Of a stretch of DNA of 64,000 nt, positions 1-64,000 are shown piece by piece; positions within the stretch are counted from its first letter, which is position 1, and every line of letters begins with the position of its first letter. Source of the DNA: Blastocladiella emersonii ATCC 22665 (lineage: Eukaryota; Fungi; Blastocladiomycota). Made by a program: the position numbers and the translations under genes. The notes beneath the pieces were generated by a model. The model saw only the letters and a program-made list of their open reading frames with translations. It ran no database searches and had not been told where the DNA came from. The DNA lies in NCBI GenBank assembly GCA_025594325.1, contig JANHCV010000013.1:992001-1056000 (forward strand), given 5' to 3'.

Positions 1-2
1 TC

Positions 3-248
3 GCCGCCGCATGCCAGCAATCGGGCCGCATCATCCTCGGCGCGTACGGCGTGCTCCCGCTCGACACCTCTCGCGTCCCGGCGCTCCGCGGCAAGGCGCC
101 GTGCAACGCGCAGCTCCAGGACACCGTTAGCGCGGGAGACTGGCTCGCGGCGGTCCCCGCCGGGTGTAAGGTGCAGGCCGTCGTCAAGGGGTTCGCGGAC
201 GTGTCGCAGGGGATGTTTGAGGGAGTCGAGGGGGTGAATGTGGCGTAG
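3..248 (+). CDS. 3' end of a hypothetical protein truncated by the window edge
   Basis: Open frame from the window start to TAG at 246-248 with GC3-rich codons; no family recognised. Confidence 0.4.
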   Translation, partial: AAACQQSGRIILGAYGVLPLDTSRVPALRGKAPCNAQLQDTVSAGDWLAAVPAGCKVQAVVKGFADVSQGMFEGVEGVNVA

Positions 249-343
249 CGAGCGCGAGGGGAGGGGTGTACATAAAGACTGGCACTTTCGATTGATTTGT
301 GTGGCCGCGTTCGGAGGGAACCAGCGCCCCTGACGGGACGCGC

Positions 344-367
344 GAGACGCGACGAACAATCATGTGA
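344..367 (+). promoter_or_regulatory. 24-bp motif GAGACG(C/T)GACGAACAATCATGTGA, copy 1
   Basis: 23/24 identical to 1970-1993; about 95 bp upstream of the ATG at 461. Confidence 0.45.
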
Positions 368-460
368 TGGAGAGCAGAGTGAAACGAAACGCGCGAGGCA
401 GAGTGCGCGTCGCGCTCCGTTGGAATCCATGAATCCCATGAACTAGACCCGCACCACACC

Positions 461-1768
461 ATGCAACGGCTTTCGATCGAGCTGGTCGAGCGGATCCTCG
501 TACACGTCGTCCAGATCGACCCGCGCGGCGCCGACCCGCTCGCGCTTCTCTCCGTCGCGCCCGGCCTCTTGCGCCTCAAGCGCGCCATCCTCGATTGCTC
601 GCTGCACCCTCGCACCTGGAAATTTCTCCGCGGCCGCGCCGACGAGCCCAACCGCGACGCCCTGGCCGAGGACCGCTGGGCCGCCCTCACCGCGGGCAAC
701 CCCCGCGCGACGACGCGCCACCTCGCGCGCCTGTGCGCCGACGGCCGCTACGACTGCCTGGACCGGTGGCTGCTCGCGGGCCGCGCGTTCCCGCCATCGC
801 CGCTGTTCGTCGACCTCGCGTCCGCACACGACCAGATCCTCGTCCTGCGGTGGCTCGCGCAGCGCGGGCTCGCGGGCCAGTACACGTGGTCCGCGATCGA
901 CGACGAGGCCCGCGCGCGCGCACTGGACGCGCTCGACTGGTGGATTCGGCCCAACGACCGCCCGGCGCTGCCCGCGGCCGACGTGCGGACGATCCGCGCG
1001 ACGCTGATGCGTGCAGTGGAGCGGGATGACGCGGCGGTGCTCTCCCGCCTGCTGAAGCTCGACCTCGAGCACTGGCGCGGCGACGACAACGAGCGGTACA
1101 ATTACCGCCTGGCGGAAGCCGCCGTCGACGGCCGCCGCGTGCAGATCCTCCGCGCCATGTTCTGGCACCTGCCCGACGCGAACATCACCGCCAAGTCCGT
1201 GTACTGGATCCACGAGGCGTGCGACGCGGTCGACCGCGAGAACGTCGCGTTCCTCGACTGGATGTACCGCGATGTCCCCGAGAACCGCCTCGACATGTTC
1301 AGCGAGCTCGATCCGAGCGACAAGGAGTACGGCGTCGGCGCGATCCAGGCCGCCGACGACGCGGGCGACTACGGGTACGACCTCGCCGCGGACGCGTTCC
1401 TCGCCAAGGAGGAAGAGTACGCCGACGACGAGTACGCCGTGTGCGCGGGCGCGGGGCTCGCCGCCGAGCGGTTCTGGGCGTTCATGACCGGGTACGCGAG
1501 CAAGCGGAACAAGGTCTCGGTCCTCAAATGGCTCCGCAAGACAATCCCGCGCGACGAGTTCGTCTGCCCGCTCGGCTGGTCGGTCGTCGAGACGGGCGAC
1601 GACGAGGACGCGGCGCTCGAGCGGCTCGAGTGGTGGGGCAAGTCGGGCGTGGAGCTCAAGGTCGGCCGGAACCACGTCCAGTGCGCCCGCGAGTTTGCGG
1701 ACAAGTGCGGGTTCAGCAAGATCGCGACGTGGTGGGCGGACAAGAAGAAGTGGGCCGTGGCGCCGTGA
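461..1768 (+). CDS. F-box-like N-terminus plus degenerate ankyrin-like repeat protein (435 aa)
   Basis: LSIELVERIL N-terminus; repeated VLxWL / LEWWxxSG motifs; clear paralog of 11678-12910 and 13915-15045. Confidence 0.75.
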   Translation: MQRLSIELVERILVHVVQIDPRGADPLALLSVAPGLLRLKRAILDCSLHPRTWKFLRGRADEPNRDALAEDRWAALTAGNPRATTRHLARLCADGRYDCLDRWLLAGRAFPPSPLFVDLASAHDQILVLRWLAQRGLAGQYTWSAIDDEARARALDALDWWIRPNDRPALPAADVRTIRATLMRAVERDDAAVLSRLLKLDLEHWRGDDNERYNYRLAEAAVDGRRVQILRAMFWHLPDANITAKSVYWIHEACDAVDRENVAFLDWMYRDVPENRLDMFSELDPSDKEYGVGAIQAADDAGDYGYDLAADAFLAKEEEYADDEYAVCAGAGLAAERFWAFMTGYASKRNKVSVLKWLRKTIPRDEFVCPLGWSVVETGDDEDAALERLEWWGKSGVELKVGRNHVQCAREFADKCGFSKIATWWADKKKWAVAP

Positions 1769-1969
1769 GCGCTGCTCGCTCCCTTAGCGGCGCTGGCTCC
1801 GGGCGGGAGACGTGGATGTGAGCGCAGTTTGAATACATGTCGTTCGTTTCATACAGTTGCCCCCGATTTCGCCGACCCACTCCAAGTGTGAACAATCATG
1901 TAAGTTGCGTTACGGCATCGCTCGGTGCCGAGGGAGAGCTGGGCAAGCTGGCGTTCGCCTGCAGGGTGC

Positions 1970-1993
1970 GAGACGTGACGAACAATCATGTGA
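1970..1993 (+). promoter_or_regulatory. 24-bp motif copy 2; partial third copy GAACAATCATGT at 1890-1901
   Basis: Near-identical to 344-367; about 97 bp upstream of the ATG at 2090. Confidence 0.45.
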
Positions 1994-2089
1994 CGCGAAG
2001 CGCCGACAAAAAAAAATCGCTGCTCCGCCTGCACGATCGTTTGCTCTCCGCGCCCGCTCGTAATATGGAACGCTACGCGACGAAAAAAA

Positions 2090-4422
2090 ATGAATGACTA
2101 CATGCAATCACTTGATCCGGAGGCTCTCAATCTCGCAAATTTGCCCGTGCTGGTTCTTGAGCGGGTCGTTCAACTGAGCACCGCCCGGCAGGTCGTGCCC
2201 GCTTCGTCGAGCTTGCTTTCGATCGTCACTCGGGAGCCGCGTGTGCTCATCACTTGGACGCTTCCCCCTTTCCTCCGTATTCCCCGCTCGCGGCTTTACG
2301 GCCCCGAGCCATGGAACTACGCCAACAATGAGCCCGCATCATCGCAAATTGTGCGTAGACCAGCTACCTTCCTCAAAGTAAGGATGGTCACGTAATTGAA
2401 AGACACGATAATGTAGCTTGCCAAGCGGAGCGCACTGCTCCTTGCGTTTGCTTCTTGCGTTGGCGGTGACCGACTTGCAGCCTTCGTCTCGGGCAAATCG
2501 AGCGACCTGCTCTCCGCTTGCGCACTTGATCGAGAACTCAACATTGGAATGGGACCAAGTGCGACTCGGGCTTTGCGAGAGCCGCTTGTTCCTTTCCTGG
2601 CAGCGTTGCTTGATGCAATTTCCCGTCCCCTGCCACCGGTGGCCAAGGTCTTGATCACAAACGTTGCCGCCACGATTCCGCAGATGCTGCACATCACGGG
2701 CCCTTGGGTGGACTGGAGGAACATGCATCCTATCACGGTTGCACCTAGCTTGCCGATCCCCGATGGAGACTTTGCAGCACTGGGTTTGAAGCCGCTGCGC
2801 CTCATCGACTACCTCGGCGTTCTTGCAGTCTTCGCCTTCGACCACGAAACCTTGGAGCTCATTTCCAACTCGGGCTGCGGCGTGACAGCCCTTGTCGATT
2901 TCATTTCCCACGCGCCGGCACTTCATGCGATTCTTGAAGCGCTAGTGCAAACTGATATCATGGACGGACTGCATGATGTGCGCGAGCAGAAGAAGGCGAG
3001 CGCAGCTCGCGTGGTCGAGTGGCTTCTCGACAACGGCTGGACCAACTATTCTCCAGACAGCGCGCCCTGCTTTTCCGACATAATCTTATGCCTGGGGCCA
3101 AACGTACTCGCACGCGCTTTAAAAGCGCACCCAGGTCCCATTCTCAAGGGCCACTTCCCGGCAGAGAAAGCGCGGCTCTTTATCAATATGCGCGCCTGGA
3201 TCGCGCGAGGCGACATTTCGCAGTCCGAGTTTGAAGTGTTCCTGCACCACGAAGCGCTTGACATGACCACAGAGAACTGGGCCGACTTGATTGTGGCCTC
3301 AGTCTACAATTTCGACCTCGATTCGCTGGAACCGGGCTGGGTCATTGGACTTGCCCCACGAACACGTTAGCCCTGCACTGTGGGATGAGATCTTGGATCA
3401 TGGTGCGTTTGCATTCCGTCGTCGCAAGGCCAAAAGATTAGTGCTGACGCTCGATTGGCGTGGCGATACCGCCAGCTTTTAGAATCGCGCTTGACGACAT
3501 CACGGCCCAATGTATCGTCTGGTTTGCTCGCAGGACCGGATCGAAAGATTCTATTGCGCGGTTCGCCAACACTCTTGCACTCAGCGACTCGGTAGCAGAA
3601 TCGATCAACAACCTGCTATACTGGGACCCCTTCGCCGACCCGCTTGATCTGCTCGAAATCACGGCTCGCACTGTCGGTTTGCTTGGGTCAAGCATGGCTG
3701 ATTTCAGCGCAGCTGCGTACCGGTCGGCCTGGATCCTTGTCGTCACTGTGACTGCCTCCGAGACGCGACAGCGCGCGTTCGAAATCCTCGCTGAGACCAA
3801 GACCGCGCCCTACTTTCTTGGCGCAATGCTCTGGAATAGCGTTTCGGAGAACGAGCCGTGCGGCGATAGCGCGCCAGGTCTCGAGCTCTGTGACAAATGT
3901 CCGCTTGCCTTCCAGCAGCCGTGGCAAGACGCGCTGACCGCGCTTGTTTCGCAGTTTCCAGCCGCGCTCTCAGAGTACGATAGCCGCTTCTACCAGGATT
4001 CTCCCGCGGTATCAAGCGCTTTCGCTGAATGCGTCGCATCTGCACTCAATCGCGAGCGCGAGAATACGTGCTGCGCTCACTCAATCCCGGACGGCCTGTT
4101 GATGACCACGCTTGGCACGATTGCTCGCGCGGATCCGGGGTCCATGCTTTTCTTCATGAAGCGGAATATCGAAGCTGTACACGCCATCGCGAGTCTCCTT
4201 CCCGCTGGTATCCTCGACGGCGTCGCTACCGTGTACGACTTGGCGCAGCTCACCAACACGCGCAGCGAGCGAGACAGTCTGATCGCGCACCTGAAGCGGC
4301 TCGCGCCCACCGTGGCCGGCAGTCCGTCCTTTGATCAAGCGCTGCAGATTGTTGCTAAGCGGCTCGAAAAGCTTGCCGCAACCGATGCTGGCACAAACTC
4401 ATTCGTTTCTAACACGGAATAA
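2090..4422 (+). CDS. F-box-like protein, multi-exon or fragmented (ORFs 2090-2395, 2549-3370, 3460-4422)
   Basis: LANLPVLVLERVVQL N-terminus resembles FANLPAELVIRVLHL of 26185-27645; C-terminal part is paralogous to 9838-10495; exon structure not resolved. Confidence 0.45.
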
Positions 4423-4483
4423 CGGAATATATTGCTCCTGTTGTCCTGCCCTATTAGGAGTGTGTGCTGCGCGCACACTTGGG

Positions 4484-4501
4484 TCTCAGCTGTAGCTTTA
4501 G
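4484..4501 (+). repeat. 18-bp direct repeat TCTCAGCTGTAGCTTTAG, left copy
   Basis: Exact second copy at 6045-6062. Confidence 0.85.
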
Positions 4502-5079
4502 TCTGTCGTATTGATGATGGGAACAGCGGCGCAGGTACAACGCGCTACATGCACCAGGACAACGAGCTCGGGTCACTCTTGCTGTACGACTTTGTTCGGA
4601 GCTGTCGCGTAGAGCCCATCTAGTCCGCGACGAACCGCTCGAAGCTCAAGTCCGCGCCGAACCGCTCGCAGCAGTCCGTGCCCGACGACGATGCCGACGA
4701 CGGCAACGCGCCGCGCGCCAAGTGCGGTCGCCACGCCGAGCCGCGGTCCAAGTTCCGCAAGACGCATCCTGCACTCGACAAGCTCATTGTGGCGATGCGC
4801 GCGACCGAGATCGTTCCCGTGCCGCTGTTCAACAAGCAGGTCAGCCAGTCGTCCGACGTTGGCAGCACCGAGTCGCGCGCCATGATCTCCATGATCCTGT
4901 TCAAGCCGTTCCGCGCCATCGACGAGGTGGCCCCGGCTCGCGGCGAGACGTGGTCGCACACGCTCGATCTCGCACATGCACATGTCGTAGAAGAGGCTCT
5001 ACTGCAGCGGCGACTCAACGGCGCCCTGCGGGAACCCGCGCTCAGTGCGCCCGTGCAGCATGCCGTCAAAGCAGAGTAG
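4502..5079 (+). pseudogene. Helitron-like RepHel fragment (region between Rep and PIF1 helicase)
   Basis: One frame reads RYMHQDNELGSLLLYDF...*...KFRKTHP...R...VP...MISMILFKPFR...W, resembling the Helitron LYDF / HP / MLxLFKPWR blocks; in-frame TAG at 4621-4623. Confidence 0.55.
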
Positions 5080-5087
5080 CGCTCTGC

Positions 5088-5725
5088 GCGCGAACGCCTT
5101 GCCAGCGCCGACGTGGCCAGCGTTGGGAATGTGCCAGCGCATGAGCTTGCCGGGTGACGGTGCGCGGAGCTGCGTCGGGTCCGGGTCCTGCTCAAGCGCG
5201 ACGGTGTGGCCGTTCATCGACAGGCGGGTGCAGGCCACGTCGACGGACGCGTACGTGACGCGCGAGCGCGCACATGACGAGAACGCCCCCGTCGGGCAGG
5301 ACTTGGGCGCGGGCGCGGGGCGACGACGTTCGAGTCGTTCACGCGCAAGACAAACAGGTCGTGCGCGGCGAGGGTCACGGCAATGTCGAAGGGGACGCCG
5401 TCGATGTTAAACGAGGTGGAGAACTGGTTCTTAATGCCGGCGAGCGTCGGTACCTGGCCCTTGTTGAGCGACTTGAGAAACTGGACCTTCTGGTCCTCGG
5501 CGGCGAGGTATGCCATGGTAGCGGCGTCCGTAACGATCGAGACCCAGCGGTCGGTCCCCTCGGCGGTGAGCTTCTGCTGGATGCGGGCATCAAGCCATTC
5601 GGTCGAGAAGTGGTCCTTGGCGAACTCGTCCGTCTCGAGCTGCGTGATCAGGTACTCGACCGTGGTGCGGAAATCGCCGCGGACGCGCAGCTCCTTAAGC
5701 GCCATGAGCGTGTTGCGGCGTGACG
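5088..5725 (-). pseudogene. ACC1: Acetyl-CoA carboxylase internal fragment (end of BC domain to start of BCCP), frameshifted and truncated
   Basis: ALKELRVRGDFRTTVEYL...TEWLD, VLPDGGVLVM and DPTQLRAPSPGKL lie in three different frames; the fragment ends before the biotinylation MKM motif. Confidence 0.85.
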
Positions 5726-6044
5726 AGTGAACGTGAAACGTACTTAGAGACGCGTTCGAAATCACGCGATATGAGCCGCGCGCGTCTGACGCGTTGCTCA
5801 CGCCACGTCACATCCCCTCCCTCCTCGTCCGCCGCGCCTCTCGCCTCACCGACGCCCGCGCTCGCAGCCATCAATGAAATAGATGACTTTGACGACCGCC
5901 GCGCTGGTGATACTTGCGGATGTGCCGACCGAACTCTCGATCGCAATGTGCCAACTCGTTCGGCCGCATTCCGACTTTGCAACCGCTGAGGAGCTGATGC
6001 TGCGTACCGTCAGTGCGCTGCCTGTCATGACCAACTTCGTCTAT

Positions 6045-6062
6045 TCTCAGCTGTAGCTTTAG
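6045..6062 (+). repeat. 18-bp direct repeat, right copy
   Basis: Exact copy of 4484-4501. Confidence 0.85.
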
Positions 6063-8077
6063 CGAAGCTGAGTTTCTGTTTGAGCAATTGGAACCTATCA
6101 GAGACATCAACCTGCACGTGAACCAAGCTTCGTCTGCAGTGCTGGCCCCCGACCCCAACTATCTTGGTCTAGCTCTCATTCCAAGTCCCCGACTCCCCGC
6201 ATTGGCCTCAGCTCTGTGTAATAAAAATTCTAACACTGCTTATTTGACGAGGCGACCTACTTGAAAGTCTTCAAATGTGCGTCAACCTGGAGTGACAGTG
6301 GAGCGGTCGGTCGGTGCTGTCTCCCACTGCTGCGCCACCCGCTGAGCCACCCGCTGAGCCACCGCTCTCCGACCCCGCCTGCAGCTCCGTCGCCAACCGT
6401 TACGACCGCTTTCGAACAACAATCAGCGCAGCATCAAGGTCGCGCAAAAAATCATTTTGAAACACCCGGCGCAAAATATAGGTCCTCTATTTCCGCTGGT
6501 TCCCTTAGCTGTCTTCAATCCGGCCGCCCGAACTTTCGCGCTTCGGTCCGCCTTTGTCTCTCTCTTTAGGCGCAAAAAAGTCTAGAGTTCGTGAATCGCC
6601 CATTTACCGAGATAGTACAAGGTCATGGATCTGGGTCATCGTTCGCAAGTAAATGATTTCATTGTTGGCGATGGGTAGCGTCTACATAGCGATTACTGAG
6701 GGGTAGCGATGACGTGACGTACACATTGACTGGAGAAAGCTCAACATGCACGCAGCAAGGCGAGAACGGTGCGACGCGAGCCCGAAACATAGGTTTCAGG
6801 CGGCGAGAACGACTCCGAGGATCCACGACCACGACTGGATCACGCCAGCTAACCGAGCCTAGCCCGGCGATAAAGAAGAAGGCTCATCAGCTTCAGGCGT
6901 GTACGCGCCCACTGCATCATACTGAAAGTAGCCAGCCGCGAATCGTGCTCGACACCGCGTACCGCGTACCGCGTTGTGCGGGTCAACCTGCGCGACACAA
7001 TTCTTTCTCGCTCCAACGCGTCGTTGACGAGGTTACGGGCGAGGCGCACATGCGCATCGTTGACGTGATCGACGTCAAGGACTGGCCCTGCGTCAAGATC
7101 CCCTTGGGCTCGATCCTGATCGCTGGTCAGACGTCGGCCGCGTGCGAAAGATCCTCACGGCGACGCTCGTTGCGTTCCGCTCAATAGCCATCGCCCAGAA
7201 CGCGAGTCAGGGTGACGCCCATACACTGCGGCGCTTCACGACGTCGTCCAAATTATCCAAGTTTTTATTAACCTTCCCGCCCACTGCAACACACCGCGCT
7301 TGATCCGTCACGCGCCGACTAGCAACCCAGCGACCGTCGCTGCCGCGGACCTGGCCTTGGCCTTCTCGTCAGTGGCTTCTTCACTCGCGAAGAGTGCCGC
7401 CGATGCAGCCTCGTACCAGTTCAGCGAGGTGGATCGCAAGCTTACGAACCGCAACACAGAAAGCACACGGCGGGAACAGGTGCGTGAGGTCGACTGGTTC
7501 TTAGACTGCTTCTCATGGACCGGGACCATGAGCAGGTGCTCGGGCGAACGTTCTCTACAGCAAGGCTGCGGACGATCCGCGCTCAGGAACAAGGCGGCGT
7601 GGGCGGCCGCGACCTTGGCCACGAGGGCTTCTCCCGCTCCTCAACTTTGTTAACTCAGTTAACTTAACTTAACTGGCACGGACTTTCGGGCAGCCAGCGC
7701 GACATGTTTGAGTCCAGCCTCAGTTCCGACCATGAGCGACGGCTAGAGTGCTTTCTCAACCGAATAACGTGATTTTCTGCCGAGTGAGTTGTACCTGCGC
7801 TGCTGTTCTCATCATCGACACGTCGGACTTAAGCTACAGCGGAGACCCAAGTGTGTGCGCAGCACACACACCTAGTTTCACGTTCATTCAAAGCAGAACG
7901 CCCACACGAGTGGCGACCATTTATTCATTGAATGCGCAAAGTCTGCTGGTATTGAGCGCGTGCATGATTTTCAAGGGGGCCAGGTGCGACGGTTCCGAGG
8001 AAGAATGAATGCGATCAGACCTGTTGCCAGCCGCTTGAGTCGGCACGCGAGTAGCACTGGTGATGTCGCTAGCCGAA

Positions 8078-8671
8078 TCATGGAAAGCTGAATCCTGGAA
8101 CACGGGAGACGCGAGGCTCGGTCCTGAGCCAGGGAACATCGGACTGTAGCGTTCTCGACTGGCCATGATACGAAGCGAACTTGCGCTCAAAGTCGGGCGA
8201 GGTGAAAAAGCAATCGTCGAGCCACCGATTGTACCACCATTTGGCCACCGCAATCTGGCCTCGATCGAAAGCGCGTGTGCCGATTCCTGGGTGGTACTTG
8301 AGACGGAGCCCGTGGTTCGGGAACCATTGGAGCGAGGTGGTCCAGCCGAACCGGGTCATGCGCTCCATCGCCAAGGGCGTGTACCTGATCTCACAGCCGT
8401 GCTTGTACAGCCAATCGAGGACCGGCGCCGAGCAGCGAGACGACGAGACGGTGTCGATCGCGTACTCCGTGTACGTGAGGGCAGCAGGCGGAAGGTTCGC
8501 AACGAGCCAGTCCAAGCCGGCGACATTTCCAGCCGCGCAAGCGCGGTCGATGACTGACGGAGTGATGCACCAGTGCGGATCGCAGCTCGGGATGAAGTTC
8601 GAAGAAACCCATGCGAGAAAAGTCGAGTCTGGTGCTTTTAGTCCCGCAACGATGAGAACATTACGATGCAA
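8078..8671 (-). CDS. Ankyrin-like repeat protein or exon
   Basis: IDRACAAGNVAGLDWL and YTEYAIDTVS...VLDWL repeats. Confidence 0.6.
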   Translation of the reverse strand: MHRNVLIVAGLKAPDSTFLAWVSSNFIPSCDPHWCITPSVIDRACAAGNVAGLDWLVANLPPAALTYTEYAIDTVSSSRCSAPVLDWLYKHGCEIRYTPLAMERMTRFGWTTSLQWFPNHGLRLKYHPGIGTRAFDRGQIAVAKWWYNRWLDDCFFTSPDFERKFASYHGQSRTLQSDVPWLRTEPRVSRVPGFSFP

Positions 8672-8680
8672 CGTATCAAC

Positions 8681-9517
8681 TCAGCCCTTGCCCGTCTCCA
8701 GGATCCAGTCGAGCGTGGCACGCGGCATGAGGTGCAGATGGTGTTGAAGCGAAACAAGATCAATGGGGCCGTCGTGAGTCATCCACCAACGCAGGACGTG
8801 AACATGGCCGCCCTTACACGCCTCGAGAAAAGCGGACTGCTGCTTGACTTCGAGTTTGCCGGCCCGCCACCACTCAAGCGATGAGAGATGACCTGCGGCA
8901 GCGGCGCCTTCAAAGGCAGCGGACGAGTACGTAAAGGGGATTCCGCGTTCAATAAACCACTGGAGCACGGCAGCATGGCCGTTGGCCGAAGCGCGGTCGG
9001 CAGCACGGTTCGTGACCTTGCATTCGAGTCCGCTCGACCACCACCACTCGAGCGTTTCAATGTTGCCGGTGGCTGCAGCCTCCTCGATCGAAAAGTCGTC
9101 GTACGTGAACGGCACGCCAGAAGTACGCCACAGCTCGAGAATCCGCGCGTCGGTCGAGTGAGAATGAGCAACGTGCCCCGTCACGCGCAGTCCCGATGTA
9201 AGCCACCACGAGATGAAATCAAGACGATTCAAAAGACTCGGCGCAACGAGAACGTCGTCGGCGACCTTGAAGCTCGCAGCGCCGTGGTGTCGAACGTACT
9301 CGCGGAGCAGCGGCAGGTTCATTGATTCGACCGCGGCTTTGAACGTCGGCCGAACCATCCTGTGGAAGACAACGGATTGGAGCTTTGGCATGCCTGGAGC
9401 GACGTGCAGGTACGGGAGCGGCTTGAACCCGAGCTTTTCGCGCAGGACGGTGAGAACGAGGATGTCCTCGATGAGCTCGATGGGCATCGCCCTGCGACAA
9501 GTTTCATTTGCGTCCAT
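8681..9517 (-). CDS. F-box-like plus ankyrin-like repeat protein
   Basis: MPIELIEDILVL N-terminus; repeats AAATGNIETLEWWWSSGLE, DRASANGHAAVLQWF, AAAAGHLSSLEWW; ATG at 9517 preferred as start. Confidence 0.75.
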   Translation of the reverse strand: MDANETCRRAMPIELIEDILVLTVLREKLGFKPLPYLHVAPGMPKLQSVVFHRMVRPTFKAAVESMNLPLLREYVRHHGAASFKVADDVLVAPSLLNRLDFISWWLTSGLRVTGHVAHSHSTDARILELWRTSGVPFTYDDFSIEEAAATGNIETLEWWWSSGLECKVTNRAADRASANGHAAVLQWFIERGIPFTYSSAAFEGAAAAGHLSSLEWWRAGKLEVKQQSAFLEACKGGHVHVLRWWMTHDGPIDLVSLQHHLHLMPRATLDWILETGKG

Positions 9518-9837
9518 GTCTTTGAAGTGCACTTTAGCAGTCTGTGCGGAAGACTTGGAGCCCTCGCTTGCGCGGATGGGCCACCGCGACGCGACGCGTC
9601 GCGTGTGAGAATCTGCGAGTATCACGTGATATAAGCGCGCTTTTGTCTCGCACGCCACGGTGTCCGTGATGCCGCTGGGTGCGTGGCGCGAGCTCATCTC
9701 AAAATCGTACATTTCTTTAGTTTAGTAATTTTTTTATTTAACCGGGTGAACTAGGAGAATCCGCAGAGACTTCAACGCGACGCTAAGAACCAAGAATTTG
9801 ATGGGATATGTATGCCAAGAAATCACAGGCATCACGA

Positions 9838-10495
9838 TCACTCCGTGTGCATCTCGTCAATCCCTGCCTCGGCGTACACGGTAGGCGCAAGTCGCTTAAG
9901 CTCGCCAAGACTTTGCGATTTAGTCCTACAGGCATGGGCGAGCTCGCGCATCTGCTCGGCGGTCACCCGGCCATCGAGCGACCCGGAAGGAAGCGTCATC
10001 GAGAGCTTGGTTGAGATCGGGGCAAGTCCGAGAAATACTTTGACAACCAGGGTGGCGTCGTGCTCGAGTAACGTGGTGAGAGCGAACTCGATCAGATTGC
10101 TGGCTCGGCTTGCATTAGAGCACCCGTGGTAACCGGAATGAGCAGGATCGCGAATTAAGTTGTTGTTGTCCAACTTCTTGGCAGAGAAGATGAAAGCTGA
10201 GAAGGCTTGGTACATGATCGCGTCGCGAGGTGCGGCTTTGACAAGCAGGGAGAATGTCTCGCGCCAAGCAGTCTTGTAGGTCGGTGAGCAACGTGGGCAC
10301 TCGTCCAGGAACTCGGCTAAAATCTGGTCGAGACGATCACCAAAGCACAGGCGAACAGAAACAAGGGCACCAACAAAGTGACCAGATGCACCCGTCTCGA
10401 TGATAATCTCAAGCGCACGGTCTCTCAGCCGCGGCGTGGATAGCGTGATCTCAGCAGCGAGCCCAGTAGCTTGCGCCGACCAGAAGTAACCTGCG
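9838..10495 (-). pseudogene. 5'-truncated paralog of the 3460-4422 coding segment
   Basis: RDRALEIIIETGASGHFVGAL vs RQRAFEILAETKTAPYFLGAM; LPSGSLDG...LKRLAPTV vs LPAGILDG...LKRLAPTV. Confidence 0.6.
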
Positions 10496-11169
10496 GTGGT
10501 GTGGCTCTGGGGCTACAATGTGCCGTACGAGTACAGCTTAAGGGGGTCTGGCGTCATGTCTGACGTCAGCTCCGAAGCGAGGGTTGCGACGCGAGGGCTG
10601 ACGCCAGGTTCGGGCAGGGCGGACGTGTCGGTTGGAGGTCAGCCTCGGCCGGACCTGGCAGAATCGACACGTCAGAACTAATTCCGGTTCTGACATCGCG
10701 GTTTACGCCAGGTTTGACGCACGGGTCGGGTTCGGTTCGCGGCGCGCTCCGGGATAGTGCACGTGCCCCTTTGATTGCCATTACGATCGGTTTTGCTCAT
10801 GATACGCCGCCGCCACTCCTTGATGTGCGAGGACTGGTTTTCGAGCTTGGTCTTTCTGTCGCCGACGCGTGGCCACCCGTGTCGTGGTAGTCGAGCTTGA
10901 TCGGGTCGAGCGCGCGCGCTTGATGACGGCGCAGTGGCCGGCGCCTTTGACCCCCTTGAGCGACTTGACCTCGACCTTGGCGTCGGTGATGGCCGCGGCC
11001 GCCGGCCGTCCCCCTGAATTGAGCTTGGACTTCTGCGCCACCGACGGTATTCGCCCCGGTTGTGAGGGGCACGGGGTCAGCAAAGCGCAGCGAGGGAGGG
11101 GTTGTGCGCGAGCGACGGGTGACTTGTTCGCGCACTGCGGCGAGCTGAGGAGCTTGGACTTTTCATTCT

Positions 11170-11425
11170 CGGCGCTGTCGACCAGCACGTTGAGTTGGAG
11201 CGAGAGTTAAAAGCCCGGGTTGACGCTGTTAGTTGGAGCATAACACCCGTGTCATGGCACACCCGGTTTAATCCACTCTCACTCCACTTCAACTCTGTTC
11301 GACCTCTTGACGGCCGTCGTGGACATGTCCTTGGTGGCCGTAGCGACGTGGCAACTCAGTTTGGGTTCAGTCGGATCGCGCAGTGGTGGGTTGAATTGGG
11401 GCTCCAGGACAAGCAATTGATTTGA
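11170..11425 (+). pseudogene. 3' remnant of an F-box/ankyrin family gene
   Basis: ATQFGFSRIAQWWVELG matches the C-termini of 461-1768, 11678-12910 and 13915-15045. Confidence 0.55.
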
Positions 11426-11677
11426 CTGCGAGAGTGCACGCGTTTTTCATCAAAATTCAGCATCTCTAGCGAACCCCTAGTCCCCGTGCAATGCAAAGCA
11501 GCCGTTCAGCGGGCCGCGTCGCCTTGCGAGACAATGCGAGACATCACGTGAAAGTGGCGTGTGTGGCGCAGTGGCTGCGCCGATCCTGCCAAAGCGCCAC
11601 ACGCACTTCGCCATTGTCGAGACTCCCTGCCCCACTCACCCATGCCCATGTAACGCTATACAACGGCCTGGCACATC

Positions 11678-12910
11678 ATGCAACGCCTGCCTACAGAGCT
11701 TATCGAGGACATCCTGATCCTCGTCCTGCGCGCCGACCCGCGCACCGTGGACCCGCAGCCGCTCGTCCGCGTCGCGCCCGGCCTTGCTCGCCTTCGCCGT
11801 ACCGTGTTCATGCACTCGAAGCATAAGCGCGTCTGGACGATCCTTGACCACTACGACGCGCGCGTGTGGGCCGAAATCATCCAGCTACGCCGCCGCCGTC
11901 CGCCCGTCGGCGACGACGAGGCCACATTCTACCTCGCCCTGTTGTGTGCCGCCGGCCGCGTCGATCTGCTGAACGAGTGGCGTGACGCGGGCCGCGTGTT
12001 CCCGACCTCGCCGTTGTACGTCGACCAGGCGACTGGCCACGGATCGGTCGATGTCTTGAAGTGGCTGGTCGAGAAGAGTCTCGCACATGAGTACACGGAG
12101 GCGGGGATCACGGACGCCGTGACTGCAGGTACCCGCAGCTCGCTGCGGTGGTGGAAGACGTCGGGCCTCGCGCCCAAGATCTCGCGGGACGCACTCCTTG
12201 CCGCGGTCCAGCGTGACTCGCCAAGCCCGCTCAACTGGATGTGCTCAGCCGTAAGCGGCGACGACGCGCGGTTCGGGTACGACTGGCGGTACGAGCTCGC
12301 GCCGGAGGCGTTTGCGTGCGGCAGCGCCAAGGTGCTCACCAAGTGCGCCAAGTGGATCCCGTGCACGGGCTACGCGGTCGAGGTGACTGACTGGACCGAG
12401 CGCGTGCGGTCCGCGGTGGAGCAAGAGCAGGTCGGGTTCCTTGACTGGATCTACCGCAACGTGGACGGCGCGCTGCTCGACGCCCACACCAAGCCCGCGG
12501 ACACGAGCGAGGAGTACGGCGTCAACGCGATCCAGAGCGCGGCGGACGACGGCGAGTACGGCTACGACTGGGACTTTGATGAGGCCGGCGCCGCGGACGC
12601 GTCGGCGTACGCGCGGTTCTGGCGGTTCATGGTCGGGTACGCGAGTAAGCTGAACCGCGTCGCGGTGCTCGACTGGTTCCTCGCGACGGTTCCGCGCGAC
12701 GAGTTCGCGTGCCCTCGCGGCTGGTCGATTGTGGATCGCGGCGACGACGAGGCGGCGGCGCTCGCGCGGCTCGAGTGGTGGGTCAAGTCGGGCGTGCAGC
12801 TCAAGCTCGGGCGGAATCACGCGCGGTGCGCAGGGGAGTTTGCGCGGAAGATTGGGTTTGAACGGATCGCGCAGTGGTGGGACGACTTCAACAAGCACCA
12901 GCTGCGGTAA
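11678..12910 (+). CDS. F-box-like plus ankyrin-like repeat protein (410 aa)
   Basis: MQRLPTELIEDILIL; colinear with 461-1768 (FWRFMVGYASK, RLEWWVKSGV). Confidence 0.8.
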   Translation: MQRLPTELIEDILILVLRADPRTVDPQPLVRVAPGLARLRRTVFMHSKHKRVWTILDHYDARVWAEIIQLRRRRPPVGDDEATFYLALLCAAGRVDLLNEWRDAGRVFPTSPLYVDQATGHGSVDVLKWLVEKSLAHEYTEAGITDAVTAGTRSSLRWWKTSGLAPKISRDALLAAVQRDSPSPLNWMCSAVSGDDARFGYDWRYELAPEAFACGSAKVLTKCAKWIPCTGYAVEVTDWTERVRSAVEQEQVGFLDWIYRNVDGALLDAHTKPADTSEEYGVNAIQSAADDGEYGYDWDFDEAGAADASAYARFWRFMVGYASKLNRVAVLDWFLATVPRDEFACPRGWSIVDRGDDEAAALARLEWWVKSGVQLKLGRNHARCAGEFARKIGFERIAQWWDDFNKHQLR

Positions 12911-13217
12911 TGATGGCTCAACAACAATGTATATGCCTTGCGACTCTACGTTTCTCACGCCAGGGCTGATAAACCTCGTGAAGCGGCTGAGGGTGCCCAA
13001 ACAGCGATTTGCTCGCGTCCATTCTGCACGCCGCACAAACGACGCGTTTTCCGTGTCCCGGAGTGCGCCTGGTATATCCTTGTGCCATTGCGAGACACCC
13101 TGCGAGACATCACGCGGACCACACGTGCGTGGCGGAACGGATCGGCGCAGCACGTTTCCGACTTTGTGCCACTCGTCGCGGTTGGCTCCCTCTCTTGCAC
13201 TCCCGACTCTCATCCCC

Positions 13218-13700
13218 ATGCAACGCACAATGCACGAACCTCACCGGCGCTGCAGTGCGGGAGCACTGAGGTGCTCGACGCGTACCAGAGCAAGCTTCCG
13301 TGGAAACGCGTTTTGGAGGTGACCGGGTGGGCGACGCACGTCCAGCGTGCGATTGAACTCGAGCAGCTTGGGTTCCTTGACTGGCTGTTCCACAAGCTTG
13401 GCAATTCAGAGCTTACGAGCGTGGTCGAGGCTGGATGCAGCGACTATGTCGACCTCGACTGCGACGTTGAAGAGGACGGCCAAGACGCGTCGTACTTCCG
13501 CGCGACGCGTTTCCTTGCCCGATCCGTTGGTACGCTGTGGAGCTTGGCGAAGACAAGGACGCAGTGCTAGCACGGCTCGAGTGGTGGAAGCGCTCGGGCG
13601 CCCGGCTCATGTTGGCCGCCGAGCAGGCCTACAGCGTGCAAGCACATGCGGTGGCTGTCAAGTTTCACGCGACCGCGCAACGGTGACGCGAGTCGGGCTT
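13218..13700 (+). pseudogene. Internally deleted, frameshifted duplicate of 13915-15045
   Basis: Upstream region and ATGCAA start match the 13915 gene, then the sequence jumps to the GST..LDA...PWKRVLE segment. Confidence 0.7.
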
Positions 13701-13914
13701 TGGTGCTCATTTACATAAAATTGTTCCTTTTGCATATTGAGCTGCATGTCTCTCTCGTCGACCTCAGCGCGAAGTGACCGCGAGACACGATGTGGGACAT
13801 CACGCGCTGTGAACGTGAGTGGCGCCGCCGATCCGCTGGCGCAACGCGTTTCCTTTCTCGCGCCACACTTCGCTCGCTGCTGGCTCCCTCTCTTGCACCC
13901 TCCGACTATCAACC

Positions 13915-15045
13915 ATGCAACTCACAACTACTGAATCGCACCGACTGCAACGACTTCCGCTCGAGGTGATGGAAGACATTCTCGTGCGCGAGCTGATCCA
14001 ACGGCGCCAGGACGTGCCGCTCAATGACACCGTCCAGGTGAGCTTCTACCTTGGCACTTTGTGCGCGGCGGGCCGCACCGACCTGCTCGACGACTGGTGT
14101 ACGCGCACCGATTATTGGGACGACGAGTACGACGACACGATGCACTACTTCCCGCGGTCGCCGGTGTACATGGACGCGGCGTCGGCGCAGGGGCAGGTCG
14201 GCGTGCTGCAGTGGCTGCACGACAAGTACCTCCACGGCAGCTACACGGCCGTGGCGCTCGACCTCGCCATGAAGGCAGGCCACCGCCGGGTGCTCGACTG
14301 GTGGGAAACGGCGGAACTCGGGCTCGAGGTGTCGTACCGCCTGTTCGAGGAGGCGGTCGCCGAGGATAACGTGCTGCTGCTCAGCTGGTTCGCCCGGTGT
14401 GCGCTCCCGCACTGCAACTTTTTGAAGACTCAAATCAACGACGTCCACGAGCTTCCCCAGATGGCCGAGTACGCGGACGCGTGGCGGTGCGCGCTGACGC
14501 TCAAGGCGGTGGAGTGCGGGAGCACGGACACCCTCGACGCGTTTGAGCGCAAGATGCCGTGGAAACGCGTGTTGGAGGCGACCGGTTGGACGGCGCACGT
14601 GTGCCGCGCGATCGAAGGTGAGCAGATCAGCTTTCTCGATTGGCTGGTCCGCAAGCTGGGCGACACGGGGCTCACGAGCGCGGTCGAGGCGGGGTGCAGC
14701 TACGACCTCGATGCCGATTTCGAGGAAGAAGGCGGCCAAGACGCGCCGTACCTGTGGCGGCTCATGGTTGGCTACGCGAGCCAGAGCAACCGCGTGGCGG
14801 TGCTCGACTGGGCCCGCCTGGTCCTCCCGCGCGACGACAAGTTCCCCTGCCCGGCCAACTGGCACGTCGTGCAGCAGGGCGACGAAGAGCACGAGGCGAT
14901 GGCGCGGCTCGAGTGGTGGTGGAAGCATTCGGGAGTCCCGCTCACGCTGACCCCCGAGCAAGCCCGCACCGCGCGAGTGTGGGCCGAGGAGGCCGGGTTC
15001 CGACGGGTCGCGCAGTGGTGGCGCGAGTTGGGGTTTGAAGGCTGA
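13915..15045 (+). CDS. F-box-like plus ankyrin-like repeat protein
   Basis: LQRLPLEVMEDIL; MDAASAQGQVGVLQWL; LWRLMVGYASQ; RLEWWW..SG. Confidence 0.8.
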   Translation: MQLTTTESHRLQRLPLEVMEDILVRELIQRRQDVPLNDTVQVSFYLGTLCAAGRTDLLDDWCTRTDYWDDEYDDTMHYFPRSPVYMDAASAQGQVGVLQWLHDKYLHGSYTAVALDLAMKAGHRRVLDWWETAELGLEVSYRLFEEAVAEDNVLLLSWFARCALPHCNFLKTQINDVHELPQMAEYADAWRCALTLKAVECGSTDTLDAFERKMPWKRVLEATGWTAHVCRAIEGEQISFLDWLVRKLGDTGLTSAVEAGCSYDLDADFEEEGGQDAPYLWRLMVGYASQSNRVAVLDWARLVLPRDDKFPCPANWHVVQQGDEEHEAMARLEWWWKHSGVPLTLTPEQARTARVWAEEAGFRRVAQWWRELGFEG

Positions 15046-15332
15046 GACAAGTTTTGTATACACGTTGCTGGTTTTGCGTCCCCGAGCCCGTCCCAAAGCA
15101 GCGAGGGAGGCGAAACGCGCGCCGAGCGACGCGTCGGCTTCCGCCCCGTGGCGCACGTGCGGTTTCAGCCTGGGCTGGCCGACCGGCGAGCGCCTCAGCC
15201 GCGGCCGAGACGAGGCCGAGACCGAGTGGAACCAGCGACCCCCCTCACGCCCATGTATCATCACCCCGCGCAGGCGACCGGCCGCCACACTTGACGCACT
15301 ACCCTCTCCGTGTCTACCGCTGCTGCTGCGTC

Positions 15333-17534
15333 ATGGCCGCGCCGCCGCCGCCGCCTCCGCTCCCGGGTCTCGCGCCGCCCCCGCCGCCTCCGCCACCACC
15401 ACCGCAAGCGTCTTCGACCCCGCCGCCGACGCACGCCGCATGCATCACCCGCGCAACCGCGACACTGGACGCGATCCGGGCCGAGTGGACCCTCGCCGCC
15501 GCCGACCTGCAGAACGCCGGCACCTCCGCGCCGCTGGTGCACCTGATCCTGGCCTCGCCGCGCGCTCTCCCGCCGCTCGTGCACTCGCGGTGGGTCAACC
15601 AGCCGCTGCACGGCACGCGCGTGTGCCCCGTGCACGTCGCCGCGCTGGCCGCGTCGTGGGCGTGGTTCGCGTGGCTGGTCGCGCCGCTCGATACAGCGCG
15701 GCCGTCGCGGGGGTGGGTCAGCCCGGAAGAGGGGCAGTGGGTGAAGTGTGCTGCGACGGACGTGTGCCCCGTCATCGTCGAGCTCGACCTGCGCACCGCG
15801 AATCGGTGGACGCTCATGCACTACGTCGTGGGTGCGGACGCGGGAGAGTACCGGAGGTTTCGCGCGGAGCTTGAGGCGGGTCGGGTCGCCAAGGGTACGT
15901 TTTTCACGTTGCACGGTCGAAACGGGCGAATCTGACTCGTACCCGTTGTAGACTTCCGCTACACGTCGCGCTTCACCCAACGGCTCCTTCTCTCCCTCCC
16001 CGAACCCTCGCTCCTCGCGCTCCTCGTCTCGGTCGACGCCGAACTGCGGTGGTCGCCGCTGCACCTCGCCGCGGCGCTCGACGTGCACGCGACCGTGACG
16101 CAGCTGTGCCGCGCCGTGCGCCACCACCGCCTCGCCGCGCGCGTGTTCCCGCTCCGCGACATCCACGGCCGCACCGCCCTGCACTACGCGCAGTCGCCCT
16201 ACGTCCTGACCGACCTGCTTGACGGGTTGGGGGATACCGACCCTCTGCCCGTCGACAAATTCGGCCTCCTGCCCTGGGCGTACGCCGCCGCCGCGCCCGC
16301 ACGGTCGGCGCTCCCGCTCGTCCACGCGTGGATCGAGACCGGGCGCATGTTTGGCGCGGATGCCGCTGCGAACCGCGCGAGCCGCGACTTTTTCACCGCG
16401 ACCGTCACCAAACGGTTCGCGGACGGCGAGGCCGAGGTCGCGTTCGCACTGTCGGCGGCGATGGCGCATTGTGTGCTCTCCACGTCGCTCCCGCCGCCGC
16501 AGCCACGGCTCGGCCCGCCGCCCGCGCAGCCGCCAGTGGGGGCGGTGCAGCTCGACTCGCCCGCGCCAAGTAGCAGCAGCTCGGCCGACGAGCCCGACAA
16601 CGCGGCGGCGGCGGCCGCGGATCCGCCGGCCGGCACGATCTGGGCGTCGCTGTACGACATTGTCGGCGCCGCGCGCAAGAAGGCGCTCGTTGCCGCGGCG
16701 GCGGCCGGGACGGCAAGGCCAAGCGCTCCCGCAGTCGCCCGGCCCGCTCCCGCCGCCGCGCAACCCGCAGCTGCGCCGCCACCGTCGCGGACCACGCCGG
16801 CGCCCTCGGCTGCCGCGATCGCCGCGGCCGCGGCTGCGAGCCGACCCGCCCCGTCGTCGTCGTCCGCACCGCCACCGCGTCCCGCCGCGCCCGCGCCCGC
16901 GCCCGCACCCGCGCTCATCGCGCCGGCGGTACCCGACCACGACGACCGCGACCACGATGTGGCGGGCATCGACCACGGCCTCGACCTCGCGTCCGAGACG
17001 GGCTCCATGCACTCGGGCCTCACCGACGCGCGGCCCGCGACCCCCGCCCCCACCGTCGACCACGAGTGGTGCGCGGTCCCCGTCCCCCTCACCACCTGCC
17101 CGTTCCCCGGCTGCCCCACCCCAACGACGCCGCTCCCGCCGGCGCAATTCCTCGACCACTTCAAGTCGCACCTGTACCGCCCCTCGCGGCACAAGTCGGG
17201 CCGCAAACCCTGCACGTTCCCCGGGTGCACCTTCTCGCACCACCTGCACAGCGGCGCCATGTCGCACTTTGTCAGCAAGCACTGCCCGCCGCTCTTCACG
17301 TGCCGGTTCTGCGCCGAGTTCGCGTCGTACGCCGCCGGGCATGTCGCGGTCCATGCGAAAGCCGCGCACGCGGACGAGTGGGCGCGCGTCGCGCCGCCAA
17401 GTGAGCCCGAGTCGCCGCGGATGCAGCGGGACGCGAGCGAGGCGTCCTCGCCGCCGCCGCTCGAGTCCCCGCGCGCGCCACGCCGGTCGCGCAGCGCGGC
17501 CGAGTCCGCGATCGCCGCGTCCGCCTCCACCCAC

Positions 17535-17565
<31 letters not shown>

Positions 17566-18911
17566 ATCCCGCGCCCACGTCCGGCTGCTACGCCCCGGGC
17601 CTCGTGCAATGCACGCTCCCCGCGTGCCCGTCGCTCCTCCCCGCGCGCGACGCCGAGGCGCACTTCCGCGCGCACGCCCAGCAAGCGCACGCGGCGCGCG
17701 GCGCGGCTTTCGAGCGGCAGTGCGTGTTCCCCGGCTGCTCGTACGTCGCGCGCGCGGAAAAGGGGTACGTCGGGAACGTCATGACCCATATGGTCAAGGC
17801 CCACGCGCCGCTGTTCCTCAAGTGCCCGCTGTGCAACCACCGCGAGTGCGCCGTCGACCGGCTCACGGGGCACGCGCGCCGCGCGCATGGGGTTAGCCGG
17901 GACGAGTTCAAGATCAGGTTTCGCGAGGCGGGTGCCGGCGGTGGGTCGGAGAGGCGGCGGGGTCGCAAGCGGAAGCGGGAGGAGGTGCGGGCCGAGTCGG
18001 AGGAGTCCGAATCCGAGGAGGAGCGCGACGATGACGCGAGCGAGTCCGAGCTCGACCACGACGACGACGACGACGACGACGATCTCGTGCACCCGCCCCC
18101 GCCACCCCCGCCCGCGCCCTTCACCTCAACCACCGCCGCCGCCGCCGCAGCCCTCGGTCCGCCGCTCTCGCCGGACCCCGCCTGCCTCGCCCCGCCGTCG
18201 CACCCGCTCGCGCCACTCGCCCTCCGCGCGGACCTGTCCACGCTCCTCCCCGCGCGGTACGCGACGCCCGCGCAGGTCCACGCGTACACGCGCGCGTACG
18301 CCGCGGCGGTCGCCGCGGGCCCCGCGCGCCATGACCACGACTGGATCGCCGAGCCCGCGCGCGCGCAGGGGCACGCGGTCGACGTGTATATCACGGATAC
18401 CGGCGAGCTGGTGCTCGGGCGCGCGGTCGACCGGGTATGGCGGTTTGGCGGTGCAGCAACGGCGGAAACGCAGGTCGTCTACCCGCTCATCCCGTGCGCG
18501 AGCGTCAACGCGGCGGTGCGCCGGCACGTCGAGGTCGCGCGGTACCAGCACCCGACGCGCGTCCCCGCTGTCGGCAAGCCTGGCGAGCACGCCGTGGGTC
18601 CTGCGGGCCGCGTGTACGAGCCCGTCGACCCGTCGCCCGCGGCGCTGGACAACGGCGGCAGCGGCGGCGAGGCGTACCTGTACTTTGCGGTGCGCGCCGC
18701 GGCGCCCGTCCGCGTCCCGCTCCGCCGCCTTGTGCGCGCGTACGCGGATGGAGGGCCCGAGGTCGTGGATGCGCCGCCGATCGTCGCGGTGCCGCTGGAG
18801 GGGGAGGAGGATGGGTGCGTGTTGTGGACCGCGTTCAAGCACCGCGAGCTCGTCGAGTACCTCCACGGGCTCGGGTTTCGGAATCGCGCGGTGCCGGCGG
18901 TGGTGGATTGA
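15333..18911 (+). CDS. Ankyrin-repeat plus multi-C2H2 zinc-finger protein with Pro/Ala-rich linkers and an acidic tract; intron 15895-15951
   Basis: The 57-nt intron GTACGT...TCTGAC...TAG joins two in-frame ORFs; WSPLHLAA and GRTALHYA ankyrin motifs; six Cx2-4C...H(x3-4)H fingers; RRRGRKRKR NLS-like stretch. Confidence 0.75.
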
Positions 18912-18963
18912 GGAAGAGGTGTTATTTATCAATGGACAGCTTGGTGTGTGTGATGTTGTGGAT

Positions 18964-19809
18964 CTACTCGGACTTGGGCTTCGTTGGGCCCTCGGCCGTC
19001 GTCGACGGCGCGGACGGCGTCTTCATGGTCGCGAAGGCCAGGCGCTCCATGTACCGGCCGCAGATCATGATGCTAAGCCGAGAGCGGGTGAGGGGCGGTG
19101 AGCGCAGTGAGCGGCGACCGCGGCGTACCTGTTGACGGCGAGCCAGCCGGCGGGGAAAAACGTGCGCGTCTGCATGAAGCGGCGGGTCATGACGGCGAGG
19201 AGGACCATGGCGACGGCTTCGGCGGGGTTCGGGGTCAGTTGGGCGCAAGCGGGAGGAGAGGGAGGGCGTACCGATCAGCGGCACCATGCCGACCAGGCTG
19301 CGCGGGCGCTTGGACAGGACGTAGGTCGCAAAGAAGATGACGAGGCCGCACGCCGAGCCCATGTACAGGGACGTGAGGGACTCTACACATCCTGCAATCG
19401 TCAGTCGTGCGCGCGTGCAAGAGAGAAGTAACGATGGTACGCACGCGCCTGCGAGTACCCGACGAACCCGCCGCCCATGACCATGAGCCCGTACGCGAAC
19501 GCGACCGTGTCGAAGGTCGGCACAAACGACTCGGAGAACATCATGGGCGGGTGGTCCGGGTCGTCCAGGTTGCGCACCGCGCGCTGCGCGCTCGCGCGGA
19601 GCTCCTCGAGGCCGTCAGCGTCCTTCTCGGGCTTCTTGTCTTCGACAGCAGCGGGCACGGGCTTGGGCTCGGCGAGCGACTTGCCCTCGCTCTGCGCCTC
19701 GGCGATCCGCTCGCTGAGAAGGCGGCGACGGGGTGAGTTGGTGCGGCGACGCTGGCAGGGGCGGCGCTTACACGTTCGGCATAATGTGCTGGGCGAGAAT
19801 GCGATCCAT
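18964..19809 (-). CDS. TMEM14: TMEM14/FAX-family small membrane protein, multi-exon
   Basis: DTVAFAYGLMVMGGGFVGY, SLYMGSACG and RRFMQTRTFFPAG match the Tmemb_14 pattern; pieces are separated by short GT-AG introns. Confidence 0.75.
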
Positions 19810-20139
19810 GGTGTGTGTGCGTGGGTGTGGTGATCCGTGGTTGATACGTTTCCGGGGGGAGGAGAGGGGACGGGCGTCGGGCGGCGACTTGGGGCGAACC
19901 GAGTGGCGGCGAAGGCGAAAGGCGCGACGCGAACACGTTTCGCTCGCCGCTTCGCCACACTTCCGTCCTCCCTCCCCCATGCTCGCGTCGCTCGGCTCGC
20001 TGGATGGTTAGCTCATGGAGTAACTCGTTGCAACGTTCTCGGCGCCAGATTTTGAGGCGACGGAGGCGAGCGCGAAGGTTGACCGTGCGCGGACCTGGCT
20101 GGGCGGGCAACGCGCTCCGCGACGCACACGCCGCCGGGT

Positions 20140-21070
20140 TCTTCCTTTCTCGCGATGCCAACAGCGCTGACACACAGCTGTGCGCGTTGCTATGCGGCTT
20201 CCGCGATTCCTCTCGGTCGCGCTCATGGTCAGCGAGGCCGCGCACAATCGGCGCCTCACCGCCGCGTCCTTCGCGCCCGACAAGCTACGTCCCGAGCCGG
20301 TCGCGCGTTCGCTCTTGATTCTCCACGCTCTCATGCCTCCGACGCTCAATCGATTGACTTGCCCTCGACGGTGTCGCGCGTGTGTGTCATGAACGACGCG
20401 ACGCTCCAGACCGCTCGGGCGTGTTGGCGCACTTGGCTTGAGCGGCGCGAAGTGCTTCCTTCGCTGATCGAGCTCGCAACGGCCCGGAAGCCCGCGCTTG
20501 ATACGCCGGCCAAATTTGAGTCCTACACTGCTGACACCTAACCGCTGAGACTTACGGGCCCGTTTGCACCCTTACTCGAGTGCTCGAAAATCGCACCACG
20601 ACTGCCGTTCCCCTTCGCCGCACCGACCTGTTGAGGCCGTTGCGCGACGCCCGCATGCGTTGCAAGGTCGAGCATCTCGTCTAGTGCAATGGCTGATTTT
20701 TGCTCGGGCAAGCGCTTCTCGGGTAGATCTTCCGATCCCTAACCCGATTGCTCCTGGCGGCACACGCTCAGGTCGCTCAGTTCCGCTGACTGGCGACTGC
20801 GTCTCCGTGAGCTACAATCGATCGGGTTCAAGACACGTTCGTTGCTCGAGCGAATCGACGCTTGGACTTGTGCTCTTTCAATAGCCTTCAAACGCACAGC
20901 TATCAGCGCCGACAAGCTTTGGAAACATTCGCTCCGGCCCACCGCGTTTCTTTCATCCTCTGTGCTTCAACCCTGATCACACATGAACTCCTTGCCGACC
21001 CAAAGACGCGATCCGATGTTGCTGACCGAAACGTTGACGCTTTGGATTGGTGCGACTCGTGTGGGGTATG
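20140..21070 (+). pseudogene. Decayed partial duplicate of the 21874 DUF4470-like gene
   Basis: LRPEPVARSLLILHAL and VCVMNDATLQTARACWRTWLE are shared with the 21874 copy; many frameshifts. Confidence 0.7.
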
Positions 21071-21873
21071 AAGCGGGACTATCGCCGCCGCGGCACTCGC
21101 GCAGCGGCGAGGTTCAACGCGCAACCGCGGGCGCCGCTGCGATAGCACGCGTCATCAGGGTGAGGAAGTGGCGCAAGACATCACGGCGTGGAACGCGATG
21201 CCGATGCTGCGCAGTGCGCGCGCGTACAGGCGAGGGTCATGCGGCTGCTTTTTCGCGCCGAGCGGCGGTGTGGCGACTGGCACCTTGAAGCACAGACGTA
21301 GCTTTAGCGACTGCGCCGCAGCGGAAGCGCCTATCTCTGGACGGCGGTCGAGGCGATGGCCGTCGCATCGGAGAGCGTGAGGCGCGGATCGATGAGCTTG
21401 CGCAGGTGGCCGCACATCTGCTTAAACCACGCGACGAGCGGCGCGTCAACGATGGCGGCCGCGGTGGTGCGTTCGATGCGGTTTGAGCTGAGGCGCTGTT
21501 CAGCAAGAGAATCGACAACTCTGGCGCGAAGGCCGCTGGCAATCCTGCTGGCAATCCCGCCCTCCCCCACCGACGCGAGAACTTTTCTGATGCGCGCCAT
21601 TGACCGCCGGGGGCACGAACATAAGCGAGACAGGACGCGTGAAACCGTGCACCTGCATGTCAGCGATCTCGATGCGGTCCAGATGAGGCCGACGAAACGC
21701 GAGACAGGAGACGCGCCGCAAAATCATGTGAGTGCTCACGAGATCAGTTCCCACCCCTCTTCGCCACCCCCGTTCGTCGCCTGTTCGTCGCCTGGATGCC
21801 TTCGCCTCACTCTCAGCAACGTCTCCCCTCCCTCAAGACGATAAATGCTAACCTCATGAAGTAACTTGTTGCA

Positions 21874-24800
21874 ATGAATTCAGCGCCGCAATTTATGCCA
21901 ACGCAGACCAGCGCGACGGTCCTGTATGCAGACACGTCAGAGCGCTTTGATCCGTTCCGCGACTCGCATGCCTCGGACATCTTTCTTCACCACGATGCCA
22001 AAGATGGCGGGCGTGAGCTAAGCGCCTTGCTTTGCGGTTTCAATGACCTGCGCTCGGTCGCGCACACGGTCGGCGAGGCAAAGCGCAAGGGCTCGAATTC
22101 CAGCATGTTCTTCACGCTCAACGACTTGCGCCCCGAGCCGATTGCTCGCTCGCTTCTCATCTTGCACGCGCTTGTTCACTTCACCCTCGACCGAGCGACG
22201 CTCGATCGGTTCGTTGGCCAGCTCTGGTTCTCGGAACACCTCGACGAGGACGCTCTCGACTTTTGGACCGACCGAATGCGCAAGTGCATGGAGTTTGACT
22301 GGCTTTCGACGTCGTCGCTGGTTCGCGTCATGAACGATGCGACACTCGAAGCCGTTCGCGCCTGCTGGCGCAAGTGGCTCGAGCAGTGCGGCTCGCTCCC
22401 TTCGTTGACCGAGCTGGCAGCAGCCCGAAAGTCCGCTCTTGCCGCCCGCGGACTCGATGGTACAGCCGGCCACGCTCTCCAAGCTTGCTCGGTGGCGGCC
22501 GCCTCGCTCGCCTGCGCGGACCCGTTGAAGCCGTCGCGCGGCGCCCGCGTGCGTTGCGAGGTCCAGCATCTCGTCGAGTCCAGCACCTACTTTTATTCGG
22601 GCGACAGCACCTCGGACCCGACTCACTTCGCGAACCCGACCTTTCCGGGCGGCTCGCGCAAAGCTTGCTCGGTCCCGCTCGCTGGCTTCCTCACCGACGT
22701 GAGTCGCGATCGGATCGAAGACTCCATGCTCGACCAGGTGCACGCGTGGACGTGCGCGCTCACCGACTCCTTCAAGCCCAAAACATTCGCGTCGGGCGAC
22801 GTTTCGATTACGTTCGGCCCGTTCCACCATGTCACCTTCGTCCTCGGCGACGCCGTGCTTGTCATGGAGCAGCTCTTCGCTGACCCGAAGCAGCGGCTCG
22901 ACGTGATTGACACATCGACGCTAATGGACCGCTGAGGCGCCCTTAATCTCCTTCTCCACGGTGCCTACCTGCTCAAGCGCAACAACTCGAAAACGGGCGA
23001 CAAGTCCACGCTCACGCTCTGCACCGGCGAGCCTGTCGAAACCGAGGACTCTTACTACAGCCATTGCATCGAGTGGCTCTCCTCGCTTTATTCGTGTGCC
23101 ATTCTCTCGCTCTTTGGGGTTGCCATGTACGAGGAGCGGAACAGCGAGTTTGGCCACTGGTTCTCTCACGTCAAGCCCTTTTCGCCTGCGTCGCGCGGCA
23201 GCCTGCCGCCGTATCGCGCGCTCACGTTCTGCAAGCTGGATGTTGGGCACGTCGCCATGTCCATCAAGTTCTCGGAACCGATTCTTCGCGATTTCACTGA
23301 CTTGTTGAGCCAGAACTACCTACTCAGTGCTCGCAAATATGCGCGCGGTACGCGTTCATTCTCTGCCCAAGACGTTGCGCAACAAACCCACTGACCTCGC
23401 GCTCCACGCTCCGCATAAGTGGCTCGTTTGCGACTCCCGCGTTTGGCGCCAAGCTTGTTGCGTACGCCATGGCCTCGTGTCACCTGGTCTGGACTCGTGG
23501 GCCGCCGAGCAACACGCTCAACTTTTCGTCGGAGCCCTTGGGAGGCGGTTGGTTTGGGAGCTTCTTCGGCGATACCACCTTAAAAATGTCGCCTGAGCGG
23601 CCCGTCATTGCGCGGATCCACGGGTTTGGCGAGCGGACGGCCGTCGTTGCGGGATATGACCGCGTGAAGCGCTTGTGCGCGACGTTCACGCTTCTCAACA
23701 CTCAGCGTGACATGAGCGCTTGCTCTATTTGCCTCGTCGTGCAGCAGGATGATTGCATCGACTTGGAGCAGCGGTATTGGAGCCTGAACGTTTCTTCGCA
23801 CAATCGAGACAAAGGCACGATTCAGGTCGTTTGCCACCTGGACCCTGAGCGTTTCGAGTGGGTCGATCAAGCCAGCTTCTCGCTTTACGCTGCTCCTGCC
23901 ATGGGCTCGTTCGCGTCAATTGTCCCTCACCACAAGATTGAGCTTGTGCGCATCAGCAACGTGCTTGTCTACATCAAGGACGAGCAGCCGCCGTCGCCTG
24001 CGGCCCTCACAATTTCCCAGGTCAAGGTCGCTGATCAGCAGCACGCGCTTCGCGGCATCAGGGCTTACGCTTTATCTGGAAGGCCCCCGCTTCGCACGCC
24101 GTGGAGCCTGCCTGCTTTGCAGCTCAGCGACTCCCACCGCGACCACAGCATTGCATATCTCTACCTCCAGATCCCGCAGGGCCGCGTCCTCAACTCGGTT
24201 GAGCTCGTACCCGAGCACGATCTCGCGCAGCACCGCGGCGCCGTTGCCCTGCTTGTCGATGGCGCGGTGCAATCGCTCCCGCTCCTCTATCCAGCCCGCG
24301 CAACCAACATTACGATTGACCGTACGAAGCGACTTGTCACGGTCACGGTCCACAAGATTTCGCAGGCTGTTGCGCCTGAATTCGGACTTGTCCCGCTTAT
24401 CCTGCGGCTCGCGACGCTTCCCAAACCTGCGACCAAATTTTTTTATGCTTTCCGCTGCGCTACGCTCGCTCGATTCCGTGGTTTCGGCATGCGGTCAGGC
24501 CGACTGCGCTGACGTTGGGCCAGGTGCGCGGGCTGCGAACAAGCTTAAGCTGCTGCTCAAGCAGCTCTTTGAGCTTGCAGCCGAAGCGGATGGGCCTTGT
24601 GTGATCAAGATTGTTGAAACCTACAGGGTGGGCCGCACGCTTGCCGTGATCCTGGTCGACCAGTTGCTTGTGATTCCGCCGCAGGGCCGGGTCCACGGCA
24701 TCACGCCCGCGCTCAACGTCGATTTCGTTTGCAAACCGCCGCCGCCTGCGCCTCAGTCTGCTTCCGCCGCTTCAGGCGCTAGCTTTCCAAAGTCAAACGG

Positions 24801-25080
24801 ATATGTCGCTTTCGGCGAACAATCAGCCGCCGTCCACATTCGCGCTCTCATGGACAAGGCGGAGCACCTGCACCGCCTCGCCTGCGGGGAGCCGTTTCAC
24901 GTCGTGACATGGAACGGCGAGGAAAGCGTGCTCCGCTAGTACATCGACTTCTGGCGCGCGGTTTTGGATACCCGCGTCAAGCCCGAGGACAGCCTGCGTA
25001 CGCCGGCCGACCAGGGATCCGCCATGGCCGCGGTCGTTGATTGTCTCAAGTCAGAGCTCAACCGCGCGCTCCTGCTCCCC
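21874..25080 (+). pseudogene. DUF4470-like domain protein with premature stops and frameshifts
   Basis: LLCGFNDLRSV..T, TLNDLRPEPIARSLLIL, DVIDTSTLMD; coding frame continues through TGA 22933 and TAG 24937. Confidence 0.6.
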
Positions 25081-25264
25081 ATGTTCCCTGCCGTCTGATG
25101 TGGTATTGCTTCCATACAACTGCCGTGTCATTTTTCTATACCCGCTACATCACGGAATCAAGTGCAAGCTCGCGGCGAGATCCGGGTGCAACGCATGAAA
25201 GGGTCGCAACGATGCTCCTCAGAACTTCGGCGCGAACTGTTTGCATGGTCTGATTTCGGCGCCG

Positions 25265-26200
25265 TTAAATGGCCATTTTTTCTATTTCGGGCAACGAATC
25301 GTTCAGGCCGAGAACGCGGAACAGCGTGCAGTGCGCGGCGCGGTGCAACTGTTCGAGAATCCAAGCGAAATCGGTCCCAGGTCCGCTTTTGCCGCACGCA
25401 AGTTCGGTGCAGCGACGCAAATCAGCCTCGCGAACCACCTCCTTTGAGAAGAGTTGGGAGCGGATCGGCTCGGGGAAAGTTTCCAGCGATGGCATGAAAT
25501 TGGGAATCTCGGTCAGCATCAAGTGCATCGCGTGCTGCCACGGTGCCCAGACGCGATCAACGAGATTGGCTGGCGGCTTTGCGTTTGCAATCAAAGCATT
25601 GTTGCTGCTTCCAAGCGAGAGCGAGCTCAAATACGCGCCCATGCACCAGCACTGGAGCTCGGGCGCGTACCGGACCTCGGGCAGGAGCAGCTTGTAAAAG
25701 TGCCAGTGCGCGTCCTGCAGTTGAGATCCTAGTAACTGGCGACCAAGTCGCGCAAGTGTCGCCGGCGCCGTTCGATCGTCGCCAAGCAGCGCAACGAGCA
25801 GCCGGCCCGTATCGATAGCCATGGTGCTCTCTGGGTGAGCAAGCTCATGCTCAATGCTCTTGCGCGGACAATCGCCAAACGTGACAAGGATGTGGTGCGC
25901 GCACTGGTGGCGTGCAAGTACGGCAATTACGGCGTTAAGTGCACCAATACGAGACAGCGCGAAGAGGATGCGGTACTTGATGATACACGTCAGTGCGCTC
26001 AAGTCCAGTTCGAGCAGGAGCTCAAGTAATGTGGTGATCTCGCGCGTGATCGCGCTCGAGTCGCGAAGGGAAGGCTGCGTGGCATGGTCCACAGCGACGC
26101 CATTTCCGCCTTCGTCGTTGCGCGAGGCGAGAAATTGCCCGTTTCGATCGATACCGATCACGGCGTGAGCAGCTACAGATAGCGTTACGGGTTCGCGCAA
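25265..26200 (-). CDS. Hypothetical helical protein, possibly a downstream exon of 26185-27645
   Basis: 311-aa Leu/Ala-rich ORF abutting the F-box-like ORF. Confidence 0.4.
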   Translation of the reverse strand: MREPVTLSVAAHAVIGIDRNGQFLASRNDEGGNGVAVDHATQPSLRDSSAITREITTLLELLLELDLSALTCIIKYRILFALSRIGALNAVIAVLARHQCAHHILVTFGDCPRKSIEHELAHPESTMAIDTGRLLVALLGDDRTAPATLARLGRQLLGSQLQDAHWHFYKLLLPEVRYAPELQCWCMGAYLSSLSLGSSNNALIANAKPPANLVDRVWAPWQHAMHLMLTEIPNFMPSLETFPEPIRSQLFSKEVVREADLRRCTELACGKSGPGTDFAWILEQLHRAAHCTLFRVLGLNDSLPEIEKMAI

Positions 26201-27645
26201 CGCGGTTCGTTTGTTATTAGCTGTTCAGCGGAGAGGAGCGTCATGCAGAGACAGCAAGCAGGAAGAAACGTACCATCAGCAAAGACCAGTTGAATTTCAA
26301 ACTTTGGAATGGCGCGGACGAGGAGGCTCAAATCACCATGAGTAGCGCGCAAGAGCGCAAGGAGAAGTTTCGCCCACTGAATAGGGCCAAGCAAGCCGCG
26401 CCGGGCCACGTCAGCGACCGCGGTTTCGTGGATCCCAAGATATCGCGCATCAAGCAGCTGGTCAAAGTCAAACCCAAGGTCCTCGGTCACGATCGTCGCG
26501 AGCGTTAGGCGGGTGTGCGCGCTGACCTGGCTGAACGGTGCACAGGAATCGAAGCGGCGAACCATTTCAGCGAGACAAGAGCGCGGTGCCACATCAATGA
26601 GCTCGGCAGCAACAGACGGCCAGGAGGTGCGGTCCAAGAGCTCGCCGGCGTCGCCAACAAACCAAGCGATCGTCAAGAAAAGCGAGTCAGCGTCGACAGT
26701 TTGGTCGCAAGCGATATGGGCGAGGGCGAAAAAGTCAAAGCCCGACGTGAACTGGTTGCGGTTCAGCCCGTATTTCGGCGTTGCAAGCAATTCAAGGACC
26801 CGCGGCTGCCACCATTTGATCGCAACCAGCACTAGGAATCCAAGAAAGTTGAGATCAAAGTCCAAAATCCAGTCATCGTACGAGGGCAAGATGCTGTGGT
26901 GGCTGAACGCCTGTGCAATGGAATCGCGCCATTCCATGTTGAGGTGGAGGCACATCCACGTGGTGATAGAGAATGAGGGAAATTTTTCGACTTGAAATGG
27001 TAGTGCGTCAAGAACGCGGGCGAGTAAGTCGGTGCGGCCTTGTGCAGCGAAGAGGATGGCGAGCTGTGGGAGCACGAACCACTGAGGTACGGTTGAGAAA
27101 GCCGGATCCATGTAATCTTCGCCGTTATCGACGGCGTCATCAACTGCGTACTGCCAGTCTTCAACCTCGTCCTCCGAGAGCTCGTCAAGCGACTTGGATT
27201 TGAAGCGCGTAATCAGTTGTGAGAGAAGAGTTTCGTCAAACACGTCAGGTGCAGCCCGCCACCGGATACGGTCGTACTTGCGCGCATCGGCAGCAACGCG
27301 AGCCATACATGCGAGGTGCGTCAAGTATGGGGCAAGCGGCATCGGAGCATCGGAGCTGATGGGCCCATCCAGGTCGAACGAACCACAGGAGCACGATTCG
27401 GTGGAGCACGGGTGAAGCGAGCCCCAGCCGCACAGGTCCGGTCGCAACATGTAAGTGAAGCGCCAGATGGACTGGGTACGCGGCTCGGACGTGAGCGTGG
27501 CAAAGCCGCTGGTTGCGAGCGGGACTGCGGAGCGTGGGGCTGCCAGATGCAGTACGCGGATGACCAGCTCGGCCGGAAGATTCGCGAATCCGAAGTGTGG
27601 CTCGCTGACGGATTCGTTGCATGTACTCATTTCATTGGTTTCCAT
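26185..27645 (-). CDS. F-box-like protein (486 aa)
   Basis: FANLPAELVIRVLHLAA N-terminus; long ORF with protein-like composition. Confidence 0.6.
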   Translation of the reverse strand: METNEMSTCNESVSEPHFGFANLPAELVIRVLHLAAPRSAVPLATSGFATLTSEPRTQSIWRFTYMLRPDLCGWGSLHPCSTESCSCGSFDLDGPISSDAPMPLAPYLTHLACMARVAADARKYDRIRWRAAPDVFDETLLSQLITRFKSKSLDELSEDEVEDWQYAVDDAVDNGEDYMDPAFSTVPQWFVLPQLAILFAAQGRTDLLARVLDALPFQVEKFPSFSITTWMCLHLNMEWRDSIAQAFSHHSILPSYDDWILDFDLNFLGFLVLVAIKWWQPRVLELLATPKYGLNRNQFTSGFDFFALAHIACDQTVDADSLFLTIAWFVGDAGELLDRTSWPSVAAELIDVAPRSCLAEMVRRFDSCAPFSQVSAHTRLTLATIVTEDLGFDFDQLLDARYLGIHETAVADVARRGLLGPIQWAKLLLALLRATHGDLSLLVRAIPKFEIQLVFADGTFLPACCLCMTLLSAEQLITNEPRCANP

Positions 27646-28009
27646 TTTGCATGGTCTGTGGGAGGAGGAGCGGCGGCAGCACGGCGAAGCGGAGACATTG
27701 TTGAGATTTCAGGTCATGTGATGCTCATCACGACAATGACCGTTTTGGACTTTTGGACGTGTCGGCTGCCCACTTCCTCCCTTCACCCGAAAGGGCTAGA
27801 TGCAAATCTTATGAGTTGACTTGGCGCAATGGATTCAGGCGCACAATTTGTGCCGACTCGGACAAGCGTGACTTGGGGGAACAATGTGACCAACCTTCCG
27901 ACATAAAGTGCCTGACGGACATCGGTTGTGCGAACAATCTGCTGATTCTGACGCACGGAAACCTGTTCTCTTCCTTGAACACCGCAACTGCGTGCGCCAC
28001 CCTCGACTG

Positions 28010-28930
28010 AACCCGTCCTCGGCGTCGCCGTCGGCCTGATCCTGTTCCTTGCTGCCATCGTTTACTTTGGCCTCAAGCTGTCGAGCCGCGCCTCCTGGGC
28101 TATCTTATCGCTGACCTTCTCGTGGCTCCTCGTCTTCCCGCTCGTCGACCTGTCCGCCGTCCACGCGCGGCCTGAGTCGGAGCGGTGGGCACCCCCGAAA
28201 TTCCCTGGTCGCTCGCCTGCCATCAACGTTCTCGAAGACTCGGTGCTCATGTTCGTCGCCTTCATGGGGTACGGCCGCGTTGCGACGCTTGGCGACGCGG
28301 TGTGCAAGCCGCATGCGGCGATCCCGCGCGCACCCTCATCGCGACTCTCGTCGTCTTGGACATGCTCTATTTTGGGGGGTTGGCGCTGTTGCAGTCCTTG
28401 CAGCCTCCTCGCTCGCTGACCTCGCGCCAACGGTCCTCTGCTCAACCTGGTTTTTGGCCTGTCGCGGATGGTCCCCGCCATGGCGCGGCGCAGCGGCATG
28501 CCGGCTTGCTCCACGCGCATCAACGCGCGCACGGGGAGCCCCGGGCCCGCGGTTCTCCCGATCGGCGGCGCGCTCACTGCGACCGTTCCTGGGACGTACA
28601 GCGCGCTCGCGTTGATTTGGACTTTCAGCGTGGCCACGGTGTTCCTGTACTGCGCCGTGCGCCACATCGTCGCTCACAATCTTGGCGGTGCGCGGCGCCG
28701 GTTCGGCAAGCGTGGGTGCACGCGTGTATCATGTCCTACGTGGCGGTCTTCCTCGAAGCCAGCAAACGAGCCGCCGTGGCGATCGCGGTCGCGGCCGGGC
28801 TCGCGTGTCACGGCGGGATGCAGAAGGTGTACGGCGAGACGGACGAGATGGGTTGGTGTACACGCGCGGACGGGTCCTTGTGTTCGCTGTGCGCGGCGGC
28901 GGGCTTGAGCCGGCGTCGGAGGACGCGTAG
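28010..28930 (+). pseudogene. APC-superfamily amino-acid permease fragment, frameshifted
   Basis: Hydrophobic segments and SRMVPAMARRSGMPACSTRINARTGSPGPAV, resembling the APC SRxxxAMARDGxLP...GTP motif. Confidence 0.5.
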
Positions 28931-30129
28931 ATCTTGCATACATGCCCGAGTTTTGCACACAATTTGCGAACTTGTCTCGCTTTTTGAACGACCACAAACG
29001 CGGTTTGGCACCTCACCAAGAAGGCGCGTAGATTACGATGAATGATAAAGTAGCAACACAGGGATATCACTCCCAGTGCGCAGGGTCGGACGAGTCGTCA
29101 GCGACGGCGAAGAGGAATCACCCTCAGCCGTCGCGACCATCTCGCCCGACCCTCGACTCCCGCGAAGCGGCCGAACGCGCGTCGCCCACGCTAGCTCTTA
29201 CCTCCATGAACCACGACGAAACGACGGCGACAAGGAATCTTCATCGGGCTCTACCTTACGCGTCCTCGGAATCCCGCCGTCGATGCCATGGTTCAGGAGC
29301 GGCGTTCTGGCAGCGGACGATCGCGGATTCATACCCGCACTTTCGACGCACCCGAGATTCCACGCTAGCGCTTCGCCGCTCGTCACTGCGCAGGCCGCCG
29401 TGCGATGCAGAGGTGGGGGGAATACATGTTGTGAGCCCTTGCGGGTAGTCACGCCGTCATCCCACGAGATCCACATGATCGCGAGAGGGTTGGGCCCGCG
29501 ACGAAGCAGCGGGTTGGCTATAGGCAGTGGAACTCGGGGGCGAGGAGAGCGCAGGGCGCGTGTTACATTGCATGGAAGTTGGTGAGTACTGATCGTTATG
29601 GGGAGCGGGCGGTCCGCCGGTTTTATAAGGGCTTTGGCTGGTCCGGTTGTGAGTTTCTCGCGATCCGAACGCAGGGTACAAGGGTACAACGAGCGCTGGC
29701 ATCCTTGAGTGGGAGAAAAACTTGAAAAACGCGTCGCGACGCGAGGCTCAAAACGTGAGACAGTCAGGTGATCCTGTCACGCGACTTTCACATGTTTTCG
29801 CGACGCGTCTCCGAGTGCGAAATCTGCAGCCCTGGCAGTCTCAACGCAAGCCGCGCTTACAGATGAACGAGCAATAATCGAGAGTAATTATTTCAGCAGC
29901 CAGACCGCTGCTAGCACCGGTATACGGAGTAGAACGAGTAAGTATACGTTTGAACGTCCAAGCGTCCGAGGCAGAAGGCGGCATTAGCGTTTGACATGGT
30001 CGGTTGAGGCGACGACTCGCGAAACGCGTCGTTCGTCCGACGCGCGTTCTGGTTCGCCTTCACCACCTCGAATCGCCGCCAATTACCCGCACAGCTCGAG
30101 CAGGTTCGAAAAATACTTGCCTGTATATG

Positions 30130-32154
30130 CTAGTCGTGCAGCTCCATCAACACGGCGTTGGCCATCATCTGCAGCTCCTGGTACTCGCGCATGTTCTCCT
30201 GCAGCGACTCCATGAGCTGGAAGTACCGGAACAGCGTGTCGCGCGGCCACATGGTCTCCTCGGACTTGACGGCCAGCGCCATGAGCGTCTCGCGGATCGT
30301 CAGCTCCCACCCCTTGGACACGCCGTGCGCCTGCGTCAGCAGCGTCTGGATGTTCTCGACCAGGATCTGCGACGCGCCCGCGCCGCTGCCGTCCTGCGGC
30401 AGCACGTCGTCGGCACCCGCGGGCGGCGAGCCGGCCGCGTTCCACTCGGCGACCGGGTCGGTCGACACGGTCCGTTGCGCGGGCACGCTGACGCTGCGCG
30501 CGCCCCGAGCGCCGTTGCCCGACGTCGGCGAGCCCGGCCGGCTTGACCGTGGCGAGGACAGCGTGCGGCTCACGTCGACGGACGCGTGGCGGCCCGCGAC
30601 GGCGCTGCCGAGCCCACTATACGCGCGCGTGCGGTTTGATCAACACGCGTGACTCAACACGAGAACGGAGGGAAAGAGCGTACACGCGAACCGACGACCG
30701 ACCTCGTCCCAGCGCGCTGCCACCGCCCGACGTACCTGGCCGTGACGCGGTGCCGGCCTTGGACCCGTCGCCGCCCGCGAGGTTCGACATGGACGCGGCC
30801 TTCATGTTGTTCTTGGCAATGTCGAGCTCCTTCTTGAGCCGCTTGCGCATCTGCTCCATCTTCTTGGCCTTGACGCGCTCGGCGTGCTTTTCGCGTAGCT
30901 CGCGCGAGATGCGGTCAAAGTTGGACACTACACGACGGGCAGCGTGAGTCGCAGTCGAGGTGGTGGACGAGGTCAGGGAAAGCGTACCGAGTACGCCGAT
31001 GATGACGTTCTTGAGGCAGAAGGCGCCGAAGAAAATCCACGCGATCGCGTAGATGACCGAGACAGTCGGGTCGACGGCCTGGACCATGTCGGCGAGCACG
31101 TCGCCCCAGTTGTCGAGCGTCAGGAACTGGAAGAGAACTTGCAAGCTCGAGCCAAGGGTCCTACCGCGTGCCTTCGGCGTCAGTCATTCGGACGGCGGGT
31201 GAGCAGCAACCGAACGTACGCAAAGCTCTTGCCGTATCGCAGCGGCAGAATCGACTCGGTCAGCGGCTGGAACGCGTACACGCCAATGACGGCGAAGATG
31301 AAGAGCACGAGCAGCACGAGGACCATGATAAGCGCCATGGTGCGGAACGCCTCGATCACGGTGACCACGATCACGCGCAAACTGCCGAACCGGACCGCGA
31401 GCTTGAGCGTCCGCAGGATCCGGAACGTGCGCAGCTGCCGGATGATCACCGTGAGGTTCCCGCCGCCCGACGAGAGCCCCGCCGCATCGAGGAGCTCGGG
31501 CGCCGTGGTCCCGATCGTCACGGCGAAATCGAACACGTTCCACGCGTCGGTCCAGTACGCGTTGAAGTTGTCGGTCCACCGCAACGCGATCTCGAGCAGG
31601 AAGATGAACAGCGACACCTTTTCGATGATCTCCATGGCCTGGAACAGCCCGACGTGGTCCTGCTGCGTGTCGCTGAGCTCGGCAACGATCCCGACGATGA
31701 TCGCGTTGACGATGATGACCGCGAGCAGGCCGTTCTGGAAGTACGACGACTCAACGACCCACCCGGCCCACGCGCCGAGCGGCACCTTGTCCTTGTTGCG
31801 GATGCGCGTCAGGCGGCGGTCCACGGGGTCGACCTGCGTCCGCTTGAACGCCTGGAACTTGATCAGCTGGTGCGGGTTCTCGGCCATGATCTTGCCGAAC
31901 ATGCTCGTGTCGCGCACGTCGCGCGTGTTGAACTGCGGTGGGGCCGTCGCGCCTCCCGCGAGCGACAGGTTCTCGAGCAGCTGGAACTCCTCGATGAGCC
32001 GCGAGCGGAACACGGACGAGCGCGACGCGAGGTCATGGAACGCGTAGTCCAGCTCGCTCCCCATCATCAGGTCGTCGGCCGTCTCGCCCGTCGGGTTCGA
32101 CGGCGTCGGCGACACGGCGCGCGATTCGGACGCGCTTGCGGCGGGTGGTGGCAT
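30130..32154 (-). CDS. CATSPER2: CatSper2-like sperm/zoospore Ca2+ channel alpha subunit, multi-exon
   Basis: FRSRLIEEFQLLENL, PLGAWAGWVVES, AWNVFDFAVT, S4 RQLRTFRILRTLKL, pore filter TLDNW and C-terminal WPRDTLFRYF match CatSper2 signatures. Confidence 0.9.
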
Positions 32155-33630
32155 GATAGTGCAAGAGTGGGGTTCAAGAGTTCATGAAACTTGGGGTCAC
32201 CGATTCATCGAGTGCCGTGTGTAGCTTTGCATGGGGTTGTGGTGTGAAGCGGTGGGTTGCAATACTGCAAACGGTGGAAGAAGGGCGAGGCATCGAGCGC
32301 GCGCGGCGTAAGAAACGCGGGGGCAAGCGACGCGTCGAGGTCATCACGTGATGTCACTCGTGTGGCGCAACGCGATTTCAGCTCCTGTCGCGGGAAAATT
32401 CCACCTTGAACGCCGGGTTCGAGTGATAACTTGTTGCACAAGTCGCGAATAGAATCTACAACTCGGTGTGTGTGTGGGGATCGCGCCGCAACTGAGGGTC
32501 GGTGACACACCTGGCGACAGCGAGCATCATACGACGACAACAATTCAATACTACTCAACGGTGGAAGGACTGGAGCATCACCGCGAAAGACCTGAGAACC
32601 GAAGACCCGCGAGGGAATGCAGAGCGGCAGCAGCGAACGGGAAGGGCTGCTAAACGCCGGGTCGCACAAGGTTGCTCGCGGCTTCGTATCGTGGTCGTGG
32701 TACAGTTGAGGTCGCTGCAAGTGAGTGGAGGCGGATGGCAGGCCGAGCAACACGATACTGCGGTAACCGAGTCGAACAGTCCTGGCAGATGATCTTGCGA
32801 CACCGCGTGAGCGGGATGAGCGTTCATTTTTGTGTGAGGTGCGCGCAAAAATCGCGCTGCTCCACACCCATTGTCGACCCGCCCGGCACACCTAGGCTTG
32901 TGTGTGAGAGACCTGACCGTGAAAGCCGCACGCGTTCAACGTCTCGGGCGCCTTCATATATATAAACCCGCGGAGGTCACGCACCTTTGGACGAGCGGGG
33001 GCGCCGAGCGCCTTGACAGCGCTCCGCTTGCTCGCAGCGTTGATCACAATTGAGAGCAGCCGCAGGAAGTTGAACTTGGGGTGACAGCGGGAGCTGCACC
33101 TCAGCAAGGGCGTGCGCGAGAAGATCGGCCGCGTCAACCGAGCCGCCATGCATTTCTGGCGCCGACGAGGTCCGTTTGACGACCTTTACCATATCCCTTT
33201 TATTCGTTTGCGTGCGTTGGCCGGGATCGGAGGACTGAGCGCTCTGCTGTGTGAGGCGCTGATATTGCACCACTCCGTGGCCTGCTTGGCAAGCGCGGCT
33301 CACCCGCGTCGCGGCGCAACGGCGGCCTCGTTGTGCTCGCGCGACGCACTCAAGGTGATGGATGCCTCAGGACGTAAAGGTAATGAGCCAGCACTTGCAG
33401 TATGCGGTGCGTCAAATGCTCGAAAAAAACTAGCGTTTGGCGCTGGTTGGCGCTCCGGAGCGCACCAAGCTCGACGCGACGATCAATCAGGTGATCCTCG
33501 TGACGGCCGACGCCACTCGCGACCCTGCTCCCTTACCAGGGGGGCTGCCCGCACAGCCAGCGCGACGCCACGACCCTTTCTCACCCCTACTCAGGCCCCT
33601 CCATGAATAACGACGTAGACTCTATGCAAC

Positions 33631-35291
33631 ATGTTTAAAGCAGCTCATGTACCCGCTGTGATCGAGCGGATTCTTGTTTATGCGATCAAATTGGACGGGT
33701 CCGCCGACATGGACCAGTACTTGCAATATGCGCGCGTCTTGCCGCGGGCCTTGGCCCCTCGCGTTGAAACTGCCCTTCTCCTGAATGCACCAAGTCTTTC
33801 GCTCGATGGCGCGACGGCACGCGGCAACGTCGTCGCCCTTGACAAGTGGAAAACGCTTGGCGTCCCACTTACCTGTTCCACCGACGCACTTACGGCCGCC
33901 ATCGACTCCCGCAATCTCGAGACGCTCGAGTGGTGGCGCTCGACGGGTGTCCTCGACATCCATGAGCTCAAACCGTGGTTGGACGAGCTTGAAATTCAAC
34001 CTGATGTCCACGTGGCACTTGGAGTTTTGCCTGACGATGACTACGATGGAGATGGAGATTTGGAGGTTGCCCACACGCTTGCCGTCGATAAAGGAATCGA
34101 CACCATATGTGCCCAAGTTTCCTCTGGCGAGTTGACGGACCTCGCCCTTTGCAACACGATCATCACGATGCCCGGCGTTGACGCCCTCAACGCAGCCATG
34201 TCGAGCCAGCTCCAGTCGATCCAGTCCGTCGCTTTCAATGGCAGCACTGTTGACCTCCCTCGACTTCTCTCCCTTCGGCTTCCTGAATCCGTGTTGAGTG
34301 CAAGATTCGAGGGGCACTGGCTCGGCAGTGCTCCGCGCTCCGTCGTCCTGGCTGGTCTGATGGTTTGGCCGGCCAAACTCGAACATATTTCCATCCAATC
34401 AGGTCTTCTGGCTTCCAGAGTCTCGCTATTGTTCTCGAGACTTCCTGACACTCTTCGATGCCTGAGCATCAGAAACTGCTCGCTTGACGATCGTGCTCTA
34501 CTTAAACTTGCGCACGTGTTGCCTCCCGCACTTAAAGAACTTGATTTGCGCGGCAACATGCCAACGAGCGCCGGGTTCGCCTCGATAGTCCCACTGCTAC
34601 CCGACTCTCTCGAGAGCCTCCAGATTGGATCGGTTTCTGTACATCACCACTCACGTGTCAATGCCATCGATTTTGTCGAGATCCTGCCGCCAGCCCAAAC
34701 TTCTTGTAGCGGACTTCCCTGCTCACTTCGGGTGCTCACCATCTCGGGGTCAGATTTTTCGCTTCAGCTCGCCAAGTCGTTTGGCGGATTCCCGCGTCGC
34801 TCGAAATCTTGATGCTCTACATTCTTTCATCCTGCGATGACGCGCTCCAGGAGCTCGCCCGCGCGATGCCTCCTAATCTCACTCAGTTCACCGCTCACGG
34901 CTGCCACATGTCGCACTCCAGCGCCGTGGCCGTTCTCTCGCGACTTCCGCGCTCGCTCACCAACCTCGACATCGGTACCGCCGATCTTGGGCGCGAAGGC
35001 GCCGAGATTCTTGCAGCGAACATGCCTCCCGGACTTCAAAAACTTAATCTCGTCTCAGCAAACCTTGACGATGCGGCTGTCGCTGCACTCGCGCCAGCGC
35101 TCCCGCCCTGTCTCGAGCTCATGTATCTCGGCCGAAACAAGATTTCCGATGCTGGCGCAGTATCGCTCGCTGAACACTTGCCTCGATCCATGAGGGTTTT
35201 GTCGCTGGGACGGAACAATGTCACTGCTGTCGGCGTGGCGGCGCTCAAAGATGCCGACCCAGAGCTACACGTGTTGGTCGGCGGTAATTAG
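33631..35291 (+). CDS. RNI-like leucine-rich repeat protein with F-box-like/ankyrin-like N-terminus; break near 34800
   Basis: VPAVIERILVY, LETLEWWRSTG, repeats LPPALKELDLRGN, LPPCLELMYLGRNKISDAGA, VLSLGRNNVT. Confidence 0.7.
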
Positions 35292-35622
35292 ATTGGGCAT
35301 GATCTCGTCGAGGACATCCTCCTCTTTGCTGCGGCGGCCACGCTTCGAGGCTCGTGCGCGTACCGATCGACAAGCTTTGGCCACGGTCGTCGTCTTCACC
35401 GCCGTCGCTGACGAAATCCTCGAACGTGAACCAGCTTAGGCCAGAATACATCACACTGAAAATTGTTGCATTCCGTCAGCTGGCGCACACAGAAAATTAT
35501 ATCTGCAAGGACAGTAGCCATCAGACATAACCAGTACCACGCAACCACGCATCAAACCAATCAAACTCGAGCTCGGCCGCAGTGCGGACAGCGCACGCCG
35601 CACCAACGAGCGGGAGCGTCGG

Positions 35623-36345
35623 AACGAGGCGACGCTGGCAATCAACGCAACGAGGCAACGCTGATCATGAAAGCAACGAGGCAACGCTGATTACGAACTC
35701 AACAAGGCGACGCTGAACTTCAACTTAACGAGGCGACGCTGGTCATCGATGCAACAAGCCGACGCTGGTCATCGATGGAACAAGGCGACGCTGATCACGA
35801 CCCAAAGAGGCGACGCTGAACATTGACGTAACGAGGCGACGCTGAACATTGACGTAAGGAGGCGACGCTCACTATCAACGCAACGAGGCAACGCTGATCC
35901 GCAAGTTCACGAGGCAACGCTGGTCATCAACGCAAGGAGGCGACGCTGAACATTGACGTAAGGAGGCGACGCTGACTATCAACGCAACGAGGCAACGCTG
36001 ATCCGCAACTTAACGAGGCAACGCTGGACATCAACGCACCAAGGCGACGCTGGTCGCCAGCACAACAAGGCGACGCTGATCACCAACTCGACAAGGCGAC
36101 GCTGACTATCAACTCGACAAGGCGACGCTGGCATCAACCCAACAAGATGACGTTGGTCATGGATGCAACGAGGCGACGCTGGTCATCTACGCAACAAGGC
36201 GACGCTGGTTATCAACCCAACAAGGCAAACCTGATCATCGACGCAACGAGGCGACGCTGATCACCAACTCAACAAGGCGGCGCTGAACTTCAACGCAACA
36301 AGGCGACGATGATCATCAACGCGAGAAGGCGACGCTGGCTGCCGA
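35623..36345. repeat. 26-bp minisatellite, about 28 units, core AAC(G/A)AGGC(G/A)ACGCTG plus about 11 variable nt
   Basis: Unit starts at 35623, 35649, 35675, 35701; 4-unit (104-bp) higher-order duplication near 35835-36042. Confidence 0.9.
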
Positions 36346-36473
36346 CAACAACGCGGACGTTGCGCGCGTTGCCGTTGGCGTCGCACGTGCACTGTGCGCT
36401 CTGCGGGATCATGAAGATGAACGGCTGCGGCGTTGATTATCGACCTAACGAGGCGACGACGATGCTGTCTGCC

Positions 36474-36628
36474 TACCGTATTCCGCAACTTACAAGAGAA
36501 ACGCGTCCGAACAAGGGTCACCCCACAGCGGATAAGCAATGTGGGATTTTGATCGGGTGAGTCGCCAGCGGGCACACGTGGGCCAGCGAGCACGCGCGAG
36601 CGCGCCACCTCTCGCCGTCCGCCGTCCC
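36474..36628 (+). repeat. 155-bp inverted repeat, left arm
   Basis: Reverse complement of 37699-37853 with 3 mismatches seen. Confidence 0.85.
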
Positions 36629-36688
36629 GCCCGCTGCGATCCTTTCTCCCGCACACGAGAGTGAATGATTTGGTAGAACGACGATGAA

Positions 36689-37090
36689 ATGGCTGATCAC
36701 GGTATAGACTTCTCGTGTGACATTATCGACTACCCGAACAACTTCCACGAGAAGTGTCAGCGCTGCCGCAAGGACCTGTGCGAGGAGCACGCCGACCCGT
36801 GCCACTCGTGCGGGCACCCTGATGACGTGAAGCCCGCACCAGGCGCTGAAGCCCGCCCGCCCGCGCAGCAGCGCACGCGTCGCCCGGCGGCGGCGGCCGC
36901 GGCTGCGGCGCCGCCGCCTGGCACCAGCGAGCACCGCCACTCGAAGCGGATCGCTGCGAACCGCGCCGCCGCTGCTGCTTCCGCTGCCTCTGCGGCCGCG
37001 GCCGCCGCCGCATCTTCCCCGCCTTCCGAGGGTGCCGCCGCCGCGCCAGCAAGGCCGGGGTGCGAGCGCGCACTGCGGCGGACGCCGTGA
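36689..37090 (+). CDS. Cys/His-rich (zinc-finger-like) fragment inside the inverted repeat
   Basis: CQRCRKDLCEEHADPCHSCGH followed by an Ala/Pro-rich tail. Confidence 0.35.
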   Translation: MADHGIDFSCDIIDYPNNFHEKCQRCRKDLCEEHADPCHSCGHPDDVKPAPGAEARPPAQQRTRRPAAAAAAAAPPPGTSEHRHSKRIAANRAAAAASAASAAAAAAASSPPSEGAAAAPARPGCERALRRTP

Positions 37091-37656
37091 TGGTGCGGCA
37101 GCGGCGTGGCCGCGCCGTCGTAGCCGTAGCCGGGTTGCTGAGGCAGCGGCGCCGCCTGCGTGGCCGAGGCAGAAACGGTGCCGTCGTGCGAGCGCCAAGA
37201 ACGACGGGGAGCGGTGGCAGGGGCGGCGGGCACGAACGCGTTCGCTGGCGTGGCCGGCCACGATTGCGCGTGCCGTTGTGGTGGCGGGTGACGGTGTTGG
37301 GGTGGATGCGACCAGTGCGGTGGGTATGGAGGGTTTGGCGGGTGGTGGCGATAGGAGGAAGCGACATCAACAGCGACGCGGTCGAGGTGCTGGGGCGGGG
37401 GATGATGACTCGTGCCGCCGTCCCAGTCCATCAGGGAGCGCAGGAAGCGGTCGGCGGGGTGCGAGTCGTAGTCGTAGCCGCCGCGGACGTTGAACATGGT
37501 GTAGAGTTGTGCGGGTTCAGGGCTTGGGCGAGGCAGTGGTGCCGCGGGTTGTGGGCGCGGGGGCTCAGGCACTTTATAGGCGAGGGGCGTCGCCGCAAGC
37601 GGTCGCTGGAGGCCCCGAGACAGGCTCTCCAAAGGAAATGCATTGGCTTCAAACAT
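36757..37656 (-). CDS. Pro/His-rich low-complexity ORF inside the inverted repeat
   Basis: GC3-biased first ~190 codons; converges on 36689-37090. Confidence 0.35.
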   Translation of the reverse strand: MFEANAFPLESLSRGLQRPLAATPLAYKVPEPPRPQPAAPLPRPSPEPAQLYTMFNVRGGYDYDSHPADRFLRSLMDWDGGTSHHPPPQHLDRVAVDVASSYRHHPPNPPYPPHWSHPPQHRHPPPQRHAQSWPATPANAFVPAAPATAPRRSWRSHDGTVSASATQAAPLPQQPGYGYDGAATPLPHHHGVRRSARSHPGLAGAAAAPSEGGEDAAAAAAAEAAEAAAAARFAAIRFEWRCSLVPGGGAAAAAAAAGRRVRCCAGGRASAPGAGFTSSGCPHEWHGSACSSHRSLRQR

Positions 37657-37698
37657 GGAGAAGGTTTATTCGAGGAAGAAGGGGAGGAGAGACAAAAT

Positions 37699-37853
37699 GG
37701 GACGGCGGACGGCGAGAGGTGGCGCGCTCGCGCGTGCTCGCTGGCCCACGTGTGCCCGCCGGTGACTCACCCGATCAAAATCCCACATTGCTTATCCGCT
37801 GTGGGGTGACCCTTGTTCGGACGCGTTTCTCTTGTAATTTGCGGAATACGGTA
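37699..37853 (-). repeat. 155-bp inverted repeat, right arm
   Basis: Reverse complement of 36474-36628. Confidence 0.85.
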
Positions 37854-38228
37854 TAACGACGCTTCATCGACCTCGCGATCACGCGCAACCTGCACGTCTG
37901 CGTGCTTACGCCAGTGGGTGAGTTCAAGGTCGCCAAGCGCTCGCTGATGCGCCAGGAGGTGCACGCGCTGCGCAACGTGGTCAACCTGGACGCGGGTAAC
38001 GCGTCTATCTCGCGAGCATCCTTCCCGAGGATGCGAGCCGGAATCAGAAAAGTGTGCGCAACTGAAAAGGTGTTCATCGCCGACTTACACTCATGAACGC
38101 TGAAGAGGGGAAGCGAACGCGAGGCGAGGACGGCCAAAGGCAAGGGCGAAAGGGCAAAGCCCTGCGCCAGTGCCAGCCGAAGGCTGTGTGACGGCAAATG
38201 CAGGGCTTTGCCCTGAAATGCAGGGCTT

Positions 38229-38553
38229 AGTTCAAGTACACACGCGCACGCTGGCCCAACCGCGAGAGACGCGTCGGGCAATCACGCGAGTGGCACGCGC
38301 CGGCGGCGCCACACTTCCAGTCACCGCTGGCGGACTGCCTCGCCGCGGGGTCGCACGCTCACCTCAAGCGAGCGTCTCCGCTCCCTCTGGTTTTGTTCGA
38401 GATCGCTGCTACTATTAGCCGTCGTTATACACCCTTTCCTCCCTTCTGCGTCTACCTCCTTCGCCGTGTCCATCACCGTCTCCGTCATCTCCTCAGCCTT
38501 CCGTGCATCGTGCTCAACCTTCCTCTCGCACCCTGCACCTGTACGCTTCAACT
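38229..38553 (+). repeat. 5' LTR (AGTTCAAG...CTTCAACT)
   Basis: Two differences from 62802-63126. Confidence 0.93.
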
Positions 38554-38565
38554 GGTTATGAGCCC
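38554..38565 (+). promoter_or_regulatory. Primer-binding site GGTTATGAGCCC
   Basis: Immediately follows the 5' LTR; resembles the copia internal-tRNAiMet PBS (GGTTATGGGCCC). Confidence 0.8.
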
Positions 38566-38859
38566 TGCTCGCCCTTGAAGCTCGATGTACGTACGGCCTC
38601 CGCTTCCTCCAAGCCGCTTCCACACCTCCCTGCCGCCGCGCGGTCACTGCACCTGCGCCCGCTGTACTGGCGTGGGCCGCGGACCGTGCGAGCGGCCGAG
38701 CACCAGGGCGGGAATCGCTGCCTGCCCCGGTGGCGGGTCCCAGTGCCTGCAGCGGTTGACACAGGGCCGCCAGCGCGGTTAGCCCGGCCGCCCACCTCCG
38801 TTCTCCCTCACGTCGACATGTGCGCCACCTCGCGCTCACGGCAGCAGATCGTGCCGTTG

Positions 38860-39172
38860 GGTATCCCGCGTATCAGTGCACCACCGCCTTGCGCGTTAGC
38901 CAAGTGCGCACACTGTGTTAGCAGATACCCTTCCGCACAATAGTCGCGATGACGGAAACCGCGTTCGCCACCCGTGTTCGCAGCGGTTCGCGCCGCTGGG
39001 CGTCCCACGAATCGGTGCACCACCGCCTTGCGCGTTAGCCAAGTGCGCACACCGTATTAGCAGACCCCGCGCCGTGCGTTCCAGCAACCTCCCCGCCGCC
39101 GGGCGTCCCGCGTATCAGTGCACCACCGCCTTGCGCGTTAGCCAAGTGCGCACACCGTGTAAGCAGACCCCG
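38860..39172 (+). repeat. Three dispersed ~62-bp direct repeats in the copia leader
   Basis: GTGCACCACCGCCTTGCGCGTTAGCCAAGTGCGCACAC near 38876, 39015 and 39118. Confidence 0.8.
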
Positions 39173-40179
39173 CGCGGCGCGTTGCATCATCCCCTGCCTG
39201 TGAGCCTCGGACGCGTTCCCCGATGTGATGTGTGTGTGGTTGCGACCAGGAGAAGCGGGCGTTGTGCGTGCGCGAGTGTGGGTCGCCCTTTGCGGTCACC
39301 TCCAATGCACTTTGATCTGCTCACTCCTCCTCTCGCCCCGCCGTCCGTCGTTTAGAAGTACTCGCAACACTTCGCTCCCCTTGCTCCGTATCTGGCTCGG
39401 TTCCCTTGGAACCTCTCTGGCATCTCCACCATGTATGGCTCCCCGACAACGTAGGGCGACCATGCATCGCCCCTCACACTCACGCACGCTTACCTGCACA
39501 GACCAACTATGCACACCACACAATCTTGCACTATGATGGGCGCACCTGCACCGCCAGCACCTCTCCGCGCCACCATGCTTGCCTCGCGTCGCTCTGCGAA
39601 CAGTCGCGCCCTCCCCGCGCCGTCTTGCGGGCAACGGCGTTGCAATCGCTGCGCAGCTGGCTGCCTTGCCCCGCTCGCCTCGCATCGTCGCGCGAGTACC
39701 AGCACTGCGTGCCTGCTCGCCATCGCGCTCCTCGCGGACTCTTGGCCATCTCCCGCAGTGCACGACGTGGCATCACACTCATCACGCACAATCTGAGCCC
39801 CTACGCTCCGCCTACCTGCTGGTTCGGCGCGGGGTCCCACATCCCGCTCGCCATCCGATCTCCCGCGACACGAACCACTCCACACGCTCTCCGCCATCCT
39901 ACGTTCCGCACGTCCCCAACTCGCTCCTCGCCCTTGTGGAAACCGCGCGTCCCGTGTGACGTCAGTCCTTGCACGGTCCACGGCGCCCTACCGCCCTGTT
40001 GGCCGTGTACACTCGCGCTACCCACGCTCGCGTAATCCACGGTGCACCACGCTGTTCGGCCCCGGCCGAGCCGCAGTTCCCCGATTGCACTCGCGCAAGC
40101 TGTGCATTCCGCGCGGCATCCCGCTCGCTGACTCGCTTGCGCGATCCACGTCTTCCCGCGCGACACCTGCTCTCGCGTG

Positions 40180-40772
40180 AGTTGCGCACACCGCTCGTCG
40201 CCCACTAGCGCGACGCGCGCGTCCCGCTCGTCGCCCGCTCGTACGACCCGCGACATCCCGCTTGGCGCCGGCACTTGTGCGAGCTGCGGAACCCGCATGA
40301 CGCCCGCACTCGCGCCATCCGCACCACCCGCTCGTCGCCCGTTCGCGCGATCCGCGCGTCCTGCACGTCGCGCAGTCCGCGCGTCTCGCTCGTCGCCCAC
40401 TCGTGCAATCCACGCGTTCCGCTCGTCGCCCGTTCGCGCGATCCGCGCGTCCCGCTCGTCACCTGCACCCGCGCGAGCTGTGCGTCCTTCTCGCCGCCTG
40501 CGCTTGCGCGATCCGCGACGTCCCGCATGGCACTCGCTACTAGATCGAGCTGTGCATCCCGCTAGCCGCTGGCGCTCGCGTGATCCGCGACATCCTTCGC
40601 GGCCCCTGCGCCCGCGCGATCCGCGTTTTTCCCGCTCGCCACCTGCACTTGCGCGGCCAACGGTACCCTGTCCTCCGCCTGCGCCCACGCGATTCGCGAC
40701 ATCTTGCACGGTGCCTGCGCTCGCGCGATCCGCAACACCACGCTCGTCGTCTACGCTCGCGCGATCCGCGGC
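40180..40772 (+). repeat. Degenerate GC-rich ~33-bp repeat (CGCTCGCGCGATCCGCG...), left half, interrupted by the virus
   Basis: The same repeat resumes in the same orientation at about 58217-58800. Confidence 0.7.
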
Positions 40773-40777
40773 ATCAT

Positions 40778-41534
40778 TGCCGCTGCCCTTAAGGGCAGCG
40801 GCATTCAATGAAAGGAATGGGTGGCACGGGGTAGATCAAAGTACGTAGTACTACCGGTATGGGCGGATAGAACACGTGGCTACGATCTACGATGGCCGCG
40901 GCGATAGGTCACGTGAATTCCACGTGACGTCTCACACCCGACGCGTCTCCCTGAGTGTCTCACACTGACGCGGATGGCCACCCCACGCGTTGCTTACCCC
41001 GAGTGACGCGCCCGTGGAGCCCGCCAGGGCGAGGCTGTGGAAGTGAGCGTGGAGAAGGCGGTAGAGTAAATCAAGGATCTAAGCAGTAGAGCAGGTCTGA
41101 AGAACTTGAGTGAACGAACTTAAGAAGTCCGAAGAACTTGAGTGAACTGAACTTGAGTTAACTACTTTTTATAGATAACACGATAAATCGAGTTCGCGAT
41201 CCACTCGACCACTCACCGTAAGCAACAACCCTTTGCAAGTTCTTCGAAAACCGACCCCGACCTAAACGACGGGGTCCATTTCCGAACTTTTTGCAGAAGC
41301 AGCTTCGCGCCCTGATCGCCGAAGAATTTGCGAACTCGACTTATGAAGAAAACGGGCGTTCCGAAGAATTTGCAGTTGGTCGTAAAGTGAGTTCGTGGAG
41401 TTGTCATAAAGTGAGTTCGTGGAATTATTCGTGGAGGTGATTGTGGAAGTGATCGGCGCCAGGTCACGCGTCCCAGCGTGGAGCAGGGCAGCGGGAGACG
41501 CGTTGTGGAGTGGGACGCGTGGGGACGCGTGATC
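40778..41534 (+). repeat. Left TIR (757 bp), beginning with the 26-bp palindrome TGCCGCTGCCCTTAAGGGCAGCGGCA
   Basis: Aligned by hand to 57455-58211 with no gaps and one mismatch (41504/57485). Confidence 0.97.
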
Positions 41535-41545
41535 GGTGAACGCGT
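41466..41545 (+). promoter_or_regulatory. Cluster of five ACGCGT (MCB-like) sites upstream of the replication gene
   Basis: Sites at 41466, 41498, 41515, 41525 and 41540; function inferred only. Confidence 0.45.
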
Positions 41546-41672
41546 GTCTGGGACTTCAAAATCCAAATTAAGTACAGCGTACGACTATAGATCAAGTCCT
41601 GGACTATTCCGTCCAAACGCACTAAACGCATTTCCAAATTAAATACCAGCAAACAGTAAGAGCATCCACACC

Positions 41673-44600
41673 ATGAACTCCTCAATCTCGCCCAAGGCCT
41701 ACAAGCAGCAGACTGGTTCAACGCGCCAGTACAGCCGCGAATACGACGCCCACATCTTTGTCAAGTCGCACCGCGAAAACATTGGTGTTATCCCTCAAAA
41801 CCTTGCCTTTCGTCGCGCTGACGAGGACGGCGATTGCTTCACCTATGGGATCATCTGCCAGTTCACCGACGCCGCGGGCAAGAAGAAGGATTACTTTAAG
41901 TACGTAAACCTGACCAACAAGAAGATCAGCAAGTGGGTCCGTGAAGGTCAAAACAAGCAACTCTGTGAGCTGTTCCGCGACGGTCAGCTGGTGAAGCTCT
42001 ACTTTGATTTCGACTTTGACAAAAAGGTTGATGGCGTGCTCCAGTACAAGACATTGAGTGAGATCCAGGACTGGATCATTGATCAATTTCCGCTTGCCAA
42101 TAAGAAGACCATGAACATTTCAGGATACACCACCAGCGAGAAGCATTCGTACCACATCATCGTGCCTGAGTACAAGTTCATCTACGACGCAGGCGCGGGG
42201 AACGGTGTCTGCCAGGCGCTTAGTGAACTCTGCACTGAAAACAAGGACTTTGGCGCCGACGAGTCAGTGTACTCAAAGCATCGCAACATGAAGATTATCG
42301 GCAACTCCAAGCCAGGAAAGCAAGTTCAGGCGTATATCAGTGGTAACACAGACCTGGCGCATCACATGATTCGACTCTACGTGGATGATTCTGCAACCAC
42401 GCTCACTGCAGCTGACATCAAACTTTCACCCGAGGCAAAGGCTGCAATGATCAAGGCCAAGGCTGCCCCCGGTAAGGTCACGAGCTACAAGTTTGAGAAG
42501 GTTGCCACAGCCAAGATCCCAGCGGACTTCAACTATTACACCGCAAGTAACGAAGAGAAGCTAAAAAACGTTGATGGCAGCGCGTTCAGTAACGCCATTT
42601 TCCGTGACGTCGCGTGGTGGTTCAAGTCAGTAGGCGGAAGCTTTGAGTTCTACTGGGGGTGGGCGTCGCAGTGGAAGGAGGATCACAAACTGGCCAAGTA
42701 CGAGTCACTCTGGGAGCGCGGCACAGGGACCAACCTCCGCGATACTGTGATCAAGCAGTGGTACGCCGCAAACCACATGCAGACAACCAACACGATCCCC
42801 TTTATTGCCCCTGAAGACATTCAGACAGTCGTGATCCACAACCGTTACCTCACCAGTGACGTCTTCAGCCTTGGGACGAAGTACACGATTCTGGGCACGA
42901 ACATGGAGACGTACAAAACTGGCGTGTGCGTAGAAGATATGGATAAGCTTCCTGAAGACGCACGAGTTATGTGGATGACGCCGTTCATTGGCCTGGCTCA
43001 GAACACTCGTGGGCGCCTTAATGGATCATTTGCGCTTTACACTCAGATCAAGAAAAAGTCGCAGCTGCAGGACGTGAAGCGCCTCATTATGAGCCCGCTG
43101 TCTCTGCATCACTTCCACAACCCCCAGCCTTACCATACTGTGTACATCGACGAGTGTGAATCGCTGCTAAAGATGTTCACGGCCGGGATCGCCAAGAAGA
43201 ACATTGAGCGGACCTTCCCTATGTTCTGCGACATCCTGCGAAATGCGCAGAAAGTAGTGTTCCTTGACGCGATCTGCACGCCAATTCTGTTGAACTTTAT
43301 CCGCGATCTCGTTGGTACAGACACGTGGAAAGACGAGGTCTCACAGGCGGTTATTGCAGATGAGCACAAGCAGGCGCCAATTAAGCTGCTCAAGTTTGTA
43401 GACAAGGTGGTCACTAAAACGATCACTGTCCTCTGCAAGAAGGGCGAGAAGCCAGCCCCCAAGCCATGCGCTCATGAGAAGTGCAACTACAAAGCGAGCT
43501 TTGGCGATTTCTGCGGCCGTCACAAACCCAAGGACGCTGTGGTACCCGCTAAGCCCACTAAAGCTATTGAACAACGCACCTCTGCTGTCACTCTTTTCCT
43601 CAACGACCTCACAGCCAGCGTCAAGGACGGTAAGAAGGTATTCTGTTTCTGCCCAATTAAGCGATCGGCCACAAACCTCCTTAGTGCAGACACACTTGCA
43701 GATTACCTGAAGGCGACTTGTGAGCTCAATGAAAACAACGTGCTCGTGTACACCTCGGAGAACCACGCACTGAAGGCAGATTTTGTACCGTATCAACGAA
43801 GTCTGGTCTCAGGCACACGTCAATGTGGTCATTGTGACTGTTGCAGGAGCTGTTGGGCTGTCCTACTCCGTGTCATGCGATGGCGTCTTTGACAAGTTCC
43901 TCAAGGATGCTCGCACTTTTGATCGCGTGTACTGTGTTGTCGACGAGTTTTGCTCCACGCGTAACAGTCTACAGTCGCTCCGTCGTATTCGCCGCCCCGC
44001 TGATACAGACATCCGCATCGTCTTCACGGATTCTCGTTCCAAGCAAATCGCTGACCAGTTTAGCGAGCGCGCCCACGTCTTCCCTGCTGACCACACGTAC
44101 GCGAACCTTTTCGAAACCCTGAAGCATGACGTCCGAGTTGAAGAGCGCACACAACGAGGATCGGAGGGTCAACTGTTTCGCGAGTGGGCGGACAAGCTGG
44201 GTTTTGTGATTGTGGATTACGAGTCTGACGCAGCACCGCTCAAACGCGTCAAGTTTGAGCTCTCGTACGAGTACAAGAACATCCCAACACCATCAGACGA
44301 ACGCATCAAGGAAATGTCAAAGAACCTGGATCTTATCACTGCATCAGAGGGTTTGTACATTGAGAAGCGTCGTATTGATGGCAAGTACGCGCACCTCACA
44401 CCAGAGACGCGCGAATTCATTTTCAACAAGAAGCTGACAAAGCAGCTTGACATTGCGACAGCAGATCACATCCATGAGTTTGATGCCGACGCAAGCAGCG
44501 ATCACGCAAAGACTTTTATTCTGCAGCAGGTCCATGAGGCACTGGGCATCAAGCCGTTCCAGGACATCTCAACCCTGGTCATGCCAGAAATTCCCGGCAA

Positions 44601-45114
44601 CGTATCATCAACTATCACTGGACTGGCTAACAGCGTCTTCAACACGCGTCGATCCAAGATGAGCATCAGTTACATCGTCACACTGCTTAACTCAATTTAC
44701 GGCGTTGACGTGTACGTGCCCATGATCAACGCAAAGGGCGATACGATGAAGCACTCCACGACCCGCCTGACCATGTTTACACTCTCCAAGTTCGGAAAAT
44801 GCCTTGCTGAAGCGTACAGCCAATACGTTGCTGGAGAGCGTCGCGGAATTGAGTTTGAGATGCCAGCACCAAAGTCACCTGAATCGACTGCAGCCACTTC
44901 ATTGACCAACATTGTTGACACGCAGGCAAAGGCGCGCAAACCCGAGCCTCTCATTGAGCAGTCCCGTCAAACCACGCTTCCGTACAAGACCGCAAAGCAG
45001 CAGAAGATGGAACTAACAGCATTTGTGGGTGCTCTTGTTGGAGTACTGCGCGGACGTAAGTGTATGGAGAACGCGATCGCACCCTTTGTTCAAGGCATCG
45101 CAGTCTCCAGCTGA
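41673..45114 (+). CDS. AEP primase-polymerase (PrimPol/herpes-NCLDV type) + PriCT-like + UL9-like SF2 helicase; +1 frameshift near 43781-43784
   Basis: KLYFDFD, SYHII, DESVYSKHRNMKIIGNSKPGK (AEP motifs I-III); YIDECE, VFLDA; downstream frame VIVTVAGAVGLSY and QSLRRIR (SF2 motifs V and VI). Confidence 0.8.
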
Positions 45115-45240
45115 GTTTTAGATTTAAGTACGGCGAACCATAGTAGATCAGAGTCAAGATTCGTCTTGGCACCATTCAAACGCAAACGCACCAAACGCAA
45201 TCTTAAATTAAATACTCTGATCATAGTATAGTATCCGACA

Positions 45241-46767
45241 ATGAACGCCTCAGTTGCCACCGCTCTTGCCAACGCCCTGACCAAGGTCATGAACCAGCTC
45301 ACTACCATTACCACCGAAGTCTCAGTACTTCGCAAGGAGAACGCCGAGATGCGCGAGACAATCAATGCCATGCAGAACTCAATGAGTTACATGAGCACCT
45401 TTACAGAGGCGTTCCATACGTCTCTCAGCGAGGGTATCATCGAAAACACTGTCAGCAAGATGCTTAATGAGGCACTGACTCCAGTCAAGGGCGAGATTGC
45501 AGATCTCATCCAGTTTAACGTGATGACGCGCCACCACCACAGTCGCAAGCCTCAGATCAGCATCACCGACCTTGAACTTGGTGCATCTACTCCACTTCCT
45601 GAGCCTAAGCTATCTGAAAACAAATTCCTCGGCCTTTCAGGACCTAAGCGACAGCGTAAGGCTGTGATCAAGTCGGTTCAGGAGCTGGTTGAGGAACAGG
45701 TTGAGGAGCCGGTTGAGACCGTGATTGCAACGATCGAAATCCCTGAGGAAGTCGCCACAGAGCCATCTGTAGAGGAATTGAAAGCGGACCAAGAGTCCTG
45801 CAACATTGATGAGAATGGCCCCGAATTTGTCTTTGAGGACGTGATTAACGATTACGTTGACAACAAAAACAAACAAGGCGGATCACGTAACACTCAGACC
45901 ACCCGCCTTCAGATGCGTCAATGGTTCAAGGGCAATCAGTGCGTGGTGTACCATGAGCGCAAGCAGGTCAGTGTGTATGGTATGGACGCCGTGGAGCACT
46001 ACAGCACCGTCTTTGATGGACTCCCATCCAAAAAGCTGCAGAGTATCGCGGCATGCCTTAACGATGTAAAGCAGGCAGGCGTGCGATTCCGTAATGTGGA
46101 TATTGTAAAGATGCACGCAGCTGCACATGGCACTCGTGTTAATCGCGATAAGGTCCGTGTGATTGAGATGGCTCAGGAACCCCTCACAGTCACGTTTGAC
46201 CAGTGCAAGGCGTGGGCTGAGTCAGTCCCATTTGACAGCGAGCTTGATGATGCAACACTTGCTGTGATGATCAACGCCGCATCAGGCCTGCGCTGTGATC
46301 CAGTGTTCCTTACAACCTACAAGTCTGAAGAAGACTACCCGCACCTTGTTTTTGATGACGATATGAACGTGTTCCTCCAAGGTCGCATCATGTCAAAGGA
46401 GGAGGTGGCCAAGGCTAAGAACTACCGTATCAACATTCAACTGGATGAGGCTTTCGCAATGACGATTGTCCATAATGTAGAATTGCGCAAGGCTCGCGGC
46501 GATGGGTTTGTGTTTGGCAACCTGGTGGATGTCAACGATAAGGACAAGACACTGGACCGCTACAGCAAACTTGTCATTGCTGGAACAGCCAAGATCCCAG
46601 CTCTCAAGGGCGCAACAGTGAAGAGTTTCCGTAAGGCATGCGCGACTCGCGACACTGAACTGTACAGCACAAACCAGATCTCAACGGAGGAGTACACCGC
46701 CCGATTCCACGCTCGTGGCCATTCCGTTGACGTACTCGATCACTACTACCGCCCAGCTCAACAATAA
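45241..46767 (+). CDS. Tyrosine-recombinase-fold protein with N-terminal coiled coil (possibly protelomerase-like)
   Basis: SGLR...K...KSFRKACAT...RGHSVDVLDHYY gives R, K, K-x-x-R, H and Y with His-to-Tyr spacing 9. Confidence 0.75.
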   Translation: MNASVATALANALTKVMNQLTTITTEVSVLRKENAEMRETINAMQNSMSYMSTFTEAFHTSLSEGIIENTVSKMLNEALTPVKGEIADLIQFNVMTRHHHSRKPQISITDLELGASTPLPEPKLSENKFLGLSGPKRQRKAVIKSVQELVEEQVEEPVETVIATIEIPEEVATEPSVEELKADQESCNIDENGPEFVFEDVINDYVDNKNKQGGSRNTQTTRLQMRQWFKGNQCVVYHERKQVSVYGMDAVEHYSTVFDGLPSKKLQSIAACLNDVKQAGVRFRNVDIVKMHAAAHGTRVNRDKVRVIEMAQEPLTVTFDQCKAWAESVPFDSELDDATLAVMINAASGLRCDPVFLTTYKSEEDYPHLVFDDDMNVFLQGRIMSKEEVAKAKNYRINIQLDEAFAMTIVHNVELRKARGDGFVFGNLVDVNDKDKTLDRYSKLVIAGTAKIPALKGATVKSFRKACATRDTELYSTNQISTEEYTARFHARGHSVDVLDHYYRPAQQ

Positions 46768-46785
46768 TTTCTCAGAGAATAGTAA

Positions 46786-47913
46786 ATGCCAACAGAAAAG
46801 TACCCACACGAGCAGCCACTGACTGAGGATCAGGAGAAGTTTCTGCAAACGCTGTACTACACAAAGTACCCTGGAACTGGTTATAAGGGGCTGTTTGAAG
46901 CAGCTCAACGTGAGCGACCGTCGCAGATGGCGCATCTGTACCGCGCGCAGGTTGATGCATGGCTTAAGAAACAAACTACGTATCAGCTTTACAAACAAGC
47001 ACCTAAACGCGTAGATATCAGACGCACCACAGCGACATCGCCTGGCAAGGTCTTCCAGATCGATCTCTTGGACTTTGGAGGAGAGAACCGCCAGTTTAAA
47101 TCATTCCGTTACGTGATGGTCATGATTGATGTTGCAACGCGTCGCATTCACCTTGCAGCACTTAAAGCAAAAACCGCCGGCTCTTGCTTGAACGCGTTCA
47201 AAGCCATTGTTGCCAAGTACAGCTACTCCAAGCTGGTCATTCACTGTGACAATGGTACAGAATTCAACTCAATAGAGCAACTTCCAAACGTGACAATGGT
47301 GCGTGGCCGTGCAGGATCACCGTATGGACAAGGCATGGTTGAGTCTAAGAACAAAGAGGTACGACGCCACCTCAACATGTGGATGGATGGCACAGGATCC
47401 AAGAATTGGCCAAGTCATTTGCAGCAGTGTGAAGACTCAATCAACAGTCTAACAAAGCGAACCACTGGGCTGTCGCCTGACGAGCTTCATCAAATGTCAG
47501 CAAGTGATGCAAAGGCACACCTTGAAGAGGTTAAGGCACGGAACACAAAACCAGGAGACGTTGGTGACGGCTTACTCAAAGTCGGGACCAAAGTTCGAAC
47601 CAAGGTGCAGTTTAAAAGTGATCTTGACAAAAAGAACAGTAAACTATGGTCTACAGAAGTTTATGAGATCACTGAGGTGCGGAAACCTACTGGCATATCG
47701 ACCGCCAGCTACAAAGTAAATGGCGTTTCGCGATTCTGGAGTCGAAGCGAGCTCCAAGTGATCACTGACACGCAGACGTACACACCTCCGCCCCGCGATC
47801 AGCAAAATCCATTACCAGTCGTCCGGCGAACCTATCAACCGCCTAATCGCCGTGCGCCTTCGACTCGAGTGAGGCGAGTTCCAATCAAATACGCAAACGC
47901 AATCCTATATTAA
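46786..47913 (+). CDS. Retroviral-type (rve, DDE) integrase of Polinton/PLV type
   Basis: FQIDLLDF (D), IHCDNGTEF (D), QGMVESKNK (E); C-terminal KVGTKVR...WSTEVYEITEV domain. Confidence 0.92.
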   Translation: MPTEKYPHEQPLTEDQEKFLQTLYYTKYPGTGYKGLFEAAQRERPSQMAHLYRAQVDAWLKKQTTYQLYKQAPKRVDIRRTTATSPGKVFQIDLLDFGGENRQFKSFRYVMVMIDVATRRIHLAALKAKTAGSCLNAFKAIVAKYSYSKLVIHCDNGTEFNSIEQLPNVTMVRGRAGSPYGQGMVESKNKEVRRHLNMWMDGTGSKNWPSHLQQCEDSINSLTKRTTGLSPDELHQMSASDAKAHLEEVKARNTKPGDVGDGLLKVGTKVRTKVQFKSDLDKKNSKLWSTEVYEITEVRKPTGISTASYKVNGVSRFWSRSELQVITDTQTYTPPPRDQQNPLPVVRRTYQPPNRRAPSTRVRRVPIKYANAILY

Positions 47914-50126
47914 CGAAGGAGGAACAGGTTAATCGTGTAGTGAACGGACTGAGTCAGGGTTCCGCTGAGGTTGTTGCACATCCAGAGACAGCAGTACTGT
48001 TTGCCAGCCTCAAGGTACACTGCGCCGCTCCCGCACATGTATTGGCTGCTTGTGAACTTTGCAATGTTTACCGTTTGCCAGAATACTGAATCTTTCCCTG
48101 CCGGCATGCTGTCAGTTACGTTGAAGATGGATTGCGTGGCCGTGTGTTCAGGTACTGTTGATCCAACAGTGTACCAGTTGAACATGGAAACCATGTACCA
48201 GCCGCTCGTCGACACCGTCCATTGTCCATTTGCAGCACCTGCTGCGAGCAAGGATCCAATAGATGAGTTGACGATTGTTGCCTGTGAGTTTGCACCATTG
48301 ACGTACGCGTACGAACCGTTACTAAAAGAAATCGAGTTACTGTTGATTAGCAGCTGACCATATTTGATTGACGGACCGCTGACCGCAGCCACCGCAGTAT
48401 CCACGTAAGACTTGTTGGTCAAATGGTTTGACAAAGTGGGTGCTGTTGACGCAGAAACTGTTCCAGTCACATCAAGGTTACCAGTAAACTTTGATGCGCC
48501 AGTCACTGCGAACTTGTAGCTGAAATCAGGTTGCTGACCAATGCCGATCGAGTTGCCTGCGTTTGGACACACTGACACGCCGTTCGCGTCCGCTGAGCTG
48601 ATGTGCAGTACTTTGGTGACGGGATCGCAGAAGAGGTTGTTCACGCGGACCCCATTTACCTGCCAATCGATATAACTACCAGAAGTGGCTCCGCTGTTGA
48701 GTTTGATGAAAGGCGATGCTGACGTGTTGGTGAAACTGACGCCTGGAGTAGTCAGCGTACCAGACAGAGTGCACGACTTGTCAGCTGCTGTGAGAGTGAG
48801 CAGTGCGTTCTGGTTGTGGCAGCCAATCACGAAATTGCGATCGCCAACACCCCATGAGTTTAAGCCCATGACCCAAACATCGCCAGTTGTAGTCACTGTA
48901 CCTGCTGCGTTGCGATAGAACGCGGTGCCACACTCGCCGCCGTCAGTGGTATTGTAAACGCGTAGAGATCCACCGTTCGTTGATGCTTTGACATTGCACA
49001 GCCCGTTGACAGTTGTTGCTCCGCCCACATTCAGTGACTTGCTTACCCCAACACCCCCGGCCACTGTCAGCGCGCCATTGGTAGATGATGTTGAATCTGT
49101 GGTGTTACTGACTGCAATGACGTTTGAAGGGACCCACTGCGACACACCGGCGATCGCAGAGTTGAGTTGGCCAAGGGTTACTACGTGCGAGCTCACTGTG
49201 CCGTTGGCCGCGGTCAATGTACCTGAAACCGTTGCTGATCCACCCACGCTGAGCCCTTTCGCAATACCAAGTCCGCCAGACAACGTCAACGCGCCAGTTA
49301 CTGAGCTGACTGTATCAGTCGTGTTGCTGAAGGCCCATGCGTTGCTGAGCGGCAGAGCAGATTGCGAGAGCGTGCCAGTGAGCTTACTTGCTGAAACTCC
49401 AGTGATGAGAGCGTCGCTGACCGACACGCCAGTGACCTTTGACCATCCGATCCCAGTGATTTTTGCGTCAGTAACTGAGCCATCGCCGATCGCCGTTGCA
49501 GGGATTGTGCCAGTGATTTTGCTGCCACTGACTGTAAGGACGGACGTGTCAGGAACCCTGAGCAGGCCGCTTGGGATTGCACCTGTCAGCTTGCTGCTAT
49601 CCACGGAGATCAATCGCGAACTGGCTATGGTGCTGTCAGCAAAGGCCGTCGCGGCGAGCGTGCCAGTGAGCTTGGTAGTTGGGACTGTGGTCAAAGCGGT
49701 ACTTGGGATGGTGTTGTCGGCGATTACCGCGCCTGACAGTGACGTGACTTTGCTGCTTACGTCTGGAATTGCACTTAGACCAAGCGTCCCTGCAATCTTG
49801 CTGCCGTCAATGCCAGAAGACAAGTGACTGTTGTTGATCGCGCCTGACTTGATTGTGAGGGACGAATCCACCGTTGCAAACACTGTTGGATCTGCCTTGA
49901 GCGACACGTTGTTGGATACGATTTGCAGCGGGGCTGTGGTCGTGATGGAGGGTGCAACTCCAGCAACAACGTCAGCGACCTTTTGATCCACGTAACCCTT
50001 CGTTGCGGCTTGCGATGCGCTTGTAGGCATGACCAAATTGAGTTGAGTGATGATGGCGTCAAGATCTTCGTTACTGAATGACTGCGAGCCGCTCTGTCTC
50101 GTTTCGTTGAAGATATTCATCGACAT
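47910..50126 (-). CDS. Fiber/receptor-binding protein with shaft repeats and a C1q/TNF-like head
   Basis: ATKGYVD and TNKSYVD, repeated xSKLTGTL, two NTTD..S..GALT..GG.G..K.L.VGG repeats; C-terminal WTVSTSGWYMVS...VYLEAGKQY. Confidence 0.7.
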   Translation of the reverse strand: MSMNIFNETRQSGSQSFSNEDLDAIITQLNLVMPTSASQAATKGYVDQKVADVVAGVAPSITTTAPLQIVSNNVSLKADPTVFATVDSSLTIKSGAINNSHLSSGIDGSKIAGTLGLSAIPDVSSKVTSLSGAVIADNTIPSTALTTVPTTKLTGTLAATAFADSTIASSRLISVDSSKLTGAIPSGLLRVPDTSVLTVSGSKITGTIPATAIGDGSVTDAKITGIGWSKVTGVSVSDALITGVSASKLTGTLSQSALPLSNAWAFSNTTDTVSSVTGALTLSGGLGIAKGLSVGGSATVSGTLTAANGTVSSHVVTLGQLNSAIAGVSQWVPSNVIAVSNTTDSTSSTNGALTVAGGVGVSKSLNVGGATTVNGLCNVKASTNGGSLRVYNTTDGGECGTAFYRNAAGTVTTTGDVWVMGLNSWGVGDRNFVIGCHNQNALLTLTAADKSCTLSGTLTTPGVSFTNTSASPFIKLNSGATSGSYIDWQVNGVRVNNLFCDPVTKVLHISSADANGVSVCPNAGNSIGIGQQPDFSYKFAVTGASKFTGNLDVTGTVSASTAPTLSNHLTNKSYVDTAVAAVSGPSIKYGQLLINSNSISFSNGSYAYVNGANSQATIVNSSIGSLLAAGAANGQWTVSTSGWYMVSMFNWYTVGSTVPEHTATQSIFNVTDSMPAGKDSVFWQTVNIAKFTSSQYMCGSGAVYLEAGKQYCCLWMCNNLSGTLTQSVHYTINLFLLR

Positions 50127-50142
50127 TTTTTTATGTTACCAT

Positions 50143-50472
50143 ATGCTAAGAAATAAACTGGACAAGTTCAAGCTTGCAACCCTTGACTTTGACGATCAGT
50201 ACCGTCTGCTCACTGGCACTCTGGAGCCGCCATACGCGTGGGCTGTCAAGTCGCAAGCGAAGAAACAGAAATGGATCAACCGCACTTTGAAGCGACGCGG
50301 ACTTTGGCTTGCGCACAACCATGAAGGAGATCGCGCTGCAGCTCAGCGAATGCGCATGAAAGTCGAACTCGTGCGCCGCGAACGCGAACGCATGTCCAAT
50401 ATTTATGCACAACTTGGATTGCGCAAGAACATCAGTGGGAAAACGACGCAATTGCACGAATCACTGATGTAA
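50143..50472 (+). CDS. Small basic hypothetical viral protein (109 aa)
   Basis: ATG 50143 follows a T-tract like neighbouring viral genes; K/R-rich. Confidence 0.55.
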   Translation: MLRNKLDKFKLATLDFDDQYRLLTGTLEPPYAWAVKSQAKKQKWINRTLKRRGLWLAHNHEGDRAAAQRMRMKVELVRRERERMSNIYAQLGLRKNISGKTTQLHESLM

Positions 50473-50473
50473 A

Positions 50474-50685
50474 GTGCACAGAAACAGCGCAAAACTGCGC
50501 AAATGCACAGAAATTAGTGCACAGAAACAGCGCAAAACTGCGCACTGCACAGAAATTAGTGCACAGAAACAGCGCAAAACTGCGCAATGCACAGAAATTA
50601 GTGCACAGAAACTGCGCAAAACTGCGCAAAACTGCGCACTGCACAGAAATTAGTGCACAGAAACTGCGCAAAACTGCGCACTGCA
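50474..50685. repeat. About 5 copies of a 42-bp tandem repeat GTGCACAGAAAC(A/T)GCGCAAAACTGCGCA(C/A)TGCACAGAAATTA
   Basis: Directly visible; fills the only long internal non-coding gap of the virus. Confidence 0.9.
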
Positions 50686-50713
50686 AACTTTTTTTCCACC
50701 GTTACAGTAAACA

Positions 50714-52315
50714 ATGGGAAAATCACCACAACGCAAACCACGACCACGCAAATCTGCGCCATCAAAGCAATCGCCACTGCGAGACGGCGCATCACTTGCC
50801 TCGTACAAAGAAGTGTCATTGAAGAGGTTTAGGAGCAAGGAGAGCGCAGTATCGCGGATTAACAAAGAGTTCCCAGGTCTTTCTGCATTCATGGAGGGAA
50901 CCAAGATCGTCGTGGATGTTGATGGTAAGCAATTTTACTTTCACACACTTCCACAGTTGCAAGAGTCGTTTCAGCACATCATTGATGGCGGCGAACTACC
51001 TGCAGCAAACGACCCAAGATCAAGCAAAAAAGACGTTGAACGTGCAATCAAGGACTTGATTCGCACACCCAAACAAATTGAGATTGAAACCACTGGCCCA
51101 TCGCCGTCGAGCTCTCGCAAGCGAATCCCCATTCCGTCCAGCCGCCCAAAGGAACTCGAAGTGGTTGATGTGGACGCTGATGGCGACCAATCCATGGACG
51201 AGGCACAAGTCGATAACTCGCAGGCCATGATCCCAGTGCTGCCATCGCAAGTGCAATTCTCTGCTCCAATTGAGTCAGGTCCAGTAGTCGTATCTACCTC
51301 TACAGAAACACAAGTAGTAACTGGCGATTCAAGTCAGTACGCATCTGTCAGCGTCACTCCAAACGTGGGATCAGGTCCAGTAGTTAGTGTCGGCGATCAG
51401 TCAGTGGTGATCCCTCAAATGGGCAACAGTGCAGTCACGCCACCAAGTCAGTTCTACAAGGAGGGCCACGTGCCTGGTGTCGAGTACAGTCAGAACAACG
51501 CGTTCACTTTCACTCAAGTCAATAACCAAACAAACAACAGTACATCTAACGTTGTGAACAACACTCAAATCGACAACCGCCAAACCTTTGTTGATAGTCG
51601 CACGAGTAATGTTATCAACCAGTTCACCAACGTGTCAACGACTGCTGCGCTTCCACAAGAGTTCCTGTCTGGGCTAACGAACGCGTTCCAGACCATTTAC
51701 GACAACATTGGCACTGCAGCTGATCGCCAACGGCTGGCGGAGGAATACACACAGGAGCTACTCCAACAGCAGACGATCAAGAGCAACCAAGAAATGCAAA
51801 CCCTTGCGCAAGAGCTCATTGACGCTTCACGGAGACAGAGTAATGCTGTCGTTGCGGCAGTCAACGCGCAGACTGCGTCGCTACAGAGCGTCAACAAAGC
51901 AATTGAATCGACCGGCGACACGATCGTCCAAGCGCAGCAAGCAGCGGCAAGCTCAACACAGGCGGCTGTTGGTCAGAGCACTCAGAGCATCATTGACGCG
52001 ATTCGCAGTATTCCCGTCCCTGAGTCTGGAGACGCCGGCGTCCGCGATGAACTTGCAAAGCTGTCAGAGCAACTAACCGCCACGATTAAAAATTCTGGTG
52101 GTAATAGTAACAACGCCGACATGGAGAAAATCCTCAATGAAATGCTCAGGGTCATGAAGATCCAGAACAAGTCCGCGCTGAAGAAGCAAAGTCTCTACGA
52201 GAACCGCATGACTGGGCTGTACTCAAGTCCGTCTGTCGTGCCAGTCTCGTTCAAACCACCTCCACGCAAGATCATGGATCTGCCCAAGATCAAGACTGCT
52301 CAGGTCAAATGGTGA
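50714..52315 (+). CDS. Hypothetical viral protein (533 aa): basic N-terminus, S/T/N/Q-rich middle, coiled coil
   Basis: Intact ORF just upstream of the morphogenesis block; no family recognised. Confidence 0.7.
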   Translation: MGKSPQRKPRPRKSAPSKQSPLRDGASLASYKEVSLKRFRSKESAVSRINKEFPGLSAFMEGTKIVVDVDGKQFYFHTLPQLQESFQHIIDGGELPAANDPRSSKKDVERAIKDLIRTPKQIEIETTGPSPSSSRKRIPIPSSRPKELEVVDVDADGDQSMDEAQVDNSQAMIPVLPSQVQFSAPIESGPVVVSTSTETQVVTGDSSQYASVSVTPNVGSGPVVSVGDQSVVIPQMGNSAVTPPSQFYKEGHVPGVEYSQNNAFTFTQVNNQTNNSTSNVVNNTQIDNRQTFVDSRTSNVINQFTNVSTTAALPQEFLSGLTNAFQTIYDNIGTAADRQRLAEEYTQELLQQQTIKSNQEMQTLAQELIDASRRQSNAVVAAVNAQTASLQSVNKAIESTGDTIVQAQQAAASSTQAAVGQSTQSIIDAIRSIPVPESGDAGVRDELAKLSEQLTATIKNSGGNSNNADMEKILNEMLRVMKIQNKSALKKQSLYENRMTGLYSSPSVVPVSFKPPPRKIMDLPKIKTAQVKW

Positions 52316-52340
52316 TTTTTTTCTCAACACAATAGTTATA

Positions 52341-53138
52341 ATGACACAACGCACTTTTGATATCGTACCAGTTGACGATGGTCAATTCAGTCAAAAAAAC
52401 AAAGACCCAGTCCCGATCCTGCTCCCAGAGTTCTCGCTCATGTTGCTTGGAGGCAAGGGCCAGGGAAAGTCCACTATCATCTACAATTTGCTTGCTGGCG
52501 AGGCGTTTTATCGCAGTTACTTTGATCGTATTGTAATCTTCTGTCCAACGCTGTGGTCAGACGCAAAGTATCGCAAGCTGCTCAAGGAACACACGCTGCG
52601 TAAACGCAAAGTGGATTATCCAGATGGAACGGCGCCCGTGGGCAATGACAATGATCCAGACGCGCAATGCATCCGCGAGTACTACACTGAGCCGCGGAGG
52701 TTCATGCCGGAACTCAACACGCTTCGCGACGCTTACAAAAAGAAGTTTGAGGAGACACATGACAAGGAAACTCTGCCACGCACGCTCATGATTTTCGACG
52801 ATTGCCTTGGGCTCAAGTTCCTCAAAGACCCCGACCTGCAGAACTTTATTGCTAACAGTCGACACTACCGCTGTTCGGTAATCTTTAGTGTGCAGTACTG
52901 GACCAGCATTCCACCAGCCATTCGTGAAAACAACAGCGGAGTGATTCTCTTCCCTACATGGAACCGCGCGCAGCTGGAGAAAATTTACTTGGAAAACGCA
53001 TCAAAGCTGAGCAAGCAGGCGTTCTTTGACATGGTAGAAGATCTCTTTGACCAACCTGGTCGGCCTTTCCTCGTGATCAACAACCAAAATTCAATAGAGT
53101 ATCGTTTCAACGACTCGTTTAAGCACTGGTTGCAATGA
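52341..53138 (+). CDS. A32/FtsK-HerA-like genome-packaging ATPase
   Basis: Walker A GGKGQGKS, Walker B LMIFDD, A32 signature SRHYRCSVIFSVQYWTSIPPAIREN. Confidence 0.93.
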   Translation: MTQRTFDIVPVDDGQFSQKNKDPVPILLPEFSLMLLGGKGQGKSTIIYNLLAGEAFYRSYFDRIVIFCPTLWSDAKYRKLLKEHTLRKRKVDYPDGTAPVGNDNDPDAQCIREYYTEPRRFMPELNTLRDAYKKKFEETHDKETLPRTLMIFDDCLGLKFLKDPDLQNFIANSRHYRCSVIFSVQYWTSIPPAIRENNSGVILFPTWNRAQLEKIYLENASKLSKQAFFDMVEDLFDQPGRPFLVINNQNSIEYRFNDSFKHWLQ

Positions 53139-53174
53139 AACTTTTTTTTTCTTGCGTGTAACTAAACCACACAA

Positions 53175-54434
53175 ATGGCTACCAGTCCCCGTAAGTTTAA
53201 CGAGATCACTCCAGTGACAGCTGATCCCTTCACCCAGTTTGACGTGCCCAAGATGGCTCCTGACGGCGAGCGCGTTTCAACGCAATTTCCTTCAAGCAAT
53301 GGGTCATGGTTCATTGGCGGTCGGTCCATCCGCATTCCCATTCCCAATGTGTCGCTGTTCATGGACACAAAGACGTCAGGTGTAGTGCTCAAGGCCAAGA
53401 CCGTCATCCCCAAGACGCGCTTCTCAGAGGGCATTCACTGCATTGTCAAGACACTCAACGTCTACGCCAAGAACAACCAGCTCATTGAGTCGATTTCAGG
53501 GTACAACCTGATTGCCAGCTGCCTCGCTGGTATGACCGTGACCCAGGATCTGCGATCAGGTCCGCTTGCCATCTCGCAGGGTTATAACAAGGGTGACGCC
53601 ACCGACGACACTGTCCAGATGACGTACTTCCTTCCGCTCACACTGTCTGCCATCCTTGGCAACGGCAAGGCGCTCCCTCTCAAGTACTTTGGCGGTCTTG
53701 TCGTTGAAATTGTCCTTGAGGACGCCGTCAAGTGCCTTGTGCGCCAACAAGGCGTCGACGTGACCAAAACGATCAGTAATAGCTCATACAGCGTTGAGGA
53801 TCCGTATTACCTCGCTAACTGCATTAGTTACAGCGACATGCAAGACGCAATCTACGATCAGGCGTTCCTGGAGAGTGGTCTGACGCTCTATGGCTCAACA
53901 TATGCCCTGTCCCCCCTCATGTGGAACACGCCAGCTGCACAGCTTGCGATCTCAAATCGCGACGCAAGCATCAAGGACATTACTGTGATCACCCAGCTCA
54001 AGGACGTCGTGGATGGCGACGCCATCAATGTGGACAAGTTCCTCAGATACAGTAACATTATCAAGAGTGCTCAGTGGAGCTGCGCGGGCAAGCTGACACC
54101 AGCTACTCCACTTGCCAGCGACAAGCTCCAGTCAGCCTTCTTCCAGGAGGCCCAAGACGCACTGCATCATCGAGCCCTTGGTTGGCGAATGACTCCTGCA
54201 CTTTGGGCTGCCGCTACACCCACTGATGATTCTTCGTTTGTGCTCATGCGCGAATTCGAGTCGAGTCGCACGCTGATCAGCGGTCTGTCGCTGCACAAAG
54301 AGAAGAACGTGGATATCTATGCTCAAGTCGCCACGCTTGCAGCGGCCCATCCGCAGTGCTACGTCTCGGCGTACGTTCATCTGGACTATATGGTCACCTT
54401 CAAGCCCGATGGCTCTGTTGAAGTTACCCGCTAA
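53175..54434 (+). CDS. Major capsid protein (double jelly-roll, predicted)
   Basis: 419-aa beta-rich ORF directly after the ATPase; SIRIPIP...LIESISGYNLI pattern resembles PLV MCPs; fold not verified. Confidence 0.8.
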   Translation: MATSPRKFNEITPVTADPFTQFDVPKMAPDGERVSTQFPSSNGSWFIGGRSIRIPIPNVSLFMDTKTSGVVLKAKTVIPKTRFSEGIHCIVKTLNVYAKNNQLIESISGYNLIASCLAGMTVTQDLRSGPLAISQGYNKGDATDDTVQMTYFLPLTLSAILGNGKALPLKYFGGLVVEIVLEDAVKCLVRQQGVDVTKTISNSSYSVEDPYYLANCISYSDMQDAIYDQAFLESGLTLYGSTYALSPLMWNTPAAQLAISNRDASIKDITVITQLKDVVDGDAINVDKFLRYSNIIKSAQWSCAGKLTPATPLASDKLQSAFFQEAQDALHHRALGWRMTPALWAAATPTDDSSFVLMREFESSRTLISGLSLHKEKNVDIYAQVATLAAAHPQCYVSAYVHLDYMVTFKPDGSVEVTR

Positions 54435-54472
54435 ATTGAAAGACCACTACCGATATTTATTTTCTTACCCAT

Positions 54473-54733
54473 ATGTTAACCCCCAACATGTGGTTAAAGA
54501 ATATCTGGACCAACTTTACTCAACCGCTCAAAACAACACTCATGAACGCTGGTCGCGTGCTGAACGCAAACGCCCCACACATCATCCATGGCATCAAAAC
54601 AGTTGCTCGATGGGCGGGCAACTTCAACCCTGCATGGAGTCCAGTCACCGATCTTGTTCAACGAGGCGCCGACCTCGCACAGGATGCGTGGGACTACTAC
54701 AATAGGGTGGAGCCAGGTGGAGGCGGAAATTAA
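54473..54733 (+). CDS. Small amphipathic virion-associated protein (86 aa)
   Basis: Lies between MCP and penton; Trp-rich amphipathic segments; PGGGGN C-terminus. Confidence 0.6.
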   Translation: MLTPNMWLKNIWTNFTQPLKTTLMNAGRVLNANAPHIIHGIKTVARWAGNFNPAWSPVTDLVQRGADLAQDAWDYYNRVEPGGGGN

Positions 54734-54755
54734 TTCTCGTGACTAATGGTAAACC

Positions 54756-55520
54756 ATGATCGACAACACCAACTACAAATCAGTGACTATTTGCTCAAGT
54801 GACCTCGTCCAGGATCGCTTCCAGTTGCCTCAGCCCATTGCCGTTCGTGCAGTTCGTGTCAACAGCGCATTCTTTTGTCATTCGTGGTACAACGTCACCC
54901 TTGAAAAGAACACAGTGTATCTAACGCAGAAGACGTCTCTCGGTGTACTTAAGCCAGGCAAGGTGTCAATCGCCCCAGGGAACTATAGCGCGTCGTCATT
55001 CTGTGTTGCGCTCAAGGCGGCACTTAATTCTCAGGTGGGCGTTGCGCCAACGTTCTGGAATGGATCGTTTGATGTTGCGCTGAACTCGGTCACCAACACG
55101 CTCTATGTGACAAATTCGAGCGGCGATCCATTCATGTTCGTGCCTGGAGACAATAACATGTACGATCTCATGGGCTTCAACAAACTGACCAATTTCTATG
55201 GCAACATACAACAGGGGATCGATGCAATTAACCTCGTGGATACCAAAATTGTGAATGTGCGTTCTATTAATCTGGGCACAGTGCTAAACGACAACATTCA
55301 CAGCTCTTTCCCCAACGATAACAGCATCTTGTGTTCGTTCTACGTGCTGAGTCCAAGCGGATACTACTCAGAGTACCGCCCACATCAATCAAGTTACATG
55401 CACATGAGCCGCGACCAACCAGTGTTGATCAGTCACATTGATCTCATGCTCTGCGATGAGCGACTCCAGAAGCTCAACTTCATGGGCGCAGAGTGGTACG
55501 TCACGATTGACTTTCTGTGA
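54756..55520 (+). CDS. Minor capsid protein (penton, single jelly-roll, predicted)
   Basis: 254 aa; SWYNV, ISHIDLMLCDERLQKLNFMG..WYVTIDF resemble Polinton/PLV penton C-termini; position after the MCP. Confidence 0.75.
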   Translation: MIDNTNYKSVTICSSDLVQDRFQLPQPIAVRAVRVNSAFFCHSWYNVTLEKNTVYLTQKTSLGVLKPGKVSIAPGNYSASSFCVALKAALNSQVGVAPTFWNGSFDVALNSVTNTLYVTNSSGDPFMFVPGDNNMYDLMGFNKLTNFYGNIQQGIDAINLVDTKIVNVRSINLGTVLNDNIHSSFPNDNSILCSFYVLSPSGYYSEYRPHQSSYMHMSRDQPVLISHIDLMLCDERLQKLNFMGAEWYVTIDFL

Positions 55521-55546
55521 TTTTTTTTCATGGTGTGTAGTAAACC

Positions 55547-55642
55547 ATGCTTGACATCATCATTCTTGGTATCAACGTAGCAATCCTCCTTAGCCAGTTC
55601 GCGATCATTGGCTACCAGCAGAGCGAAAAAAAGCGCGAGTGA
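55547..55642 (+). CDS. 31-aa single-pass membrane micro-protein (below the ORF-track cutoff)
   Basis: MLDIIILGINVAILLSQFAIIGYQQSEKKRE*; preceded by the T-tract...GTAAACCATG motif shared with other viral genes. Confidence 0.55.
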   Translation: MLDIIILGINVAILLSQFAIIGYQQSEKKRE

Positions 55643-55901
55643 AACGCACCAAACGCACCAAACGCACTGCATACGATCATTATTTTCTGGTGCCAACTGT
55701 AAATGGACACTCCTGCACGCAGATCACCAACCAAGGCTCAAGAAGCCTCCCGAAAGACATCCCGTAAGGAGAAGCCTGCAAAGGAGCCAGCGAAGCCATA
55801 CCGCATTGCGATTCGCGGCAAGCTCGCTCCAGGTGAGGTCTACCGTGTCTTGTTCTACTGAACACATTCAAACGTGATTCATGTTACCTTTGAATGATCT
55901 G

Positions 55902-56465
55902 TTACTCATCAGTCGGCATTGCATCAAATTCTACGCGCAGTTTTCCGGTCTTGTTACGGATGTGGTTCTGGTAATCCGCGCGGATGTCAGCAAAGGTGTC
56001 GCTTGCAGACTCAAGTGCTGCAAGAAGTGCAGGGTTAAAGGTCTTGTTGCGGATTTGCGCACCAATCAAGAACCAATCCATGCGCTTATCTCTAAGTCGT
56101 TGTTCAAAGGCTCTCTCCATGTCTCGGCTAAGATCGTCAAAGGTATCATTGTATGAGTGCATGAATTGGAACAACCTATCCCTGCTGCGTGCTCGATCGT
56201 ACTTTGCCATCATTGACTCATTTTGTCGAAGTTCGTATTCTGCTTTTCTGTATTGATCGGCCATGACCTTGTACGTTTGCAAGAAGTGCTTTGGAACGTT
56301 AGATCGGCACATTATGCATGTCTTTTCGCCAGAACGACCACGCACGCACAGCCAGCATACCTGCATTCCACATTTGCAACACCAGACTCGATTGTTGCCA
56401 ACGAATGCGCTTGTGCACGTTGGACAATGAGTGTTCCAGTTCACTGTCGATGCTACAGAATCCAT
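55902..56465 (-). CDS. RING-finger-like protein with coiled coil
   Basis: CPTC...CCKC...CWLC...CIMC eight-ligand pattern; T-tract...GTAAACATG start context. Confidence 0.7.
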   Translation of the reverse strand: MDSVASTVNWNTHCPTCTSAFVGNNRVWCCKCGMQVCWLCVRGRSGEKTCIMCRSNVPKHFLQTYKVMADQYRKAEYELRQNESMMAKYDRARSRDRLFQFMHSYNDTFDDLSRDMERAFEQRLRDKRMDWFLIGAQIRNKTFNPALLAALESASDTFADIRADYQNHIRNKTGKLRVEFDAMPTDE

Positions 56466-56576
56466 GTTTACGATTTAGGTAGGAAAAAAACTCTTTGGAA
56501 CCCAAGCACTGAGACGGGCGCAAGTCTTTATTCAGAGTCTCGGCATCTTCTAATGCCCACAGCAGTAATCACGAAC

Positions 56577-57348
56577 TCAATCGTCGTAGCCGTACATGGC
56601 GTTGTCCTCGTCGTCGGACACGATCTTGGGGGTGTCGGCGCGCGACTGCTCTTCGATGGGCGACTCGGGAAGCGGGACCTCCTCGGGGTTCGAGTTGCGG
56701 CGAGCCTTGTTGAAGGACGGCGAGTCGTCCTTGGTGCGCGCCTTCTTGGAGCGCGGGATCGGGGCGGGCGGGTCGACGTCGTCCTTAAAGTTGATCGAGC
56801 GGATGTGCTTGGGCGTGACGGCGAGCAGGAACGGCGTTGAGGGCGTCGAGAAATGCGAGGGAGCGTCGTCGTCTAATGTGCGCGAGAACGTAGTCAGCGG
56901 GCGATCGTGGCGTGCGAGTCAGCGGGAAAACCGTACCGCCGCGCTTGCGCTTCTTCTTGATCAGCTTGTCGATGCTGCCCTGGATCTGGTCGAAGGTGTT
57001 GGCCTTGAGCTCGAGGATCTGCTGCTTGAGGGTCGCGTTCTCGGCGTGCATGTTGGTGATGACGTTCTGGTACATGGTCTTGATCGAGTCGGCGAAACGC
57101 GCACTGTTCTCATAGCGCTCGGCCATGTTGACGTTCATGTACTCGAGCGGGGCGTCGCGGAAGGCGGCGATGACGGCCGGCAGGTCCTTGTGGAACGCGC
57201 GCCACTGCGTCGACTTGCGCTCGACGAACTCGGTGTAGATCTTCTCGTGGTCGACCTTGGGGAACTTGCGGTGCACCAGGTCCGACATCTGCTTAGCAAA
57301 GTCGTCGAGCTGCTCGGTGATGTGGTCGCGGTAGTTCGAAGGATCCAT
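56577..57348 (-). CDS. Viral gene with a 64-nt spliceosomal intron (56873-56936); 235-aa coiled-coil/NLS protein
   Basis: GTACGG...GCTGAC...TAG intron; splicing restores GGC G|AC GAC and opens a 98-codon GC3-rich exon ending YGYDD*; KKKRKR just before the intron. Confidence 0.75.
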
Positions 57349-57415
57349 GGTTTTCTGCGTTTGAGGAGCGCGGGTGGAGCGCGGGGGTGCGGGGGATTTG
57401 TGGGCGCGGACACGG

Positions 57416-57523
57416 ACGCGTCGCGTTGACCCAGGGGTGACGCGTGGGAATTCGGATCACGCGTCCCCACGCGTCCCACTCCACGACGCGTCTCCCGCTG
57501 CCCTGCTCCACGCTGGGACGCGT
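57416..57523 (-). promoter_or_regulatory. Cluster of six ACGCGT (MCB-like) sites upstream of the intron-containing gene
   Basis: Sites at 57416, 57440, 57459, 57469, 57486 and 57518; two lie outside the TIR. Confidence 0.45.
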
Positions 57524-58211
57524 GACCTGGCGCCGATCACTTCCACAATCACCTCCACGAATAATTCCACGAACTCACTTTATGACAACTCCACGAACTC
57601 ACTTTACGACCAACTGCAAATTCTTCGGAACGCCCGTTTTCTTCATAAGTCGAGTTCGCAAATTCTTCGGCGATCAGGGCGCGAAGCTGCTTCTGCAAAA
57701 AGTTCGGAAATGGACCCCGTCGTTTAGGTCGGGGTCGGTTTTCGAAGAACTTGCAAAGGGTTGTTGCTTACGGTGAGTGGTCGAGTGGATCGCGAACTCG
57801 ATTTATCGTGTTATCTATAAAAAGTAGTTAACTCAAGTTCAGTTCACTCAAGTTCTTCGGACTTCTTAAGTTCGTTCACTCAAGTTCTTCAGACCTGCTC
57901 TACTGCTTAGATCCTTGATTTACTCTACCGCCTTCTCCACGCTCACTTCCACAGCCTCGCCCTGGCGGGCTCCACGGGCGCGTCACTCGGGGTAAGCAAC
58001 GCGTGGGGTGGCCATCCGCGTCAGTGTGAGACACTCAGGGAGACGCGTCGGGTGTGAGACGTCACGTGGAATTCACGTGACCTATCGCCGCGGCCATCGT
58101 AGATCGTAGCCACGTGTTCTATCCGCCCATACCGGTAGTACTACGTACTTTGATCTACCCCGTGCCACCCATTCCTTTCATTGAATGCCGCTGCCCTTAA
58201 GGGCAGCGGCA
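57455..58211 (-). repeat. Right TIR (757 bp), ending in the same 26-bp palindrome (58186-58211)
   Basis: Reverse complement of 40778-41534. Confidence 0.97.
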
Positions 58212-58216
58212 ATCAT

Positions 58217-58800
58217 GATCGCTGTCGGCGCTCGTGCGACCAGTGATACCCCGTTCGCCGCCTGCGCTCGCGCGATCCGCGGCATCCCGTCGCGCACCGG
58301 CGCTCGCGCGATTTGCGGCATCCCGCTCGTCGCACGCGTCGCGCATCCCCCTTGCCGCCCGCGCTCACGCGATCCCGTGACGCTCCACCACGGCGCACAC
58401 GCCCGCGCGATCCACGGCATTGCGCTCAGCGCCCACACTCGCGCAATCCGCGGCACCCGCTCGACGCACGCGCTCGCGCGATCCGCAGCACCTTCTCGCC
58501 GCCTGCGCTCACGCTGGCCGCGCACCCCGCTCGCTGTGCGCCCTCACGCGAGGCGCGCGCTGACAGCACCCCGTTCGCCATCCGCATTTGCGCTACCCAC
58601 GGCACCCCGCTCGCCCGCTTGACTCGCACAATTTGCGGTATCCCGCTCGCACGCTGGACCCGCACGACCCGCAGCATCCCGCTCGTCTTCCAACGTCGCA
58701 CAAGTCGCACATCCTTCTCGCCAAAGGCACCTGCGCGATCTGCGGCACCCCGCTCGCTTCGCGCACCCTCCTCGCCGTACGCGCCTGCGCGATTCGCGCA
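58217..58800 (+). repeat. Continuation of the degenerate ~33-bp GC-rich repeat of the copia leader
   Basis: CGCTCGCGCGATCCGCGGCATCCCG units as at 40180-40772. Confidence 0.7.
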
Positions 58801-59012
58801 TCCCGCTCACCGCATGCGCTTGCACGTGCTGCATCATCCCGCCTGCAGTTCACACTCTGTTGAACTGCTGCGCCTTACCTGCTGGGTGCTGCCTCGTGGT
58901 TACCTCCTGTCACACTCCCTATCCGCTGCTACGCGGCCTGCTGCAGCCCTTTGCGCGCTGCGCGCCGTGCTCGCACCGCTGTGCGCTCCCTGCATGCCCC
59001 TGCGCTTGCTCC

Positions 59013-59414
59013 TGCCTCGTGGTGGTTGGGGGAGCGGCCGCGTCTGTCCTGCCTCTCGCTGTTGGGGGAGTGGCCGCGCCTGTCTTGCCGCTCGCCATTG
59101 GGGGAGTTGCCGCGCCCGTCCCGCTGCCCGCCATCAACAAGCCTGAGCCGGCCACCATTGCTGACGGGTTCTACGCCAACGCCACGCTCCTGCCCGACCG
59201 GCTCAACGCCATCAAGGCGGCCGCGGCAACGACGCGCCGCTCGCCGTCGGGGGAGCCGCTGCGCCCAATCCGCCGCTCACTGTCGGGGGAGCTGCTGCGC
59301 CTGACCCGCCGCTCGCTGTCGGGGGAGCCGCTGCGCCCAACCCGCCGCTCGCCGTCGGGGGAGCCGCTGCGCCCGACCCGCCGCTCGCCGTCGGGGGAGC
59401 CGCCGCACCTCGCC
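59013..59414 (+). repeat. 36-bp coding repeat (PPLAVGGAAAPD): 5 tandem copies at 59235-59414 plus 3 degenerate copies upstream
   Basis: CGCCGCTCGCCGTCGGGGGAGCCGCTGCGCCC units; the 5 tandem copies are in frame with pol. Confidence 0.8.
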
Positions 59415-62400
59415 CGTCCAACATCTCCATTGAGATGGGGGGAGGAACCTCGGACTCGGCCCCGGCCTGCGCATCTGGCCCCGCCGCCGGCGATGCACCA
59501 CCACTACCACCGTTGCCATCCACCACCGGCACCTCTTCCTCAACACGGTCTCGATTTCCTCGTTCATTCTCAAAATCTGAAGCCAAGACCGCCACTTCGA
59601 CAGCCATCCTGCACCTTCGGTTTGGCCACGCCGGCCGCAACGCGCTGCGCAAGCTCTTCAACCCGATCTACCACCTCTTCTCCGAGCACAAGTCGCACCT
59701 GGCCGACAAGACGCTTGACGACGACTGCTTCATCTGCAAATCGTCCAAGGAGGTGTTCCAGTCGCTCCCATCCACGGGCAACACCACCAACGCCCCGCTT
59801 GAGCTGCTCCAGGTGGACTTAAACGTCATCAATTACGCGCCGTCGCACATCCACGGCTACCGCTACGTCATGGCCGTGCACAACGACTTCTCCCGGCTCG
59901 CGTGGCTCGTGCCGCTCAAGAAGAAGAGTGAGGCCGCCCAGAAGCTCCGCCACCTCATCAACCGCATCAAGCGCGACCTGTCGCACAAGGTCGTCCACCT
60001 GCGCTGCGACGGCGAGGGCTCGTTCCGCAGCAACTCGTTTGTGTCGTGGTGCAGCACCATGGGCATCCAGCTCAAGCCGACGGTCCCTGGCCACCACGGC
60101 GGCAACGGCTCGGTTGAGCGCCTGTTCCGCACGCTCAACGAGCGCGTCTGCGCCTACCTCCAGCACGTCAACCGCCGCCTCGTGTTCAACCAGACCCCGC
60201 GCGCCGGCCTCAACTGGAAGACGCCGTACGAGGTCCTCTATGGCCGCGTGCCTAACCTTGCCAACATCCGCGCGTGGGGCGTCACTGCGCTCGCGCCGCC
60301 GCGGCACGGCACGCACGTGCGCAAGCTTGACCCATCAGCGCGCCCGTATATCTTCCTCAGCCACAGCGACAACGAGGCCAAGACGCACGTCATGCTCAAC
60401 CTGCAGACCAAGCGCATCGTGCGCGTCCGGCTCGCCGTGTTCGACAAACGAGCGCTTGTCAAGCGCGCCATGTCGAGCGTGGAAGCCTTCCACCGCCTCT
60501 TCAAGGACTATGAGACGCAGTACACCAAGGATGACGGGGCTTGTCAACTCCCCGGCGACGACGAGTACTTGCCCTCGCAGGACGGCACCCAGTACAACGA
60601 GGGGTTCGACTCCAAGGAGGAGGTCAACCAGTTCCTGTACGAGATCAACGGGCCAACCGCGTCCGGCGGTGCACGCGTACACGCGCCCGGTCCCGCGCCG
60701 CGCGCCGAGTCGCCGATCCCCAGTCCCGCACCGCGCGCTGAGTCGCTGATCCCCAAGATCGCGCCGCGCGCTGAGTCGCCGATCCCTGAGATCGCGCCAC
60801 GCGTCGATCCGCCGGCACCCGAGATCGCGCCGCACGGCGACCCGCCAATCCCCGCACGTTTTGGCGACCTCGTATATGACAAGAAGACGGACTCGTACCG
60901 GTACCCGCCCACGTCAACCAGAACGCGCATCGGCCGCACCCTCGCTCGGCCCATGCTCAACCTTGCGCTGCCCGACCCGTTCGCGGCTGTGTCGCTGTTC
61001 CACGCCCCACGTAAACAGGCCACCAACATTGTCGCCACCGCGACGGCCCATCCGTCGCAGCTCACCACCGGCGTGTCCCAGTCGGTCATGTTCACCATGA
61101 TCGACGTGCCACGCAACTACCGCGACGCGTGCAAGTCCGAGAACTTCACCAAGTCGTTTGCTGCGCAGAACACGGAGCTCACGGCGCTGATCAACAACGG
61201 CACCTGGATTGTGATCAAGAAGGCCGACGTCCCCGCCGGCGAACGCATCATCGGCTTGCAGTGGGTCTACGCATACAAGGCTGCCAAGGACATCTTCAAG
61301 GCGCGCCTCGTTGCCCGAGGAGACCAGCAGCGCGTCGGCCTTGACGTCAATAACTGCTACTCGCCCACGGTCTTGTACGCGTCAATCTGCACCTTCTTTG
61401 CCGTCACCGCGTCACGCAGGTGGCGTATCCACTCCATGGACGTCTCAAACGCGTACGTCCACGCTGACTTGCCCAAGCCCGTGTACATGTACCCGCCACT
61501 GGGCATTGGCGCCGCGCCTGACGACGTGTTCCTCCTCAAGAAGTCGCTCTACAGTCTCAAGAACGCCGGCCGCGAGTGGTACTTGTTACTCTCGTCCGAG
61601 GTCGAGAAGCTCGGGTTCAAGCGCACAACGGCCGACCCGTGCATGTTCTCGCGCAAGCTCGACGGCTCCGTGACCAACCTCATGTGCTACGTTGACGACC
61701 TCCTCATTGGCGGCGACAACGAGCTGCAGGTCGAGCGCGTCAAGTCCGACCTCGCCAAGGTCTTCACCATCAAGGACCTTGGTCCCGCCGACTCGTTTTT
61801 GAACATGGAGGTGGTCCAACACAACGACTACATCTGGATCAGCCAGTCGCGGTACATCAAGGACCTTGTTGAGCAGTGGGGCCTTGAACCGCCCAACACC
61901 CAGGTCCCCATCTCGCGGCTGCCTGAGTTGGGCCTCACCAACTCCATGGTCGCCTCAACCAACTACAACGGCAAGGTCCCAAACGCCAGCGACGACAGTG
62001 ACACGGAGTACAACGAGTCGCAGGCCGACGCGTCCCGCACAACCAGCGCCCTCGACGCAGATCGGACCCGCAAGTACCAGTCGGTCCTCGGCGCCCTGCT
62101 CCACCTCGCCACTGTGTTGCGGCCCGACATCACGTTTGCAGTCGGTGTTGCGGCTCGCCGCGCATCGTGCCCGACGTTTGACAACTGCAAACTGCTCGCC
62201 CAAATCTCGCGCTATGTGACCAGCACGCCCGATCCGGGGCTCAAGTACACACGCGGCGCCTCGATCGCCAACTCGCTCCAGTGCTTCGCCAACGCCGATT
62301 ACACCGGCGACAAGGCGACGTGCCGCTCGACCTCGGGCGTCGTGATCCTGATCGCAGGCGCCCCCGTCGCGTGGATCTCCAAGCGCCAGGCATGGGTCGC

Positions 62401-62773
62401 GCTGTCAATGGTCGAGTCGGAGCTCAACGCCGCCACCGAGGCAACGCGCGAGATCGTCTGGATCAAGGACCTGCTCGAGCAGATGACGCACACCACGCTC
62501 GGCACGATCGTCCTGCAGGAGGACAACGCGCCGCTCATTGCCACCACCGACAACACCGTTGCCGTGTACCGCTTGGTCAAGCACGTCACGGTCCACATCG
62601 CCTTCATCCGCAAGAAGGTCGACACGGGCGTGATCTCGATCAACAAGGTCGCGTCCAAGAACAACCTCGCCGACTTCTTCACCAAGCCCATTGTGAGCAC
62701 GTTCGACTGGGCCGTGTCCCGACTCGGCCTTCACCCGCACCCGCTCGCCAAGCGCGACATCACTAAGGCGTAG
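59165..62773 (+). pseudogene. pol: copia pol (integrase-RT-RNase H), open but damaged
   Basis: HLRFGH...CFIC zinc finger, QVDL/RCDGEGSF/VERLFRTL, FKARLVARG, YVDDLL, ADFFTKP; RNase H D-to-N (FANADY), YGLK-to-YSLK, and the LWxEAV segment is missing. Confidence 0.9.
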
Positions 62774-62794
62774 GCTCCCCCTCGACCGGCAGTC

Positions 62795-62801
62795 GGGGGA
62801 G
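62795..62801 (+). promoter_or_regulatory. Polypurine tract GGGGGAG
   Basis: Directly abuts the 3' LTR. Confidence 0.75.
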
Positions 62802-63126
62802 AGTTCAAGTACACACGCGCACGCTGGCCCAACCGCGAGAGACGCGTCGGGCAATCACGCGAGTGGCACGCGCCGGCGGCGCCACACTTCCAGTCACCAC
62901 TGGCGGACTGCCTCGCCGCGGGGTCGCACGCTCACCTCAAGCGAGCGTCTCCGCTCCCTCTGGTTTTGTTCGAGATCGCTGCTACTATTAGCCGTCGTTA
63001 TACACCCTTTCCTCCCTTCTGCGTCTACCTCCTTCGCTGTGTCCATCACCGTCTCCGTCATCTCCTCAGCCTTCCGTGCATCGTGCTCAACCTTCCTCTC
63101 GCACCCTGCACCTGTACGCTTCAACT
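62802..63126 (+). repeat. 3' LTR
   Basis: 323/325 identical to the 5' LTR. Confidence 0.93.
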
Positions 63127-63351
63127 GGCTTTGCCCTGAAATGCAGGGCTTTGCCCTGAAATATTGGGTGGCCCCTTCGAAAGTCTCGGTCTGTGTCACG
63201 TGCTTTTGGCGGATTTCACTTGGTTTCATCAAGTCGTACATGTCACGTGACTGTGGCTGAACGCGTTTTGCGGCTTGCTCGCGACTTTGGCTCGGGCGAC
63301 GTTGCGCACTCCACTTCTCCTCCACGAAACGATAGCTTGAGCGGCTGTAAC

Positions 63352-63717
63352 ATGCCGCAACACGAGAGTCGGCCAAGGTGGACCGCAGAGGAGTGTGACC
63401 GCCTTGTCGACTGGCTTTGCCCCGACTCGAGCAACTACGCCACCTTCGCGTCGCACGGCCACCGCGCTGCTGCCGGTCGACACGCTGCCGCATGGCTCGC
63501 TCAGCATTCTGCTCATACACGCGCCCCTGAACCCGTCGGCAAGAAGCTCCATGAGCTGATTGACGCATACCATGGACTGCTTGCGTCGCTGTCGCTGTCC
63601 GCTGCAGATCTGCGCGACCCGTCCTCTCTCTCAGCTCTCCGCCTCGCCCTCATCAACAACGATCCAACGACCGCGCTGAACTTTCAACACGCGTGCCGCC
63701 GTTCAACGCGCATGTAA
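63352..63717 (+). CDS. Myb/SANT-like (trihelix) domain protein, possibly Harbinger-associated
   Basis: RWTAEECDRLVDWL...NYATF...R.PEPVGKKLHELIDAYH pattern. Confidence 0.45.
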   Translation: MPQHESRPRWTAEECDRLVDWLCPDSSNYATFASHGHRAAAGRHAAAWLAQHSAHTRAPEPVGKKLHELIDAYHGLLASLSLSAADLRDPSSLSALRLALINNDPTTALNFQHACRRSTRM

Positions 63718-64000
63718 GCGCTGCACTTACTTCAAACACCTTGTCCTCAACAGTCGCACCCAGGTCGCTTTCGCCTTCTGGTCCTGCACCTCCGCCTACC
63801 GCATCTGCAACCGTGCCTCCACCACCTGCTCCGCCACCGGGTCTGGCGTTGATTGTCACATTTGGGCTTGCCTCATCATGTCACGTGAGTGGCTGAACGC
63901 GTCCCCTTGCCCTTTCTCCCTCGCGCGCCCTCGCTGAATCAAAGTCAACCCGCAACAAATATGTACTCTGTTGTTGCTTCTTCATGTGTCAATGACGTTT

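Follow-up and report, generated by a model that had tools for sequence, protein, structure and literature searches.

Results

The window analysed here, a 64,000-nucleotide stretch of contig JANHCV010000013.1 (1.38 Mb), belongs to assembly GCA_025594325.1 of Blastocladiella emersonii, phylum Blastocladiomycota (PMC9730499), as located by a gene-model fragment of 100% identity, so that the zoosporic fungus guessed as host in the initial annotation is indeed the source. Positions 40778-58211 of the window hold an element of 17,434 bp delimited by terminal inverted repeats (TIRs), whose two arms of 757 nt each show exactly one mismatch. TG and CA form its termini, with a 5-bp ATCAT target site duplication (TSD) on either side. 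The first 26 nt of the left TIR are a perfect palindrome, TGCCGC...GCGGCA, which when folded gives an 11-bp stem and a 4-nt loop (z = -4.1). The G+C content of the element is 51.6%, versus 62.8% in the left flank and 64.5% in the right. The insertion site is a GC-rich minisatellite with 33-36-bp units that runs on in both flanks, and the whole is nested in a Ty1/copia LTR retrotransposon. The probable LTRs of the latter (38229-38555 and 62802-63128, 327 bp) differ at 2 bases, and its pol ORF (59435-62773) matches Pfam RVT_2 (E = 5e-50), as well as rve and SH3_retrovirus. Because the TIRs differ at a single base, the TSD is intact and the surrounding retrotransposon is itself young, the insertion is recent; the repeats, termini, duplication and very young age first described for this locus are thus all borne out. 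In the NCBI genome annotation hardly any genes are called within the element.

A diverged second element of the same family lies on another B. emersonii contig (L004). Allomyces macrogynus has a related locus (L026), and three more are on contigs from metagenomes or read archives (L002, L003 and L027). All of them share one gene order: a fibre gene on the minus strand, a small gene, a gene for about 500-630 aa, the A32 ATPase, the major capsid protein (MCP), a second small gene and the penton, with an rve gene nearby. Palindromic TGCCGC...GCGGCA termini are likewise held in common, and in the Allomyces element, which has a low G+C content and TIRs of at least 950 bp, this terminus is a near-palindrome. 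Both the rve and the MCP gene of that element contain a single frame change, so that at least some members of the family are dead insertions. The only named sequence relatives are two hypothetical proteins of Blastocladiomycota, and look-ups by exact protein sequence gave no match. None of the IMG/VR contigs had a close relative of the penton, and the ATPase relatives found there were only 25-30% identical.

Table 1. Features of the element and its surroundings (window coordinates)
Feature	Position	Strand	Basis
Ty1/copia LTR retrotransposon hosting the nested element	38229..63128	+	direct repeats, Pfam
Left TSD copy, ATCAT	40773..40777		direct reading; identical to 58212-58216
Left TIR, 757 bp, non-coding, starts TG	40778..41534		arm comparison
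Replication gene, putative AEP-type primase and UL9/CyRepA1-like helicase	41673..45114	+	profiles, motifs
Conserved protein, 508 aa	45241..46767	+	homologues, synteny
rve (retroviral-type DDE) integrase, full length, 375 aa	46786..47913	+	Pfam, NCBIfam
Fibre-like protein, repeat-rich, 738 aa	47910..50126	-	synteny, homologues
Small conserved protein, 109 aa	50143..50472	+	homologues in L002, L003, L004
42-bp tandem repeat, 4.8 copies, intergenic, upstream of 533-aa gene	50473..50685		repeat scan
Q/N/S/T-rich protein, 533 aa	50714..52315	+	synteny
A32/FtsK-type genome-packaging ATPase, 265 aa	52341..53138	+	Pfam, PHROG
Predicted double jelly-roll MCP, 419 aa	53175..54434	+	predicted fold, fold search
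Small conserved protein between MCP and penton, 86 aa	54473..54733	+	homologues
Predicted penton (minor capsid, single jelly-roll), 254 aa	54756..55520	+	predicted fold, fold search
Tentative hydrophobic ORF, 31 aa	55547..55642	+	T-run/GTAAAC motif ahead
Tentative very basic ORF, 52 aa	55703..55861	+	CAAACGCA repeats ahead
Protein with N-terminal Cys-rich RING-like zinc finger, 187 aa	55902..56465	-	weak Pfam match
Protein, 187 aa	56785..57348	-	NCBI gene model covers locus
Right TIR, 757 bp, ends CA	57455..58211		arm comparison
Right TSD copy, ATCAT	58212..58216		direct reading

Instead of the approximately 13 compact genes counted initially, we recognise 12 well-supported genes and two tentative tiny ORFs (Table 1). 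The element had also been called complete, which applies to its ends and to all genes but one, the replication gene, which lies in two reading frames.

The candidate MCP gave a confident AF2 model (pLDDT 88.4, pTM 0.87) with the double jelly-roll fold. Foldseek matched this model in the PDB to the MCPs of iridovirus and PBCV-1 (E = 1e-17 to 1e-15, probability 1.0) and to those of mavirus and Sputnik (1e-12), and the best match in BFVD had E = 3e-23; at the sequence level, 71 relatives were found among 1.84 billion representatives. The candidate penton was modelled with moderate confidence (pLDDT 69, pTM 0.58), and its best PDB match was the mavirus penton (6g41/6g42, E = 3e-9, probability 1.0), followed by Sputnik (3j26_N, 1e-8), a PBCV-1 capsid chain and adenovirus penton bases. 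Both proteins thus have the predicted folds expected from their first assignment, and penton homologues are present in all relatives. The packaging ATPase, also as proposed, matched Pfam Pox_A32 (E = 5.3e-10, 39.6 bits against a curated cut-off of 22.8) and the PHROG terminase large subunit (E = 1e-8); its Walker A and B motifs are intact and, in the alignment, invariant across the relatives.

The identification of a fiber gene is plausible. This gene is the sole large one on the minus strand in the left and central part of the element, and its homologues in L002, L003, L004, L026 and L027 keep both position and orientation, the match in L026 being confined to the C-terminal ~150 residues. Its repeats resemble plant-type LRRs, and the L027 homologue contains a Peptidase_S74 domain, a chaperone domain of fibres and tailspikes. 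The fibre gene and the 109-aa gene stand head-to-head, their start codons separated by 16 nt. Downstream, the 42-bp tandem repeat was not seen in the relatives. The 533-aa protein had no family match in Pfam or PHROGs; its position is filled in all relatives by a gene of 497-632 aa, and no sequence similarity was detectable between the relatives at this position. For the 86-aa protein, homologues were recognised in three relatives, L002, L004 and L026 (E = 1e-10 to 1e-14).

For replication, a primase-helicase had been proposed, and the evidence for it consists of conserved motifs and weak profile matches. The helicase part matched Pfam Herpes_ori_bp (E = 3.6e-4) and NCBIfam CyRepA1 (E = 1.2e-10), and the N-terminus matched Pfam Prim-pol 4 below the 25-bit cut-off (E = 2.5e-4, 21.4 bits), while a PDB profile search with the N-terminus was blank. 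The primase motifs DxD (I), SxH (II) and D..VYSKHR (D..Y, III) are kept in the L004 homologue, and the gene model in one relative reaches at least 1006 aa. In this copy the gene carries one frame change, with no further stops, and the second ORF has no ATG of its own nearby. A mutation, an assembly error or a short intron might each explain the frame change; unless one of the latter two applies, this copy may be replication-defective.

The gene for the rve integrase is full length, and its assignment was confirmed by Pfam rve above the cut-off (E = 3e-9) and by an NCBIfam IS481-type profile (E = 6e-15). The protein shares 42-46% identity with its counterparts in L004 and Allomyces, residues D155 and E186 do not vary among 4 homologues, and its likeness to the integrase of the adjacent copia element is only remote. 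In the Blastocladiomycota elements the 508-aa gene always lies immediately upstream of the integrase, its product having homologues in Allomyces (41% identity over 340 aa) and L004 (27% over the C-terminus). This product had been taken for a tyrosine recombinase, a claim that no profile or structure-sequence search supported: neither single sequences nor 2- and 3-sequence profiles gave a family match in Pfam, PHROGs, NCBIfam or the PDB, and tblastn against phages found nothing. It does contain an R...R...GHS...YY-like pattern, but in the Allomyces homologue a Q replaces the first R, and HxxR lacks its H.

At the right end, the RING-like protein matched Pfam zf-RING_5 below the cut-off (E = 0.014), and the protein encoded next to the right TIR had no family match in profile searches including PHROGs and NCBIfam. 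Two promoter-like motifs, both common to the relatives, precede genes of the element. Both the replication gene and the 508-aa gene have CAAACGCA repeats ahead of them, as do two other ORFs; the motif stands ahead of the tentative 52-aa ORF and immediately upstream of the gene at 56785..57348. Of the 13 CAAACGCA sites, 9 of those in the window fall within the element, with ~4 expected for the whole window. The second motif, a T-run followed after ~10-14 nt by GTAAAC very near the start codon, lies ahead of the capsid module and of the RING-like gene. Five T-run/GTAAAC/ATG sites were observed (~0.4 expected), and the arrangement is kept in relatives at 30-40% protein identity. The two motifs suggest two expression classes.

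Finally, the initial annotation had reported neither a protein-primed DNA polymerase (pPolB) nor an adenain-like protease. In agreement with this, searches of Pfam, PHROGs and NCBIfam gave no polymerase match in any scanned ORF and no match to an adenain-like cysteine protease, for which there is also no unscanned ORF of fitting size; nor did they detect the virophage-type cysteine protease of the morphogenetic module.

Discussion

Polinton-like viruses (PLVs) are small dsDNA viruses in the supergroup of polintons, virophages and adenoviruses. We recognised them by a double jelly-roll MCP, a penton, an A32/FtsK ATPase, a size of ~14-40 kb, often with TIRs, and integration. Here the predicted MCP and penton, the ATPase, a 17,434-bp length with 757-bp TIRs and a 5-bp TSD, and the absence of detected pPolB and protease all fit. 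We therefore conclude, with a probability of about 0.9, that the element is an integrated PLV residing in the B. emersonii nuclear genome; PLV is also the class first proposed for it.

Compared with Polintons/Mavericks (Polintoviricetes), the element has the same rve integrase, long TIRs, short TSD, double jelly-roll MCP, penton and A32 ATPase; unlike them, it has no detected pPolB or adenain-like protease and encodes a putative primase-helicase instead. Its TSD is 5 bp, whereas that of classical Polintons is 6 bp. In its core of MCP, penton and A32 and its primase/helicase replication module it resembles the aquatic metagenomic PLVs of a framework preprint, where an AEP primase or a helicase stands in for pPolB, although the helicases there are SF1 or SF3 fusions and the one found here is UL9/CyRepA1-like (SF2-type) (10.64898/2026.06.19.733378).

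DNA viruses of fungi had been considered rarely described, and the present case is less unprecedented than that implies. A PLV has been reported mid-way in a large contig of the chytrid Spizellomyces punctatus (Bellas & Sommaruga 2021, PMC7805220), PLV-type ATPases are noted for many chytrid genomes (10.64898/2026.06.19.733378), and for the B. emersonii assembly itself 30 viral regions of dsDNA type (1.27%) appear, without descriptions, in a survey preprint. The elements of Bellas & Sommaruga have TIRs and TSDs of 5-7 bp, and they carry genes for rve or for tyrosine recombinases (PMC7805220). Compared by description, the S. punctatus PLV is likewise integrated in a zoosporic fungus, but its host belongs to Chytridiomycota, not Blastocladiomycota, and about half of the 'S. 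punctatus group' has a chitinase gene, of which none was found in the B. emersonii element (PMC7805220). Descriptions of this virus group from fungi are scarce, and B. emersonii adds a culturable model fungus to them.

The gene content suggests how such a virus would work. The rve integrase would recognise the TG...CA ends and join them to target DNA cut with a 5-bp stagger, which would produce the 5-bp target duplication. Its AEP primase and helicase would start replication, with the DNA polymerase coming from the host (or a helper), as none was detected among the element's genes. MCP trimers and penton pentamers would build an icosahedral shell to be filled by the A32 ATPase, and the fibre-like protein may mediate attachment. 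We infer that particles may form, that they may be infectious and that they may enter at the zoospore stage.

It is possible, if rather unlikely, that the PLV lives as virophages do, staying silent in the fungal genome and being expressed and packaged only when the cell is infected by a giant virus (Mycodnaviridae), whose transcription and replication machinery it would use; such a reading refines the PLV explanation and does not exclude it. Giant viruses infect Blastocladiomycota, especially Allomyces, and A. macrogynus bears a related element, but Blastocladiella is not mentioned in the paper concerned (PMC13533422). Neither a DNA nor an RNA polymerase was found in the element (Pfam, NCBIfam), and its short family-specific motifs near start codons recall virophage genes that use helper promoters; many PLVs, on the other hand, are thought to be autonomous. 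The folds also favour this reading: the penton is nearest that of mavirus, then that of Sputnik, and the MCP is nearest to phycodnavirus- and iridovirus-type capsids. As a difference from virophages themselves, the MCP model matches giant-virus-type capsids better than virophage ones (1e-17 versus 1e-12). Mavirus too carries an rve integrase and inserts itself into the genome of its protist host. The cysteine protease that is a virophage hallmark was not detected here.

Less probable still is that the element is now only a transposon, moved by its integrase and forming no particles, with capsid genes that are intact merely through youth. That the replication gene has a frame change, that the insertion lies in repetitive DNA within another mobile element and that the Allomyces relative is decayed would all suit this, and the 30 viral regions in the assembly are consistent with intragenomic spread. 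Yet capsid, penton, ATPase, fibre and small structural genes keep their order and full length down to ~30% identity, environmental contigs included, which implies that virion function has long been under selection in this lineage. A G+C content 12 points under that of the host suggests, moreover, that the element came in from outside not long ago and has not been resident for long.

That the element is a contaminant or chimeric assembly fused to fungal DNA is highly improbable: its composition, which differs strongly from that of the flanks, and the near absence of annotated genes could be read that way, but the 5-bp duplication is perfect, one minisatellite unit runs on at both sides, the flanks are parts of a single retrotransposon, with one of its terminal repeats on either side of the insertion, the contig is 1.38 Mb long, and a diverged second family member resides on another B. 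emersonii contig.

Boundaries and insertion site of the element

The inverted-repeat search over 39-60 kb returned a single pair (40772-41534 versus 57455-58217), which after trimming left terminal inverted repeat (TIR) arms of 757 nt each, differing at one base, whose complementarity ends abruptly at the inner edges. The element begins with TG, ends with CA and is flanked by a 5-bp target-site duplication (TSD), ATCAT; the repeats, the ends and the duplication had been proposed in the initial annotation, and each was recovered by the search together with reading of the sequence. The outermost 26 nt at each end form a perfect palindrome (TGCCGC...GCGGCA), predicted to form, as single-stranded DNA, a hairpin whose stem has 11 bp and whose loop has 4 nt (z = -4.1 versus shuffles). 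The G+C content is 51.6% in the element, 62.8% in the left flank and 64.5% in the right flank. Scans of the window for tRNAs and Rfam families gave no match.

As shown in the table, two 327-bp direct repeats differing at 2 bases bracket the whole region, and the right one directly follows a 1112-aa pol ORF that carries RVT_2 (E = 5e-50), rve and retroviral SH3 domains. The element is therefore nested inside a young Ty1/copia LTR retrotransposon, which brackets its age and makes an assembly chimera very unlikely. A single GC-rich minisatellite with units of 33-36 bp and one shared consensus core is present on both flanks of the element, and no DNA common to the element and the rest of the window was found. 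The polinton-like virus (PLV) reported initially is real and was well read: it is a nearly intact, clearly bounded and very recent insertion. It had been described as complete and very young; the recent insertion was borne out, and the element is complete only nearly, because its replication gene carries a frame change.

Features of the element and of the surrounding retrotransposon (window positions)
Feature	Position	Strand	Basis or remark
Ty1/copia retrotransposon	38229-63128		contains the element
327-bp direct repeats	38229-38555 and 62802-63128
TSD	40773-40777 and 58212-58216		ATCAT
TIR arms	40778-41534 and 57455-58211
Replication gene (primase-helicase)	41673-45114		profile matches and motifs
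508-aa conserved protein	45241-46767		homologues in Allomyces and in the second B. emersonii locus
rve integrase	46786-47913		rve E = 3e-9, above cut-off; IS481-type model E = 6e-15
Fibre-like protein, 738 aa		minus	repeat-rich
Small conserved gene	50143-50472	plus	homologues in relatives
42-bp tandem repeat	50473-50685		4.8 copies
A32 packaging ATPase	52341-53138		Pox_A32 E = 5e-10, above cut-off
Predicted double jelly-roll major capsid protein	53175-54434		predicted structure and fold search
Small conserved gene	54473-54733		homologues in relatives
Predicted penton	54756-55520		predicted structure and fold search
31-aa ORF	55547-55642		hydrophobic
52-aa ORF	55703-55861		very basic
RING-like protein	right end	minus
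187-aa protein	right end	minus
Pol ORF, 1112 aa	59435-62773		RVT_2, rve and retroviral SH3

The capsid module

The packaging ATPase named in the initial annotation was confirmed by its match to the Pox_A32 profile. The candidate major capsid protein (MCP) matched no family and no PDB sequence, and when the MCP or the penton sequence alone served as query, word-index protein searches returned no match; relatives were found only with exhaustive HMMER for the MCP (71 of 1.84 billion representatives, E <= 1e-3) and with a profile of four syntenic homologues for the penton. The AlphaFold2 model of the MCP, for which 40 of the 71 relatives were aligned as input, had a pLDDT of 88.4 and a pTM of 0.87. 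In Foldseek it matched the capsid proteins of iridovirus, PBCV-1, EhV and faustovirus (1e-17 to 1e-13) and those of mavirus and Sputnik (~1e-12), all with probability 1.0 and TM ~0.6, and against the library of viral predicted structures it reached E = 3e-23. This predicted fold identifies the protein as a double jelly-roll MCP. The penton model was moderate (pLDDT 69, pTM 0.58); its best PDB matches were the mavirus penton (E = 3e-9) and a Sputnik penton chain (1e-8), followed by one chain from the PBCV-1 capsid entry and then by many adenovirus penton bases. A search of IMG/VR with the penton profile gave no relative. Both predicted folds are jelly-rolls, the opposite of the outcome that the initial annotation had named as a refutation, and the MCP and penton labels proposed from the sequence were retained.

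Homologues of the 738-aa protein occupy the identical position and orientation in every relative, and one of them, in the environmental contig L027, has a Peptidase_S74 fibre-chaperone domain, so that fibre, the label already assigned, is a reasonable one for this protein as judged from its homologues. The match to the protein of the Allomyces macrogynus relative (L026) is confined to the C-terminal ~150 residues. The 533-aa gene is conserved by position only. The fibre gene and the first small gene lie head to head (window 50126/50143) with their start codons 16 nt apart, an arrangement kept in the environmental or read-archive contigs L002 and L003 and in the second B. emersonii locus, L004, at 13-27 nt. 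The 42-bp tandem repeat, located upstream of the 533-aa gene, abounds in GTGCAC and TGCGCA, both palindromic hexamers, and is absent from the relatives; a role as origin or enhancer is conceivable.

Replication, integration and the remaining genes

The helicase part of the replication gene matched CyRepA1 (E = 1.2e-10) and Herpes_ori_bp (E = 3.6e-4). The N-terminal domain of its product carries three AEP primase motifs, which are kept in the 29%-identical L004 homologue, and gave a sub-threshold match to Prim-pol 4. Two ORFs in different frames make up the gene, which amounts to one frame change. The second ORF lacks a nearby start codon, and in L004 the gene model spans 1006 aa or more. We read the two ORFs as what is probably one gene broken once, and a mutation, an assembly error or a short intron could be the cause. 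Residues ~599-622 of the protein gave a weak match, below cut-off (E = 0.037), to the cysteine-rich EsV-1-7 motif that phaeoviruses are known to carry.

The integrase label was upheld by the rve profile. The possibility that this gene is a stray copy of the copia integrase was rejected, since the two share 25% identity over 83 residues versus 42-46% between the element integrase and those of related elements. The 508-aa protein, which had been called a tyrosine recombinase, found no support for that label in profile, PDB or phage searches; every profile and sequence test was negative, and the label was dropped. Its homologues (in Allomyces 41% identical across 340 aa, in L004 27% across the C-terminus) always lie directly upstream of the integrase in those elements, and it appears to be a conserved integrase-associated protein. 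Its C-terminus contains a suggestive motif in which one canonical residue is missing and another varies between homologues; the protein may be a divergent recombinase, which we hold to be less likely than not. Two tiny ORFs, encoding 31 and 52 aa, each follow a promoter-like motif and may specify a membrane protein and a DNA-condensing protein, respectively.

Profile searches found no DNA polymerase or protease in any ORF of the element, in agreement with the reported lack of a protein-primed family-B polymerase (pPolB) and an adenain-like protease. Because both are missing, assignment to Polintons proper or to virophages was rejected.

Relatives of the element

The capsid module is shared by five other places (L004, L026 and the three environmental or read-archive contigs L002, L003 and L027), in the order fibre (minus), small gene, ~500-630-aa gene, A32 ATPase, MCP, small gene and penton, with rve nearby. 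L004 (JANHCV010000010.1:763922-785142, reversed) lies on another contig of the same genome, has a G+C content of ~60% and encodes an MCP 32% identical to that of the window; it is a diverged second member of the element's family. No TIR was found within the 21 kb fetched. All genes of L004 were called by the annotators; the primase gene has the opposite orientation to that in the window arrangement and extends past the edge of the locus.

L026 is in A. macrogynus ATCC 38327 (GG745331.1:607682-628996, protein KNE57041.1). This element has a G+C content of ~52% versus ~65% in its host, TIRs spanning 950 bp or more and a terminus of the near-palindromic form TGCCGC...GCGGCA, ending in CA. For replication it has a gene of the DUF5906 type, whereas that of the window element is of the primase-helicase type, and decay is visible as one frame change each in rve and MCP and in the truncated match of the fibre protein. 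The ATPases of IMG/VR and JGI metagenome contigs are only 25-30% identical. Extra genes are present in L027 (ENA ERZ27299535 k119_312750), for a C5 DNA methylase, and in L003 (Logan ERR3281035_47835), for an HNH-AP2 endonuclease. Exact-sequence look-ups of the window MCP, ATPase, integrase and copia pol found nothing on record, and no paper was found that mentions any of the relatives' three read-archive sample ids.

Two classes of promoter-like motifs

In the first class, 7-9 T followed by C precede GTAAAC by ~10-14 nt, and GTAAAC lies within ~10 nt of the ATG. The 533-aa gene, the MCP, the RING gene and the 31-aa ORF all have this arrangement upstream, and the ATPase gene is preceded by a close variant with the same T-run and TAGTTA replacing GTAAAC. 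The pattern occurs 5 times versus ~0.4 expected; weaker versions lie upstream of other genes, and T-runs were found at no other sites. The second motif, CAAACGCA, is often repeated and lies upstream of the replication gene, the 508-aa gene, the 52-aa basic ORF and the 187-aa gene, 9 of the 13 sites in the window being inside the element (~4 expected for the whole window). Both recur in the relatives: the T-run/GTAAAC arrangement upstream of capsid-module genes in L002, L003, L004 and the Allomyces element, and TGCGTTCAAACGCA upstream of the corresponding genes in L004 and the Allomyces element. These motifs point to two expression classes, probably recognised by one factor that the whole family shares.

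A possible life cycle and its context

From what is known of rve integrases, the element would integrate by its TG...CA ends with a 5-bp stagger. The primase-helicase would initiate replication, and a borrowed polymerase would finish it; as in the PRD1-adenovirus lineage, the MCP and penton would form a shell that the A32 ATPase fills, and the fibre would serve in attachment. The palindromic TGCCGC...GCGGCA termini, the integrase-partner protein and the two-class promoter code could define a PLV lineage of the Blastocladiomycota's own, whose members would be integrated, virophage-like parasites of the giant viruses lately described as Mycodnaviridae and possibly a host defence against these. 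We give this reading roughly one chance in five; if true, it would be the first tripartite system of a fungus, a giant virus and a small virus.

Fungi have yielded no dsDNA virus isolate (bioRxiv 10.1101/2025.04.19.649669). The evidence otherwise consists of giant-virus sequences of zoosporic fungi, one integrated chytrid PLV and bulk counts. The integrated PLV of the chytrid Spizellomyces punctatus and its surrounding metagenomic group were reported in 2021 (PMC7805220), and many chytrid genomes contain PLV-type ATPases (2026 preprint 10.64898/2026.06.19.733378). A survey listed 30 viral regions (1.27%) in the present assembly and 12 in Allomyces javanicus, its text making no remark on either (bioRxiv 10.1101/2025.04.19.649669). 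We found no paper linking Blastocladiella with polintons. The element is a near-intact, recent PLV in a laboratory model fungus with a good genome, and its family has distinctive shared termini and promoter-like motifs. It has relatives in Allomyces, a genus whose giant viruses were described in 2026 (PMC13533422), and in which such viruses are now recognised as active. With the reads, transcriptomes and proteomes that already exist, one can ask whether small DNA viruses circulate in fungi, whether they interact with fungal giant viruses and how they select their insertion sites.

Deposited annotation and other features of the window

The guess that the host was a zoosporic fungus was correct, JANHCV being the genome of B. 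emersonii (PMC9730499); contig JANHCV010000013.1 measures 1.38 Mb. Only 2 deposited gene models fall within L001, the part of the element retrieved from the deposited contig (window 43299-58211). Exhaustive HMMER, run with the candidate MCP, retrieved one of them, a spliced 219-aa protein over the capsid gene with two stretches 100% identical to it, whose gene lies on this contig of GCA_025594325.1; this model is an artefact. The other is a 235-aa protein over the 187-aa gene. The deposited models miss nearly all of the element and misrender its capsid gene, likely because the low G+C content ill suits a predictor trained on the host.

Neither a tandem array with a 26-bp period (window 35594-36308) nor a stretch of 70-76% G+C with very long ORFs on both strands (window 15000-19000) has any relation to the element. 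An identical 18-nt sequence lies just outside both 327-bp repeats, the gap being 1 nt at the left repeat and 4 nt at the right one, which is unusual for an LTR element.
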